Below, one piece after another: positions 1-64,000 of a DNA stretch of 64,000 bases. The DNA lies in contig CAWJKZ010000011.1 in assembly GCA_963843575.1 (NCBI GenBank), forward strand, positions 1 to 64,000, in the 5' to 3' direction. This DNA is from an uncultured Acidobacteriota bacterium (GTDB taxonomy: Bacteria; Acidobacteriota; UBA6911). Below the pieces are notes generated by a model that saw only the letters and a program-made list of their open reading frames with translations, made no database searches and was not told where the DNA came from. A program made the translations under genes and the position numbers. How positions within the stretch are numbered: position 1 is the stretch's first letter; every line of letters starts with the position of its first letter.

Positions 1-359
1 AGACGCGGCCTTTCAAGCCCTGCGCAGCCAGATCATTCGCTTGAGCAAGTGAAAGCGCGGTATTCGGACGCGGCCGGCTCAGAGTCTCCAGACCACACAG
101 GCGAACAAGGCCCCGCCATAGTCAAGTTTCATGCGCTCGGTTTTCATGCGCACCAGCTCATCCACCTTCCCCATCCGGGCCGACGTCCTTCTACTTGTCC
201 ACACTGTTTTAATTAGCGCCGAAACCGCTATTTTGGACGGGCTAAACTATTGAAAACAAAGGGCCACGAAAGTTAGATGACAGTTGAGGAAGTCGCGGCC
301 AAGCTTGGTATCAATCCCGGAACCGCCAAGAGGTGGAAACACGGGGGGCATCTACGCGC

Positions 360-1699
360 TCACTGGTCCTTCACCAGATGCCGGCAGGCACCTTCGATGA
401 CGCCGGTGGCGATTGGCAGGCCGGCGGCCAGCGCCTCGTCATACTTGAGAAATGGCGTGTAATGCAGCAAGTAGTCTGCGCACTCGTCCACTGTGGTCCG
501 TTCGGCCGTTGTCAGCGACTGGCCGGTTGCGCTGCGGCGCATCCCGCCGGCGACATACCCGGCTTTGCCGCGGAGAATTTCCAACAGGCGCGGAAGCACC
601 CAGGCATCCTGTTTCCCACGTTCTGCAGGATAGAAGGCCAAGGATGCTTTCCACACGTATTCGGCCACATGGATGAATCCACCAGGACCTGCAAGGCGAC
701 CTTCCGCTTGCGGGCCAGCTTCCGCAGGGCGTCCAGTTGCGTGAGATTGCCATCGACCAGAGCCACCCAGGTTTTTTCACGCCGGGGATCGCGGTGCTCG
801 GCTTCGTCGAACATCGCCGTGATGACCTCTTCCGGCGTGCGCTGCAGGCTGGCCCAGACGCGTTTGTGTTCCGGGCGCGGCCGGGCGCTTCCTCAGGCGT
901 GTAGTCGGCAGGCCCCAAAATATCCTCCGGCCTTCGCACCAACGGCTGGATGGTGTAGACGGCGGCTACCGATGCCATGCGCTTGGCATGCAGTCGTCGG
1001 CCCCGAGCAAGACGCGCAGTGAAGCTCGTATCTCTTTTGGCGGCGGCGCGCCGGGTCGCGGCGCGCAGATCTTCGGGCAGCATCACGACGCCCTTGCCGT
1101 CCACCGTCAGCACGAGAATGCCCCCGGTATGCGGCGCGGCTCGCGAGTACGCCTGACGCGCCTCATAGAAGTCCTCGAAATCCTGCGCCGCACGGGCCAC
1201 GAGCTCTTCGAACTGGCGTTTCGGAACGTGCGCGCCCGTATAGCGTTCCAGCGTCTCGACCCCTTCGTCGAACGCGTTCTTCGCCGCCTCGATCGCCGCC
1301 CGGCGTCGCACTTCGTGCGAGTACTTCTCGACGGGCAGATTCAACGCGCCGTCCAGCGGGTGCAGACTCGGCTTACCTTCGGCGCCATACCCGGTCCGCG
1401 ATACCGTCACGGTACCGAAGATGGTTTCCAACTCCCGCTCGTGAAGCTGTTCGCGCGAACAGGGTTTCACCCGCCGCGTCCCGCACCGGGCCGGCCGCTT
1501 CGCCGGGACCGCGCAGATCCAGGTGAGCTTGCAGCAGCTTGCGCATCAACTCCCGGCCCTTGGCTTCCAACTCTCGCTCGAGATCGCTGTGCGTCAACGA
1601 ACCGGCCTCCTGAGAACGCAAGAATGTCGTGATCTTATCAAACTCCTGCTCGGCGGCAGCGAACCATCCGTCGTCCGCGGGACAGGGGAGGGCGCTCAT
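360..1699 (-). pseudogene. ISKra4-family transposase, frameshifted and 3'-truncated
   Basis: Split over ORFs 1373-1699, 439-1470, 512-814 and 360-668. Motifs LETIFGTVTVSR, LTVDGKGVVM, WVALVDG, H.AEYVWKA and PIATGVIEGACRHLVKD are present, followed by an abrupt stop. Confidence 0.85.
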
Positions 1700-1702
1700 C
1701 GC

Positions 1703-2630
1703 TCAGTCTCCTCCCCGCAAGCGCTCGGCCGCATCCCGGGTGAGAGGATATACCCAGACGCGTTTGGGGCTCACGCCATGACGCCGGTGGGCTCGATCGT
1801 CGCGTCCACGACCGGAGGTTTGTCCCAGTTCCACCCAGTTCGCCGCACGGTAACAGCCGTCCCGTATAGTGCGCCGGATCGACCAGAGTCTCGACCAACA
1901 GCGGCGCCACGCCATATCGGGACTGCCAGTCTCCGGGCAGCCGCCGCAGGGCCAGGGCCAGCGCGGCCGAGGCCAGGTTCTGGATGCGCACCCAGGGCGC
2001 CAGAAGGAAGCGACTGTTGCTGACCACACGCGGCAAATGCCGGGCGCGCGTCGCGTCATCCCAACCGATCCACGCATCCCGCGCGCGCATCCGCCACGCC
2101 GCGCTCGAAAACTGCAGGCAACCGACCACCGTCGGCGTCGGCTTCGAGATCGATATCAGATACTGAACATGCGCGCCAAAGGGAACGGCGTACCCAAGAT
2201 GGTGATAGCGGCCGATCAGTTCCCGAAACAACTGCCGCTGCTCGACACGCTGCACCTCGTCGAGCACTACGGGCGCAAAAGCTTCTACCTGTCCCACGAG
2301 CGGCGCTCCGGGTTCGCCGCGCGCCGTGTGTGGAATCGAAGTCACCGATCCCACCGGTTTCGTTTTCTGCTTCTGGGCCAGCGTGAGCAGATGCTGGGTT
2401 TCCAGACGTTCCAGCAGGGCCAGGCACTCCAGTCCTTTGAGCCCACCTCCAGGCCGCGTCCATCCCAGCAGCTCGCTGATCGTGTTGGCCAACTCCATTC
2501 GACTCAGCCCACCGCACGTCGCCACGACTTCGCGGATGAGCGAGATTTCCTCGGCGGTGAACCTTTTCCCACTGAATCGATAGCTGACTGCCTCCTCGCT
2601 CACCGCAGGTCTCCTTTGCAGCATGACCAT
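1703..2630 (-). CDS. DUF4338 (DruA-like) domain protein, IS passenger; frameshift near 1859; start uncertain
   Basis: Motifs RYHHLGY..PFG, WRMRARDAWIGW, NSRFLLAPWVRIQNLAS and LVETLVD, continuing in another frame as GCYRAANWVELGQTSGRGR. Confidence 0.8.
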
Positions 2631-2962
2631 AGCAAGCGGGGAGGAAATAGCCAGCGAAATTTCAAAAATCCTATTGGAATCATCGGGACGGTTTGGAATC
2701 GAGCGTTGCGCAAGGGGGCCACAGCCAAGCCGACGACCACTTATGACGTTCGGAACTCGATATCCCATGCGAAACACGGCTTTGGCGCATGAGCTGATGC
2801 GGCTATTTCCTTGCTGTACCGAAGTTTAGACGCGAATCCAAAAGAGCCGCACCCTAACGTGAGTCATCAAAGGGCCTCTGTTTGCATATGGAACTTGATT
2901 GGTCTCAAGTCGTTATACGCAGACGGGGACTCTTTGTATTGTACCTTCACGAACAATCCGGG

Positions 2963-3436
2963 CTAACTCCCTGTGGAACCCATACTCTCAGTGTACAGAG
3001 ATGTTTCAAACGGAGGGATCGTAATATTCGGAGCAATCGGGACAAGGAACCTGAACTGATAGTTACGAACAATGACTGATATTTTTTGGCTTAAGGGAAT
3101 GTGGCTGCTTGGTTCTTCTTCGATGGTGACCGGCGCTGGCACCTCAATCATGACTCTCGTAAGGCCGTTTAACAGCGGATTACCGGATGAGATATCCGGA
3201 TCACCATAGAGTACAATGTTCTGGGCCTTGGCCACATTGCCCGCGTCATAGGGGTGAACAACGGCCCACCGGGCTGCCGCGCGAGTATAATGTACGATAG
3301 TGTTGTAAGTGTAAAGTGCCCGCGCGAATTCCGTGATACCGAAGGTCAGGAAAAGGAATACCAGCAAGGTAAAGGCCATTTCGACCAGCGCCTGGCCCCT
3401 CTGATCGTTCATCGTGTCTTGTCCGCTGGCGATCAT
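2963..3436 (-). CDS. tadE: TadE/TadF-like Tad pseudopilin
   Basis: Prepilin motif QRG|QALVEMAF, then a hydrophobic helix and TRAAARWA. RBS GGAGGTGAGG precedes ATG 3436. Confidence 0.85.
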   Translation of the reverse strand: MIASGQDTMNDQRGQALVEMAFTLLVFLFLTFGITEFARALYTYNTIVHYTRAAARWAVVHPYDAGNVAKAQNIVLYGDPDISSGNPLLNGLTRVMIEVPAPVTIEEEPSSHIPLSQKISVIVRNYQFRFLVPIAPNITIPPFETSLYTESMGSTGS

Positions 3437-3446
3437 CCTCACCTCC

Positions 3447-3914
3447 TCAGAGACGCACATATCCCACGAAACGCATGGTGACCTTCGGCCTGAAGGTGGC
3501 CGACACCGACAACATACGACCAAACAGGGGGGAATAAGGATAGTTGGCGCTTACGGTCACGTAGAAACCACTTCCCAGCGGCGTGGCAGGGTTCGGCACA
3601 TCGACCTGAGCGGTTGTAAGGTCGGAGATGATTTTCGGTCCTGTGCCATTGATGTTTCCATAGACAACCAAGTTCCTTGTCCGGGTTATCGTTGTCGCAT
3701 CGACGGCTCCGGTTGATGATAATGCGGAATCCTTCGCCGAAAGGTATCGCGCAGCGTTCCTGACCGATTTGGTCAGGATATTGTAGGTGTAAAAAGCCCG
3801 GCCGAACTCGATGCCCCCTGTGAGCAAGAGTGCAAGCAACGGCAGCATCAGGGCGAACTCTACGATTTCAGCACCGTGCTGGTTCCGGAACAAACCGCTT
3901 TGGGTCATCTTCAT
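3447..3914 (-). CDS. tadE: TadE-like Tad pseudopilin
   Basis: QHG|AEIVEFALMLPLL...GIEFGR...VRNAARY. RBS GGAGG upstream. Confidence 0.88.
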   Translation of the reverse strand: MKMTQSGLFRNQHGAEIVEFALMLPLLALLLTGGIEFGRAFYTYNILTKSVRNAARYLSAKDSALSSTGAVDATTITRTRNLVVYGNINGTGPKIISDLTTAQVDVPNPATPLGSGFYVTVSANYPYSPLFGRMLSVSATFRPKVTMRFVGYVRL

Positions 3915-3953
3915 TGGTGTTTCGCCTCCCCCGACCCGCAAAGCCGCAAGAAA

Positions 3954-5087
3954 TCAGCGGAATAGAACGGGGCGGGTGATGCTGGCGACAGGGTTATTCG
4001 TGGGTTCACCATTAATATCACAACTGCCGACATACATCATGCAAATCTCGTCCGAGGGCGGATGAACGCCCGGGCGTACGCCCATGAAGAAACATCCGAA
4101 ACCGACAACAAAGTACTCCGATTTCGAACTTTGCGCGGGATCGTTCATGGCGACCCTGATTACTCGACGGAAATTAGTACCGCCCGTCAGGTACCCGCTC
4201 TGATAGGCTGCAAGGGATAAATACTCGGCTTGATCGGTGTCTTGAGCGTACCGGTCCTGAACAGCCTTGAGCCCGGCGTTACCCTTGTTTCCCGGCGTAG
4301 CATCGAGTGAGGGCAAACTGACATCTATTGCCACGCAGTTGCCAGTCGAGCATCCATTGAGAAGAGTCGACCGGATGCAGGGCGTGTTGTTTCCGCAGGC
4401 ACACGGGTCAGCCCAGCCAAAATTGCCTTGGCTGGGCCCGGCAAAGTAGATGTCGCAGTCGGTCACCGTCGAGGTGCCCCCAGAGAGTCTCAATGAGTAG
4501 ATTCCTCCGGGAACAAACCCGAAATTCACCGGGTCATTTAAGTCCCTCGCTGCGGGGGAGAAGGGGTCCACACTACCGATGCAGGTCGGCTTATCCCGAC
4601 CTGCGACCGCTTCCGCGCCCAGATTCAGTATGCTGGGGACACCTGGCAGGATCTTGCCAAAAAACACGGCCGATGGCTGAGTAGCGGGAATCCTTACTTT
4701 CACGAATCTGATCCCGGTTGGCACTCCCTGAGCAGTTGCTGCGTCCACATACGTTCCGTCGAGTGAATCGGAATAGGACACCCAAGTGCCGTCAATAGTC
4801 AGGTCGGCAGAATTGAATTCGAACTTGTTCCTCAATGGGCTGCCAGAATCTGTCGCGCGCAACTGAGCCTCGGCGATGCCCGTCGACATTCCGTTCAGCG
4901 CCGACGCACCGGCAAGTGCACAGGCGTCGGCGATGTTCTGGAGTTGAGATTTGTTGATATAGGCATGGCCCAGGTCGACGGCGAGACCGATCATCCCGAT
5001 CAGAATGACGAGCGAGAGAGCGACGAAAACGATGATCGTGCCGCTCTCCCCTTTATTGAGGCTCATTTTTCTGCTTTTGACTGACAT
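3954..5087 (-). CDS. tadG: TadG-like Tad pilus assembly protein with Cys-rich C-terminal domain
   Basis: ESG|TIIVFVAL...GLAVDLG...QLQNIADACALAGA is the Tad N-terminal domain signature. Confidence 0.85.
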   Translation of the reverse strand: MSVKSRKMSLNKGESGTIIVFVALSLVILIGMIGLAVDLGHAYINKSQLQNIADACALAGASALNGMSTGIAEAQLRATDSGSPLRNKFEFNSADLTIDGTWVSYSDSLDGTYVDAATAQGVPTGIRFVKVRIPATQPSAVFFGKILPGVPSILNLGAEAVAGRDKPTCIGSVDPFSPAARDLNDPVNFGFVPGGIYSLRLSGGTSTVTDCDIYFAGPSQGNFGWADPCACGNNTPCIRSTLLNGCSTGNCVAIDVSLPSLDATPGNKGNAGLKAVQDRYAQDTDQAEYLSLAAYQSGYLTGGTNFRRVIRVAMNDPAQSSKSEYFVVGFGCFFMGVRPGVHPPSDEICMMYVGSCDINGEPTNNPVASITRPVLFR

Positions 5088-5238
5088 AGCACCACTCCCC
5101 GGGATCTCCAATCGCCTGTACCAATGGTCATTAGGGGACCTTCGCAGCAATTGTATCAGCTCGAAACTTGGGTTATTTTATCATAACCGTGGCCGCAGAG
5201 TTTGCTAATTTCCTTAGGGCTTGGTAAATCCTCGCTGC

Positions 5239-6369
5239 ATGAAAACCAACCGAAAGGCAGTCTGGATTCTCGTCCTGGGACTCCTGGTTTTCAACCTGGT
5301 TCGTGGCGCCATCTCTCTCCACTTGGTTCCGCTAAGTGACTTTGTCGAGTACTGGGCGGCTGGGCGGGTGTTTCTGAGCGGCGGGAACCCATACAGCGCT
5401 CAGGAGTTGCTCGCGGTCCAGGGATCCCTAGGTTGGGTGGAACGGGAACCCCTGATGATGTGGAACCCCCCGTGGACGCTGCCCCTCGTGGCCCCCCTCG
5501 CGCTCATGCCCTACTGGGTCGCGCGCGGCGTCTGGTTCCTGCTCAGCTTGGTTCTGCTTTTTGCCTGCGCCGACTTCCTATGGAGTCTCTACGGAGGTCC
5601 CGGGGAGGGCCGGTGGTTGGCCTGGCTCACGACGCTCTTTTTCGTCCCCGATGCCATGGCGCTATATCTCGGCCAGATTGCGCCTCTCATCCTGGCGGGA
5701 TTGGCCGGCTTCCTGTTTTGTCTCAGACACGGCAGGCCCTGGCTCGCCGGCGCATGCCTGTTCCTGCTCGCGCTCAAGCCGCACCTTCTGTACCTTTTCT
5801 GGATTCTCCTGCTGCTGTGGGTCTTCAAGGAACGCCAGTGGAAAGTGGCAGCAGGCCTCTCGCTTACCGGGCTGGCGCTGGTCATTGGGGCCGCGGCCGT
5901 CAACCGGGCGGTCATCATCCAATACTTGGAGGCACTCGGTTCGGATCAGGGACCGCTGAGGTGGCAGACACCCAGCCTTGGGACCGCACTCCGAATGGCC
6001 GTAAACAACGACGGCGGGTTTCTGGCGCTTTTGCCGATGCTCTGCGGCCTGGCCGCGGTAGCTTGGTTGTGGTGCCGCTGGAAGGAGCGGTTCGACTGGC
6101 GAGAGCGCCTGCCCGGGGTCGTGCTGCTCTCGGTTGTCACCACCAGCTTCAGCTGGACTTTCGATTGGGTCCTGCTGCTTCCGGCGGTGATCCTGATGAT
6201 GGCCCAATTTGTCGTCTGTCCCCGGCGCAACTGGTGGCTCCTGGCCGGCTTAGTCCTTGTCCAGGGAGGCCTATTCCTGCAACTCACGATCGTCTCGAAC
6301 TACTTCTACACCGTCTGGTTTCCCCCGGCGATCGCGATACTGTTCGGAATGCGCCGTAGCGCGTCTTGA
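5239..6369 (+). CDS. GT87/DUF2029-like membrane glycosyltransferase (GT-C)
   Basis: DFVEYWAAGR...GGNPY, WNPPW, LGQ and LKPH motifs; polytopic membrane protein. Confidence 0.85.
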   Translation: MKTNRKAVWILVLGLLVFNLVRGAISLHLVPLSDFVEYWAAGRVFLSGGNPYSAQELLAVQGSLGWVEREPLMMWNPPWTLPLVAPLALMPYWVARGVWFLLSLVLLFACADFLWSLYGGPGEGRWLAWLTTLFFVPDAMALYLGQIAPLILAGLAGFLFCLRHGRPWLAGACLFLLALKPHLLYLFWILLLLWVFKERQWKVAAGLSLTGLALVIGAAAVNRAVIIQYLEALGSDQGPLRWQTPSLGTALRMAVNNDGGFLALLPMLCGLAAVAWLWCRWKERFDWRERLPGVVLLSVVTTSFSWTFDWVLLLPAVILMMAQFVVCPRRNWWLLAGLVLVQGGLFLQLTIVSNYFYTVWFPPAIAILFGMRRSAS

Positions 6370-6586
6370 GTGCGCCGGGTTGGGCCCACAACAGCCTGGA
6401 TACCCAGGAACCGCAGACCGGGCTATGCGCACAGAATGCGCCGACGAGACAAGAGGGCCCGGGGGCCCTTAAAGGTGCTGTAACCCGCAGAGTGCCGGAA
6501 CCTCGGACGGTTTTTGCGATCGAGCAGGGCCTTGACCAGACCATGCAAAACCTGTAGCGTCGGCACGAAATCCCCGGGAGAATGCC

Positions 6587-7768
6587 GTGACATCCAAACG
6601 TTCACAGGTCCCGCATTTCCTCTTGATCTGCCTGATCCTGGTCTATGGCATGTACGTCATTCGGCGTCTGGAACCTGGTTTCACCTTCTCGAAATACGAT
6701 CCGGGCTGGATGATCAGCACCGTCATCTCGATCGCCGAGGATGGAGACCTCGACCTGCGCAACCAGCTAAACAACGATCCCAACGAAGCCGCCGACCAGA
6801 CCGCCCAAGGCTCCAGAGGGGAATGGTACCCGCTTCATGAATACTTGATGGCATTCGCTACTGTCCCATTCTACATGCTATTCGGCGTCACGGGCTGCTT
6901 GATCTTCAATGTCTTGGCAGTGATTCTCCTGATGATGCTCTTGTTCCGGTTGTGCTCGCGCCACGTGGACCAGATGACCGCGTTCGTGGCGGTCTGTTTG
7001 ACGGCCTTTCCAACCCTGTTCCTGGACTATACCTACAGCTATTCCCTGGACGTGTTTGGCGCATTCCTCATCGTGGCGGCGTATTGTAGCGCGGTTGGAG
7101 GAAACCTTCTGCTGGGGGGACTGGTGTGGGGGATCGCGGTCGCAGCTCGAATGCCCAACGCGATCACCGCACCAGCCTTCCTTGCCTATATAGTGTTGGA
7201 CGGCATCCTCATGCCGGGGAGTGCCGGCGCCTCTCGGATGAAGGGATTGTCTCGGCGGCTTGCCTCCTTCGCAGCAGGCGTTTTGCCGCCCGTAGTCTGC
7301 ATCGGGCTGGCAAACTGGTACATGTTCGGCAGCCCACTGGCAACCGGCTACAGCCGTTGGCAACATTTCGACCAGGGCCGGGTGCTGATCAGGCCGCAGG
7401 AACACGCCTTTGGAGCGTCTGTGTTACACCAGCTGCCTTCCCTGATGTTCGACCCGAAGACGGGGGTTTTCTTCGGTGCTCCTCTACTGCTGCTGGCCTT
7501 GTGCTTTGGTCTCCGTCCGATGTGGCAGGGATCGAAGAGCGAGGCCGTGCTGTTCGGCCTGATCAGTCTGTCGACGGTGATTTTGTACGCGATGTATTCT
7601 CTGGCGGTCCCGGGTTACCCCGGCAACAGGTATCTGATGCCCATGACGGCACTTGCAGCCGTCCCGCTGAGCCTGGCGGTGAAGGAAGTGTTCACTGGAC
7701 CAGCAGGGGACGCGCACGCTGGAGACGACGCCGTTGGAATTGCTGATCAACGGAAGTACAGGACGTGA
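6587..7768 (+). CDS. GT-C-type membrane glycosyltransferase (ArnT/PMT-like)
   Basis: N-terminal TM, then an acidic loop (YDPG..SIAEDGDLDL), multiple TMs and a late NRYLMP motif. Confidence 0.65.
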   Translation: MTSKRSQVPHFLLICLILVYGMYVIRRLEPGFTFSKYDPGWMISTVISIAEDGDLDLRNQLNNDPNEAADQTAQGSRGEWYPLHEYLMAFATVPFYMLFGVTGCLIFNVLAVILLMMLLFRLCSRHVDQMTAFVAVCLTAFPTLFLDYTYSYSLDVFGAFLIVAAYCSAVGGNLLLGGLVWGIAVAARMPNAITAPAFLAYIVLDGILMPGSAGASRMKGLSRRLASFAAGVLPPVVCIGLANWYMFGSPLATGYSRWQHFDQGRVLIRPQEHAFGASVLHQLPSLMFDPKTGVFFGAPLLLLALCFGLRPMWQGSKSEAVLFGLISLSTVILYAMYSLAVPGYPGNRYLMPMTALAAVPLSLAVKEVFTGPAGDAHAGDDAVGIADQRKYRT

Positions 7769-8628
7769 GGGGCTATGCGGCCGTCGAGGTAGGCGCACGG
7801 GCCGCATTCCATCTCGTACGATCCGACAATCCGGCTAACCTCCCGGGCCACGTCTTTTGACTCATCTGCATAGTGTTCCGTGGAAATTGCCAGCCGTGGC
7901 TTGAACCGGCGAAGGCTGCCGGACGCGCCCTTGAGTGCCTTGATCTCCGCACCCTCGATGTCCATCTTGATAAAGTCGACCTTGTTCAGGTTGAGCTCCG
8001 AGACGAGGTTGTCGATGGTGGTCAGCTGGATCATCTCTGACGGCGAGCCGGCGGTATCCAGGACAGTTCCGCCCGAGATTGGCAGTGACGCCTCTTTGTC
8101 CCAGACGCCTTTCCTAAAGAGGAGTACTGTGCCGTCCGCGATCTCCTGGCTGAAGTTCCGTTCGAGGCATGGCCATTTCTCCGGAGCCGGTTCGACGGCA
8201 ACGATGCGCGCTGCCCCCATTTCCAGCGCGAGGCGGGTAAAGGTGCCGATGTCGGCACCGCAGTCCAATACGACATCCCCTGGCTGCACGCCCGACTTCC
8301 CCGACCCGTACACGTGCATCTCCTGCTCCGCCAGCACTCCCCACATCAGTCCCACGCTCGTGTCGGGCATCCAGAACGGCCCGCGCGGCGTGGACCAGAG
8401 CTGGATGCTGCCGTTCCGCTCGAGGAGGCGGCTGCGGATCTCCATGCCCTTCTCGATCTGCATGTAAGCCACCTTCCAGTCGCCGTATTCCCATGTCTGA
8501 CGCAGCGTGCATTCGCTGCGACGCACGAGGTACATCCCGACGAGGAGCAGCTTGTGCAGCCGGTAAAGAGCGAAAACCTCCACGACCAAGCTGAGGACGA
8601 TAACAGACCAGATCAGCTTTTTTTTCAT
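7747..8628 (-). CDS. FkbM-family methyltransferase with N-terminal membrane anchor
   Basis: VVLDCGADIG, AVEP, TTIDNLV, IKMDIEGAE; C-terminus ECGPC...RIAPHVLYFR. Confidence 0.9.
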   Translation of the reverse strand: MKKKLIWSVIVLSLVVEVFALYRLHKLLLVGMYLVRRSECTLRQTWEYGDWKVAYMQIEKGMEIRSRLLERNGSIQLWSTPRGPFWMPDTSVGLMWGVLAEQEMHVYGSGKSGVQPGDVVLDCGADIGTFTRLALEMGAARIVAVEPAPEKWPCLERNFSQEIADGTVLLFRKGVWDKEASLPISGGTVLDTAGSPSEMIQLTTIDNLVSELNLNKVDFIKMDIEGAEIKALKGASGSLRRFKPRLAISTEHYADESKDVAREVSRIVGSYEMECGPCAYLDGRIAPHVLYFR

Positions 8629-8775
8629 TCGACGACTCCGCGATTTCCGGTATTACCGCTGCGGCACTACGGCATCCGGTTCGCCCCGTCGAGCCGCAAC
8701 GCCGAAACGGTGTACTGAGCCGCAACCGAGAGGAGGATAAGCATCCCTCGCGGACGAGCGGAACAGCTGCAGCAA

Positions 8776-10863
8776 TTATTTCAGAATCTGAAAGAGGTTG
8801 CTGTAGTCGTCGGTCCAGAGACTTATCGATTTGACCTTCTCCACGGGTGCGAGCCGAGCTGCGATTCCCGGTTGCCCCCAAAGACCGGCATCGCGGCTCA
8901 TGATGGCCCACACCGATGGGAGGCTCAGGTCGTCGTACCGGTCGTTCCGTATCAGTTCCGCACGCAGCCCGAAATGCTCCGCCAGCCTATGGACAACAGG
9001 CCACAGGTCGAGGTGCTTGTTGGTGATATTTACCGTAACAATCCCCTCTGGACGCATGTGCGCCAGGTAAAGCTCGAACGCTTCCCGGGTCAGCAGATGA
9101 ATGGGGACGGAGTCGCTGTTGAAGGCGTCAATCACGAGCAAATCGAAATTCTGCGACTGCGCGTGCTCCAATTCCGATGCGAGCGATATCCGGGCGTCGC
9201 CCGGCACGATCTCGACGGCAGCCCTCGAGTCCCGTACAAACGTAAAGAACCCGCCAGTGCCTTCGGCCAGACGGATTACATCGGGATTGATCTCGTAGAT
9301 GCGGAAAGTATCGTGTGGCGTGCCGTATGCCGTGAGGGTTCCGATGCCGAGCCCGAGCATTCCGATACGCAAGCCGGACGCACGCCGGGGGTGATGGCGC
9401 ACTACCAGCCCTATCCCGCTGTCGCGGGTATAATAGGCGGTCGGTTCCCGCCGCCTCTCCTCCTGCTGGAGCTGGAACCCATGATTAGTGGCGCCATGCA
9501 GCAGCGTGTAGGCTCGCCCGCCCGGATTGCCGGCGCCGGTCTCGCGAACCCGCAGCACGCCGTAGAAGTTTCGGTAGGCCGCCAGCGTTTCTCTCGACAG
9601 CAGGTTGATGTAGACGAAGAAAAAGAAACCGATGAAGGCGATGCCGCCGACAAGCAGTGCGACCGTCAGGAAGGCGGGTCGCCGGGCTCCTCCCGCCGGC
9701 TTCTTGAAGTTGCTGATGAGCAGAAGCACCCAGCAGAGGAGCAGCCCAAGCGGCAGTTCCCAGAAACCGGAAAAAACCCGCGGAGCCACCAGTGCCACGA
9801 ACGCCCCCCCCAACGCCCCCCCCGTGGAAACTGTGAGGTAAAACGAGGTGAGGAAGCGCGGGTGCGGCCTGATCATGTAGAGCTCGCCATGACAGATCAT
9901 GCAGCAGATGAAGAACGCCACCGAGTAGGCGGTGATCTGCGTCACGATGCCAAGGGCGAAGTCTTGGACCAAGACCCAGCAGAAGATACCGCTCGAGACC
10001 ACGAGCGCTGAAATGTACCAGCCGCGCGCATACCAACGCACATTCGAAAAGCAGAGGATGAACGACAGAAGGTAGAGAACGAGCGGCAGGATCCAGAGGA
10101 AAGGGACGACCGCGACCTCCTGGCAGATCTGGCGCGTTGTGGCAAGCAGCAGCAGGGAGGCGCAGCCAGACAGCGCGATCCACATCAGATGATCCGCGCA
10201 TAACGGTTGCGGGGGAGCGTCCGCGGATCGGTCTTCATTCGCCAGCCCGTCACCCTGCCGGCGCAGCAGGCGGCTCGCCCCGCAACCCATCGACGCAACG
10301 AAGAGGAGGAAGACCAATGACCAGGCGACTCCCTGGGTCCTGAGTGTCAAGGCCGGCTCAACCAGGAAGGGATAGCTGATTAGTCCAATGAGGGACCCGG
10401 CGTTGGACCAGGCATAAAGTGCATATGGGGATCGCCCCGGCTTCGCGCGGCTGTACCACGACTGGATTAAGGGGCTGGTCGTCGCCAGGGTGAAATAGGG
10501 GATACCCACCGAAAACAGCAGGATCGTGAGCAGCGACCGCACCGGCATACCCGAGATAGACGCGAGCGAGACGGCCGGCGGCATGACTCGGGACTGCCGC
10601 GCATACCAGGCGGCAAACAGCAAGGAGACCGATACCCCAAGAAGGACGAGGTGTAGGGATGCCTGCCGCCGCGGTTTCAGCGATGAGGAGAGCCAGTATG
10701 CGTAGCCATACCCCGCCAGTAACAAGACCTGGAAAAAGAGGAGGCTGGTTGACCAAACCGCCGGTGTGCCGCCGAACCATGGCAGGATGTATCTGCCGAC
10801 TATCGGCTGTATCTGAAAGATCAGGAAAGCGGACAGGAAGCTGACCCAGATATAATAAAACAT
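8776..10863 (-). CDS. Fused multi-TM/spermidine synthase-like SAM-fold protein
   Basis: AFLIFQIQP..G..ILPWFGG, YALYAWSNAGSLIGL, CHGEL, LHGATNHG, LGLGIGT, YEINP, GDAR, DAFNSD, WTDDYSNL. Confidence 0.88.
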   Translation of the reverse strand: MFYYIWVSFLSAFLIFQIQPIVGRYILPWFGGTPAVWSTSLLFFQVLLLAGYGYAYWLSSSLKPRRQASLHLVLLGVSVSLLFAAWYARQSRVMPPAVSLASISGMPVRSLLTILLFSVGIPYFTLATTSPLIQSWYSRAKPGRSPYALYAWSNAGSLIGLISYPFLVEPALTLRTQGVAWSLVFLLFVASMGCGASRLLRRQGDGLANEDRSADAPPQPLCADHLMWIALSGCASLLLLATTRQICQEVAVVPFLWILPLVLYLLSFILCFSNVRWYARGWYISALVVSSGIFCWVLVQDFALGIVTQITAYSVAFFICCMICHGELYMIRPHPRFLTSFYLTVSTGGALGGAFVALVAPRVFSGFWELPLGLLLCWVLLLISNFKKPAGGARRPAFLTVALLVGGIAFIGFFFFVYINLLSRETLAAYRNFYGVLRVRETGAGNPGGRAYTLLHGATNHGFQLQQEERRREPTAYYTRDSGIGLVVRHHPRRASGLRIGMLGLGIGTLTAYGTPHDTFRIYEINPDVIRLAEGTGGFFTFVRDSRAAVEIVPGDARISLASELEHAQSQNFDLLVIDAFNSDSVPIHLLTREAFELYLAHMRPEGIVTVNITNKHLDLWPVVHRLAEHFGLRAELIRNDRYDDLSLPSVWAIMSRDAGLWGQPGIAARLAPVEKVKSISLWTDDYSNLFQILK

Positions 10864-11191
10864 GCCCCGGTTCTCCGTCGTTCTCTTATCGCCGCCCCAT
10901 GCCCGGCAGACAAGAGAAAACGTCACGACCGTGCCATCCCCAATCCCGCTGATCGGCGCCGCGAGGCAGACGTCGTTCGTGCCTGTCAAAAAAGGGTCGA
11001 CGGCTATTCGCAGGAGAGTGCCCTAATTCTGTGCGACAATCTTTGGCGGAAGCCAGGCCAGGGCAGGGCTGGAGTGCCCATGTCCTCGCAGGATTTCTCA
11101 ATTGCCTCGGCGGCAGGAAGAATCGGGCAGAGCATTCGTCTGGGACGAGGCAAACCCAGCTAGCCTAGCCTAGCTACCAGGAGAGACGAGG

Positions 11192-12553
11192 TTGACCAGC
11201 CAGGGCGAGATGGCCATCGCAGACACGGCGGGGGCGGTGCGACGGCGCGGGCCTTTCTGGATGTACCTCTTCACGATTGCGGCTGGAACCCTCGGATTGA
11301 TCTATGTCTACTCGTTTGGTGTCAACGTCCCCTGGTTGGACCAGTGGGAAGTCGTAACCCTGTTGGATAAGCACTCCTCGGGCAGTCTGCAGTTGGCCGA
11401 CCTCCTCCGTCAGCACAACGAGCACCGGACGCTGTTTCCCAATACCGCTATGCTGATTCTCGCGCTCGTGACTGGGTACAACACCGTCGCGGAAATGTAC
11501 CTCATAGCCCTCGTGTTCTTGTTGACTGCGCTCGTCATGACCAGTTGTTATTGGGACGAAACGGTCCAACCCCAGGATCTCGCTTTTTTCTGCTTTATTC
11601 CCTTACTGATTTTCTCGTTCAAACAGTTTGGCAATACTCTGTGGGGGTTCCAGATCACGTTTGCGTTCGTCCAGCTGTTTGCAGTCCTGGCTTTCTACTT
11701 CCTCGGGCGGCTCGCATCTCGTTCCGATCGAAGGGGAGTCTTCCTGGCGGCGGTCTCCAGTGGCGGCGTCGCGTCCTTCTCCTCTATCCATGGCCTGATC
11801 GTCTGGCCCGTGGGACTGATCCAGATACTCCTGCTACCGCTCACAAAGTCGCGCAAGAAAGGGCATGCGATCCTGTGGACATGCCTGGGACTATTCAGCT
11901 GGATCTCCTATTTCCTTGACTATGCAAAGCCTGCAGGTCATCCATCGTTGCTTGTTTTTCTCCGGAATCCCTTGAGAGCCGTCACCTTTTTCTTCACACT
12001 ACTGGGGGAATCGCTGTGCTGGAATACCGGGACTGCTTTTGTTGCCGGCATCTTCCTCGCTGGTGCATTTCTGGTGAGCATCCTCCTTCTCTCTCGTGCC
12101 CATCTACTCCATCGATCGGCCTTCTGGACCGCAGTGACATTGTTCTCGCTCATGGTGCTCGCCTCCATCACCATAGGGCGAGTGGGATTCGGCCCGGACT
12201 TCGCCCAGGCCTCCCGGTACGTGACCTTTTCACTGTTGGCTGTCGTAGGCATTCACGCGCTCACTACCCGGGCACTGTCAGCCGTACATAACGTGCTTTC
12301 ACATTCGATCACCGTAGCTTTCAGAATTCTGCTCTGCGTCACGTTGCCTCTCGGATACTATCTGGGCTGGCAAGCAGGCGCAGAGGTCCGGCGGGATCGG
12401 ACCGCAATGGCGCACGTGCTGCTCCACTATCGCGACGCATCGGACGACCAACTGCAATCTCTTTACCCCTCGACCGCTGACGAAGTCAAACGACGAGCGC
12501 GCATCCTGGAGCGATTGGGCTTCAGCGTATTTGCAGGGAAAGCGCCTGAATGA
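11192..12553 (+). CDS. GT-C-type membrane protein (Gtr-like glycosyltransferase)
   Basis: NVPWLDQW...QHNEHR..FP first loop, WGFQ and SRY motifs; many TM segments. Confidence 0.65.
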   Translation: MTSQGEMAIADTAGAVRRRGPFWMYLFTIAAGTLGLIYVYSFGVNVPWLDQWEVVTLLDKHSSGSLQLADLLRQHNEHRTLFPNTAMLILALVTGYNTVAEMYLIALVFLLTALVMTSCYWDETVQPQDLAFFCFIPLLIFSFKQFGNTLWGFQITFAFVQLFAVLAFYFLGRLASRSDRRGVFLAAVSSGGVASFSSIHGLIVWPVGLIQILLLPLTKSRKKGHAILWTCLGLFSWISYFLDYAKPAGHPSLLVFLRNPLRAVTFFFTLLGESLCWNTGTAFVAGIFLAGAFLVSILLLSRAHLLHRSAFWTAVTLFSLMVLASITIGRVGFGPDFAQASRYVTFSLLAVVGIHALTTRALSAVHNVLSHSITVAFRILLCVTLPLGYYLGWQAGAEVRRDRTAMAHVLLHYRDASDDQLQSLYPSTADEVKRRARILERLGFSVFAGKAPE

Positions 12554-12605
12554 GTCGACGTAGTGCTTCTCGCCATCGCGGCCGCAACCTCGAAGACAGG
12601 CTAAG

Positions 12606-12970
12606 TACTCGTGTTCAGAAATACGCTAACGTTTCCAGGACGCAGATATGCGCGGATACACGCGGATTGCTACCTGGTGGCAGGCCGCGCCCGGCATTCC
12701 TCCCCGAGGGCGGCCTTTGGCACGCATCAAAGCCCGGCTCCCACAGGAAAGCGTGGACCTTGAATCGAAGCGGCATCCTTCCAACCGCGCGCTTTCCTGC
12801 GGGAGCCGGGCTTTGATGCATCGGCGCGAAGCGCCGGCCCTCGGGGAGGAATGCCGCGCGCGGCCGATCCGCGTGAATCCGTAAAATCCGGGAAGATCCG
12901 CGTTCTGCTGTTGTCAATCGGTGACCAGCTCCATCCAAAGAAGACGTTAGCGTATTTGTGAAATGGAGTA
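12606..12970. mobile_element. MITE-like non-autonomous element, largely palindromic
   Basis: Terminal IRs TACTCGTGTTCAGAAATACGCTAACGT and ACGTTAGCGTATTTGTGAAATGGAGTA. CTAAG is directly repeated at 12601-12605 and 12971-12975. Long internal inverted repeats; no credible ORF. Confidence 0.75.
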
Positions 12971-12995
12971 CTAAGCTGATAGTTGGAGGTTGCCT

Positions 12996-14447
12996 TCAAT
13001 CGACTCTTCGCCTGTAGATGTCATAGGGACCGAAGCTGGTGACGGGCTTGAAATGCCCGCGCCCGAGGATTTCGCGGTCGCCGGCAACGGCCTTGACCAT
13101 CGGGCCGATCACCAGGTAGTCGGCGTTGGTGTCGAGCGGCAACGAGACCGGGAACCGTTCCAGCCCAAACACGTAACGCCGCTCCAGAAGGAAGAAGATT
13201 TCTGCTTCCCCTGTTTCGATCACGGCGTCTGGAGGAGTCTGCGAGTTGACAAAGCTGGCCACGAGCCCGACGGAGTCGCCGCGATCTGATCGGTAGGACC
13301 GGAAGAGCCCGTAGAGGGTCAAGGGCACAGTCCAGGCGATCAAGGCTAGCGCAAACAGCACCGAGGCGCTTTTCCTGCTGAGGCTGAGCGGGACCGGCGC
13401 AAAGCCATCGGTAAGGCTGTGAAGCATGTGCGCGACGAACACGCTTGCCAGGAACGTCGACGGGAAGAGGTAACGCATGAACCCGACCGACAGGAACACG
13501 TACCACACCAGCCAGCTGCTGGACAGAACCAGCAGGGAGAGTCGGGCCATCCCCGTTTCACTTGCTCCCAAAGGCTCCTGGCGGCGGATAGCCAGCTCGT
13601 ATCCGGCATAGGCAAGCCCTGCCAGGGTGGGCAACGCGAAAAGTACCGTCCAGCTGAGTACCGACGATCGAACGGAGCCCAGCGGTATTACTGCCGTTGT
13701 GCCGTACCAGTCCCCCATGTGGGTCTGGGGAGGCCTGGGGTCGTGCAGCACGTACCTCTGCAGCAGCGTCAGAGCCAGCAGGACGGCTACGGACCCTATC
13801 AGACCGCGGGTAATCATACGTACCTCTGCCCATGCGTGCCTGCGGAGGGACAGGGCGAGGGGCAAAAGCAGGGCCGCAAACAGGAACGGAATTACCTGCG
13901 GTTTTGTGGCGAGCGCGAGACCCCACCAAGCGGGTGCGATGGGGCGCAACCACCTGCGCGCTCCCCCGCCGGCGAGAAGGCAGCTGTAACCCGCCAATAC
14001 ATAGAACAGAGCGGGCATTTCGCCCAAGGCCTGACGTCCGATCAGGATTGGGTGCAGTTCGGGGTGAATCGGCATGAAAAGCAGCACCGCGAGCGTCCAG
14101 GTCGCGATTGGCTTGCTGTAGAGACGGCCAGCCAGGACCCAGAGGAGGGCGACCGAGCCGGCGGTGAACAAGATGCCCGGTAGTCGGGCCTGCCAAAGAC
14201 CGATACCGAATGCACGGAAGCTCAGGGCAAGCGGCATGATCGCCGGACAACCGGCGGTGATCATCGAAGCGGAGAACGGGCGGCCATTCATCTTGGGGCC
14301 GTAGTGTCCGGACTCGACCCAGTTGCGTGCAGTTTCCAGGTACCATCCCTCGTCGAAAAACAAGGGTGGTACCGTGGCGGACCTGAACACTAGCAGTGCG
14401 CCCCCCAGCAGCACCAGCAACAGTGGTATGCCCTGTAAGATCTTCAT
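12996..14447 (-). CDS. ArnT/PMT (GT39/83)-like membrane glycosyltransferase
   Basis: FFDEGWYLETARN loop, FGIGLWQARL, LGE, TKP and RYLFP motifs; short soluble C-terminal domain. Confidence 0.8.
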   Translation of the reverse strand: MKILQGIPLLLVLLGGALLVFRSATVPPLFFDEGWYLETARNWVESGHYGPKMNGRPFSASMITAGCPAIMPLALSFRAFGIGLWQARLPGILFTAGSVALLWVLAGRLYSKPIATWTLAVLLFMPIHPELHPILIGRQALGEMPALFYVLAGYSCLLAGGGARRWLRPIAPAWWGLALATKPQVIPFLFAALLLPLALSLRRHAWAEVRMITRGLIGSVAVLLALTLLQRYVLHDPRPPQTHMGDWYGTTAVIPLGSVRSSVLSWTVLFALPTLAGLAYAGYELAIRRQEPLGASETGMARLSLLVLSSSWLVWYVFLSVGFMRYLFPSTFLASVFVAHMLHSLTDGFAPVPLSLSRKSASVLFALALIAWTVPLTLYGLFRSYRSDRGDSVGLVASFVNSQTPPDAVIETGEAEIFFLLERRYVFGLERFPVSLPLDTNADYLVIGPMVKAVAGDREILGRGHFKPVTSFGPYDIYRRRVD

Positions 14448-14649
14448 GTTGGTTTCTGAATGCGTGGTTACTGCAGAACAGTTCCCTCCGGTCTCGAGGT
14501 CGGTGGGCAGCGCCGCCGACCAGTCCCTAAACGCCTGATCGAGCCTCGCGTGGGGGCGTGCGCACGAGCCCGACTGCAACCACCCTCCTGAAAGCCCCTA
14601 CCGGTCCCCTGGGATGAACGCGACGAGGAACCCGGAGCAGCCCGAGGTT

Positions 14650-15579
14650 TCAGAAATAGAAATAGACCTGCGGCGCGATTCGACCATTCTCGCAGGTGCA
14701 GGTGCCGCACTGCTGTTGGTAATCCGGGCGCAGCGACTTCACGAGTGCCGGAATGACCACCGGATCATCCTCCAGGTGATACACACAAATTGCGAGGCGA
14801 GGTCGATACCTGCGGATCGTGTCATGCGCGCCTTCCAGCGCTTTTCTCTCCGCGCCCTCGATGTCCATTTTGATGAAGTCAACTCTCGGCAGATGCAATT
14901 CCGACACTATCTTGTCGACGGTAGTCAAAGGCAGTTTGACATTTACGGTGTCGTCATCCGATTTTTTGACGAAACTGGCTGTAGTTTGGTGGTCCGGAGC
15001 GACATGCATTTCGAGAAAATCGTGCTGGTTCCAGACGCCTTCCGGGCAGACTATCACCGTGCCAGCCGATATTTCAGCCTTGAGATTTCGCCGCAGACAC
15101 TCGAGGTTGGCGGGAACCGGTTCGATCGCGATCACCATGCGGGCCCCTTGTCTCAGCGCCTCACGGGCGTACAGCCCGATGTTCGCCCCGGCATCCAAGA
15201 CGATATCACCGGGTCGGGCCCCGAGCTCCCTGTGGTTGTAGATGCCCCGCTCCTGCTCGGCAACATCGTACAGAAACCATGCCGGCGAACCGCCTGTAGG
15301 TATCCAGATCTGCTGCTCGCCGACCCTGTAGAGGTCAAATCCTCCTGGATCTCGCACGACCAGCTGGGCGGTCGTGGAAAGCTCCCGAGTACGCTCATGC
15401 TGTCGCTCCGAAAGCGCGAGACTGTCGAGGGCATTGGGGAAGGGACAGTAGCATTGCTGACCCTTCATGACCATGATGAACCTTATCATGCAGGCTACGG
15501 CCTGTGCGCGAAACAGGATGATGCTGGCGCATATGGCCAGCGTCACAATCAGACCGGGCTTGAGTCTGGGAATCCTCAT
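14650..15579 (-). CDS. FkbM-family methyltransferase with N-terminal membrane anchor
   Basis: IVLDAGANIG, AIEP, IKMDIEGAE, ICVYH; C-terminus QCGTC...RIAPQVYFYF. RBS GGAGG. Confidence 0.9.
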   Translation of the reverse strand: MRIPRLKPGLIVTLAICASIILFRAQAVACMIRFIMVMKGQQCYCPFPNALDSLALSERQHERTRELSTTAQLVVRDPGGFDLYRVGEQQIWIPTGGSPAWFLYDVAEQERGIYNHRELGARPGDIVLDAGANIGLYAREALRQGARMVIAIEPVPANLECLRRNLKAEISAGTVIVCPEGVWNQHDFLEMHVAPDHQTTASFVKKSDDDTVNVKLPLTTVDKIVSELHLPRVDFIKMDIEGAERKALEGAHDTIRRYRPRLAICVYHLEDDPVVIPALVKSLRPDYQQQCGTCTCENGRIAPQVYFYF

Positions 15580-15978
15580 GAGACCTCCGCATGGCACTCC
15601 GCGGCGCGACAATCCTGCTACCGGAGCTTTTGTGTCGGCTCCAGGGGATTTAATGACAGTCGTCGCGATGGACTGTCAGCACCCCGTCGGGCGAAAGTCG
15701 AGGCGGCGGACAACGCGGGGCACCGGGACCCGGCGGCTCAAACTTTCCGGGGCCTCTCAATGCTGCGGCGCTCAGCTCCTCGAGGAGGTTATAGCAGGAC
15801 TTGACGCGACAAACGATCTCAAAGATGGAGTTCTGGATTCTGGTGACTCCCACCCGGCCCGTTTGGCCAGTTGTTCCGCGCCCAGACGCCTCGGCATGCG
15901 AGGATTGCAGGATCCTGTCGACAGGGTAGGACGCGATCGGCCAGCAGCGTCGATTCGGCATCGCAGTGCGGGAGCCTG

Positions 15979-16968
15979 TCAGCGGAAATACAGCACGTGC
16001 GGTATTACCGCTCGCGGGTTGTTCGGATCAAGCTCGCACGGTCCGCAAACAGACCGGTAGCCCGAGTTTGCCGAATGGATAATATTCGGGAGCACGATTC
16101 GATCATCGGCCCGATGGTACATCGCTAACATGATTCTCGGCTGGAACCTGCGAAGTGTGCTTAGGCCGCCTGCCAAGGCTTGCCGTTCCGCACCCTCAAC
16201 ATCAAACTTGATGTAGTCCACCCGCGGAAGCTGAAGCTCCTGAACTATTTGATCGATTGTGGTAACCGGGACCCGCACCGAGTAGCCCGGGACCGGTTCG
16301 ACAAAGCTGTCCTCTGCTGAGGTTCTATTCGAGACCCTGAGGTCCAGTGAACCGATGGAACTCCAGACGCCCTTCTCCACGACAACCACCTGTCCGGCTG
16401 CGATTTCGGACGCTAGGTTACGCTTGAGGCAACACAAGGTGTCCGGCGCGGGCTCAATCGCGATGACTTTGGCGGCCCCCCGTCTCAAAGCCTGGCATGT
16501 AAACGTGCCAATGTGTGCGCCGCAGTCCAATACGATGTCGCCCTGTTGCACCCCTTGCTCGGGGTTTGTGTCGGACATCCATTGGTGCTCTGCCAGCAAA
16601 GCGCTCAGCCCGAGTCTGGTCGAGTCCGAATCCCCTTCACTGATAACCCAGAATGACCTGCTGTCGGTTTCGTACTGCTCCAGGTGGTGGGCTTTGTCCT
16701 GCCCGGTTTTTCGCACCCGGGAATATGTTCGCCGCACCAGTTCGGACAGCCGGTATATGTCGATACCCGACAGGAATGAGCGTCGCCATGAGCAATCCGG
16801 GCCATTTCCCGTTATTTTGAGGTAAACGAAGGGAATACTGATCCAATAGCGCGTCCCGCCCCATCCCAGTATCAGCCCCAAGGCAATGGCCAGTGGAACT
16901 CCGATGAGAGGGGGGATTCTTGCTTGAGAGTGGGATGGTAATTGTTCACCGCGCCCATGTTGTGTCAC
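15979..16968 (-). CDS. FkbM-family methyltransferase with N-terminal membrane anchor
   Basis: IVLDCGAHIG, AIEP, IKFDVEGAE; C-terminus VCGPC...VIPHVLYFR. Confidence 0.9.
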   Translation of the reverse strand: MTQHGRGEQLPSHSQARIPPLIGVPLAIALGLILGWGGTRYWISIPFVYLKITGNGPDCSWRRSFLSGIDIYRLSELVRRTYSRVRKTGQDKAHHLEQYETDSRSFWVISEGDSDSTRLGLSALLAEHQWMSDTNPEQGVQQGDIVLDCGAHIGTFTCQALRRGAAKVIAIEPAPDTLCCLKRNLASEIAAGQVVVVEKGVWSSIGSLDLRVSNRTSAEDSFVEPVPGYSVRVPVTTIDQIVQELQLPRVDYIKFDVEGAERQALAGGLSTLRRFQPRIMLAMYHRADDRIVLPNIIHSANSGYRSVCGPCELDPNNPRAVIPHVLYFR

Positions 16969-17460
16969 CTGAATTCTGGTTGCTGATCTGATTTGGGACT
17001 TCTGCCAGTGCAGGAGCCATTATTGAACCCGAGCCTGCAGGGCAGCTGCATTGCCTGCAGCTGTGACAGGTGCGACAAGCGCCACAGCCCGGGCAGCAGG
17101 GAGGGTAGGTTCTTGCCATGCCCGATAAAGTAAGGATCCCCGTAGCCGGGATCAATAGAAATCAGCTAATTCTCGGAGGGTATCCTTCCAAAACATATTC
17201 GGATTAACCACTCAAAACCCGGAACAGCCAACTTCCGCTGGTCCCGCCGCCGGTCGAGACGCGGAAGTTCCTGACCTCGATTACCTGCCTGCACTCGCCG
17301 TACCACTTTGATCTCTGGGTGCGAAGTCGACGGCCCTCGCGCCTGCTGAGGTAGCAGCGATTCCAGGGTGGATGTTGTGTGGCGGTCTGTTAAACTACGA
17401 GCATTCCAGGATATCGAGATCGTGGAGGGAAGCCACATGGCGGTCGTGGACAAGGTGACG

Positions 17461-18403
17461 ATGAGAACGCCGTTGAAAATCAGGGTTTTGCAGTTGATCC
17501 TCTGCGCCGGCGCCCTGGTTTTAGCGGTCGAATGCTGCCTGATCTACTATCCGCCCTTGCTCTTGCTGGGGTACGCTTTGGCTGGAAAGAGCCCGGACTG
17601 CACGACAATGCAGGCGTTTCATGGGGCGCAGGTATCTTTGAGAAATTATAGAGCCGGGAAGCAATATGCCCAGAGCCCTGAATTCAGGCTACTGGAAACC
17701 GAGGGGAAATACTCACGGTGGAAGACTCCTGAGGGGGAATACTGGGTTCCGAAAGGCAATGAGGGCATATTGCGGGTCCTTCTCGCCCAGCAGACGGCGG
17801 ATATCTATTCGACCGAGAACGGCGGGATCCAGGATGGCGGCATTGTTCTGGACTGTGGAGCACACATTGGGATCTTTACCCGGAAAGCTCTACGCGCCGG
17901 AGCCGGAAGAGTCATCGCCATCGAGCCGGGTCCGGAAAACCTGGAATGTCTGAAGCGCAACCTGAGGGAGGAGATCGCCAAGGGATCGGTCACCGTCTAC
18001 CCGAAGGGCATCTGGGACAGTGAATCTAACCTGACCTTCCAGCTATTTCCCGGCAATCGTGCTGCTGATTCCTTTGTCACGAACAGCGCCAAAGCACCAG
18101 TACAGGTCGTGGAGGTCCAGGTTACTACTATCGACCTAATCGCTTCTGAATTGGGACTCCGCCAGGTCGATCTTATCAAGATGGATATCAAAGGATCCAC
18201 GACGAAGGCACTGGTTGGCGCACGGAATACTCTTAAGAACCAAATGCCCAGGTTGGTTATTTCCACCGAGGAAGATAGTGATCGACCCCGGCCCGATAAT
18301 CGCACTCGTGAGCCGCCTGCAGCCCGCCTACAAGAGGGAATGTGGCTACTGCGCGGTTGAGAATGGGAAGGTCGTGCCGATGGTCATGTTGTTTCACCGT
18401 TAG
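17461..18403 (+). CDS. FkbM-family methyltransferase with membrane anchor; frameshift near 18285
   Basis: IVLDCGAHIG, AIEP, IKMDIKG. The paralog-like C-terminus ECGYC...KVVPMVMLFHR lies in another frame (ORF 18215-18403). Confidence 0.85.
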
Positions 18404-18540
18404 GGGCGGATGGGGACCGCACCTGGCTTCGCAGGCACTGTGCCGCGTGATAGTGTCGGCGGCAGAAGAACGCGTTTGATGGAAGTTAGGACGTGACATT
18501 CAGAGTCGCTTCGCATTTTCGTCGGTCTGGGTCTGGCCGG

Positions 18541-20139
18541 ATGGGAACCACGCCTAAGGTATGGCAGTCCCTGCGGGTTCATCTGCGAAGGAATTGGTAT
18601 GTCGCGGTGGCTCTGATGGCCATGGCGATGGTCATTTCTCTGTCCCGCATTCGCATGATCGATGAGCCGCTGGAACGGGACATCACTACCTATTCGCTGA
18701 TCGGCAGGGCGCTGACGGAAGGGCAGGTGCTGTACACGGACGTTTGGGACCACAAGCCGCCGGGAATCTATTGGATCTACGCGGCTGCGATCAAACTCCT
18801 GGGCATGGGGCCTCTCGCCGTGTATTGGCTCGGCGTCGCTGGTGCCCTGGCGGGTCTGCCCGGAATCTACTTTGCGGGCCGAGCGGTGGGAGGCAGGCCG
18901 GCGGGTCTGGTTGCGGCAGGGTTCTGGACGGTCATCAGCGGCGACTTCTGGCTGGAGGCGAATCAACCCAATGCCGAAGTGTTCATCAATGTGCTGTTGA
19001 TCTGGGCGGCGGTGCTTTATTTTTCGCGCTCCAGGTACTGCTTGCGCCCGGGACGAGCCCTGGCGCTCGGACTTCTTTTCGCCACAGCATCCCTGCTTAA
19101 GCAGACGGTCCTCACCATTCCGGCGTTCCTGTGTTTGGCGCACCTGTTGTTTGTACCCAAGAGTGGTGGCAGGTCGCGCAAGTTGCGCTTGAGGAAGTTC
19201 GCGCTGCGGGACGTGGCGCTAATGTGGGCAGCTGTCGTTGCAGCATGGGCGTCCTTGTTTGTTTTTTTTGCGGTAAATCACACCTTCGCCAATTTTTATG
19301 CCGCCGTCGTGGAATACAACCGGGATTATTCCGGCAATATTGTTCGGAATCTCCTCGCATCGTTTCACCCGTCGGCGCTGGCTCCCGGATGCCTGAAGGC
19401 AATGACTCCTCTGGTAGTCATTGCCCTGCTGGGCGTGTATTTCGGACCTCGAGGTGAGAACAGGAGGAATTGGGAGGCGTTGCGGTTCATAGCCTACGGC
19501 ACGCTGCTATCCATCGGGCTTCCGGGAAAATGGTGGCCCCACTATTATCAATACTGGCTTCCACTGCTCGCGATCTGCGGTGGCTGGGTCTGGAACGAAG
19601 CAGCAATGGGCGGTTTTCTGTCGCGGCACGCCGCAAGGCGCAGCTTGGTCGGGGCGATCTTGCTGTGGATGGTCGTATCGCAGGCCTATCAGCACTTTCA
19701 CTACGAGGCGGAAGACCTTCCGGTTGCCAAGTACGGCGCGGAGGGCATTTTGTTCCGGGACAGCCGCACTATGGGGTGTGCGATCAATGCGACCTTGCTC
19801 CCGAATGAGGTCTTCTATCACTTCGGGGCGCAACCGGGGCTGTATTTCTATTCCAATCGAAAGCCCCCTACCCGGTTTATCCTGAACTACCCATTGCTGA
19901 GAGGCCCCAACGCCTACCCGTACAGCCTGTGGGTACTCGACGACCTCAAGCGGGTGCGGCCGGAGGCTGTAATCGCGACCAGAAGTGACCTGGTTCTACG
20001 CGAACATCCGGTTGTACAGTGGATACATCGGAATTACAGATCGGTGCCCTTGAAATGGGGCACGGATTCGTTTGCAGTCTTGGTGCGGAGGGGCGGCCGT
20101 TTGGACCACCTCTATGGTGACCTGTCGAGGGCACCATAA
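18541..20139 (+). CDS. ArnT/PMT-like membrane glycosyltransferase
   Basis: PLERDITTY, LYTDVWDHKPPGIY, NAEVF, LKQ and WPHYY motifs; start uncertain. Confidence 0.85.
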   Translation: MGTTPKVWQSLRVHLRRNWYVAVALMAMAMVISLSRIRMIDEPLERDITTYSLIGRALTEGQVLYTDVWDHKPPGIYWIYAAAIKLLGMGPLAVYWLGVAGALAGLPGIYFAGRAVGGRPAGLVAAGFWTVISGDFWLEANQPNAEVFINVLLIWAAVLYFSRSRYCLRPGRALALGLLFATASLLKQTVLTIPAFLCLAHLLFVPKSGGRSRKLRLRKFALRDVALMWAAVVAAWASLFVFFAVNHTFANFYAAVVEYNRDYSGNIVRNLLASFHPSALAPGCLKAMTPLVVIALLGVYFGPRGENRRNWEALRFIAYGTLLSIGLPGKWWPHYYQYWLPLLAICGGWVWNEAAMGGFLSRHAARRSLVGAILLWMVVSQAYQHFHYEAEDLPVAKYGAEGILFRDSRTMGCAINATLLPNEVFYHFGAQPGLYFYSNRKPPTRFILNYPLLRGPNAYPYSLWVLDDLKRVRPEAVIATRSDLVLREHPVVQWIHRNYRSVPLKWGTDSFAVLVRRGGRLDHLYGDLSRAP

Positions 20140-20253
20140 CCTAGACCCGAGCGCTCGGGCACGGACAGCCAAGTACTTTGGCTGCCACTCCAAGGGCGCC
20201 AGAAATGGCGTCCGGTCCCCGGATTCACGAACGCAGACTCGCCCCGGTCCCGG

Positions 20254-20376
20254 TTATCGATGTCGGTTACTGGCCAATAGCCCCCGGAACTCGGCAACCA
20301 GGAACAGAATCAATCCGATCGTAACGATCACGAGAGCGCCGCTTGCCAGGAGGAAGGTCAAATCGGAGGACTCCAT
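20254..20376 (-). CDS. Small single-TM protein (40 aa)
   Basis: MESSDLTFLLASGALVIVTIGLILFLVAEFRGLLASNRHR, with GGAGG RBS 5 nt before the ATG; translated by hand. Confidence 0.5.
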   Translation of the reverse strand: MESSDLTFLLASGALVIVTIGLILFLVAEFRGLLASNRHR

Positions 20377-20794
20377 CGGGCGCCTCCACTAATTAATTGA
20401 GGCAACTGCAATCTACATCCGCATAATACGACTGTCGAACAACGGGAGTGTCAATTCGCCGCAAACAATTGAAAAAAGTATGCGCTTGTTGTCTCGAACC
20501 GCCCGTGTTTGGGATCCCTGCAAAGTTCCCGTTGGGCCAACGCGGCCCCATTTCGCCCGGATGTCGATGTGGGGCGCCGTCGCTCCTGCAATGCAAAATT
20601 GCGGGAGCCAATTATGGTGATATAGCCGGTTCAACAACCCTCCAACCATTCTTGCGATCAACTCCGCGCCCGCCATGTGCTTTGACGAACGCAGACAATG
20701 CGTATTCGCGGGTACAAGTTGGATCGCCCGCAAGGGCAGTTCGCTCGGTGGCTGGTTGTAGCAGCCCGGCTCAATCGATCGTTCGATCGTTCCG

Positions 20795-22432
20795 TCACGG
20801 GGAATGCGCCACGGTCTTCGCTTCGTTATCTGGCGTCGGGATGGCATAGATGCTGGAGCTTTCGGTCTGAAATACAAGCGCCGACGAGTGAGCGCAGGCC
20901 TTCATCAGCAGCTGGAAACCTGCACCGGCAATATCTGGCCGGAATGCGGCGAAGGACGTCCTCGCATCGATCAGATACCGTATCTGCGCCTTGGGCAACA
21001 GGGAGGGGATTGTCCCGGAATCGGAACATAAGGGTTTTGCAGCGACAAAAGGTGCGATTGACGGGTTCCCGGTCCACAAATAGTACTTTGGATCGGGGTA
21101 GCAGACGAGGACGTCCTCCCGTCGCGCCCGCTCCCTCACCCACCGGCAGACCAACTCGTCGTCTCGCGCCCTATCGGCGAAGACGCGGCGCGAGAGAACG
21201 GCTTCTTCCCACACTCCTTCTATATTCCCCCAGACAACCAGCACGGGGACAGCAGGCAGGCTCGCGAACAGGATCAAGCGGGAAATGCCCAATTCGAAGT
21301 ACCCCTGCTTCAGGAGTTCGACGACGCGGGCGATGCCCAATACGAAAAAAAGGCATATGAACGGCAGAAGTGGCACCAGGAAGCGGTCGTAGGAAGCATA
21401 TGGCCAGAGGGCATGTTGGAGGAGGTAGAGGGGGATGTAGAGATGAGCGATCCTCAACCCGGCGCGCATATGAACCAGAAACCCGGTGCATACGAGCCCG
21501 AAGATGAACACCAGCGCCATCAATCCTCCGACAAACCACAGCCCTTGCAGTGCTGCGATCGAGGAATAGCCAAATCCGAGACAGACCAACGGGACGGAGA
21601 TCGGCACCAGCATGAAGAGATTCTGCGCCACGATCCGGAGGTAGCCTGCGGGTCCTCCGGAAACCAGGATTTGCTTCCAGTCGCCGAGGTAAGACGTGTA
21701 GTACGTCATTGCCTCAGTGGTCGGCTGGGGAACGCGAGCGTGAGCCCAGGCTGTCCATCCTATAAAAACCAGCACTCCAATGAAAACGGGGACGACGGCA
21801 GACCGGGAGTTACGGCGGATGAGCGCAAACACTGCCACTGCCGGCAAGAGGCTGACCGCGGAGATGCGCGTCAGAATGGCGAGCGCCAGAGCAAGGGACA
21901 GGATGGCGCCTGAGCGGAGCGATGCTTTCCGGGTATGGCTCTCGGCCGCCCCGAGCGCAGCGACCGAGACAAAGGTGTAAAGCGGCTCGGACAGCGCGCT
22001 GGTCGCCAGGATGACGGTTCTCGGATTGAATGCCGCGAGCCCGATGGCCACCAGCGCCAGAGTGCGGTCGCGGGGGGTGGCCGGAGCCAAATACCGTTCG
22101 ATACAGAAGAGGCCCAAGAGGGTGAAGATCGTCGATGGGAGCAAGAGGGCTACGATATTGGAGGGGAACCTCGGGAAAACCCGCCAAATGGCCGACAGGA
22201 CCAGGGGGTACAAAGGCGGGTACTTAGTTTGGTGCGGTCTTCCGGGCAGGCTCGAGATGTGGTAACCAGAGCCGCAGGCCAGGGACTTCGCGGTCGCGGC
22301 ATAGATTCCATCGTCGTGGAGGAAGCCGAATTTGTGCGGGTCGAGTGCGACCAAATAGAGGGCGGCAGCGGCTCCCAAGACGAGCAGCAGGCCAGAACCA
22401 ATACCGACGCGATTGGAAAGCGGTTCCTCCAT
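20795..22432 (-). CDS. GT-C-type membrane glycosyltransferase (ArnT-like)
   Basis: HDDGIYAATAKSLA, QTKYPPLYP, LSEPLY and DRFLVPLLP motifs. Confidence 0.8.
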   Translation of the reverse strand: MEEPLSNRVGIGSGLLLVLGAAAALYLVALDPHKFGFLHDDGIYAATAKSLACGSGYHISSLPGRPHQTKYPPLYPLVLSAIWRVFPRFPSNIVALLLPSTIFTLLGLFCIERYLAPATPRDRTLALVAIGLAAFNPRTVILATSALSEPLYTFVSVAALGAAESHTRKASLRSGAILSLALALAILTRISAVSLLPAVAVFALIRRNSRSAVVPVFIGVLVFIGWTAWAHARVPQPTTEAMTYYTSYLGDWKQILVSGGPAGYLRIVAQNLFMLVPISVPLVCLGFGYSSIAALQGLWFVGGLMALVFIFGLVCTGFLVHMRAGLRIAHLYIPLYLLQHALWPYASYDRFLVPLLPFICLFFVLGIARVVELLKQGYFELGISRLILFASLPAVPVLVVWGNIEGVWEEAVLSRRVFADRARDDELVCRWVRERARREDVLVCYPDPKYYLWTGNPSIAPFVAAKPLCSDSGTIPSLLPKAQIRYLIDARTSFAAFRPDIAGAGFQLLMKACAHSSALVFQTESSSIYAIPTPDNEAKTVAHSP

Positions 22433-22440
22433 ATGCGCCG

Positions 22441-22449
22441 AGTATAGCA
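22441..22449 (-). promoter_or_regulatory. Putative extended -10 promoter (TGcTATACT), near-leaderless
   Basis: Lies 8 nt upstream of ATG 22432 with no RBS in between. Confidence 0.4.
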
Positions 22450-23379
22450 CGCCATTAGCGAGAGTCCCCCTGGCGCAACTGCTTGTCCTCGCTCCGGCGA
22501 TCCTGGGCCACCGGTTCCGAACAAAGCGAGGGAACCCCCATGATGATGGCGCGGAGAGCACCAGCATATCGAGTTTGACTTCCTGCAGCTATACCTTTCG
22601 ACCTCGACCGCGCCCATACTCGGCTCTACTGAATTTCAAGGATGTGCCGAAGCAAAATATTGTGATAGAACATGATAGACTCTATTAAGTGCGATCACCG
22701 CTTCGACGCGCTGGTCTTTGGGTACGGCCGGTGTTTCACGATTTCCACGAATCAGGCCCTCGGCGCAATTCATGAATTGTCCGGGTTGGGGGACTCCTGC
22801 GCCGTGGAGATTCGCTTGAATCCTTCGGGTTGCAAATTCCTAAGAGCTGTTTTGGACAAGAGTGGCCATCAGCGGAACCCAGAAAAGAGGGTCCTCAGCG
22901 GAATCTGTGGGTAAAAAGAGAGACGAGAGGATGCTGGGATCCAACATCCGTCGTCCTTTGTGCAGAAAACGCACAGGCAAGTATCTCGATCTCGAATAAT
23001 TGGCACTCCCGGAGCATGTTAATGTGTTCTCCTTCAGCTACTTACGCTGACTTCTGCATCCGGGCAACCCACAGATTCTGCTGAGGAGGCGAAAAGAAGG
23101 TGGTCGACCAAGGGGCAGGAGTGCCGACAAACCATGGGAGAATGTACCTGCCTGCGATGGGGTGTATTATGGATTATCGGGAGCTCCGAGGAAGACCATG
23201 CTCCAGATTGGATACGGCGCAATCTGCCCTGGTCTGATACCCTGACGGGGCTAGGTAGCCGGGAGAACCTGTAGGTGAACACGACCGGCGGTGTAGCGAG
23301 CATCCCGAGCGCCGCGGGCAAGGCGCGATTCTGGCATGCTCGTGCCTTGTTCCTTCACTCAAAGAGACTCTAACGTCCT

Positions 23380-24453
23380 ATGCGCATACTGGTAACTGGA
23401 GGAGCCGGGTTTGTGGGATCCTGCATCGCGCTCGCCTTGCGGGAACGAGGCAACCAGATTGTCGTCCTCGACAACCTGAGACGCCGCGGCTCCGAGCTGA
23501 ACATCCCCCACTTCAGGAAAACAGCCATCGAGTTTATTCACGGCGACATACGCGACTTGGGCGATTTGGCGAACATCCCTGGGAACTTCGACGTGTTGGT
23601 GGAAGCATCGGCGGAGCCCAGTGTACACGCGGGACAGCAGAACTCTCCCGCTTATGTAATCGATACCAATCTCGGTGGTACTGTCAACTGTCTAGAGTTC
23701 GCCAGGCACAGGGTGGACTCTCTCGTTTTTCTGTCCACCTCGAGGGTGTACTCGATAGCGGCCTTGCGGAGCATCCGTCTCAAGGAGACCCCACAACGGC
23801 TGGAGATTGATGAGCAGCAAACCCTGCCGGGGATCTCGGAATTCGGCATCGCCGAGAATTTTTCGATCGACGGGGCCCGGTCCTTTTATGGCGCGACTAA
23901 ACTGGCCTCGGAGCTTCTCATACAGGAATATGTGCAATCTTACCGGCTCAAGGCGGTGATCAACCGCTGCGGCGTCATAGCGGGTCCCGGCCAGTTCGGC
24001 AAGACCGACCAGGGATTCGTGAGCCTGTGGGTCGCCCGTCACTGGTTCGGCATGCCGTTACGGTATACCGGTTTTGGAGGGACGGGCAAGCAGGTACGTG
24101 ATTTGCTGCATCCTGACGACTTGATTGAATTGCTGCTGAAACAACTGGATTGCCCCGACTGTTGGGAAAATGGTGTGTTCAATGTCGGCGGTGGGCGTGA
24201 GACGTCGATCTCGCTTCGGGAATTGACGGAACTCTGCCGAGAGATAACCGGTCGCACAGCGGCGGTGGAGAGCATCGAGGAAACGTCGCCGGTTGACATT
24301 CCGCTCTTCGTCACCGACGCCAGGAGAGCAGGGCTGATTTTCAATTGGCAACCACGAAAGAAAGCCATACAAATCGTCGACGAAATAGCTGACTGGATCC
24401 AGCTCAATCAGGAGATCCTCAGTCCGATCTTCGGTGCCAGTAAGTCCACCTGA
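23380..24453 (+). CDS. NAD-dependent sugar epimerase, CDP-paratose 2-epimerase (RfbE)-like
   Basis: TGGAGFVG, DNL.RRGSELN, STSRVY, YGATK, RCGVIAGP.QFGK.DQG, GFGGTGKQVRDLLH. Confidence 0.88.
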   Translation: MRILVTGGAGFVGSCIALALRERGNQIVVLDNLRRRGSELNIPHFRKTAIEFIHGDIRDLGDLANIPGNFDVLVEASAEPSVHAGQQNSPAYVIDTNLGGTVNCLEFARHRVDSLVFLSTSRVYSIAALRSIRLKETPQRLEIDEQQTLPGISEFGIAENFSIDGARSFYGATKLASELLIQEYVQSYRLKAVINRCGVIAGPGQFGKTDQGFVSLWVARHWFGMPLRYTGFGGTGKQVRDLLHPDDLIELLLKQLDCPDCWENGVFNVGGGRETSISLRELTELCREITGRTAAVESIEETSPVDIPLFVTDARRAGLIFNWQPRKKAIQIVDEIADWIQLNQEILSPIFGASKST

Positions 24454-24503
24454 TCTGCATGCCGGAGCGAATGGCCGAATTTTGGACGCTTCCTCACGCC
24501 GAT

Positions 24504-26264
24504 TCACTGGCGCCGCCTGTAAACCGCATATGTCGCATCTCTGATCAGGTACTGCCCTATGGCCCACCAACTGTAAGGCTCTATCTGGCGCGATACATCG
24601 AAGATCCTGACCATCTGATAGCTGATGGTCAGCAGGTCGGGATCGCTTGCCCTTATGGTTTCAACTTCCTCTTGGCGCAATACCACCCAGTCCGGCTTTA
24701 GTTCCCTTATCAGGTCCCGCCCGCGGTCGCTACGTAGCTTTCTCCGGACACGGACGATATCTGGAGAGCCGATGCCTGGATAGTCCAGCATTCGAAGTTG
24801 CGAGTAGAATCCAATATATCCCAGAGGTTCGAGAAACACCGTTTCCAGTTGCGAAGCGGCTTGTCTGCTCAGCCACAATCCGATCTGCTTCCGATTGCCC
24901 TCCTCGATCAACTGCTGCTGAATTCGAAATCGATGGGCACTCCAAACCGTCAAAGAGGCACTGAGGATCAGGGCAGTGGTTAAGAATCCCAACGAAAGCC
25001 GAGCCGCTATGCAGCGGCCTTCTGGGTCGAGTGGATGCGACGACTTACGGAAGCTCTCGAGTATCTGGTTTATCGTGCCCGTCATCACGAATATGGACAG
25101 CAGGGTACATGGTACGATGTACCATGGGTAAATCAACGGAGTGATAGCATCAAGATAGAAGCAGCCGAGTATGAGGCCGAAGGATATTGCGCGGAAGACT
25201 CCCGGCATCCTCGAGGAGATCCAAGCCATCGCACAAGGCCACGCTAGCGCCACGCTCCAGAGGTTCAGGAGGAGTGGCCCTTTGGGGTACGGGGGCAAGA
25301 AGGCAACGGCCAGCGATTGCGGATTCAATAAAGATGCCAATGGGTATATCGCCAGTCCACCGACTAGACCGAGTGGTGAGAAATTGCGATTGAGCCCCTT
25401 GGCTATGATGCTGTGGGGGATCGGTGATCCGTAGTAGTGCCACGCCCAAGCGAGCCATGGCAGATAAAGGAGACTGGCAAACAGACCGGATTTTAGGAAG
25501 TACTGCATGAGCGACACCCGCCCGCGGAGGGATGATATCCGAGGTTCGAAGATCAGGAAACCAACACAGAGGCTCCCAATAAATATAAAGCTGTCCGGGC
25601 GGGTCCACATCAGACCGGCCCAGGCGAAGCCAAGTCTCAAAGCTGCCGGTTTTGCAGGTATCAAGAGAGAATGCAGCGTGAGGACGAGAAAAAAAGTCAA
25701 TATGCCTGTTTCCATACCGTTGATGGTAAAATCAACAATTTTCGTGTCGAGCGCGAACATACCGATAAGCAAAACGCCGGGCAGGAGACGGACTTGAAGT
25801 TTGGTGGCTATCCGGAGGAGCAGGATCGCTGCGGATGCAAGAGCGGCACTGCTGAGACCTCGGAAAAGCCAGAGAACGGCGTAATCAGAGCTGTTGCCAG
25901 TTGACATGCACAGGAGCGCTGGAATCAGAACACCAAGGGGCGATGTAAACGCCTGCACTCTTTCTCCCGGCACATACACCAAACCGTTACCGTCCGCTAG
26001 GTTTTTGCTGACCCTGAAGGCAATGTAGAAATCTTCCCATACGTGCTGGGTATATAGGGCGAATAATAAACACAGGCAAAAAACGATCACGAAGACGGAG
26101 CCGCACGCTCCTCTTCCGGCGTTGACTCGGATCTCCGTTCCACTTACTAGCGAGACCGATCCGAGGATCCTAGTGCCAAGAGAGGGTTTCTTTGCGCATT
26201 CGCTTCCTATTCGGTAGTCTGGAGTGCTGGAGGTATCGAGTCCAGTGGATAGAGTGATACTCAT
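24504..26264 (-). CDS. GT-C-type membrane glycosyltransferase (arabinofuranosyltransferase-like); true start may be downstream
   Basis: WEDFYIAFRVSKNLADGNGLVY.PGERVQAFTSPL, GMETG, TRPD, YYGSPIPHS..AK, LGYIGFYS. Confidence 0.78.
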   Translation of the reverse strand: MSITLSTGLDTSSTPDYRIGSECAKKPSLGTRILGSVSLVSGTEIRVNAGRGACGSVFVIVFCLCLLFALYTQHVWEDFYIAFRVSKNLADGNGLVYVPGERVQAFTSPLGVLIPALLCMSTGNSSDYAVLWLFRGLSSAALASAAILLLRIATKLQVRLLPGVLLIGMFALDTKIVDFTINGMETGILTFFLVLTLHSLLIPAKPAALRLGFAWAGLMWTRPDSFIFIGSLCVGFLIFEPRISSLRGRVSLMQYFLKSGLFASLLYLPWLAWAWHYYGSPIPHSIIAKGLNRNFSPLGLVGGLAIYPLASLLNPQSLAVAFLPPYPKGPLLLNLWSVALAWPCAMAWISSRMPGVFRAISFGLILGCFYLDAITPLIYPWYIVPCTLLSIFVMTGTINQILESFRKSSHPLDPEGRCIAARLSLGFLTTALILSASLTVWSAHRFRIQQQLIEEGNRKQIGLWLSRQAASQLETVFLEPLGYIGFYSQLRMLDYPGIGSPDIVRVRRKLRSDRGRDLIRELKPDWVVLRQEEVETIRASDPDLLTISYQMVRIFDVSRQIEPYSWWAIGQYLIRDATYAVYRRRQ

Positions 26265-26292
26265 AATCCCAATCGATCAAATTGAGTGCTGC

Positions 26293-27221
26293 CTACTTGT
26301 TCACTTGGATGACTAAGGGCATCGGAAGTCGTTCAACTCCAAAGAGTGGGGTGCGATTTAGGCAATGACCCCTCGGCTCTCAAACCACGAGCAAGCCTCG
26401 AAAGAATCCAGCGATACCGCAGCGTCGCTGTCCGGTCCCCAATATGAATCATAGTTGGGTTTCAGCGAACGGAACCTTAGCCGCGTTCGGTTCCCGGCCA
26501 GGCGGTAGTGAACCGACCGGATGAGCCTGATTGGTATGCGGGCGATCATTGCCGATAGCTTCCGCGCCGGGATAGCGGCTTTGGCCACCTTTCCACCGAA
26601 GCCGAAATCGCTGTAGGGACGCGACTCATAGCCAGTTGTCGCCCAGGGAGCGCAATTCCATGCCGGGCAAACGTATAGAAGCCCTTGCGGTTTCACCACG
26701 CGCCGGAGTTCGGCGAGCATCCTCTCGGGTTCCGGGACATGCTCGAGCACCCACACCGTCCAGGCGACGTCAAAGGAACTATCCGGGAACGGGAGTGCCG
26801 TCGCGGATCCGAGCACGAAGGGCTTGTGGTACAAGCGGGCGACGTTGGGAGAGATGTCAAGCCCAGTATAGTCTTCTACCATATCTTGCAGTGATCCCGT
26901 GCCGGAACCGACCTCAAGCACTTTGCTGTCCTCAAGTCGGTACGTCTGGATGAGTTCACGAAGGGCCGGTCTAATCTGCAACGCTTCGGCCAGACGCTGC
27001 TCCGTTTCGATGTATGAGCTTTGTTCACCTCCGGTTTCTTGGGGCGCATAAACCCGGTCATAAAACAGCTGCGCGTCTGGATTTGGGGCTGGATGACCGC
27101 CTCCCATGGCAGGGTCGCTGTCGTATGGGTAATTCAGAGAGACGGATAGCGCTACCGGTGGCAAGAAAAAAAACAGGAGAAGTCTGACCAACATTCGCGC
27201 GATGCGGGCAATCTCTTTCAC
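26293..27221 (-). CDS. Class I SAM-dependent methyltransferase with N-terminal signal/TM; possible frameshift near 26370
   Basis: VLEVGSGTG, GSATALPFPDSSFD, VLEHVPEPE...LRRVVKP.G. The in-frame stop is at 26358; an alternative frame continues HCLN...PLVIQVNK to 26293. Confidence 0.8.
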
Positions 27222-27278
27222 GGTGCGATCTCCCCGAGCACATTCGTAGCACACAAGAGGCGGCGCCGGGCGACGATG

Positions 27279-28505
27279 TCAACCGCCCGTTGAGGCGGAG
27301 ATCAGGGCCGCGTCGGGCCGCCGCAATCCATTCGGGCCGGAGTGCCGTTCCGTCCTGTTACTGAACAGGTAAATCAACGCGACTGCGGGTGCCAACCAGA
27401 ATAGGGCAAAGTAACTGCGAGCAGTATAGAGCAGCATCGCGGTCGCCAACTGCGTTGCCACGAGGCATGCGAACCACGGCCACTGCCTTGCAGGCCGCAA
27501 CCTGAAGCGAACGATGAGAATAAGCGCCACCGGCAGCAGCACCACCAAGTCCATTGTCCAGCCGTATGGAGCCGTGATCGTCGAGAGCAGCGTTATCGGG
27601 ATAAGAGCCGGCCGCCATTGGTACTCCCCGCGCCAACGGAACCAGAGCCACACCGCCACGATGAGGCCGGCTGCAGCCGGGACATAGAGCACCCACCCCT
27701 CATGCTGGGGGAGGAGCACTCGCAGTACGGTTGCAAGGGTTGGAGTTTCCCAGGCCTTCGCCCCGGTGTCAGAGAACAGTCCTTGGAGGTACGCAACGTA
27801 GATCCCACGATTGTAGAGCCAGGCCAAACCGGCGCAGGCTGCCAACGTCCCCGCCAACCCTGCCGGGACGCGCCATCTCTGGTATCGCACCGTCCAGATG
27901 ATCAGAAATACCCAGAACAGATACACGACATGCGGCTTCACGGTCAGCAGGCAGGCAAAGAACCCGGCAAGCAGGTCGCGCCGTTTCTCGACGGCCCGTA
28001 TGAAACCGATCAGTCCGAACAAGACAAGTGGGCTCGTCTGGCCGATGTTGAGCGCCAGCGCACTCGGTACGAAGAGGAAGACGGCCGCCCAGGCCGGCCA
28101 AGGGGGCGAAGGACCTCCTGCCGTTTTCCAGTAACTCGTCGCGGTCCACAGGAGGAGCAGCATGTTGAGGCAGAACCAGAGCCCCCGAGCCATGCTATAG
28201 GAAAACAGAACGAACGGGAGGAGGAGAATGTGAGTCCACGGAGGACTCCACATTACCAGAGGCTTGGGATCGCGGTAGCCCGCCGCCTGTTCTGCAGCGA
28301 GGACGGCCGCCGCGTCGTACGGATTTCCCCCGTGCAGGAACAGGCGAGTGGAGGCCCAGTAGCCGAGGAAATCGACCCCCGCATGGCGCACCGGCCCTTC
28401 CGGAGCCGCCAACCTGACGACGTCCCACACCACAAGCAGCATGATCAGAAACCACAACAGCACTCTGCTTTTCGGCAGCCTGGGACTCAAGGGATTCACG
28501 CGCAC
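27279..28505 (-). CDS. GT87/DUF2029-like membrane glycosyltransferase, paralog of 5239-6369
   Basis: DFLGYWAS...GGNPYD, MWSPPWT, IGQ, VKPH..YLFW, WETPTL. Confidence 0.85.
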   Translation of the reverse strand: MRVNPLSPRLPKSRVLLWFLIMLLVVWDVVRLAAPEGPVRHAGVDFLGYWASTRLFLHGGNPYDAAAVLAAEQAAGYRDPKPLVMWSPPWTHILLLPFVLFSYSMARGLWFCLNMLLLLWTATSYWKTAGGPSPPWPAWAAVFLFVPSALALNIGQTSPLVLFGLIGFIRAVEKRRDLLAGFFACLLTVKPHVVYLFWVFLIIWTVRYQRWRVPAGLAGTLAACAGLAWLYNRGIYVAYLQGLFSDTGAKAWETPTLATVLRVLLPQHEGWVLYVPAAAGLIVAVWLWFRWRGEYQWRPALIPITLLSTITAPYGWTMDLVVLLPVALILIVRFRLRPARQWPWFACLVATQLATAMLLYTARSYFALFWLAPAVALIYLFSNRTERHSGPNGLRRPDAALISASTGG

Positions 28506-28529
28506 TCCCGGGTTTGCAGCTCGAATACA

Positions 28530-30218
28530 TTAAGGCTTCTTTAGGGCAGGCAACTCAATCCGTACGAGCTCATAAATCTCGGGCGGCACCCGCCCGAAGG
28601 CGAATGGGAGCGGCCCCCAGACGGAGGCATAGAAGCCGGCACCCAGATCCACGCTCATTGTAGTCAACCATCGGTTGGTGTCGATGCTCACTATGCTTGG
28701 CTCGAGTGCGAGCCCCGGTCGCAGCGCGAACGTCGCCGTGTTGTTGCGCGGTATCGCCACGACATCGCCGGACCGGAGCCGATCCTGCTGTTCCTCCAGT
28801 GGCTGGGCGCCGAGCCGCTGCATGTAGTACTGGAATCCCCAGTGTCCCTCGAACCAGAGGGTGCCCTCGCCGGGGCGGGCTTTCTCGTGGATGAGCCTGG
28901 CCGCTTCCCGTGCGGAGCCCGCCAGCTCGGCATCCGACCGCGCGAGTTGGAGAGAAATCAGCGCAGAAGCCGCCAGGGGAATCATCAACGCCGCTTTCCG
29001 GAGTTTGCCGAGACGAGGCGGAACCGAATCGACGCGCCGGGCCAGCAGGATCGAGGCGGCGGGGATCAGCGGCATCACCGAACGCGCGTTCACGGTCCAG
29101 TTCATAAAACAGGCGAAGTAGAGGGTTCCCAAAACCCAGGCGGCGAGAAAAAGTGCGTCGGCGTCGTTACGCTTCCTCAGGTCGTCGGCCGCCAGCGCCA
29201 TGACCGAGAGGCCGCCGGCAATCAGCAGCGCCAGCTGGATTTGCACACCCACCCAGCCTTTGTCCGGAACCGGTGCCCCCGGGTGCAGCCACCCCATCCC
29301 GAAGGTTGCCCCGGCGAACCCGGCCAGCAGGAGGCCGCCGACAGTCCAACGGAGACGCCAGCAGAGCGGGGCGAAGAGCAGCACGGGAAGCATGCACCCG
29401 CCGGCGAACGCTGTGCCGATAAGCGCCTTGGCGGGAATGGAAGTTCCTCCCTGTATGCCGTTCCACGCCCGGGCATAGACGGCCGCATCGGTGAGCAGCC
29501 CCGTGCCGTACAACGATGCCGTCCAGGATTGGTAGACGGCAAGTGCCAGGACAGGCAGCAGCAGAAACCAGGCCCAGTGGCCGAAACGCCGCCGCCGCGC
29601 GTGCGAATATACGAGCAGGAGTGGAATCAGTGACACGGCGAAGTATTTCGTCAGCGCGGCCGCTGCGATCATAAGAGCAGAGCCGGCGAGGTAGAGAGGC
29701 TTCACGGGCTCGACCCCCTTGCACCACAGGACGAGGGCGAAAACCCAGAACGCCAGCATCAAGGTATCGCACATGACGGTCGTGGAGGACACGAGAAACC
29801 CCGGGGCCAACAGCGTGGTCGTTGCCGCCAGAAGAGGCGAGCGTGTGAACCGTCGAGCCAGCCAGTAAGTCCCGATCACGACGGCGATCGCCGGTAGAAG
29901 GAACGCAGTGTGAAGCGCCGCCTCCGACCAACCGGTCATCGAGGCGAAGAATGCGATGAAGTATGACGCCAGTGGAGGGTTCTTGTTCACCTCCGACATG
30001 CGCATCCGGTTCGTGGACCACACCAGGTCGAACCCGTACGGGTCCAGCGGGTGTTTCGCGATCTGCTGCGCCGACCAGACAAACAGAGGATCGTCGATGT
30101 GGAACGCCTTGCGCGCGAAGGGCGCGAGACACAGCAGGGTCAAAAACACGAGGAGCAGGACAGATCGGCGCGCGTTCCAACTGCCGCTCTGGTCAGGCAG
30201 GATTCTGGTGCCGTTCAT
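28530..30218 (-). CDS. ArnT/PMT-like membrane glycosyltransferase
   Basis: AFHIDDPLF, KNPPLASY, VMCD, LTKY and GHWGFQYYM motifs. Confidence 0.8.
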   Translation of the reverse strand: MNGTRILPDQSGSWNARRSVLLLVFLTLLCLAPFARKAFHIDDPLFVWSAQQIAKHPLDPYGFDLVWSTNRMRMSEVNKNPPLASYFIAFFASMTGWSEAALHTAFLLPAIAVVIGTYWLARRFTRSPLLAATTTLLAPGFLVSSTTVMCDTLMLAFWVFALVLWCKGVEPVKPLYLAGSALMIAAAALTKYFAVSLIPLLLVYSHARRRRFGHWAWFLLLPVLALAVYQSWTASLYGTGLLTDAAVYARAWNGIQGGTSIPAKALIGTAFAGGCMLPVLLFAPLCWRLRWTVGGLLLAGFAGATFGMGWLHPGAPVPDKGWVGVQIQLALLIAGGLSVMALAADDLRKRNDADALFLAAWVLGTLYFACFMNWTVNARSVMPLIPAASILLARRVDSVPPRLGKLRKAALMIPLAASALISLQLARSDAELAGSAREAARLIHEKARPGEGTLWFEGHWGFQYYMQRLGAQPLEEQQDRLRSGDVVAIPRNNTATFALRPGLALEPSIVSIDTNRWLTTMSVDLGAGFYASVWGPLPFAFGRVPPEIYELVRIELPALKKP

Positions 30219-31579
30219 GGGGTCTGATAGGAGTCATTGTTCATAGGTGCAGCGCGTGCATCGGAAGGGGGCCGCCGGATCCCGCCGTCCTGCGGCGCCA
30301 CTGCCTTATCGGCGACGGCCCGGCAAAGGCAATAACAAAATGCGACCAGGGTTGTGACCGGCACAGCCGGCACATTTCTTTGGGCGACCAGACCCACGAT
30401 TCCTGCGAAAGACGGTACAAGCGCCAACAACATGAATGCGGTGCGCTGCCAGTCGGACACCCGGGACATCGCGGAAATCGCCAAGGCGATGGCGGGCAGC
30501 GCGAGACTGACGTCGTACATCTGGATATACGGCGAGATCAGCAGTGTAGCCAGCACCGCGGCGGCGAGGACCCATTTCGGGTCCCCTCCCCGCCTTTCGA
30601 CCGCTAGAAGCGTGCCTGCGATTGCGGCCCCGAGCACCCAGAAGACCCAGCCCGGCATACCCAGAAAGTGGGTAAGTCCCCTCAGGCTCTGCATGCGCGG
30701 GATCAGCGACTCGTCCGTCATCATGGTCATCACGCGCAGGTTGGCCCGCATTCCCGCCGTGCCGACGATCGAAAGCGATAGAAGCGCGAGCGCGAGCGCT
30801 ACCGAAACCACGACGAAAATGGCCTTCCAGGCGCGCCGAAGCAGGAGGAGAAGAAACGGCACCGGCATGAGGACAATCTTGTACGACAGCAGGGCAACCC
30901 ACAAGCCTGCTCGTGCGGATTTCTTCTGCAGCATGTCCAAAATGAACAAGGAATAGAGCGCCACACCGATGAACGCCGTCTGCCCGAGTACCACATTTAC
31001 ATATAAAGGAAACATAACGGATGCGGTCAGCGCCAAGGCCAGCACTTGGCTTCTGCGGCTGAACAAGGAGCGGCAGAGGAGAAACACGATCCCGGCTGCC
31101 AACGCGATATTGAGGCCTGCCATCGTCCAGTAGGCACTGCGGAAAGGCAGCCACGTCAGCGGGACGAAAATGGCCGCGACGAAGGGGGGGTAGGGAAACG
31201 ACAGGTAGTGGTTCTGCAGCCCTCCGGTAACGAAGTTCAGCATCTGGTTTTGCGCGGTGAGGTCATAGAGTCGGCCTGGATCGGTGCGCAGCTGCAGTGC
31301 GGCAGCGTAGTACATGCCGAAGTCGGAGCGCGGCAGGTGAAGGCCGAAGTCCCGGAGGGCCGCAGCGATCAAGATCATGAGAATGACTGAGGGCGCGTAG
31401 GTGCAGATACACGTTGCCGCCCGAGCGACGGCGGGAGATGGGTGCGCTCTTCGGCTCAGCGACAACGCCATGAGGCCGGCCAGAAACAGAGCGACACCGA
31501 TCGGCGCGTTCCGAATGGCTATGGAGACACTGAGTGCGACCAGGATCAGACCGCCCGCCCTCTCCGCATTACTGGACAT
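30215..31579 (-). CDS. GT87/DUF2029-like membrane glycosyltransferase
   Basis: SDFGMYYAAA...LYD, FPYPPF, LGQT, YK and SPY..MYD motifs. Confidence 0.85.
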   Translation of the reverse strand: MSSNAERAGGLILVALSVSIAIRNAPIGVALFLAGLMALSLSRRAHPSPAVARAATCICTYAPSVILMILIAAALRDFGLHLPRSDFGMYYAAALQLRTDPGRLYDLTAQNQMLNFVTGGLQNHYLSFPYPPFVAAIFVPLTWLPFRSAYWTMAGLNIALAAGIVFLLCRSLFSRRSQVLALALTASVMFPLYVNVVLGQTAFIGVALYSLFILDMLQKKSARAGLWVALLSYKIVLMPVPFLLLLLRRAWKAIFVVVSVALALALLSLSIVGTAGMRANLRVMTMMTDESLIPRMQSLRGLTHFLGMPGWVFWVLGAAIAGTLLAVERRGGDPKWVLAAAVLATLLISPYIQMYDVSLALPAIALAISAMSRVSDWQRTAFMLLALVPSFAGIVGLVAQRNVPAVPVTTLVAFCYCLCRAVADKAVAPQDGGIRRPPSDARAAPMNNDSYQTP

Positions 31580-31794
31580 GTTGGTGAGATCTTAGCACGC
31601 CTGAACTCGAAACGTATCGGCATGGGCCGTGGCGCGCGACCTCGGCCCCCAGCGTAAGATCGGCTGGGAGCGGGCCCCCGGCGACCTGCCCGGGCTCCAC
31701 TCGCCATTGCCTGACAATCGGGATCGAAATTCCTATAATATTTTTTCCCTCTCCCCTTAGCCCCCAGTGAGTGATCATCAAGGAGAACAATGCT

Positions 31795-31984
31795 ATGATT
31801 TGGCAATCCCTGACTTACCTCAAGGCTCGTTTTTGGATCTTTGGGCGACGAGTCCGGTCAGACCATCGTTGAGTACGTGTTGCTGATCGTGCTGGTGGCT
31901 TTAGCCGTCTTTTTCTCCAGCCCGACAATCACGAGCGCCGTCCTGGGCGTCTTTACCAAGACCTCCAGCGTACTGGGACAGTAA
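31795..31984 (+). CDS. flp: Flp pilin copy 1; +1 frameshift in a T5 run at 31830-31834
   Basis: AAGGAG RBS and ATG 31795. Removing one T gives MIWQSLTYLKARFGSLGDESG|QTIVEYVLLIVLVALAVFFSSPTITSAVLGVFTKTSSVLGQ, colinear with copy 2. Confidence 0.85.
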
Positions 31985-32379
31985 TCGGTTCTTCGCGCTG
32001 GAGCAAGGCGGCGGGATAGCTGAAGAGACTGCTCCGCTCGACATCTGCCAGGGAAGCCGGCCCCCCCCACAACGCTCCTGCCTCTGTTACCTCAAAAATG
32101 GCACGCTCCAGTTCCGCAGGGTTCAGCACACTTTGCGCGGCCGGGGCGTGTGTCCTGTCGTCACCCCCCACCGTGCAGTCGTGCTTTAAATAATTCTACA
32201 AGGTTTGCAGCCGCAGGCCGATATGGTCGCCGAGTGGGCTGTCAGGCGATTCCTTAACAATTGTTTACCTCGTTTTGACAAGCAGTTTGATCGTTTCTCG
32301 TACGATTTAGGCAGCACAGGAGCATTTTCAGGCGAACGAACTGCCGCACGGTGCGGCGTATATAACAAGGAGAAGTCGG

Positions 32380-32568
32380 ATGCTGGCTCAATGGTACAAC
32401 TATTTGAAAGTCCGGATGCAGACTTCAAAAAACGAATCCGGGCAGACCATCGTCGAGTATGTGTTGTTGATCGTCCTGGTGGCACTGGCCGTGTTTTTCG
32501 CCAGTCCCTCCATAACGAGCGCCGTCCTGGGGGTGTTTACCAAGACCTCCAGCGTTTTGGCAAAGTAG
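32380..32568 (+). CDS. flp: Flp pilin copy 2
   Basis: 62 aa; ESG|QTIVEY Flp motif and hydrophobic helix; AAGGAG RBS. Confidence 0.92.
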   Translation: MLAQWYNYLKVRMQTSKNESGQTIVEYVLLIVLVALAVFFASPSITSAVLGVFTKTSSVLAK

Positions 32569-32584
32569 TAAGCCCGGGAGAAAT

Positions 32585-32633
32585 TGAAGGGGTGGTAGCC
32601 CCTGAGGTCCGCCCCCCTTCTGCCGCCCCTTCA
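32585..32633 (+). terminator. Stem-loop after flp (attenuator or mRNA-stabilising hairpin)
   Basis: TGAAGGGGTGGTAG pairs with CTGCCGCCCCTTCA (two G-U pairs); no strong U-tract. Confidence 0.5.
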
Positions 32634-32987
32634 TTCCCGGTTGGATTTCCGATACCGATTTATTAAAAGTTGCTTTGCTGGCGAGCGGGGAGATAGAATC
32701 CGCTTCGATCCCCGCTGCCTGGGTGTGACGAGAACCACTCGAACGTCGACGGCTCGGCTGCCTCAAGCAAGTTTCACGACGTGCACTCGCCCTGACAGCT
32801 GACAGTGGACCGGCCGCGGCAGGAAGTTTGTGATCCGATCCAGTGGGTCGAAAAATGCAGGGCTGTGACATCGCTCCGGCAGAAACTTCGCTCCTGCCCT
32901 TTCCTAGGTCGCTAGGTCCACCTCTGCCAATTAGAGTGCTTACTCCTGTTATGGGCGCCGAGTTCCCCCGGTGCCAGGGATGCGATT

Positions 32988-33944
32988 ATGAATCGAAATC
33001 GGATGATGGTGTTGGCGGTCATAGCGCTGATTCTCAGTGGGGGCGTAACTTATCTTGCGTATCGCCTGATACAGACGCGCCTTCAACCGGTGAGCCAGAC
33101 CGTTCAAATCGTCGTGGCGGCGGAGAAGCTCCCCCTGGGAACTCGGTTGACCGAGAAACAGGTGAAGCTATCGCCGTGGCCCAAGGCTAACCCGCTCGAG
33201 GGTAGTTTCCCTGAGCCGTCCCAGGTATTGGACCGGGGCGTGATGGTCGAGTTGCTCCCCAACGAGCCGATACTCGAGTCTAAACTCGCACCCAAAGAAG
33301 CCGGGGCGGGGCTGGCGGTTGCGATCCCGGAAGGGATGCGCGCCATCTCCATCCAGGTCAACGCCATTATCGGCGTCACGGGATTCGTTCAGCCCGGGTC
33401 CCGGGTAGACTTGATCCTCACCACCAGTCCCCCAAAGAGCCTTGCCAAGAACCTTGGCAAGAAAGGGACGGTCAGGAATGTCAAAGGTTCGCCGGACGAT
33501 GAGATGGGCTCGAAGATCATCCTGGAGAACCTGCAGGTCCTCGCCGTGGGTCAGAACGTGCAGCGCGACGTGGAGGGGAAGCCCCAGACAGTACAGGAAG
33601 TCACGCTGCTCGTAACCCCGGAGCAGGCCTCAAAGATCGCCCTCGCGACGGGCGACGGACGCATCCAGCTGGCGCTCCGGCATCCACTCGACCGGACGAC
33701 CGTGGATCCGCCTCTGGTTTACAGGTCGGCTCTCTATGAAGGCTCGAAACCGGAAGCAGCTCCACAGGAAGCCGAGCAGCCGGTAGTCCAGAACAGGCGG
33801 CCTCCCGTCAAAGTGCTGCAGGCCCCGCCTCCCCCACCCGCTCCGCCGCCTCCCCGTGTAGTGGCCGTCGAACTGATCCAGGGAGTCAAGCGGGCAACCG
33901 AGACGTTTCAGGAGAAGGACGCGCTTCAGGAGAAAAAACCGTAA
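32988..33944 (+). CDS. cpaB: Flp pilus assembly protein CpaB/RcpC
   Basis: SAF domain, IPEGMRAISI.V, GFVQPGSRVD, LENLQVLAVGQ, VTLLVTPEQA. Confidence 0.93.
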   Translation: MNRNRMMVLAVIALILSGGVTYLAYRLIQTRLQPVSQTVQIVVAAEKLPLGTRLTEKQVKLSPWPKANPLEGSFPEPSQVLDRGVMVELLPNEPILESKLAPKEAGAGLAVAIPEGMRAISIQVNAIIGVTGFVQPGSRVDLILTTSPPKSLAKNLGKKGTVRNVKGSPDDEMGSKIILENLQVLAVGQNVQRDVEGKPQTVQEVTLLVTPEQASKIALATGDGRIQLALRHPLDRTTVDPPLVYRSALYEGSKPEAAPQEAEQPVVQNRRPPVKVLQAPPPPPAPPPPRVVAVELIQGVKRATETFQEKDALQEKKP

Positions 33945-34001
33945 GAAGGAGTGAGAGGCGGTTGTGCAGGCCATCTGTTACCTCAGCCATGGGATAATTA
34001 A

Positions 34002-35435
34002 ATGATACGGAAAGCCGCGATAATTGCACCGCTCCTGATCATCCTGCAGGCTCCAGGGTTCTTGGCAGCCGCAGTAACATCGGATTCGCTGGACGCCGCC
34101 GTGCGAACTGCGGAACCGCTTCAGTCTCAGCAGCTTCCACTACCGGCATCCGGCAGCGAGGACGTCCTGCGCGTATTCGAGGGAAAATCCCTGGTCGTGA
34201 ACTCACCCGATGTGCTCAAGCGCGTTTCGGTCACGAACGACCAGATCGCGACCGCCATCGTCGTGTCGCCGAACCAGGTCCTGATCCACGGGCTCAAGAT
34301 CGGGACAGTGTCGCTGCTCCTGTGGAACGATCAGGAGCAGATGCGGGCCTTTGAATTGCAGGTGCTGCAGAATGTTTTCGACTTGGGGGAGCTCAGAGCG
34401 ACACTGGCTAGAGTTCTCCCGGGTGAGAACATCGAGTTGAGTCAATCGGGTGCGTCGATCGTACTGACCGGTGTCGTGTCCTCGTCAGCGGTCGCAGAAC
34501 AGGCCGTGACAGTGGCCAAGACGGAAACCGCAAACGTCGTTAACCTGCTTGGTACGGAACGCGCGGACCAAGTCGTTTTACTTCAGGTGAAGTTTGCGGA
34601 AGTGGACAGGAATGCCGTACAGCAGCTCGGGGCGAACATTATCAGCACAGGAACGCTCAATACGCCTGGGGTCATTTCGACACAACAATTCAGCCCCCCC
34701 GGTGCCACAGACGTAGCTGGAGCCATCGGCGCGCCGACGCAAGGGTTTTCGTCGAGTTTCCGGCTGACTGACATCCTCAATGTTTTCGTCTTCCGTCCCG
34801 ACCTAAACCTCGGACTGATGATCAAAGCCTTGCAGCAGCAGAGCTTGCTGCAGATCCTGGCGGAGCCCAACCTGCTGGCTTTGGCCGGCAAGGAGGCGTC
34901 TTTCCTCGCTGGGGGCGAGTTCCCCGTGCCTATCATCCAGGGATCGACCGGCACGCCCGTGGTGACGGTCCAGTTCAAGGAATTCGGCGTGCGCCTCAAG
35001 TTCCTCGCGGAACCGAACCGGGATGGGACGATTCGCTTGAAGGTCATGCCGGAGGTCAGCTCGCTCGATTTCAACAATGCTGTGACGCTCTCCGGATTTG
35101 TTATACCTGCGCTTTCGACGCGGCGCGCCGAGACCGAGGTTCTGCTGCGGGACGGCCAGAGTTTTGCCGTAGCGGGGCTCCTGGACAATAGAGTCAACAA
35201 GATCAACAGCAAGATACCATGGCTCGGCGACGTTCCTTTTCTGGGAAAGCTCTTTCAGAGCAGTGAATTCCGAAAGTCCAACTCGGAATTGCTGGTGATG
35301 GTGACACCCAAGCTTGTGAAGCCTTTGGAGCCGGGACAGACGGCGCCAACACCCGCATTTCCGGTGCCGTTTCTGGACACAGGCAAGTTTGACGGCAAGC
35401 TGGGAGAAGCCCCACGTTCCGAGAAGCGCCCTTGA
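34002..35435 (+). CDS. cpaC: Tad secretin CpaC/RcpA
   Basis: QVLLQVKFAEV, LAEPNL, ASFLAGGEFPVP, FKEFGVRL, IPWLGDVPFLGKLF. Confidence 0.93.
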   Translation: MIRKAAIIAPLLIILQAPGFLAAAVTSDSLDAAVRTAEPLQSQQLPLPASGSEDVLRVFEGKSLVVNSPDVLKRVSVTNDQIATAIVVSPNQVLIHGLKIGTVSLLLWNDQEQMRAFELQVLQNVFDLGELRATLARVLPGENIELSQSGASIVLTGVVSSSAVAEQAVTVAKTETANVVNLLGTERADQVVLLQVKFAEVDRNAVQQLGANIISTGTLNTPGVISTQQFSPPGATDVAGAIGAPTQGFSSSFRLTDILNVFVFRPDLNLGLMIKALQQQSLLQILAEPNLLALAGKEASFLAGGEFPVPIIQGSTGTPVVTVQFKEFGVRLKFLAEPNRDGTIRLKVMPEVSSLDFNNAVTLSGFVIPALSTRRAETEVLLRDGQSFAVAGLLDNRVNKINSKIPWLGDVPFLGKLFQSSEFRKSNSELLVMVTPKLVKPLEPGQTAPTPAFPVPFLDTGKFDGKLGEAPRSEKRP

Positions 35436-35564
35436 GCGGCAGGTCGGCGTTTGGAAGCCGCCAAACGGTTTGACAGAGGATTCGCAGCACGAGGCAGGTC
35501 GGGACCGAAACTCGAGGCCAGGGGGCCTGTCCGAACCGGTCGTTCTACCTTACGGGTGATTGGT

Positions 35565-36749
35565 ATGACCCAACCGCAGATCACAGTTGCATTGATCGCG
35601 CCCTCCGCCGAAATTCGCGACTCGCTGACGCGTCAGATCGAAGCGACGCAGCTGGCGACGACAAAGACGGCCATCGATACGTACTGCGCCGTCGAAGATG
35701 ACTACTCTACCCAGACCATAATCGAGGCGCGCCCGGATCTCATCATCGTCGATCTGCAAGATCAGAAGGCGGGGATCAAGTCGATCTTCGTGTTGCACGC
35801 GGTGCTGCCGGAGGTGTGGATCAGCGCGAGCTGCGCTTCGAACGACCCGCAGTTGATCATCGAAGCCATGCAGGCCGGGGCGCGCGAGTTCCTGCCGCGG
35901 CCTGTGTCGGCCCGCACCCTGAGCCTGGCGTTCGGCCGCTTCCTGGATGAAAAACAGCGGCACCGCGCCGAAAGGACTCGCGGGAAGCTATATTGCGTGA
36001 CGGCCGCCAAGGGAGGTTCGGGGGCGACGTCGGTCGCCACGAACCTGGCGATCACGGTGGCGGAAATGCCCGATACCCGTGTCGCCCTGGTCGATCTGAA
36101 CAGCCCCGTTGGCGACGTGGCGGCGTACCTGAATGTGAAGGCTCAATACACGGTTTCCGATGCTCTGGCGGCGGCGCCGCGTCTCGATCCCGTGCTCCTG
36201 GATACCTTCATGAGCAAGGCGCACGGTATCTCTCTGCTGGCTGGACCCAAGAAGTACCAGCCCGGTCCCGGCGCCGGCTCTCCCGCCCTGGCGAAGCTAC
36301 TTCGTGTCGTCGCCCAGACCTTCACGCACGTATTTATCGATGTGCCGTCGTCGTTCGAACAGGACTACCTCCAGGTGGTTACGGACATGAGCGAGGCGGT
36401 GCTCGTCGTACTGACGCCTGAACTACCTGCGCTCTGGAGGACTCACCGCCTCGTACTGTTCCTCTCAGGCGCCGGTTGTGCGGACCGCCTGCGCCTCATC
36501 GTCAACCGGGACAGCAGGCGTTACGAACTGAGCGAACGCGAGATTACCAGGATCCTAAGTCATCCGATCTACTGGAGACTTCCCAACAACTACGGATCCG
36601 CCATCCAGGCCATCAACAGCGGCAAACCGATCGTGGCCGTGAATCACTCTGGCCTGTCGAAGAGTTATCAGCGGCTTGCGCACCACCTGACCGGCATGGC
36701 GGTGCCGACGAAACGGCGCGGCCTGATGGGTCTATTCCGAGGTAAGTAA
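35565..36749 (+). CDS. cpaE: CpaE/TadZ receiver-like plus MinD-like ATPase
   Basis: [10 protein letters not shown] pseudo-receiver; AKGGSGAT deviant Walker A. Confidence 0.9.
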
Positions 36750-36751
36750 GA

Positions 36752-38038
<1,287 letters not shown>

Positions 38039-38057
38039 GTTTCGTTGAGAGGCGCCC

Positions 38058-39032
38058 GTGAATCTCTATGTTCTAATTCTCCTGATATTTCTCGTGACGC
38101 TCGCGCTCTTGATCAGCGGTCTGTATTTTGTGATAGAAGCGCCGGCCGAGAAGAAGAAGCTGCGGGCTCGAATTCTCTCGACCCAGGACCTGATCAGCCT
38201 CGACTCCGACAACCGCGAAACACAGCTTCTGCGCTCGGAACTGCTCAGCAACGTGCCGCTCTTCAACCAGCTGCTGGCCGGCCTCCCAGGGGTGGAACGC
38301 ATCAGCCTTTTTATCCAGCAATCGGCCATGGAAATTACGGTTGGGATGCTGGTGTTCCTCTCGTTGCTGCTCGCATTGTTTGTGTTTTTGGCGGCGCTCC
38401 TGGCGAACCTGCCCGTGCTCCTGGCTGCCCTGCTCGGGACCATCGGCGGGTCGATTCCGACGCTAGTCATCGCGGTGAAACGGCAAAGACGATTTATGCG
38501 GTTCGAGGAGATTTTCCCCGACGCGATCGACCTTTTGGCCCGCGCGGTCCGGGCGGGCCACGCCTTCACGACCGGCCTCGATATCATCAGTAAGGAGCTT
38601 CCGTCCCCTGTCTCGGACGAATTCCGGCGCACCTACGAGCAGCAGAATCTGGGGTTGCCCCTGCGCGACTCTTTCCTGAACCTGTCCCGGCGCATGCCCC
38701 TTACGGACGTGCGTATCTTCGTAACCGCCCTGACTATCCAGCGTGAGACCGGGGGCAACCTGGCCGAGATTCTCGACAATTTGTCGCGCATCATCCGCGA
38801 GCGCTTCAAACTGATGCGACAGATCCGCACCCACACCGCCCAGGGCAGGCTTTCAATGTATATGCTCGTTGCCATCCCGCCGCTGATGGGGCTGGCGCTA
38901 TTTATTCTGAATCGCGAGTACATCATGCGCCTCTTTACGGATCCCCTAGGCCTCAAATTCCTCACCGTCGGGGTGATCATGCAAGTCATTGGATATTTCG
39001 TAATCCGAAAGGTCATTCAGCCGCGGTTTTAG
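38058..39032 (+). CDS. tadB: TadB platform protein
   Basis: FPDAIDLLARAVRAGH, IQRETGGNLAEIL, TAQGRLS. Confidence 0.93.
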   Translation: MNLYVLILLIFLVTLALLISGLYFVIEAPAEKKKLRARILSTQDLISLDSDNRETQLLRSELLSNVPLFNQLLAGLPGVERISLFIQQSAMEITVGMLVFLSLLLALFVFLAALLANLPVLLAALLGTIGGSIPTLVIAVKRQRRFMRFEEIFPDAIDLLARAVRAGHAFTTGLDIISKELPSPVSDEFRRTYEQQNLGLPLRDSFLNLSRRMPLTDVRIFVTALTIQRETGGNLAEILDNLSRIIRERFKLMRQIRTHTAQGRLSMYMLVAIPPLMGLALFILNREYIMRLFTDPLGLKFLTVGVIMQVIGYFVIRKVIQPRF

Positions 39033-39041
39033 GAGAAAGTC

Positions 39042-39953
39042 ATGGATCTAACCGTCATTCTCGCCGTCCTGGGAGCCTTGCTCTTCCTGACGGTGTTCAG
39101 CCTGGGTTATAGCCTGCTGGCTGGACCTCAAAATCTCGGTCGGAGGGTCAGCGACGCGGAAACGACACCCTCACGGTTCGACTGGCTGCGGGTGATCAGG
39201 AGTTCCGAAAAGGTCTTTAAACCCCTGGGCGGGATGATACCGCGCTCACCGGAAGAAATGTCCAGGCAGGAGCAGCGATTTGTCCGCGCGGGCATCCGGC
39301 GGCGGGATGCACCCCTGCTGTTCTACGGCATTAAAATCGTGCTGGCTGTTCTGCTGCTCGTTGTGTTCGTGGCGTTGGGTTATTTCCGGACAAATCCGGT
39401 TCTCTTCCTGCTGCTCCCGATATTGCTGGGAGCGATGGTTCCGGATCTCTGGTTGAACCATGCTATCAGGAGCCGCAAGGACCGGTTGCAGATGGCGCTG
39501 CCGGACATGCTGGACTTGGCCGTGGTTTGCGTGGAGGCGGGCCTGGGGATGGACCAGTCTCTCATGCGCATCGGGCAGGAACTGAACACGATGTACCCGG
39601 ACCTGAGCGAGGAATTGAATCTCTATAGCCTGGAGGTGAACGCCGGCAGAAAGCGGGCCGAAGCCCTCCGCAACCTCGGGGCTCGAACGGACGTCGATGA
39701 TCTGAAGTCCTTTGTCGCGGTCCTCATCCAGACCGATCGTTTCGGCACCAGCGTCGCCCAGTCGCTCCGCGTCTTCTCGGAAACGCTTCGCACCAAACGC
39801 CGGCAGCGTGCGGAAGAGCACGCGGCCAAGATGAGCATAAAAATGCTTCCCCCGCTGGTGTTCTTCATCTTCCCGGCCATCCTTATTGTGATCCTCGGCC
39901 CGGCGGTCATCGCAATTATCCGGATATTGCTTCCCGGTCTTTCAGGCAGGTAG
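39042..39953 (+). CDS. tadC: TadC platform protein
   Basis: LPDMLDL..VCVEAGLG, QTDRFGTSVA..LR, RAEEHAAK...K..PL.FFIFP. Confidence 0.93.
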   Translation: MDLTVILAVLGALLFLTVFSLGYSLLAGPQNLGRRVSDAETTPSRFDWLRVIRSSEKVFKPLGGMIPRSPEEMSRQEQRFVRAGIRRRDAPLLFYGIKIVLAVLLLVVFVALGYFRTNPVLFLLLPILLGAMVPDLWLNHAIRSRKDRLQMALPDMLDLAVVCVEAGLGMDQSLMRIGQELNTMYPDLSEELNLYSLEVNAGRKRAEALRNLGARTDVDDLKSFVAVLIQTDRFGTSVAQSLRVFSETLRTKRRQRAEEHAAKMSIKMLPPLVFFIFPAILIVILGPAVIAIIRILLPGLSGR

Positions 39954-39979
39954 TAGACAGACAGCAAAGGAGAGCTGTA

Positions 39980-40078
39980 ATGGATACAGTCACAACTGCT
40001 CGAGTCGTCGCGGCCGTTCTGTTCGTTGTCGTGCTCGCCATCCTGATCATGCGACTCCGCGGCCAGAAAAAATCGTGA
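39980..40078 (+). CDS. Small single-TM peptide (32 aa) in tad operon
   Basis: AAGGAG RBS; MDTVTTARVVAAVLFVVVLAILIMRLRGQKKS; its stop overlaps the next start codon (GTGA). Confidence 0.65.
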   Translation: MDTVTTARVVAAVLFVVVLAILIMRLRGQKKS

Positions 40079-40443
40079 CCGGCTTCGCCGCGTTCAACCG
40101 CACCAGACGCGTGCTGGTTGCGGCCGACGTGGAAGTTGCCCGTACAGTGTGGAAGCGTGTGAGAGGCCTGATGGGCCGGGCAGCCAGGGATTTTCCCGAA
40201 GGGAAGGGGTTCTGGATCGTCCCCTCCGAAGGGATACACACGCTGGGCATGAGGTTTCCTATCGATGTCTGTTACCTCGATAGGAATGGGCAAATTGTAA
40301 GAGCGTATCACCGTTTGCGCCCCTTCAGATTTGCAGCTGTCCTGTGGCGGGCGCACAGCGTCCTGGAATTGCCGGCGGGGGTGCTCCTGCGCACCTCCAC
40401 CGAGGTTGGCGACACACTGGAAATCAAACCGATCGTGACCTAG
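40075..40443 (+). CDS. DUF192 family protein
   Basis: VEVART.WKR.RGLMGR, IHTLGMRFPIDV, SVLELPAG. Confidence 0.88.
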   Translation: MTGFAAFNRTRRVLVAADVEVARTVWKRVRGLMGRAARDFPEGKGFWIVPSEGIHTLGMRFPIDVCYLDRNGQIVRAYHRLRPFRFAAVLWRAHSVLELPAGVLLRTSTEVGDTLEIKPIVT

Positions 40444-40457
40444 GCGGAGGGGATGAA

Positions 40458-41693
40458 GTGCGACACCGGATCCGGGTTGCGGCTGGCATCTGCCTGCTTG
40501 CCTTGGCCGGTCACGGGTGCCTGAAACGCACCCAACCGGTACCGAACTCAAGCACGCGGACTGCCAATCCTCCGTCGGATACCGATTCCGCCCGCACTGT
40601 TCTGAAGATATCCAGCGGCCCGCCGGTGGACCACGATGCTGCGCTCGCTGGCCTGTACCAGCGCGAACCCAGACTCCTGGAGCTGGCAGGGCGGCTCGAG
40701 GCCAATCCGGCGGACACCGAGGCGATGCAGACCCTGGCCGAGGCCTACTTGCGGGATCAGTTGTACCTCCAGGCACAGAGGCTCTTCCAGCGGCGGCAAC
40801 TGATCGAACCGGATAATGCCGCGCCGTATCTGGGCCTCGCATCAGTCTGGGACGCCATGGGCGACTGGGATGTGGCGTTGGAGCAAGCGAAGCGGGCGGT
40901 CGCCCTGGAACCGAAGTCCCCGCAGTCTCTTGAACTCCTCGGGCGGATTCAACTGCACCGGAAGGAGTACGACGCGGCGCTCTCGTCCTTCCGGGCTGCG
41001 CTCGAGATAGCTCCCGGGAGCGGCGCGCTTCACGCCAACACCGGTTACGTCCACATGCTCCGATCCGAATGGGAAGCCGCCCGGCCTTACCTGCAACGGG
41101 CAGTCGAGATCGACGGCTCCGTGCCCGAAACGCGTAACAATCTAGGCGTCGTTCTCGGCCGGCTCGGAGACGCCGAAGGGGCCCTGGGCCAGTTCCGGGC
41201 CGTGAGCGACGAGGCTTCTGCCCACAATAACCTGGGCGCGGTTTACCTCTCAATGCGGGATTGGGCCAAGGCACAGGAGGAGTTCCGCAAGGCCCTTGCC
41301 TGCAACCCGCAACATGCGAAGGCCCGGTCGAACCTGCAGGAGGCGGGTTCCCATCTCCCCACAAGGCCCGCACCCTCGCCGCCGGCCCACGTGGCTACGT
41401 CCTCCGGGTACTCGATCCAGGTTTTTGCCCTGCGGGACGAAAGCACGGCACGCTCCGCGGCCAAAGCGTTGGAGAAGGCGGGCGTAGTGACGACCGTGGA
41501 ACGAACGGACCTTGACGAGGGCACCTGGTACCGTGGCAGGGTGTATGGGTACGAAACCCTCAGCTCGGCTCTGAAGACGGCGAAGAAGCTGTCCATGGCC
41601 GGCTTGATCAAAAAATATTGGATCGTTCCTCCGGATGAGAAATCAACGGTTGGCTCTTCGAGACCCTCAGAGTCCTCAGAGCCTTCGAGGTGA
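40458..41693 (+). CDS. TPR-repeat protein with C-terminal SPOR domain, probable lipoprotein (TadD-like)
   Basis: Signal peptide ending in Cys (LLALAGHGC); TPRs (HANTG, RNNLG, HNNLG); SPOR-like YSIQVFA...WYRGRV. Confidence 0.78.
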   Translation: MRHRIRVAAGICLLALAGHGCLKRTQPVPNSSTRTANPPSDTDSARTVLKISSGPPVDHDAALAGLYQREPRLLELAGRLEANPADTEAMQTLAEAYLRDQLYLQAQRLFQRRQLIEPDNAAPYLGLASVWDAMGDWDVALEQAKRAVALEPKSPQSLELLGRIQLHRKEYDAALSSFRAALEIAPGSGALHANTGYVHMLRSEWEAARPYLQRAVEIDGSVPETRNNLGVVLGRLGDAEGALGQFRAVSDEASAHNNLGAVYLSMRDWAKAQEEFRKALACNPQHAKARSNLQEAGSHLPTRPAPSPPAHVATSSGYSIQVFALRDESTARSAAKALEKAGVVTTVERTDLDEGTWYRGRVYGYETLSSALKTAKKLSMAGLIKKYWIVPPDEKSTVGSSRPSESSEPSR

Positions 41694-41731
41694 GTTTTGT
41701 ACGTATGTTCCATTACTGACAGGTGACTTCA

Positions 41732-42424
41732 ATGAGAATGGCTCGATTCCTAATCCCGTCGCTTGCACTGGTATTGCTGGCTTCCTCCGGTTACGCCCAG
41801 GAAAAGAAATACCGGTTCGAGCTATTTGGCGGCGCCAGCTACCCCATCAAGAAGGAATTCCTCATCGGCCACCCGCAATCGTCGACTCCCATCAAAGGAC
41901 AACATGAGTTCTCCGCAGACGCACTGGGGGGTCTGAGGGTCGGGATCGACGGACGCCGGTACTGGGGACAGGACTATTCCTACAGCTATGGCTCCAACGC
42001 CAGCCGCATCGTGACGCCTTTCGGTCGATTCGCTTTCACCAACCGCGTCCACCAGGTTTCCACCAATATCCTCTTCTACCCGTGGAGCCTCGACAACAGG
42101 CACCTGTTCCCTTATGTGACCGGCGGTTTGGGCGCCTCTTTTGTCACGATCTCCCAGGAGACCATCACGCAGGCCCTCGACCCGCTGCGCGCCGGCATCG
42201 GCGCCATGAAGAGCGAGACGATCTTTGCGTTTAACGCGGGCGCCGGGGTGCGCATCCGGTTGAACGACCGATTCGGCGTCAGGCTGGATGCCCGGGATTA
42301 CATGAGCAGGGCCCTGCGCTACGGGCTGCCCAAGACCTCCGACGACCCGAATGCCGCGATCCTGCCGGTCAGCGGAGTCTTTCACCAGCTCGTCGGCTCG
42401 TTCGGGCTGGTCATACACTTCTAA
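41732..42424 (+). CDS. Outer-membrane beta-barrel protein (OmpA-TM-like)
   Basis: Signal peptide, PYVTGGLG, FNAGAGV, VRLDARDY and C-terminal Phe. Confidence 0.8.
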   Translation: MRMARFLIPSLALVLLASSGYAQEKKYRFELFGGASYPIKKEFLIGHPQSSTPIKGQHEFSADALGGLRVGIDGRRYWGQDYSYSYGSNASRIVTPFGRFAFTNRVHQVSTNILFYPWSLDNRHLFPYVTGGLGASFVTISQETITQALDPLRAGIGAMKSETIFAFNAGAGVRIRLNDRFGVRLDARDYMSRALRYGLPKTSDDPNAAILPVSGVFHQLVGSFGLVIHF

Positions 42425-42504
42425 TACGGTGAAAGATCGTGCTGCATTCCTCCTGGATCACAAGGAGTTCGAACATGTGCCATCGGATCGGTCGGGGCAG
42501 ATCA

Positions 42505-45500
42505 ATGCGTTATGACAGGAACAAGCGCGCCCTTCTCTTCGTCTGCCTGCTGTGTTGCTTCGCCGCCCTGCTCTGGAGCCAGTCGGCCGGGACCAACTCT
42601 AGTTTCTATTTCCCGCGGATAGCCGCCTCGCCGGCCGCCGACGCCGGGATTGCGCTGTTCAACCCGACTTCGACGGATGCCTCCGTGTCGCTGGCTCTGT
42701 CCGCTGCGGATGGACAGGCCATTGGCGCACCGGTCACCGTCGCGGTGCCGCCGATCGGGCAGGTCGCGAGAACCGCGGGCCAGATTTTCGGGACCGCTGC
42801 AATCGCCGACGCCGCGCTTCAGATCAGCAGCTCGACGACAGGGTTGGTCGCCTACTACCAGACGTTCGATGCGCGCGGCACGTTCATGGACGGCACGACC
42901 GCGTCCGAGACCGCCCTGGACCTGATATTTCCCGTGATGCCGCAGTCTGCCGCCGACGGAACGCGGATCGAGCTGGTGAACAGGCAGAGCAGGAACACGA
43001 TCGCCCAGCTTAGCCTCTGGAAGACCGATGGCACGCTCCTCGGGGAGACGTCGGTTCAATTGCTGAAATCGACGAGACGAAGCGAGACTCTGAAAGGCCT
43101 GTTCCCGTCGGTGGACTTTTCATCCGCCTCTCACCTCACGGCGACTTCCCGGTCCGGAAGCATCTTTCTCGAGCCCCAGCCCATTACGGCAACCAGCATT
43201 CTCGCAGGACTGTCTCGATCAGCCGGCTCGGCTGATGTGGTGGCGCTCAACGCGCTCCCGCTGACCCAGACGTTCAATGCCGGGGCGATTCCCTATTTCC
43301 GGGTGGGCATGCGATACTTCTCCACCCTTTCGATCGCCAATGTCGAGTCGGCTGCCGTCGACGTCACCGTGACGGCCATTGGCAACGACGGCTCCTCTTT
43401 GGCGACCCGGAAGGTATCGGTCCCGGGGCACGGCGGGATCCGGCAGGCGCTGGAGAGCTTCCTCAGTCCGCTCGCCGGCGATGCATCCGGATGGCTGCTC
43501 GTCCAGGCTTCGGGCAGAATCACCGCGAACCTCCTCTACGGACGCCACGACGGCGGGGCGGTCTCCGCCGTCCCGATGCAGAAGACGCCCCAGTATCAGT
43601 TCGTGTTTCCGCAGGCAGTGCAGGGTTCGGGCTACTCGACCGAAATCAGCCTTGCCAACCCTGGTCCGTATACGGCTCCTGTGGATCTTCACGTAATTGG
43701 CGGCGATGGGACAACGTTGGCCGGAGCCCAGATCGTTCTGACGCCTGGCAAGAGAATCTCGCAAAATCTGGACCAGTACATGCCGGAGCTGGCGGGGACG
43801 ACCATCCAAGGATTCGTGTCGGTGCGGTCAATCGAGCCGCTCTTCGGCACCGCGTCCATCTGGTCCGATTCCGGGACCGTCCTGTCGAACTTCACACCGC
43901 AGCCGGTACCCGCTTCCTATGTGCCGGCGCCGCTCAAGATCTTCGCGGTAACCGGCGTCGTGACCCTGAACGGACGACCGGCAAACGATTTTCCCGTGGT
44001 GCTGTCGGGGCCAGAAGGCAGGGTGGTTCGGACCGCCGCGGACGGGAGCTACGTCATCGCAGGCCTGCCAGCCGGCCGGTACTCCATGACCGTCGACCAG
44101 TATGGGTTCCAGTTCGTTCCCGCCCAGGTCAATTTCGAGCTCAGCACCGGCAGCCGGCGCCAGAACTTCGAGGGTTTCACCGCCGCCAACGGCCTCGTGG
44201 TCAAGCCCGCCGCAATTCCGGCCGGCAGCCCCGATGTGACGGTGGCGGTTTACGGCAACGGCTTCAACTCGACGTCCGCTGCCTACGTCGGGGTGGCGCG
44301 ACTTGAAACCAGACTAGTCGACGCCACGCAGTTGAGCGCGGTCATTCCCGCCTATCTCGTGGAGACTGCGAAGAAATTCGAGCTCTACGTCGTAACGGAC
44401 GGCACCCGCGTGAGCGATCCGTTCCCAATGGTCGCATTCATCGACAAGCCCGATTTGGGCAGCGTGCTGACCTCACGTGAGATCGTCGAAGGTAGCCCCG
44501 AGGCAACCCTCACACTACAAGGATCGGGCTTCCTCGCCGACGCCGTCGTCAGGATCAACGGCCGCAGCGACGGGATCAGGATATCTTCGCTGAAGAGCGA
44601 CGAAATCGTCGCGGTAGTGCCGGCCGGATATTTCGAAACCGGGGGCATCTTCCCGGTGACGGTGGCGAACCCGTACCCGGCCAACGTCGAGTCGAACATC
44701 CAGCTGCTCACGGTCTATTTCCCGAGACCAGCGATCGAGTCGATCTCCCCCGCGGTGGTCCCGGAAAGGCTCGAAGACAGCGCCGGGCCGCTGAGCCTTG
44801 ACGTGCACGGCTACGGTTTCAGGCGCGGGGCCGTCGTCCTGGTTGACGACAAGCGGGTGGCGACGTACTCGTGCGAGGCGACGCGTTCCTGCTTCGCGGA
44901 TCACCTCGTCGCGACTATCGACGCAAGCCTGCTGCGCGCGTCCGGTTTCAAGAAGATCTCGGTGCTCAACCCGGATCCCTCCATTGCGCCGTCCCAGATC
45001 GCCATGCTTCGGGTCGAAAGCCTGCAGCCCACGATCACTTCGGTGTCGCCGGGGAGCGCCACCGTGCTCGGGCTGCCTCCTACCGTGATCGAGGAAGATG
45101 GGGAGGTCATCAAAATCTGGTACACGCTACCGGTCGTGATTTTCGGAACGAATTTCGACCCGAAAGCCGAGGTCCGCGCGGTTCGAGTCACCCCGCCGTC
45201 AGCCGAGGTGTCGGATTTTCAGAGTGCGCAGGTGATCAGCAGCACCCAGCTGGTCCTCCAGTTCAAGGTCACTTACCCCGACTCGGTCGGTCAATGGCAG
45301 GTACAGGTGAAAAACCCCCAACCCGGCGGAGGAATATCGGAACCGGCGTATTTCCTGATCACCGAAGGGTCGTTCGTCGCCAACCCGTTCCTCATTTCCG
45401 TGGTGCCCGACGCTGTTTCGGCGGGAGGCCCGGGGTTCACCCTGACGGTGAACGGTACGAATTTCCAATCGGGATCCCAGATCAACTGGTTCTCGACGCC

Positions 45501-45645
45501 GCTGGCGACGACGTTCGTCAGCGCGAATCAGCTCAGGGCGGAAGTGGCCGCCCCGCTTATCAAGACGCCCGGCAAGCGCCCGGTGACCGTGATTAACCCC
45601 GACAATGGAGGGACATCGAACGCTCTGTTTGTTCGAGTCGAATAG
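42505..45645 (+). CDS. Large secreted beta-sandwich protein with IPT/TIG-like repeats and a carboxypeptidase-regulatory-like domain
   Basis: Signal peptide; repeated FP...LxN units; TAADGSY..GLPAGRY; several P.I.S.SP...G.NF...V.NP repeats. Confidence 0.75.
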   Translation: MRYDRNKRALLFVCLLCCFAALLWSQSAGTNSSFYFPRIAASPAADAGIALFNPTSTDASVSLALSAADGQAIGAPVTVAVPPIGQVARTAGQIFGTAAIADAALQISSSTTGLVAYYQTFDARGTFMDGTTASETALDLIFPVMPQSAADGTRIELVNRQSRNTIAQLSLWKTDGTLLGETSVQLLKSTRRSETLKGLFPSVDFSSASHLTATSRSGSIFLEPQPITATSILAGLSRSAGSADVVALNALPLTQTFNAGAIPYFRVGMRYFSTLSIANVESAAVDVTVTAIGNDGSSLATRKVSVPGHGGIRQALESFLSPLAGDASGWLLVQASGRITANLLYGRHDGGAVSAVPMQKTPQYQFVFPQAVQGSGYSTEISLANPGPYTAPVDLHVIGGDGTTLAGAQIVLTPGKRISQNLDQYMPELAGTTIQGFVSVRSIEPLFGTASIWSDSGTVLSNFTPQPVPASYVPAPLKIFAVTGVVTLNGRPANDFPVVLSGPEGRVVRTAADGSYVIAGLPAGRYSMTVDQYGFQFVPAQVNFELSTGSRRQNFEGFTAANGLVVKPAAIPAGSPDVTVAVYGNGFNSTSAAYVGVARLETRLVDATQLSAVIPAYLVETAKKFELYVVTDGTRVSDPFPMVAFIDKPDLGSVLTSREIVEGSPEATLTLQGSGFLADAVVRINGRSDGIRISSLKSDEIVAVVPAGYFETGGIFPVTVANPYPANVESNIQLLTVYFPRPAIESISPAVVPERLEDSAGPLSLDVHGYGFRRGAVVLVDDKRVATYSCEATRSCFADHLVATIDASLLRASGFKKISVLNPDPSIAPSQIAMLRVESLQPTITSVSPGSATVLGLPPTVIEEDGEVIKIWYTLPVVIFGTNFDPKAEVRAVRVTPPSAEVSDFQSAQVISSTQLVLQFKVTYPDSVGQWQVQVKNPQPGGGISEPAYFLITEGSFVANPFLISVVPDAVSAGGPGFTLTVNGTNFQSGSQINWFSTPLATTFVSANQLRAEVAAPLIKTPGKRPVTVINPDNGGTSNALFVRVE

Positions 45646-45754
45646 GGCGCTATCGGAACCTCGGCGCGGCCGAGGCCGCAGCCAAATCGAAGAAAGAGTG
45701 CCGGCCGCATTACAGATTGCGCCGCGTGAGGGTGCCGGGACTCCTGCGGTGAAG

Positions 45755-45805
45755 GGCGGCGCCGAGGCGCCGCCAGGGAAAGCGGCGTCGAGCCGCCGCA
45801 CTCCA
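45755..45805. repeat. REP-like palindrome, family A
   Basis: AAAGCGGCGTCGAGCCGCCGCACTCCA preceded by a GC hairpin; identical core at 55655-55681. Confidence 0.75.
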
Positions 45806-45842
45806 GAGTTTTTGTGGCGGGAATAACAGAGGTAATCGCTGC

Positions 45843-46121
45843 ATGGACCCGATCGACCTATTGTTCATTTCAGTGGTCGCCCTGGTCGCTGGGACCGTGG
45901 GCCAACTGACCAGCAAGTATTCACGTGGGGGATGGCCGGTCAATCTCGGGGTCGCGTTCGCCGGCGCGGTGCTCGGCGTCTACGTTTCGCGAACTTACAG
46001 GTTCAACGAGATCTACACCATCACATATCGAAAAGTCGAATTCCCGGTCATCTGGGCGCTGGTCGGCGCCGTCCTGTTTGTAGCAGGGGTAAGCTTGTTG
46101 GTAAGGCCGGGCCGGCGTTGA
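45843..46121 (+). CDS. GlsB/YeaQ/YmgE-like small membrane protein
   Basis: 92 aa, three TMs; GG..VNLGVAFAGAVLG...IWALVGAVLFV. Confidence 0.65.
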   Translation: MDPIDLLFISVVALVAGTVGQLTSKYSRGGWPVNLGVAFAGAVLGVYVSRTYRFNEIYTITYRKVEFPVIWALVGAVLFVAGVSLLVRPGRR

Positions 46122-46168
46122 AGGCGACGAGCCGAAATCCCACTAAGATTGCAGTGTGAGGTTGTGCC

Positions 46169-47452
46169 GTGACAGAGGAACCCATAGTCGAAAAACAGCC
46201 CGTCCGCATGTTTGACCCGGACACGGAGTCTCCGGTCATGCCGGAGACAGTAAGCGAAACAGGTCTCGGCTTCAGCTTTCTCGCCGATCTGGCCCTGAAG
46301 GCCGTCTATTCCGATACCAACTGCACGTCGGACCGGGTAGCCGAGAAGCTCAAGCTTCCGATGGGCATCGCCGAGACCCTGCTCCAGCACCTCTACCGGG
46401 AGAAGTACATCGACATACGGGAGCGGTCGACGCTTCAAATCAACCGCTACGCAATGCTGGACCGCGGTTGGGAACGCGCGCGGCAGCTTCTGTCGCTGTC
46501 GGGCTACATCGGGCCGGCCCCCGTGTCCCTGGACGCGTACACCGCTGCGGTCCGCTGGATGGAGGACAAGAGGAAGCTGGCCAACCACGAGGTTGTAGTC
46601 CAGGCTCTCTCTGACCTCGTGCTTCCTGAAAGGACGGTCGACACCCTGGGATTGATCGTCGATTCACGGCGCAGCCTTTTTCTCACGGGCCCTGCCGGAT
46701 CGGGGAAGACCTCGGTGGCTATGGCGCTGCACAACGCGCAGGAGGGGGAGGTCTGGGTCCCCTACGCCATCGAGGTGGACGGCCAGATAATCCGGGTTTT
46801 CGACCTGCACAATCACGAGCCCGTCGCCCAACCGACGCATCGATACGATAGACGCTGGATGAGAATCAAACGCCCGCTAGTCGTTGTCGGGGGCGAGTTA
46901 ACCATCGAGTCGATGGACCTGATCTACAGCGACACCGTGCGATTTTACGAGGCGCCCTTTCAGGTGAAGGCTAACGGCGGGGTGCTGATCATCGACGACT
47001 TCGGGCGGCAGCGGGTCGATCCCCACGATCTCCTCAACCGGTGGATCACCCCGCTGGAAAACCGCGTGGACTACCTCACGCTCCACACGGGCAAGAAGAT
47101 CGAAGTGCCTTTCGAGCAGTTGCTCGTGTTCGCGACCAACCTTAACCCAAGAGACCTGGTCGATGAAGCCTTCCTCCGCCGTATGGGATATCGCCTTACG
47201 TTCACGACGCCCGGTGTCGAGACCTACTCCATGATCCTCCAGCGGTACATCGCAAAAAAGGGGCTGAACTATTATCCCGAACTGCTCGATCTGCTCCTGG
47301 AGCGGTACAAGCGCGAGGACCGGGAGATGAAGTCGTGCGACCCACGCGACTTGGTCGAGCGCTGTCTCGACATCCTGCGCTACCAGAAACTCCCCCCCCT
47401 CCTCACCAACGACCTCATGGAGCGCGCCTGGTCCAACTATTTCGGTATATAG
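46169..47452 (+). CDS. AAA+ ATPase of unknown function
   Basis: GYIGPAPV, Walker A GPAGSGKTS, GGELT, IIDDFGRQ, LLNRWI.PLE, LVDEAFLRRMGY. Confidence 0.85.
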   Translation: MTEEPIVEKQPVRMFDPDTESPVMPETVSETGLGFSFLADLALKAVYSDTNCTSDRVAEKLKLPMGIAETLLQHLYREKYIDIRERSTLQINRYAMLDRGWERARQLLSLSGYIGPAPVSLDAYTAAVRWMEDKRKLANHEVVVQALSDLVLPERTVDTLGLIVDSRRSLFLTGPAGSGKTSVAMALHNAQEGEVWVPYAIEVDGQIIRVFDLHNHEPVAQPTHRYDRRWMRIKRPLVVVGGELTIESMDLIYSDTVRFYEAPFQVKANGGVLIIDDFGRQRVDPHDLLNRWITPLENRVDYLTLHTGKKIEVPFEQLLVFATNLNPRDLVDEAFLRRMGYRLTFTTPGVETYSMILQRYIAKKGLNYYPELLDLLLERYKREDREMKSCDPRDLVERCLDILRYQKLPPLLTNDLMERAWSNYFGI

Positions 47453-47542
47453 TATGGAGTGCGGCGCCTGGGCGCCGCTGTTCTCGTCTTGTGCGGTATG
47501 GGCAGCATGAGCCCAAGTGCGGCGCCTCGGCGCCGCACTCCA
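47453..47542. repeat. Inverted pair of family A REPs
   Basis: TATGGAGTGCGGCGCCTGGGCGCCGCT ... AGTGCGGCGCCTCGGCGCCGCACTCCA. Confidence 0.75.
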
Positions 47543-47564
47543 GATGGTGAAGCTACTCTCCGGT

Positions 47565-49317
47565 ATGCGGTTTGAAATGCCCGCAGGATTCAAGCACCCG
47601 CTCCCGCTCATTCTCCTCCTTATCGCGATCTTCATCCCACCTCTCTGTGCCCAACCCAGTCGCCCGCTCTACCGGATCGATGCCGCCATCGACTACGACC
47701 TCCTGACCCTGAAAGCCTCTGCCGAGATTACCGTTCCCGTCGGTTCGGGCGAGACGATCGGCGATGTTGTTTTCTTCCTCTATGCCAATTCAACCGGCAT
47801 CGTCGACGACGCGCGCAGGAAGTACCTCGCGGTCGACGGCGTGAAACTTGGCCCGGACGCACAATCCTTCAAGCTGCAGGGGGCAATCCTGCGGGTCCAA
47901 CTGACCGCGCCTCAGAACCATCCCTTTACCCTGAAAGTCGACTACCACGGGATTGTGCCGCGCTCCAGCGGCGCCGGCTCCGGGCAGATGCTCGGGGGAC
48001 TCGGAGGTCTGCTGGGCAGCGCGGCTGGCAAGTCTGTACCTGCCAATAACGATTTTGGGCTCTACTCCTACAGCGACGGGATTCTGAGCCTTGGATCCTT
48101 CTGGTACCCGCAGCTGGCGGTGCGACAGAACGGCAAGTGGGTTGATGAAGAACCTCGAGGGCTCGGCGATGTGACCTACGCCGAGGCGAGCGATTTCGAC
48201 GTCAGCCTGATAGTCCCGGCAGATGTCAAGGTCATCAGTTCGGGGACCCCATCGGGTACGAGTGGTCGGTACACTGCGTCGAATGTCCGCGATTTTGCCG
48301 TGCTCATGAGCGAAGATTACACCTGCAAGTCCAAAACAGCCGACGTCTCCGGCAGGAACATTACGGTCGAGTCATGTGCCACCCACAAGAACGCGGCGCG
48401 GCTCGAAACCACTCTCGACGTCGCCGGCCAGGCGTTACGGATCTACTCGAATCGTTTTGGCCCCTACCCGTACGAGCAGTTTCAAAGTTGTCGAAGGGAC
48501 GATCCGCGGCGGGGCGGGCGGTATGGAGTTCTCAGGAATGACGGCGGTCGCCCCCATGCTCTACGCCGACTGGAACTCGCAAATGCGCGAGATGTCCGGA
48601 CTGCTGGGGGGACTCGGTGGGCTGGACCAATTGCAGGGCGCGCTGAATCCGCCGCGGGCTACCGGGAATGACGCGAAACAACCGCCCTCGACAGCGACAA
48701 ACGGGCTGAACGAGATCCTCGGCGCATTCCTGGGCCAGCAAAACATGCTTCAGTCCGTGCTCGAGATGACCATAGCGCACGAAGTTGCCCACCAGTGGTG
48801 GGCGATCGCGGTGGGAAGCGACAGCATTCGGGAACCCTTCGTCGATGAAAGCCTGGCAAACTACTCGGCGGTGCTCTACTTCGAGGATCGCTACGGAAGG
48901 GAAGCCGCCGAGAAGATAATCAACATGCACCTGAAGACGCCGTACTCGATGGCGCGCATGCTGGGTCTGCCGGATGCGCCCGCGAATCTACCCACGTCTG
49001 CCTACATTAGCAGCCTTCAGTACAGTGCTGCCGTGTACGGGAAAGGTGCACTCTACTACGACGAATTGAGGCGGGCGGTCGGAGACGGGGTGTTCTTCGC
49101 CGCGTTGCGGCAGTATTACAGTAAGTACCACGGCGGTCTTGCGCATGCGCGCAGCCTTGGCGATCTTATCAGCGCGAAGGCGCCCAAGATGGGAGTCGAG
49201 GCTCTGTACCGGCATTGGATTGAGGAAACGCACGGGGATCAGGACATCGCCGGAGTGGGAATTATGGGAATACAGGAAGTGCTTCGGGAATTATTCGAGA
49301 GGTTGGGCAAACAATAA
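47565..49317 (+). CDS. M1-family (gluzincin) metallopeptidase, secreted; frameshift near 48481
   Basis: FGPYPY, GGMEF, IAHEVAHQWW...VDESLANYS, VYGKG; two ORFs join if one T is removed. Confidence 0.85.
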
Positions 49318-49374
49318 AGAACCTGCCACGGACGCAAGACTACTCTCGATCGCGCGCTTTTCCGAGCGGCCGGA

Positions 49375-50712
49375 ATGCACATGCACGGACTGAGTCTCCC
49401 CGAATTTGCATTCGTGACCGGAGTGAGTGCAGCATTCGGTATCACACTTTGGCACCTTTTGATAAGGCGGGCGGGCAAAGGAGGGTGCGCGGAGCGCTAC
49501 CTCGTGAAGTTCGCATTGATAGGCGGTCTGCTTCTGCGCGTCGCAATCGTTCTGCTCATGCCCCCCTTTCAAGCACCTGACGAGCGATCTCACTACAACT
49601 ACATTAAGTACGTAGCACAAACTCATTCGCTGCCTGTGCAGACGAGCATAACCGGAGCATCCACCCACGATTGGGAGAACTACCAGCCACCACTTTATTA
49701 TATACTCATGGCGATCGTCTATCGTATTGCAGAACATGCGACTTCCGGCGATCCTGACTTGCTGAGAGTATTACGGGTTGGCTCGATATTTCTCTGGCTG
49801 ATTAATCTGGTAATTGTATGCCAGTTTCTGAAGGTGCTAAACCTCAATGACGCCGGCACAAAGGTGAGCGCGATAGGGCTGGTGGCATTTTTGCCCACGT
49901 ACACCTTCAGTTCAGCTGCTGTCAACAACGATAACCTCCTTGTACCTCTGGCAAGCGGTGTTCTGTGTTTAGGGGCTCGGAAGCACCGCTCTGTCCGGGC
50001 CGATGCTGCAATCGGTTTGCTTCTCGGTTTGGCAATGTTGACGAAGCTGACTGCGGTGGTATGCGTTGCGTTTCTGACCGCAGTCTATCTGTATGATGCT
50101 GCGATGGGACGCGGATGGAGGCTTCAGGTGGGTCGCCTGGCACTCATCGTTGTGATTGCCGGTATATTGTACTTACCAATTGCTGTGCGTAACGAGCGGT
50201 TGTACGCAAGTTTAACTGGTATTGAGATGGCCAATATTAGATCTCAGTGGCCGTCGGGTGTTGCCGCGATCGTATCGACGCTTGTATACATGCAATCCAC
50301 ATTCTGGGCGGTGTCCGGGGAGGCGAATCAGGTCTGCGCATCTTTCCCCGTTGGATTGGTCATTCTGCTTCTTTCAGCAATTGGCATTTGGCGTGCTGTC
50401 GCAAACAGAAGCTCTTTGCTTTGGCGCCTCGGTGAAGAGCAGGGTTCTGCGTTGGCGGGGATGGTGGCGGGAGTATTGACAAACTTCGTATTGGTGCTGC
50501 GATTTGGCATCATGTACGGTCAAGGGCAGGGCCGATTTTTGTTTCCGATGCTCGGCCCGATCGCGGTGATGGTCGCGATCGCCATTCGCTCTATCTGGGA
50601 TCAGCATCCGGAGAAACTGAGCATTCTGAGCCTGGTTTTCGCATCAAGCTATGCCGTGATGTTCGCTGCGTATAGCCTAACGACCTTTGCTCACGGTACG
50701 CTCGTCCCGTAG
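49375..50712 (+). CDS. GT-C-type membrane protein (DUF2142/ArnT-like)
   Basis: PPFQAPDERSHYNY, ENYQPPLYY, VNNDNL, LTK and QGRFLFP motifs; visibly more AT-rich than its neighbours. Confidence 0.78.
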   Translation: MHMHGLSLPEFAFVTGVSAAFGITLWHLLIRRAGKGGCAERYLVKFALIGGLLLRVAIVLLMPPFQAPDERSHYNYIKYVAQTHSLPVQTSITGASTHDWENYQPPLYYILMAIVYRIAEHATSGDPDLLRVLRVGSIFLWLINLVIVCQFLKVLNLNDAGTKVSAIGLVAFLPTYTFSSAAVNNDNLLVPLASGVLCLGARKHRSVRADAAIGLLLGLAMLTKLTAVVCVAFLTAVYLYDAAMGRGWRLQVGRLALIVVIAGILYLPIAVRNERLYASLTGIEMANIRSQWPSGVAAIVSTLVYMQSTFWAVSGEANQVCASFPVGLVILLLSAIGIWRAVANRSSLLWRLGEEQGSALAGMVAGVLTNFVLVLRFGIMYGQGQGRFLFPMLGPIAVMVAIAIRSIWDQHPEKLSILSLVFASSYAVMFAAYSLTTFAHGTLVP

Positions 50713-50981
50713 GCTGGATGGGAGGGCGCACTGCCTCGGTGGCGATTGACACTGCCCGGGCCAAGGTCGGGCGCATCTCCATTAACCTCCAAGGCTTCGA
50801 GAAGTCGCTGAATCTCGTGCAGGAGATCCTGCGGACCCCGTCTCCAGGTTTGTGAGCCGCTCGGTGGGGTCGCCGCAGCGCAGCGTCGAGCGGCTCAATG
50901 GCACAGTGTTGCGTGATAACCTCTTGAGAGGGCCAGAGGGCTACGAGCTACTGCTTCCGCAGACCGCAGCCGGGAACGGGC

Positions 50982-51290
50982 TCAAAGGTCGGACGTATTA
51001 TTTTTCTGGACGCTGCGGATTTTGTCCTCCATGGTTTGGGGGCGGTCGGTGCGGGTGCCAAAGCGCAAGGTCGAGCTGATGCGCGGCACCCCCATCGCGT
51101 GCAGGATCTCGTGGCAGCGCTTGATGGCGGCCATGACGTCGTCCCATTCGCCCTCGATGTTGGTGCCGTAGGCGTGCAGCTGCGTCTTCAGGCCCGCGGC
51201 CGACAGGACTTTCTCGCACTCGGCGATGTATCTGCCGAGGCTGACGCCGACGCCCAGCGGGACTACGCACAGATCGGCGATTACTTTCAT
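50982..51290 (-). CDS. MTH1187/YkoF-like thiamine-binding protein
   Basis: ADLCVVPLG.G.SL..YI, LHAYGTNIEGEWD, RTDRPQTMEDK..SV. Confidence 0.9.
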   Translation of the reverse strand: MKVIADLCVVPLGVGVSLGRYIAECEKVLSAAGLKTQLHAYGTNIEGEWDDVMAAIKRCHEILHAMGVPRISSTLRFGTRTDRPQTMEDKIRSVQKNNTSDL

Positions 51291-51329
51291 CGAATTCCCC
51301 TCGTCATGGTTTGTCCTGTACGACCGCTT

Positions 51330-51512
51330 TGTTGCCGATCATCAATGGTGTCGACGACGAGGTCAGGATGCAGTTGGTAACCGTGACGTTTGCGACCGGC
51401 TTCGCGGCGGCACCCCGGCGCGCGATTGTCTTGAGGACGATCGAGTCGTCTCCCGTGACGATGATGCAATCGGAAATCACCACGTTGCTCGAGGAGACCA
51501 CGTCGATGCCCG
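51330..51512 (-). pseudogene. Internal fragment of a GH28 polygalacturonase-like gene
   Basis: GIDVVSSSNVVISDCIIVTGDDSIVLKT...NVTVTNCIL is the GH28 catalytic region; both ends are missing. Confidence 0.7.
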
Positions 51513-51626
51513 ATCATGTGGGCCGACATATGCACCATCTTCTACCGGGAGTGAACCGTTTATCAAGCTGCAAGAAGGAACGCCTATAATGGCAGCTGCA
51601 ATGGGTGTTTCCTACAGGTAGTCCCC

Positions 51627-51716
51627 CAAGTGGGTCCGGGCTTCAGCCCGGACGTCGTTTGGGGTTGCTATACGGTGCATTTAAAAGGCGTCCGGGCTGA
51701 AGCCCGGACCCACTTG
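51627..51716. repeat. Inverted REP pair (REPIN/BIME-like), family B
   Basis: CAAGTGGGTCCGGGCTTCAGCCCGGACG and its reverse complement, separated by a spacer. Confidence 0.85.
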
Positions 51717-51733
51717 AGGGTGGAGATTTGGGG

Positions 51734-54031
51734 ATGAAATGTACCCACGCGGGGCTGCTTTGGCTGGCTTTGGTTATGCCGATCGGGGCGGAGTCGCCGG
51801 CGCCGGCCGGGCTCACGTGCCAGCTGCTGAGCCGGCCGGATCGAGCCGTTATCACGTCGCGTAGCCCGCAATTTGGCTGGAGCCTGACAAGCCCGGCCAG
51901 GGGGGCACGGCAGTCGGCCTACAGGATCATCGTCGCCTCCACACGGGACGGCATCGCGCGAACGGCGGGCGATCTATGGGATTCCCAGAAAGTCAAATCG
52001 GACGCGTCGCTGAACGTGCCGTACGGCGGAAAGCCGCTCGCCCCGAACTCGAGCTTCTGGTGGGCCGTGCAGGTGTGGGACGAAGGCGACACCGCGAGCC
52101 CGTTCAGCGAGCCGCAAATGTTTCGCACCGGCGAGTTCGACGCCGTGCGGTCCTGGCCGGGCGAAAGCCGTTGGGTGAAAGTAAAAGAAGACGGCGACGA
52201 TCGCTGGCTGCTCGAGAACCGCCACCCGATCGAATATCACGAAATCGAGCCGATCCGTTTGGTTGAAACATCGCCCGGGAACTACTTCGTCGATTTCGGA
52301 CGCGCCGCGTTCGCGACCCTCAGGCTGACCGCCTCGTGCTCTGCCGACACGACCTTGGATATTCATCTGGGCGAGAAAACCAGCGCGGCGGCGCAGGTGG
52401 ACCGGACTCCCGGCGGCTCAATCGCCTACCTGCGCGCGACTCTCCCGCTGCGCGCCGGCAGACACCAGTACACCCTCGCTCTGCCCCGGCACCGCCCGCG
52501 CTACCCCCACAGCCAGACGCTCCCCGAGCACATGCCGGAGGTGCTGCCCTTCCGCTATGCCGAGATCCTCAATTGCCCCGCGCCGCTGACGAAAAGCGAC
52601 GTGCGCCAGCTGGCGCTCTTCTATCAGTTCAACGACACCGCCTCGGCCTTTTCCAGTTCCGACCGGGACCTCGGTGCGGTGTGGGAATTGTGCAAGTACA
52701 CCCTCAAGGCCACCCCGTTCATCGGCCTCTACGTCGACGGCAACCGCGAGCGCATGCCGTACGAGGCCGACGCCTACATCCAGCAGCTCGGCCACTATTC
52801 CGTCGACCGCGAATACGCCGTGGCGCGCCACACCGCGGAAAACCTCTTTTTCCACGCGACGTGGCCGACGGAGTGGATCATGCACTCAGTGCTGATGGCG
52901 TGGGCGGACTACATGTACACCGGCAATACGGACCTGATCGAACGGAACTACGAAACGATCAAAGCCAAGACATTGACAGCCCTGGCGAGGCAGGATGGAC
53001 TCATAACGACACGCACCGGCCTCGTGACCCCGGCGGTCATGTCCGCCATCCACTTCGGCGGCGACAAACTCATCGACATTGTGGACTGGCCGCACGGGAC
53101 GCCGCCGCAGCAGCTCGACCGCGCCCCCGAAGGATTCGGGCCGGGAGGGGAAACCGACGATTACGTGTTCGTTCCGGTCAACACCGTCGTCAACGCGTTC
53201 CACTACCGCGCGCTGGTCCTGATGAGCCAGATCGCGGCGGTGGCCAACCGGCCCGAGGACGCGGCCTGGTTCAAGCGACGGTCCGAAGAGCACAAGCAGG
53301 CGTTCAACCGGGTCCTGCTCGACCCGCGGCGCGGGATTTACACCGACGGGGAAGGCACCGATCACGCCTCGCTGCACGCGAACATGTTCCCGCTGGCCTT
53401 CGGGATGGTGCCCGACTCCCACCTCGACAGCGTCGTGAAATTCATAAAGAGCCGGGGCATGGCGTGCAGCGTGTACGGGGCTCAATACCTGCTGGAGGCG
53501 CTCTACGAGGCGGGCGAAGACCGGTACGCCCTCGACCTCATGAGGGCCAGGACCGACCGGAGCTGGTGGAACATGATCCGGCAGGGATCGACGATGACGA
53601 TGGAGGCGTGGGGGATTAAATACAAGCCTAACCTGACGTGGAATCACGCGTGGGGGTCCGCTCCGGCAAACATAATCGTGCGCAGGACGATGGGTATAGA
53701 ACCGCTCGAGCCCGGGTTCAGGAAGGTGCGCATCCGGCCGCAGCCGGGAGATCTGCAGGAAGCGCACGTGGTCGCGCCCACCCTGCGCGGGCCGGTCGCC
53801 GTCGACTACGAGGAACGCTCCGCGGGCGAGGCACGCATGAGCGTGACGATACCGGCGAACGTGACGGCGGAGGTGCATGTTGCTGCACCAGAACCGTCCC
53901 GCGTGTTCGAGGGGGCAGTGCCGGCCACGCGAGTCCCGGGCGTGCGGTATCTGCGGAACGAGAGGGGGCGGTGCGTTTTCGAGGTTCAGTCCGGGCGGTA
54001 CCAGTTCCGGATTACGAAAGCTCTCAAGTAG
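51734..54031 (+). CDS. Alpha-L-rhamnosidase (GH78), secreted
   Basis: QSAYRI.V, LWDS.KV.S, VDFGR, DGNRERMPYEAD, TMTMEAW, WNHAWGSAP. Confidence 0.9.
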   Translation: MKCTHAGLLWLALVMPIGAESPAPAGLTCQLLSRPDRAVITSRSPQFGWSLTSPARGARQSAYRIIVASTRDGIARTAGDLWDSQKVKSDASLNVPYGGKPLAPNSSFWWAVQVWDEGDTASPFSEPQMFRTGEFDAVRSWPGESRWVKVKEDGDDRWLLENRHPIEYHEIEPIRLVETSPGNYFVDFGRAAFATLRLTASCSADTTLDIHLGEKTSAAAQVDRTPGGSIAYLRATLPLRAGRHQYTLALPRHRPRYPHSQTLPEHMPEVLPFRYAEILNCPAPLTKSDVRQLALFYQFNDTASAFSSSDRDLGAVWELCKYTLKATPFIGLYVDGNRERMPYEADAYIQQLGHYSVDREYAVARHTAENLFFHATWPTEWIMHSVLMAWADYMYTGNTDLIERNYETIKAKTLTALARQDGLITTRTGLVTPAVMSAIHFGGDKLIDIVDWPHGTPPQQLDRAPEGFGPGGETDDYVFVPVNTVVNAFHYRALVLMSQIAAVANRPEDAAWFKRRSEEHKQAFNRVLLDPRRGIYTDGEGTDHASLHANMFPLAFGMVPDSHLDSVVKFIKSRGMACSVYGAQYLLEALYEAGEDRYALDLMRARTDRSWWNMIRQGSTMTMEAWGIKYKPNLTWNHAWGSAPANIIVRRTMGIEPLEPGFRKVRIRPQPGDLQEAHVVAPTLRGPVAVDYEERSAGEARMSVTIPANVTAEVHVAAPEPSRVFEGAVPATRVPGVRYLRNERGRCVFEVQSGRYQFRITKALK

Positions 54032-54060
54032 CTTCGGGCTTTTGCCGACCTGCCCGTAAA

Positions 54061-54286
54061 ACAAGTGGGTCCGGGCTTCAGCCCGGACGTCTTTTGATCT
54101 GATCTATGTGGCGACGGGCGCACGTTACAGCGCCCGCAAACTGCGTCCGGGCTGAAGCCCGGACCCACTTGTGTCTTGTTTGGATCGGCAGATCAACCGT
54201 TGGACAGCCTCTTCAGCCCGGACGTTTTTTGCGGTTGCTATATAGGGCAGATCTAAGGCGTCCGGGCTGAAGCCCGGACCCACTTG
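54061..54286. repeat. Cluster of family B REPs (two inverted pairs, one partial)
   Basis: Copies at about 54062, 54144, 54211 (partial) and 54259; the second spacer resembles that at 51655-51688. Confidence 0.85.
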
Positions 54287-54331
54287 GTAGGTTTGTTGGA
54301 GGCTTTGAGGAAGACGCAACGGGAGGGAGAT

Positions 54332-55595
54332 ATGTCTGGATTCGAGGGGTTGAAGCGGCGGTCGTTTGTGGAGCTACTGGGGCTCGGGGGGCTGGCGGCG
54401 GCTGGCTTCGCGCAGGAAAAGCCGCCGGCCGGCACCGTTGCGGAGCCTCCGCAACGCGACGACTCGGTCGGAGACGCGGGCACCATCTATCCCGAGATTC
54501 GGACCCTGGCGGACAACTGCCGGTACCCACTCTCCTGGCTGGAGAGGGATTATCCCGACGTCGCGGCCTATCGCCGGGCCGCGCGTGAAAAGATCCTGGA
54601 CCTGTTTCACTACACTCCCCCCGCAGTCTCACCCGCCGCCCAGGTCGTGGGCCGGTGGGAGGAGCGGGACTACGTCCAGGAAAAGGTCCTCTTCTCCACG
54701 ACCCCCTGGTTTCGTGTTCCGGCTTACGTCCTCATCCCAAAAGGCGCTGCGGGCCCCCGCCCCGCGATCGTCGACCTCCACTCGCACGGGGGGATGTTCG
54801 TCTATGGGAAAGAGAAAGTGATGCCCATGCCCGAGGGCGACCCCGCCGTGATCGTAGATTACCGACGCGACAACTACGAAGGCCGGTCGACCTCGCTGGC
54901 GCTGTGCCGCCGCGGGTACGTGGTGATCTCCATCGACTGCTTCTACTTCGGCGAGCGGAGGACGCTCTTCGACGGCGACGCCCGCAAATACGGCTGGGAC
55001 CGCTCCAAGTACTCTCCCGAAGACGTGCGCTACCTCAACAGGCGGTCGAGCGCCGGCGAGGCGACCCTCGCCCAGAGCCTCTGCTGGGCCGGCACGACAT
55101 GGCCGGGAGTAGCCCACTGGGACGACATCCGAACCGTAGACTACCTGGCCAGTCGTCCGGAGGTCGATCCCGGTGAGGATCGGATGCGTCGGGGTCTCCA
55201 TGGGCGGCGATCGCACGAATTACCTGGCCGCGCTCGACGACCGGATCCAGTGTGCCGTATTGGTCGGCTGGATGTCGACGCTGCGCCCCATGATCAAGGC
55301 CTACGTCAACACCCACAGCTTCATGCACTTCCTGCCGGGATTGACCCGATTCCTCGACCTCCCCGACGTCGCGGGGTGTACGGCGCCGAGGCCGTTGATG
55401 GTTCAGCAGTGCGAACGCGACGGGCTGTACCCGCTCGACGGTATGAAGGAATCACTCGAGAAGATCGCGGCAATCTATCGCAAGGCCGGGGCCGAGTCGA
55501 GATTCGAAGGGCGGTTCTACGGGCACCCGCATCTGTTCAGCGTGAAAATGCAGGAGGAAGCCTTTGATTGGCTGGATCGGTGGCTGAAGCCGTGA
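54332..55595 (+). CDS. Tat-exported alpha/beta hydrolase (esterase-like); frameshift near 55174
   Basis: KRRSFV twin-arginine signal; DLHSHGG, GYVV..ID, DYLASRPEVD, then RIGCVGVSMGG in the next frame. Confidence 0.85.
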
Positions 55596-55630
55596 CACGG
55601 AAGCCGGAAGCCGGAAGCTAGGAAGCCCTG

Positions 55631-55681
55631 GGGCGGAGCCTAGGCGCCGCCCGGAAAGCGGCGTCGAGCCGCCGCACTCCA
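55631..55681. repeat. Family A REP overlapping the 3' end of the ceramidase-like gene
   Basis: AAAGCGGCGTCGAGCCGCCGCACTCCA plus an adjacent hairpin. Confidence 0.75.
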
Positions 55682-56950
55682 CAGCTCGGCCATCATTTGC
55701 AGGAAGCCGTCGACGATCGAGTTTTCGGCGCAGCCGGGCTTGACCCGGGTGGCGGTGATCTCGTAGCTCACCTGTTCGTACGCGGCGTCGTCCGGCAGGT
55801 AGCCGCTGGCCCCGTTGCACTGCGTCACCACGACGGTGTGGTTGAACGGCGCCTCCTTCTTGATCCTCAGCCCGATGTTGGTGAGCACCTCGCCCGAGAT
55901 GCCCGCGAAGGCGATGTCGTTGACGAGCAAGAGCGACAACCGTATCGGGACAGGAGGGGCGTCCTCGAACTTATATTCCTTCCCGGGCGCGGGAGCCTGG
56001 ACCGTCCTCTTTCCCGGGCAGGTCACGACCGACTGCACCGCCCGGATGCGGCCGCGGGGTGAGGTCTTGATGGAGTCCGCCACCCGCACGATCTCCTCGC
56101 CGAGGATGGTGCCCAGGGCCGTGACGTTTTGGAAGTCGGTGCCGACGCGGTAGATGGGATCCTGGTCGCCGGCCGTGCCGCTCGTCCACGGCGCCACGAC
56201 CTTGTCCCCGTAGTGCCGCTCGACGAAGCGCGCCGCGGCGCCAGGCAGATCCGCGCTGATCTGAAGGTTGCCGGGGCCGAGGACGGTCCCGTGCACGCCG
56301 TAATTGCCGTAGATCGCGATCGGCTCCCCCGTCGCGGACTCGATCTTGACGACCGCAACGGTCTTGTCCGATATACCCTCCGGGTTGTTTCCTATCATCC
56401 ACCCGCCTTCGCCGTCGCGGGCCCGCCGGTTCATGTTCACCAGCGCCTTGCCGGTGCCGAATCCGGCCCTGGCCGGCTGCAGACGCGACTGCGCCAGCCT
56501 GACCGAGTCGACAATGGCCTTTTCCAGCGTCGCGATGTACTCGATCTGCCTCGGACCGAGCTGGCCGCCCGCGGGAGCCGCCAGGGTGGGGGCCGCATGC
56601 GTGTGGACGGAGGACAGCAGGATGTTGTCCCGCCGGATGCCGGTCTGATCGGTTATGCGCTGCGTGATCCTCTCCCAGAGGGGAGGCGTGAAGTACAGCA
56701 CCTCACAGCTGATGAGGGCCGCCTGCTCGCCCCCGTCGTCCAGGACGATCGTCCGCGCGTGCAGCGGATCGTGAATCGACTTGAAGCCTTCGGTGCGCCC
56801 GCCGTAACCGGCCATCGGGAGGGCGGCGTCGCCCGGCGGCGTGATTTCCACCCTGGATGCGCCGGCCCGGAGCGATCCGCGTTCGGCAGGAACTGCGGCG
56901 GATAACGACGCGAGCAGCAGCGTGCAGCAGTACAGGGCTATCCTGGTCAT
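55640..56950 (-). CDS. Neutral/alkaline ceramidase-like secreted amidohydrolase
   Basis: AG..RVEITPP, MAGYG.R, IHDPLHAR, VHTHAAP, NYGVHGT, ISADLPG, GYLP. Confidence 0.85.
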   Translation of the reverse strand: MTRIALYCCTLLLASLSAAVPAERGSLRAGASRVEITPPGDAALPMAGYGGRTEGFKSIHDPLHARTIVLDDGGEQAALISCEVLYFTPPLWERITQRITDQTGIRRDNILLSSVHTHAAPTLAAPAGGQLGPRQIEYIATLEKAIVDSVRLAQSRLQPARAGFGTGKALVNMNRRARDGEGGWMIGNNPEGISDKTVAVVKIESATGEPIAIYGNYGVHGTVLGPGNLQISADLPGAAARFVERHYGDKVVAPWTSGTAGDQDPIYRVGTDFQNVTALGTILGEEIVRVADSIKTSPRGRIRAVQSVVTCPGKRTVQAPAPGKEYKFEDAPPVPIRLSLLLVNDIAFAGISGEVLTNIGLRIKKEAPFNHTVVVTQCNGASGYLPDDAAYEQVSYEITATRVKPGCAENSIVDGFLQMMAELWSAAARRRFPGGA

Positions 56951-56964
56951 CGTCCACCTCCGAC

Positions 56965-57036
56965 AGTGGGCCGCGGCGGCTCGACGCGGCCCCGGGGTTG
57001 TGACTGCGCGGGGCGGGGCGGCCGCCCCCGCCCACT
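56965..57036. repeat. REP-like double hairpin, family C
   Basis: AGTGGGCCGCG.CGGCTCGACGCGGCCC...CGCCCCCGCCCACT; second copy at 63078-63142. Confidence 0.7.
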
Positions 57037-57037
57037 T

Positions 57038-57711
57038 TCACATCAGTGCTTCATTTGAGACAAAACGTACGACCCGAATTCCACGCCGGGCTCGGAATTC
57101 ACCCGGGCCAGGAATAGATGGAACAGGGGGTCTTTCGCCGATTGGGCCTTCTGGTCGGCATCCAACACCTGTGCGAAGTTTCTCCAGAAAGACCTGTAGA
57201 GCCACCCCGCATCGGTCCAGTTCCGCTCCCATCATGCCGATGTCCACCATTCCCGACAGGCCGTCAGACCGGAACGCTGCAGCAGGCCCGCACTCTGTTG
57301 GCGCTGCTCGTCACGGAGTTTGAATCGGGCTGCCCAGAACTCGAGGCCCGGCATGAACGCCCAGGCGCCGAGACTCACGGTGGCGGGGGCCGTGCTCGGG
57401 GATTGCGGCGACACCGGGCCCCACCGTGGTTGAGGGCTCTGGGCGGAGCGATCCAGCTGCCCGCACAGCGCGTACCCGGACGACTTTGCCTGGTCCGTCT
57501 CACGTATCCTGCACCACGCCTGGCCGGTGACGATTTCGAACTCGACGACGACGCGATCGCCCTGGTGCAGCGTCTTTACCAGAGCGCTGTGGACGGAGGT
57601 CTGCGTATACACCGGAAGGGCGACCGGAGTGACCGTGGCGAGACGAGAGGGCTCACTGTTCTGGAGGGGGGCGATCAGCAGAAACAACGCTGCGGCGCAT
57701 GACTGCGGCAT
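57038..57711 (-). CDS. Secreted SH3-like domain protein; C-terminal extent uncertain (stop at 57232 or frameshift to 57038)
   Basis: Signal-like N-terminus; VY...S..SALVKTLHQGD.V...WC.I......GY SH3b-like pattern; GGAGG RBS. Confidence 0.5.
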
Positions 57712-57783
57712 CTCGCTAACCTCCAAGGTATCGAGCTTACTACAGTTGCGCGAAGACGCCGCGGATTCCGTCCTCCATGGAAA

Positions 57784-58032
57784 CTACACAGCACCTTCAC
57801 CGAGCAGACGGGTGAGCGGGTTATCTCCGGGTTCGCTTGCGGCAAGGATCCAAGCCTCGAGAATTGCCGGATCGGTGCATGCCTCTATGCGAGGAGCTGC
57901 GTGCGCCAGCAACGCGGGATGATGCCGGCTCACGAGGGTCAGGCACAGCGCCCGCTCCGCTTCGATACGGCCCTCGGCTTGGGCTTCTTGCCAGAGCGGT
58001 GACTGTTTGACCAGATCGATCAGTGCCTGCAT
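57784..58032 (-). CDS. Putative nested in-frame C-terminal product (RpnS-like, 82 aa)
   Basis: Internal GGGAGG RBS 6 nt before in-frame ATG 58032; internal TATAAT at 58069-58074. Confidence 0.5.
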   Translation of the reverse strand: MQALIDLVKQSPLWQEAQAEGRIEAERALCLTLVSRHHPALLAHAAPRIEACTDPAILEAWILAASEPGDNPLTRLLGEGAV

Positions 58033-58641
58033 GTTATTCCTCCCGATGACGGGCATCAAATTGTCGTCATTATATCGCGCCCGCGCCAGTAGCCACAATA
58101 TGGCTTCGGGATCCGACATCCGCGGTCCGGGAAACACGCGCCGGATCTCTTGAGCCGCAATCCAGACGGCCGCCGGATCGCCGCCCTCGAGCAATGGGAT
58201 AAGCGCCATCAGGCCCGCCGCCCCACTGGCCAGCGCCGCGGCCGCCTTGACCTCCCACAGCCGGATTACCCCGAACCGCCACGCGTTGACCTCGGCCCCG
58301 CCCAGCGAGACCCGGTAGACAAGCTCCGCTTCGACCGGCGCTGGTGGGGTCACGTACAGTACGGTCGTCAGAACCGGGGCGCGCAGCTCGAGCAGCAATA
58401 GGGCATTGTACCGGAAGCAGCGTTCTGCCATCTGCGGATCGTTTCCGGCCTGAAACTCGATGTGGCGATAGTAGAGCTCCTGCCCGCGGCGCAGGCGTAT
58501 CAGGCAGTCGACCGATCTGCGGATCTCCTGCAGCTCGATGGCATCCGTCGAAATGACTGTTGCGCCCTGGTCACCCGTGAGCCACACGAGGTCCTGGCCG
58601 CAGGTCTTGAACAGCCTCTTGAGGTTGACGTCGGTCTCCAC
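57784..58641 (-). CDS. Rpn-like PD-(D/E)XK nuclease (recombination-promoting nuclease/putative transposase family)
   Basis: RSVDCL...HIEFQ...DPQMAER.FRY, VLYV, IRLWE, LIPL, EGR.E and LEAW motifs. Confidence 0.75.
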   Translation of the reverse strand: METDVNLKRLFKTCGQDLVWLTGDQGATVISTDAIELQEIRRSVDCLIRLRRGQELYYRHIEFQAGNDPQMAERCFRYNALLLLELRAPVLTTVLYVTPPAPVEAELVYRVSLGGAEVNAWRFGVIRLWEVKAAAALASGAAGLMALIPLLEGGDPAAVWIAAQEIRRVFPGPRMSDPEAILWLLARARYNDDNLMPVIGRNNMQALIDLVKQSPLWQEAQAEGRIEAERALCLTLVSRHHPALLAHAAPRIEACTDPAILEAWILAASEPGDNPLTRLLGEGAV

Positions 58642-58795
58642 ACACCGGTAGTTTCACCGGACGCGCGTCCATTTCACGTGCCGTGCGCAAGTTGATCGAG
58701 GGTGGGATGACCTTCACTGCGGGCCTCTTACGTCCTCGGGGGCGCGGCGCCGAGGCGGCGCCTGGGCCTATCATCCGGTGTGAGGGATACCCCCT

Positions 58796-58824
58796 AAAGC
58801 GGCGCCCAGGCGCCGCACTCCATA
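58796..58824. repeat. Family A REP
   Basis: AAAGCGGCGCCCAGGCGCCGCACTCCATA abuts the tricorn stop codon. Confidence 0.75.
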
Positions 58825-61800
58825 TTACTTGTGGTAGTCTGGATATGGCGGGCGCTTCGGTTTGGGCAGCGGGGTTTTAGCCAGCTCGGCTTTGACGACC
58901 TCGATGGCCTTCTCCAGCTGCGGGTCCTTTCCCTGGCGCACCAGCTGCGGGTCGAGCTCGACCTCGATGTCGGGCGCGATCCCGATGTTTTCCACCTCCC
59001 ACTGTCCCGTCATCGGGTTGAAAACGCCCGAGCTGGGCGCGCTGACGAAACCGCCGTCCAGCAGCTGCGGGGCGAACGCGCGGCCCACCAGCCCGCCCCA
59101 CGTCCGCTTGCCGATCAGGCTGCCGACGCCGGCGCGCTTGAAGTACCAGGGCATTGCGTCGCCGCCCGAGCCGGCGAATTCGTTGATCAGCATCACCTTC
59201 GGACCGAAGATCGCCCCCTGCGGCTGCGGCTCGAGCTCGCCGTCGCGCGTCGCCACCATGCTCAGCAGCCTGCGCGACAGCAGCTCGATGATGTCCGTCG
59301 CCAGCGCCCCACCCGCGTTGAAGCGCTCGTCGATGATGGCCCCCTCTTTCCCGATCTGCGCGTAGAAGTAGCGGTTGAAGTTCGTGTAGCCGCCGAACCC
59401 CGTGTCGGGCATGTACACGTAGGCGACCCGCCCTTCCGTCATCCGGTCGACCTTGCGCCGGTTGTCCTCGATCCAGGCGAGGTGCCGCAGCTGGACCTCC
59501 GACGGGACTGGAACTACTGTCACCTCGCGCGCCCCGCTGCCATCCGGATTGGGTCCGACGTTCAGCAGCACGCTTTTCCCGGCGGTGGCCTCGAAGAACG
59601 AGTGGACGTTGTCGCCGCCGCGCACGTCGCGCCCGTTGACGGCAGATCAGGTACTCGCCCGCCGCGACGTTTACGCCCGGCTGGGTCAGCGGCGCCCTCT
59701 GGTCGGGATTCCAGTTCTCGCCGTTGTAGACCCGCGCGAAACGGTAGCGGCCGTTCTCGACCGCGTAGTCGGCCCCCAGCAGCCCCGTCTGAACGCGCTT
59801 TACCTCGGGCTGCTCCCCGCCGCCGACGCCCAGGTGGCCGACCGTCATCTCGCCGAGCATCTCGGCAAACAGGTAGTTGAGGTCGCCACGCGACGCGATG
59901 TCTCTCCAGGTACGGCTCATACTTTTTCTCGGCAGCCTTCAGGTCGAGGCCATGGAAGGCGGGGTCGTAGAAGAAGTCGCGCTCCAGGCGCCACACCTCG
60001 CGGTACATCTGGCGCCACTCCTGGCGCGGGTTGATGCGGACCTCGAGGGAGTCGGTGTTGAGGGCTTTGTCGTGCGGAATCGGAGGAAGGCAGGGGCGGG
60101 GGCGGGCCTCCCCCGGCCACAGGGGCGATGTACCAGCGGTCGCCTTGGCGGTAGAGCATCTTCTCGCCGTTCCGGGCGATCTCGAAGAACTGAACCCCCG
60201 AGATCGCCACGTCGGCCTTGCGCTTGGCCAGGTCGTAGCGGTGCACAGTGCTCGACGGCGGGCCCGAGGCGCCGGGCGTGAAGCCGGGGGACTCGATAGC
60301 CAGCAAGACGCCCGGTTTTCCCACCTGCAACTCCGTGTAGTTGCGCGCCGGCATCTGTACCGCAAGGATGCGCTGCAGGATGTTGTCGAAGTCGATCTTC
60401 ACCGTCACCGGTTTTTTCGCGGCGTCCGGCTTGGTTGCGTCTCCCTTGGCTTCCTCCGGTTTTGCCGGCTCCGGTTTCTTCTCGGGCTCGATTTTCTCCT
60501 CGTCGCTCTCGGGAGAGAACGGCGACGGGAGGGTCTTGTCCAGAACCACCAGGTACAAGCTGCGCGAACTCGGGTGGGAGAGCGAGTGGATGTCCGGTTG
60601 CAGCGAGGCGCCCGCGTCCGTAGAAGCCGTGAAAAACAGGTGCTTTCCATCGGGGTCGAAGACCGGGTCACGCGCGTCGCTCATTCCGTCGGTGACCTGC
60701 GTGGTATTGCCGTCCGCGACCGAGTAGACGAACACGGCGCCGAGGAAATTCTTCAGACGGCGCGAGTACGTGAGCCACTTCGAATCCGGCGACCAGGCCG
60801 GTGTGATGTTGCCCGGGCCCCAGTAGGGGTCTTTGTCGATCCTTACCGGCTTCCTGTCGGCGACATCGACACACCAGAGTGCCTGGTGTGAGTCCGTGTA
60901 GGCGACCTTCTTCGCGTCGGGCGACCAGCGCGGCGAGAAGTAGAACCCCGGCGTGTCGCCGAGCGGAATTTTCACCGGGTCGCCCATGCCGTTCTGGCCG
61001 CGGACGTGCAGCATGTACTCGCCCGACTCGTCGGAAAAATACGCGACCGACTTGCCGTCGGGCGACCACGCGGGGTCGCGCTCCATCACCGCGGTCGTGT
61101 TGGTCAGGTTGCGAGCGTCCCCTTTCTCGGCCGGCACCGTGACGATCTCGCCGCGGGCCTCGAACACCGCGCGCGCTCCTGTCGGCGAGACGTGGGCGTT
61201 GGTCAGCCGCCGGTCGACCTTGACCAGCCTCTCGCGCAGCTCGGGGAAGTCGCCGGCTACCGTGACCGGCACCGGTTTCGCCTTGCCCGATTTCACGTCG
61301 TAGATAAACAGCGAGCCGAATTGCTCGTAGGCGATCGCGTCGCCGGCTGCGGACGCGGACTTCAGGTCGAGCCCGGTGTTCTGGACCGCCCGCGCGACCC
61401 GCTTCGTTTTCGGATCGTACGAGAAGAGTGTTACGGGGCCGTTTCGGTCCGAGAGGAACCAGACCTTGCCGGCCGCCCACATCGGGTTGAAATCGTTGGA
61501 GCCTGTGCGCGGGATTTTTTCGATGCGGCTGTCGGCCAGCGAGGCGATCCAGACCGGTGTCGCCGTCCCGCCGCGGTAGCGCTTCCAGGCGTAGAAAGCG
61601 CGCCGGATCGGAACGTAGGCCAGCTGGCTGCCGTCCTGGGAATAGGCCGCCTCGTAGCCCATCGGCAGGGGCAACTCCTCCTCGAGGCCGCCTTCGAGCG
61701 GGACCGTGAAGAGTTTCGAGAAGCGCGAATAGGAGGTGCGGGTGGAGGTGATCAGGACCTTCTTGCCGTCCGGGGTCCAGCCGAGGGCCGTGTCGTCCGC

Positions 61801-62112
61801 CGGGTGCCAGGTGAGCCGCTTCGGTACGCCGCCCGAAGCCGGTACGACGTAGGCGTCGACGTTGCCGTCGTACTCGCCCGTGAAGGCGATCTGGGCGCCG
61901 TCGGGGGAAAACTGCGGGCTCGACTCCATGCCCGGCCCGGTGGTCAGGCGCCTCGCCTCACCGCCGTTGCGCGGGACGCTCCAGAGGTCCCCGGCGAAGG
62001 CGAAGACGACGTGCGTCCTGTTCAGGGTTGGGCTGCGCAGGATCAGCGGCGCATCCGCCGCGGGCGCGGCCGGCGCGAGCAGCACGAGAAGTGCGAGGGC
62101 AAGTCGGGGCAT
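58825..62112 (-). CDS. Tricorn protease homolog (S41, beta-propellers plus PDZ); frameshifts near 60090, 59910 and 59650
   Basis: Signal peptide, PD40-type repeats, WKRYRGG, EWRQMY.E.WR..RDFFYD, GHL, IDERFNAGG, AGSGGD, GKRTWGGLVG, DPQLE. Confidence 0.92.
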
Positions 62113-62140
62113 GGTTGCCTCCTGTAGTTGAAACATTATA

Positions 62141-62218
62141 TATGGAGTGCGGCGCCTAGGCGCCGCTTTGGGGAGCAAGGAAATCCACAAAAGCGGCGCC
62201 TAGGCGCCGCACTCCATA
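62141..62218. repeat. Inverted pair of family A REPs between divergent genes
   Basis: TATGGAGTGCGGCGCCTAGGCGCCGCTTT and its exact reverse complement. Confidence 0.85.
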
Positions 62219-62230
62219 TACAATCCCACA

Positions 62231-63067
62231 ATGGCCGCCAAAACAGTCGTTGCTGCCTTCGCCCTCCTTTGCTCCTTGACCGCACCGGCGCTGCCCCTCT
62301 GCGTCATGACGTTCAACCTGCGTTATGCCAGTCCGACCCCACCCCACTCCTGGTCCGAACGGCGGCCGGTGATGCGCAACTGCATCCGCCAGGTCGCGCC
62401 CGACGTGTTCGGGACCCAGGAAGGGCTCTACCCGCAATTGCAGGACCTCAAGGCCGACTTGCCCGAATATGACTGGATCGGGCTCGGGCGCGACGGCGGG
62501 AGCCGCGGGGAATTCATGGCCGTCTTCTACCGGCGGGAGCGGCTCGATCCGGTCGCGTATGACCATTTCTGGCTGTCGGACACGCCCGACGTCATGGGAT
62601 CCACCACCTGGGGCAATTCCAATCGGCGCATGGTCACCTGGGTGAGGTTTCGCGAACGGAGTTCGGGACGGGAGTTCTACTTCTGGAACACGCACCTCGA
62701 CCATCAGATCGAGCTGGCCCGGCAGAAGGGGGCCGCGCTCATCAAGGAGCGCGTCGCCCGGATAAACGACGGGCTGCCGACCCTGCTCGTCGGGGATTTC
62801 AACGCGGCCGCAGGGCGGAGCAAGGCGTACGAGATACTCGTCGAGCCGGGAGGGTTTACTGACACCTGGACGCTTGCCGCGGCCCGGGTCAACGAGCGGC
62901 TCAGCACGTTCCACGGTTTCGAGAAGCCGGTCGAGCAGGGGGAGCGCATCGACTGGATCCTGGCGCGCGGGGAAGTGACGGTCTCGAAAATCGAGATCGT
63001 CACCTGTTCCGAGAACGGCCAGGCTCCCAGCGACCATTTCCCCGTAGCCGCATGGCTGAGCTTCTAG
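62231..63067 (+). CDS. Endonuclease/exonuclease/phosphatase family protein, secreted
   Basis: VMTFNLRY, GTQEG, FWLS.TP, NTHLDH, GDFN, RIDWI, SDHFPV. Confidence 0.9.
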   Translation: MAAKTVVAAFALLCSLTAPALPLCVMTFNLRYASPTPPHSWSERRPVMRNCIRQVAPDVFGTQEGLYPQLQDLKADLPEYDWIGLGRDGGSRGEFMAVFYRRERLDPVAYDHFWLSDTPDVMGSTTWGNSNRRMVTWVRFRERSSGREFYFWNTHLDHQIELARQKGAALIKERVARINDGLPTLLVGDFNAAAGRSKAYEILVEPGGFTDTWTLAAARVNERLSTFHGFEKPVEQGERIDWILARGEVTVSKIEIVTCSENGQAPSDHFPVAAWLSF

Positions 63068-63077
63068 CATGTGGCCA

Positions 63078-63142
63078 AGTGGGCCGCGTCGGCTCGACGC
63101 GGCCCGGATTTTGTGGGCGGGGGCGGCCCGCCCCCGCCCACT
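63078..63142. repeat. REP-like double hairpin, family C
   Basis: Matches 56965-57036. Confidence 0.7.
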
Positions 63143-63185
63143 CGGAAATGCTGTAGAATAGCTGCATCTTGCGGCGAGGTTTGGT

Positions 63186-64000
63186 TTGAACATCCGCGAA
63201 CACGTCGATGTCGTCGCGCAGCCGACCGTGGTGCGCCTGGAGCACCTTCTGGCCGAGGATGCGCGCTGGATCAGCGACAGCTACTACGTCACGGAGGAAA
63301 TCGAGGCGCACCTCGCCGCCCTGCGCACCCTTTTCGCCAAGGACGAAGGAAGCGGTATCTTCCTGATAGGCCACTACGGCTCGGGAAAATCGCACTTCCT
63401 GGCCTATGTCGCCCAGCAGCTGCGCGCGAAGGCGTTCGCGTCGCGCAACCCTGGGGTGATCCCGGTGTCGCTCCTGAACTACCGGGCCGAGCAGCCGCTG
63501 GAGTCGATCCTGCAACTCGAGCTTCAGCTCCCCGAGGCCGCGCAAGACCGGCGCGAGGTCTGGAAGCGGGTGGCACGCCGCTACCCCGCCGGCCTGCTGC
63601 TCGTCATCGACGAGCTGTCGGAGTTCCTGCGCTCCAAGCCTTCGGCCCAGGCCTTCAACGAGGATCTCCGGTTCCTGCAGTTTCTCGGCGAGTGGGCCCA
63701 GGGACACCGGTTGTGGATCGTGGCGGCACTGCAGGAACAGATCGAACACACGGGTGAGATAGAGTACGACCTCTTCCGCAAGATCAAGGACCGCTACCCG
63801 GTCCGGTTGCTCCTGACCCCGTCGCACGTCCGCGACCTGATTGCGCGGCGGATCCTGCGCAAGAAGGACTCGTATGCGGCCGCCGTCGAGAAGCTGGCGC
63901 AGGAGCTGAAGCAGATTTACCCGGCGCTGCCGGCGGGCGTCGCGGACATCTGCGACATTTACCCGATCCACCCGGCGACGCTGGAGCTGCTCGAAGAGGT
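63186..64000 (+). CDS. Large P-loop ATPase, BrxC/PglY (DUF6079)-like; partial, runs off window
   Basis: Hand translation: GIFLIGHYGSGKSHFL, LLVIDELSEFLRSK, DLRFLQFLGE, KIKDRY, IYPIHPATLELLE. Confidence 0.7.
   Translation, partial: MNIREHVDVVAQPTVVRLEHLLAEDARWISDSYYVTEEIEAHLAALRTLFAKDEGSGIFLIGHYGSGKSHFLAYVAQQLRAKAFASRNPGVIPVSLLNYRAEQPLESILQLELQLPEAAQDRREVWKRVARRYPAGLLLVIDELSEFLRSKPSAQAFNEDLRFLQFLGEWAQGHRLWIVAALQEQIEHTGEIEYDLFRKIKDRYPVRLLLTPSHVRDLIARRILRKKDSYAAAVEKLAQELKQIYPALPAGVADICDIYPIHPATLELLEE

Follow-up and report, generated by a model that had tools for sequence, protein, structure and literature searches.

We found that the Tad pilus locus in the window (the whole 64,000-nucleotide stretch analysed) is split by an island of 17 genes (5221-31579, 26.4 kb), and that glycosyltransferase genes of the GT87 family recur beside Tad genes across the class to which this uncultured, soil-type acidobacterium belongs. 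We put at about an even chance the reading that the island is a variable cassette, linked in function to the Tad pilus, which may assemble and decorate glycans in the periplasm. The recurrent pairing points to an undescribed sugar-coating of Tad pili or of a surface structure made with them, that is, pilin or surface glycosylation of a new form in which the pilin would be one candidate acceptor. Our literature search found no published description of Tad-linked GT-C/methyltransferase islands.

Through Pfam and NCBIfam scans and six-frame family searches, the island was resolved into ten polytopic membrane proteins, five methyltransferases (four FkbM and one class-I), an MFS/spermidine-synthase-like fusion and an epimerase. 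The family map agreed with the earlier note, which had described mostly GT-C and SAM-fold genes lying between a left-pointing tadG-tadE-tadE group (2963-5150, -) and a right-pointing flp-flp-cpaB...tadC group (31796-39953, +); its counts of the methyltransferases, fusion and epimerase were all recovered. The cut-offs were 25 bits for GT87 (PF09594), 26.1 for PMT_2 (PF13231), 40 for NF037959 and 1050 for the AftB model NF041481. A further PMT_2-like gene is located outside the island at 49375-50712.

The left flank comprises two TadE-like pseudopilins (2963-3523, -, PF07811 47.1 bits, and 3447-3941, -, PF07811 53 bits) and a TadG-like pseudopilin (3954-5150, -, PF13400 53.7 bits). On the right, flp1 (about 31796-31984, +) is identified from sequence once a 1-base frameshift is allowed for in a run of T near 31830, where one RNA-library contig is one letter short. 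The second pilin gene, flp2 (about 32380-32568, +), encodes a 62-aa prepilin with a 41-aa mature form, has seven Ser/Thr among its last 19 residues, and is covered by RNA-library contigs from two runs of one study. The genes cpaB(rcpC)-cpaC-cpaE-cpaF-tadB-tadC (32988-39953, +) match PF16976, PF00263, response-regulator/ParA-type families, PF00437 and, twice, PF00482. A TPR-SPOR protein, an OMP beta-barrel and a 1,068-aa CoaZ/TIG repeat protein, identified by Pfam/NCBIfam scans, close the operon (40344-45645, +), and their order is kept in the related genomes G001 and G025.

Three of the polytopic proteins are GT87 enzymes: the PimE-like GT87_1 adjoining tadG (5221-6369, +, PF09594 73.8 bits), GT87_2 (27279-28505, -, 68.5 bits) and GT87_3, divergent from flp1 (30215-31579, -, 78.3 bits). 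The GT87 profile matched the solved mannosyltransferase 9dm5 (E 2.7e-18), and GT87_3 carries an Asp in the first loop, Asp86, invariant in a 16-sequence alignment. PMT_2-like GT-C proteins are GTC_4, also ArnT-like (12996-14579, -, PF13231 33.1 bits), GTC_6 (20795-22567, -, 27.1 bits), GTC_8 (28530-30218, -, 52.0 bits) and the borderline GTC_5 (18493-20139, +, 24.1 bits by hmmscan and 28 bits by six-frame search). The small GTC_2 (6587-7768, +) gave a sub-threshold PMT_2 match (22.8 bits), NF047440 at E 3e-12 and a weak match to the HMM of a GT-C family here called cluster 2 (E 6.5e-6). GTC_7 (24504-26264, -) is an eleven-helix protein with a weakly AftB-like N-terminus (NF041481 E 2.3e-6, 26 bits against the cut-off of 1050). 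The earlier note had counted ten GT-C genes; GT-C evidence of some kind supports nine, and the exception is GTC_3 (11192-12553, +), a protein of nine predicted helices from a large unnamed family. Neither Pfam nor NCBIfam scans gave it a family hit, none of 38 relatives examined, out of 5365, matched a GT family, a PDB search had no match, and hhalign against two GT-C profiles gave probabilities of 1.3% and 23%.

The FkbM proteins each carry an N-terminal membrane helix: FkbM_1 (7747-8628, -, PF05050 63.6 bits, TIGR01444 83.2 bits, helix 4-22), FkbM_2 (14650-15612, -, PF05050 77.9 bits, found by six-frame search, helix 21-39), FkbM_3 (15979-16968, -, PF05050 85 bits) and FkbM_4 (17368-18360, +, PF05050 68.2 bits, TIGR01444 102.4 bits, helix 41-59). 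In FkbM_3 homologs the helix is kept in 98 of 120, and its N side is the more positive in 71, its C side in 8, the two being equal in 19. The Methyltransf_11 protein (26358-27254, -, PF08241 72.9 bits) also has an N-terminal helix, with a charge of +3 in its N-terminal flank and -2 in its C-terminal flank. The fusion (8776-10989, -, called form 695 aa, NF037959 48.6 bits) was modelled by AlphaFold (pLDDT 87.4) with 12 MFS helices, a 13th helix and then a SpeE-fold domain, which is predicted to lie outside because the K+R count is 18 versus 5. For all six SAM-fold enzymes, the charge bias would place the catalytic domain in the periplasm. That all six are membrane-anchored was an unexpected additional observation. 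The NAD-dependent sugar epimerase/dehydratase (23380-24453, +, PF01370 127.2 bits) is the sole clearly cytoplasmic enzyme of the island.

Six-frame search of the 6.68-Mb genome located all three strong GT87 matches and four of five FkbM matches inside the island, a concentration far above chance expectation, and the genome's sole RcpC adjoins it. We then surveyed 137 genomes of the same class with RcpC as Tad marker, counting as linked genes within 15 kb on one contig. RcpC was present in 41 genomes, GT87 in 71 and both in 31, of which 11 had GT87 linked to RcpC where about 0.45 would be expected. Linkage counts are not independent, as relatives share synteny; counted at one event per family the linkage still has p about 1e-4, and the 11 genomes span 8 genera and 5 families. 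The linkage of GT87 and Tad in the class is not due to chance. A decayed tad remnant adjoining four GT87 genes was found in G060.

Shared residence in a recombination-prone flexible region, with adjacency as inherited synteny and no functional link, is quite improbable in our judgement. It draws on the non-independence of relatives, on transposases found inside or next to the clusters in G025, G060, G066, G067, G065, G003 and G114, and on a rearrangement at the tadE end between G000 and G001; against it, linkage exceeds expectation even at one event per family and persists over the 5 families despite changed gene order, orientation and neighbours, and neither tRNA nor integrase was found marking the island in the window.

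Cluster 2, a GT-C family that has no name and whose predicted fold resembles that of oligosaccharyltransferases, is the tightest flp neighbour. Of the 27 genomes having both it and RcpC, 17 carry the two no more than 15 kb apart; among the 22 genomes with a strong match, 17 have it adjoining flp/tad genes; and in many lineages it stands directly against a pilin gene. The occurrence of cluster 2 follows that of RcpC (27 genomes with both, 12 with cluster 2 only, 14 with RcpC only, 84 with neither; odds ratio 13.5, uncorrected for kinship). The earlier note had named absence of GT-C enrichment next to tad genes as evidence against its proposal; enrichment was seen for both GT87 and cluster 2. 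The cluster-2 model (pLDDT 83) has as nearest folds STT3/AglB/PglB and DPY19, which are protein-glycosylating enzymes (Foldseek E 4e-8). In this genome the cluster-2 gene is located on contig C13 beside other pilin-like genes, outside the island.

In the class, 71 genomes carry GT87, and 40 of them have no RcpC. In other lineages, tad genes stand within the flank at just 8 of 77 loci of the widespread GT87_1 subfamily, so the enzyme families have other substrates. With none in 69 of 77, the GT87_1 family as a whole is not specific to pili. These counts are in line with a lipid-anchored or secreted surface glycoconjugate (an LM/LAM-like lipoglycan, a PIM-like glycolipid or an adhesive polysaccharide), co-inherited and co-regulated with Tad for attachment and not placed on pilins, which we regard as unlikely. 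Multi-enzyme GT-C pathways (PimE, MptA-C, EmbC, AftA-D) are known to make lipoglycans, in genus g23 the GT87 clusters (L011, L018, L021, L136) have inositol-1-phosphate synthase as a neighbour, and a two-component system recurrent beside the clusters fits co-regulation. Three things speak against it: the predicted fold of cluster 2, its position against pilin genes, and the finding of no export genes (Wzx/Wzy, ABC, Wza) in the island by Pfam/NCBIfam scans.

Content at the site was expected to vary, and it did so within one genus: between G000 and G001 the island ends are kept and the middle is changed. The G001 orthologs are 79% (GTC_6), 83% (GT87_2) and 75% (GTC_8) identical, and no GTC_7 counterpart was detected there. 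The pseudopilins are 52-70% identical (the two TadE-like proteins 70% and 56%, TadG 52%), whereas the pilus motor and CpaB reach 90-95%. The GT87_1 ortholog adjoins TadG in G001 and is one two-component system apart from it in G025, whose much larger island includes NeuB, DegT, GT2, TylF, CmcI and transposases.

Such variation is unusual for a housekeeping system, which counts against general periplasmic O-glycosylation of many envelope targets, for example the 1,068-aa CoaZ/TIG protein, parked at tad with pilins as at most one target. The combination of PMT_2 and GT87 equals the logic of actinobacterial general O-mannosylation as far as described in the available text (PMC12757957), and the repeat protein, which closes the operon in G001 and G025 as well, and the PMT_2-like gene outside the island also fit; yet a general system has no need to track tad or adjoin flp, as cluster 2 does. 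We consider this rather improbable.

Under the preferred reading of a Tad-coupled cassette, polyprenyl-phosphate sugars would be made in the cytoplasm by the island epimerase and a small GT2 encoded elsewhere in the genome; Pfam/NCBIfam scans found no polyprenyl-phosphate sugar synthase or flippase in the island. After flipping, the GT-C series, comprising the three PimE-like GT87, at least six PMT_2/ArnT/AftB-like enzymes and the OST-like cluster-2 enzyme on C13, might assemble O-linked glycans on the periplasmic side of the inner membrane with one linkage per enzyme. Components of the Tad pilus would be the likeliest acceptors, modified before they assemble or as they do so, namely Flp (41 residues), on its exposed tail rich in Ser/Thr, and/or the TadE/TadG pseudopilins, and the anchored SAM-fold enzymes may finally add methyl or related groups. 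Flp-tail Ser/Thr content was 0.30 at GT87-linked loci versus 0.21 at others (naive p 0.002), but the contrast shrank to 0.28 versus 0.23 (p 0.09) when any nearby GT-C counted as linked. Against pilins as acceptor, ten enzymes mean much glycan for a 41-residue pilin, the most pilin-linked GT-C of this genome sits on C13, and glycan density was not seen on the Caulobacter Tad pilus in the accessible part of that study (PMC10710030).

Among the closest precedents is TfpW, a GT-C enzyme encoded next to pilA that arabinosylates P. aeruginosa group IV type IVa pilin, protecting from pilus-specific phages (bioRxiv 10.1101/2020.04.19.049825; bioRxiv 10.1101/150227). Both systems place a GT-C gene beside a pilin gene and presumably use polyprenyl-phosphate sugar at the periplasmic face. 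From what is available of those sources, TfpW is one enzyme adding one sugar to a pilin with a globular head, whereas the island has ten polytopic enzymes from several families and six SAM-fold enzymes, its pilin is a 41-residue Tad/Flp protein, and arabinose-donor genes are absent from the window. In actinobacteria, with Ppm1 as a further component, secreted proteins receive a first O-mannose from PMT (GT39), and PimE (GT87) then lengthens the chain, with polyprenyl-phosphate mannose as donor in the periplasm (PMC12757957, as far as available). The combination of a PMT-type enzyme and GT87 is shared. The island proteins differ in matching PF13231 (PMT_2) and not the PMT family PF02366, in far more enzymes, in their linkage to pilus genes of a Gram-negative phylum and in the attached methyltransferases. 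Three-component systems that modify glycans beyond the cytoplasm use a GT2 synthase, a GtrA-type flippase and a GT-C that transfers one sugar, carried on a lipid phosphate, with polysaccharides and not pilus loci as the acceptors described in the part available (PMC11127046). Small GT2 genes likewise recur beside related clusters in G001, G024, G025 and G128, whereas the island in the window has neither GT2 nor flippase.

The island also resembles the mycobacterial LM/LAM pathway in its many GT-C enzymes including GT87, which there work in series, with AftB-like and PMT_2-like members. That pathway acts on a phosphatidylinositol glycolipid, its genes are scattered and it has no pilus link, unlike the island clustered at a pilus locus. 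We know of no characterised member of, or function for, the NCBIfam annotation family NF037959, 'fused MFS/spermidine synthase'. The fusion at 8776-10989 is above the model cut-off and has the same fold, and differs from the family in general in sitting among GT-C enzymes and anchored methyltransferases.

A great many bacteria colonise surfaces by means of Tad pili. The window represents the first 64 kb of contig C11 (genome 6.68 Mb, 27 contigs, 88% complete), and the ORFs called in it were scanned with Pfam and NCBIfam. We found a Tad locus in two arms. The left arm, on the minus strand, contained two TadE genes (2963-3523 and 3447-3941) and one TadG gene (3954-5150), all identified by Pfam. 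The right arm, on the plus strand, started with two flp genes (about 31796-31984 and 32380-32568) recognised from the sequence, followed by cpaB/rcpC, cpaC, cpaE, cpaF, tadB and tadC (Pfam) and by genes for a TPR-SPOR protein, an outer-membrane barrel and, up to 45645, a 1068-aa repeat protein (Pfam/NCBIfam). RcpC/CpaB, the secretin, CpaE, the CpaF ATPase, TadB, TadC and TadE/TadG all passed their Pfam cut-offs. Both flp genes contained the G/XXXXEY processing motif of Flp prepilins (...ESG/QTIVEY...) together with the hydrophobic helix. As assembled, flp1 was frameshifted: leader and pilin body were in different frames, a T run near 31830 having one T too many. Either an assembly error in the homopolymer or a genuine on/off variant may be behind this. 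The ORF scans found no A24 peptidase in the window, and thus no dedicated prepilin peptidase TadV/CpaA; the single A24 match of the genome located at C14:456881. The 1068-aa protein (42439-45645), last in the tad operon, carried CoaZ "choice-of-anchor Z" repeats and a TIG domain and was kept in G001 (same genus) and G025 (same family, other genus). It may serve as an adhesin or, alternatively, be itself a target of glycosylation.

The Tad locus is split by an island of sugar and methyl enzymes, 17 genes at 5221-31579 with little besides, as the earlier note had described; its content was confirmed through Pfam/NCBIfam and six-frame searches. Three genes encoded GT87 enzymes (5221-6369, 27279-28505 and 30215-31579; PF09594 73.8, 68.5 and 78.3 bits, gathering cut-off 25), four encoded PMT_2-type proteins at or near the Pfam cut-off, and two polytopic products (6587-7768 and 24504-26264) showed sub-threshold GT-C matches only. 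The remaining polytopic protein, GTC_3 (11192-12553), with nine helices, matched no family. Four FkbM methyltransferases (7747-8628, 14650-15612, 15979-16968 and 17368-18360; 63.6, 77.9, 85.0 and 68.2 bits, cut-off 22.7; TIGR01444/PF05050), of which the one at 14650-15612 on the minus strand was found by six-frame search alone, one Methyltransf_11 enzyme, one MFS/spermidine-synthase-like fusion (8776-10989) and one NAD-dependent epimerase completed the set. Among the ten polytopic proteins seven were at or above the Pfam cut-off, two were sub-threshold and one was without any GT-C match, so GT-C membership is supported for nine of the ten GT-C genes of the earlier note and not for GTC_3; its other counts were right. 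For GTC_3 we found no Pfam/NCBIfam match, no PDB profile match and low hhalign probabilities, and its Atlas clusters were nameless; DUF6056 and Glucos_trans_II were weak leads.

In the whole genome, all three strong GT87 matches and four of five FkbM matches located in the island, which adjoins the genome's only RcpC. The third GT87 gene (GT87_3, 30215-31579) ended 217 bases from the start of flp1, and a GT-C gene likewise adjoined flp in G001 and in G047, another genome of the class. A GT87 profile matched the solved structure 9dm5 (E 2.7e-18). Asp86 in the first outer loop, which we take to be the equivalent of the PimE catalytic Asp, was invariant across 16 GT87 sequences. Single-sequence searches gave no PDB match for GT87_3, GTC_8 (28530-30218), GTC_7 (24504-26264) or the MFS fusion. 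Complex prediction of GT87_3 with Flp2 scored 0.01, a value obtained without controls that counts neither for nor against the pairing.

A synteny survey of related genomes, proposed in the earlier note, was carried out on 137 genomes of the same class, with GT87 at E <= 1e-5 and linkage defined as within 15 kb of RcpC on one contig. RcpC was present in 41 genomes, GT87 in 71 and both in 31. GT87 located within 15 kb of RcpC in 11 of these 31, against about 0.45 expected from random placement, an enrichment beside tad. The linked genomes (G000, which is the window's own, G001, G025, G047, G128, G132, G064, G066, G114, G118 and G122) covered 8 genera and 5 families; G060, which has no RcpC, showed cpaF, tadB and tadC fragments beside four GT87 genes. 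In the annotated loci the layout varied among lineages and the linkage persisted: in G047 GT87 was upstream and co-directional, G000 and G001 had it divergent from flp, and in G064, G066 and G118 it came behind another membrane gene, a member of a family we call cluster 2. Over all 137 genomes, 31 had both GT87 and RcpC, 40 GT87 only, 10 RcpC only and 56 neither (odds ratio 4.3, kinship ignored). There is good support for a genetic coupling between GT-C clusters and Tad loci. The explanation that island and Tad have no functional link at all is very improbable.

A histidine kinase and an OmpR-type response regulator recurred at the edge of tad-linked GT-C clusters in many lineages (L010:3929-6765, L015:926-3742, L016:3895-5621, L024:18698-19963, L026:10441-11124, L131:3782-4801 and L133:11204-14139, all fetched loci); the module as a whole may be under the control of this two-component system. 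In genus g23, a myo-inositol-1-phosphate synthase gene located at the edge of the tad-linked GT87/DUF6798/PGA_cap cluster (L011:17328-18644, L018:1726-3045, L021:5404-6723 and L136:2-415), a linkage reminiscent, by analogy, of phosphatidylinositol-mannoside chemistry.

Cluster 2 comprises proteins of about 500 aa with eight helices and without Pfam or NCBIfam match. Its structure model, built from 13 sequences (pLDDT 83 overall, first 75 residues disordered), best matched oligosaccharyltransferase catalytic subunits (STT3 8age, E 4e-8; AglB; PglB), then the C-mannosyltransferase DPY19, AftA and ArnT. On the basis of these matches the modelled fold is GT-C, nearest to protein-glycosylating enzymes. 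This OST-like family is a candidate pilin glycosyltransferase. Cluster 2 was found in 39 of the 137 genomes (E <= 1e-30) and within 15 kb of RcpC in 17 of the 27 genomes with both; 12 genomes had cluster 2 only, 14 RcpC only and 84 neither (odds ratio 13.5, kinship ignored). In G001 it directly adjoined tadE. It lay against flp without an RcpC match in G003 (two tadE genes, then transposases) and in G024 and G123, where contig ends cut both, and in G067 it was 3 kb from cpaC with an insertion sequence between. Strong matches (E <= 1e-120) were beside flp/tad in 17 of 22 genomes; G000 and G065 were not among these, and G016, G059 and G119 were left out.

Most relatives have cluster 2 right next to flp. 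The window's own genome is an exception, with cluster 2 at C13:401278-402975 (L131:5278-6975), away from the island and accompanied by genes for a histidine kinase, response regulator, AAA protein, 239-aa GT2 and epimerase. These neighbours are orthologs of genes flanking tadE in G001. Since they sit mid-contig on C13 (C13:384717-402975), a rearrangement at the tadE end took place between the two genomes. Beyond cluster 2, C13 contained type-IV-pilin-like genes (PilX_N and three N_methyl) and, eight kb further at C13:410502-413169, two TadE and a TadG-VWA gene, a second TadE-TadE-TadG set. Compared with G001 (L003/L004), the window starts, in 1-2963, with a DruA-domain ORF in place of the cluster-2 gene set. 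That ORF (1638-2777) strongly matched the DruA (Druantia) domain of Pfam (E 1.1e-42); a Druantia defence system was rejected, the DruA domain being alone, with no PADLOC match and no other Druantia genes before the contig start.

Several findings argue against a pilus-specific role. Of the 71 genomes in the class that have GT87, 40 are without RcpC. In a scan of the subfamily of GT87_1 (5221-6369), covering 77 loci whose records carried labels such as Acidobacteriota, Anaerolineae, Gemmataceae and Binatia, tad genes occurred in the flank at only eight (L034, L037, L039, L045, L048, L050, L054 and L100), many contigs being short. Neither a GT2 donor synthase nor a GtrA-type flippase was found in the island by Pfam/NCBIfam ORF scans. 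PMC10710030 reports no glycan density on the Tad pilus of Caulobacter. A general O-glycosylation system is unlikely for the island. A surface glycoconjugate co-regulated with the Tad pilus we regard as possible if rather unlikely. For the decoration of Tad pilus proteins by the island we see an even chance; acceptor and chemistry of the enzymes are what we infer. The Ser/Thr share of exposed Flp tails was tried as acceptor-site proxy and rejected as evidence: it was 0.30 at 17 GT87-linked loci versus 0.21 at 14 others, a suggestive contrast (naive p 0.002), and under the fairer grouping by any GT-C within 15 kb (0.28 at 28 loci versus 0.23 at 10) the contrast was no longer suggestive (p 0.09).

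The island would represent pilin or surface glycosylation by GT-C enzymes in variant form. Three described systems come nearest to it. TfpW, a GT-C encoded beside pilA, is described in the accessible text of two preprints as arabinosylating type IVa pilin and protecting against pilus phages (bioRxiv 10.1101/2020.04.19.049825; 10.1101/150227). As in that system, a GT-C gene (GT87_3) adjoins a pilin gene (flp1), but the window's pilin is of Flp type whereas the TfpW acceptor is a type IVa pilin, and none of the D-arabinofuranose donor genes (DprE1/DprE2/PRPP-transferase homologs) of a TfpW-type system was found among the scanned window ORFs. In actinobacterial O-mannosylation, PMT starts the chains and the GT87 enzyme PimE extends them (available part of PMC12757957). 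The three-component GT-C modification systems (PMC11127046, accessible text) have a GT2 and a GtrA-type flippase beside the GT-C, whereas the island is without either. A 239-aa GT2 ortholog stands with an epimerase by cluster 2 on C13; both flank the locus in G001. Flp glycosylation was suggested in another bacterium by earlier work cited in PMC12307814, as far as its available text goes. No paper describing a GT87-Tad linkage came up in literature searches on GT87 and pili or on the tad locus and glycosyltransferases of Acidobacteria, one on Flp pilin, glycosylation and Tad found none on such a GT-C cluster, and within the reach of these searches no dedicated Flp-glycosylating enzyme set was described. 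Little is known about whether, and how, the tiny Flp subunits come to carry glycans. The recurrent variable GT-C cassette beside flp offers concrete candidate genes.

All four FkbM enzymes and the Methyltransf_11 enzyme had a single N-terminal hydrophobic helix. The island FkbM, CmcI, TylF and Methyltransf_11 proteins of G001 and G025 had it too, with two Methyltransf_23 proteins and one shorter homolog as exceptions. The helix was present in 98 of 120 database homologs of FkbM_3 (15979-16968), and among these 98 the N-terminal flank was more positive in 71, the C-terminal in 8, with 19 equal. By the positive-inside rule, the FkbM catalytic domain is therefore predicted periplasmic. An N-out anchor with a cytoplasmic catalytic domain acting on lipid-linked sugars may be the alternative.

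The MFS fusion (8776-10989) passed NF037959 (48.6 bits, cut-off 40). Its model (32 sequences, pLDDT 87.4) showed twelve transporter helices, a thirteenth helix and then a spermidine-synthase-fold domain, and Foldseek matched SpeE structures (TM on target 0.55-0.58) and MFS transporters. The loops on the N-terminal side contained 18 K+R against 5 on the other side, by which the SAM-fold domain is predicted outside. The canonical dcSAM-binding motif of spermidine synthase has an acidic residue in the glycine loop; the loop of the SpeE-like domain (G-L-G-I-G-T) has none. The sole sequence-level PDB match was the uncharacterised "probable" enzyme 3gjy (E 0.003). Literature searches found no paper under "periplasmic methyltransferase" and none for "fused MFS" with "spermidine synthase".

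A Golgi-like line of extracytoplasmic glyco-methylation might be assembled from these parts, although as a whole it is speculative and unlikely. On the outer side of the inner membrane, GT-C enzymes would build a glycan onto proteins of the Tad pilus; the four FkbM, the one class-I methyltransferase and the SpeE-like domain, held by the thirteenth helix behind the MFS, would modify it in the periplasm; the MFS module would bring SAM, or a donor derived from it, through the membrane; and the specialised OST/DPY19-like cluster 2 would be the class's pilin-specific initiating enzyme. If the anchored SAM-fold enzymes do face the periplasm, SAM-dependent reactions would be taking place outside the cytoplasm of a bacterium, and a candidate for the transporter serving them would be at hand.

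Public runs covered small shares of the window, and island parts without RNA-contig cover carry no information. In one sediment study, RNA-library contigs of two runs matched flp2 (32367-32837) with 6 and 2 differences and were the deepest of those aligned to the window. One 270-nt RNA-library contig on flp1 had one letter fewer at 31830, by which the frame would be restored, and one of 245 nt matched 29321-29565. As RNA libraries can contain DNA and depths were low, this expression evidence is weak.

As to the origin of the island, we rejected a mobile island: no tRNA was found, the island of the window had neither integrase nor transposase, and GC3 was only mildly lower in 14650-18360 and 23380-27254. 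Recent tandem amplification was also rejected: GT87_1 and GT87_2 (27279-28505) shared 39% identity, identity among the FkbM proteins was 37-44%, and BLASTP showed no similarity between the PMT_2-like proteins. The paralogs are thus old, and the island is a set of different enzymes.

Variable content at the tad site, foreseen in the earlier note, was borne out. Between G000 and G001 the flp-side block of GT87_3, GTC_8, GT87_2, Methyltransf_11 and epimerase was kept at 69-85% identity, and GT87_1, adjoining tadG, at 69%. The middle differed: G001 had two FkbM genes only, 52-61% identical to FkbM_2 (14650-15612), GTC_3 and GTC_7 were not detectable in its island, and a CmcI-type O-methyltransferase and a 412-aa polytopic protein were extras absent from G000. 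The pseudopilins showed 52-70% identity versus 90-95% for CpaB, CpaF and TadB. The island of G025 was much larger, where TadG and TadE were followed by a two-component system and then by more than 40 kb of genes including GT87, PMT_2, three GT2, NeuB, DegT, epimerases, TylF and CmcI methyltransferases, a radical-SAM enzyme and transposases; a second block before flp, at a contig start, contained GT87, SpeE-like, Methyltransf_11 and MFS fusion genes. Such a cassette predicts strain-specific pilus surfaces, with a bearing on phage or predator recognition and soil adhesion. A further PMT_2-like GT-C gene was found downstream of the tad operon (49375-50712), and the matching place in G001 (L001:13141-15383) contained a GT87-like gene and a methyltransferase fragment, so that GT-C genes occur on both sides of the tad locus and are variable there too.
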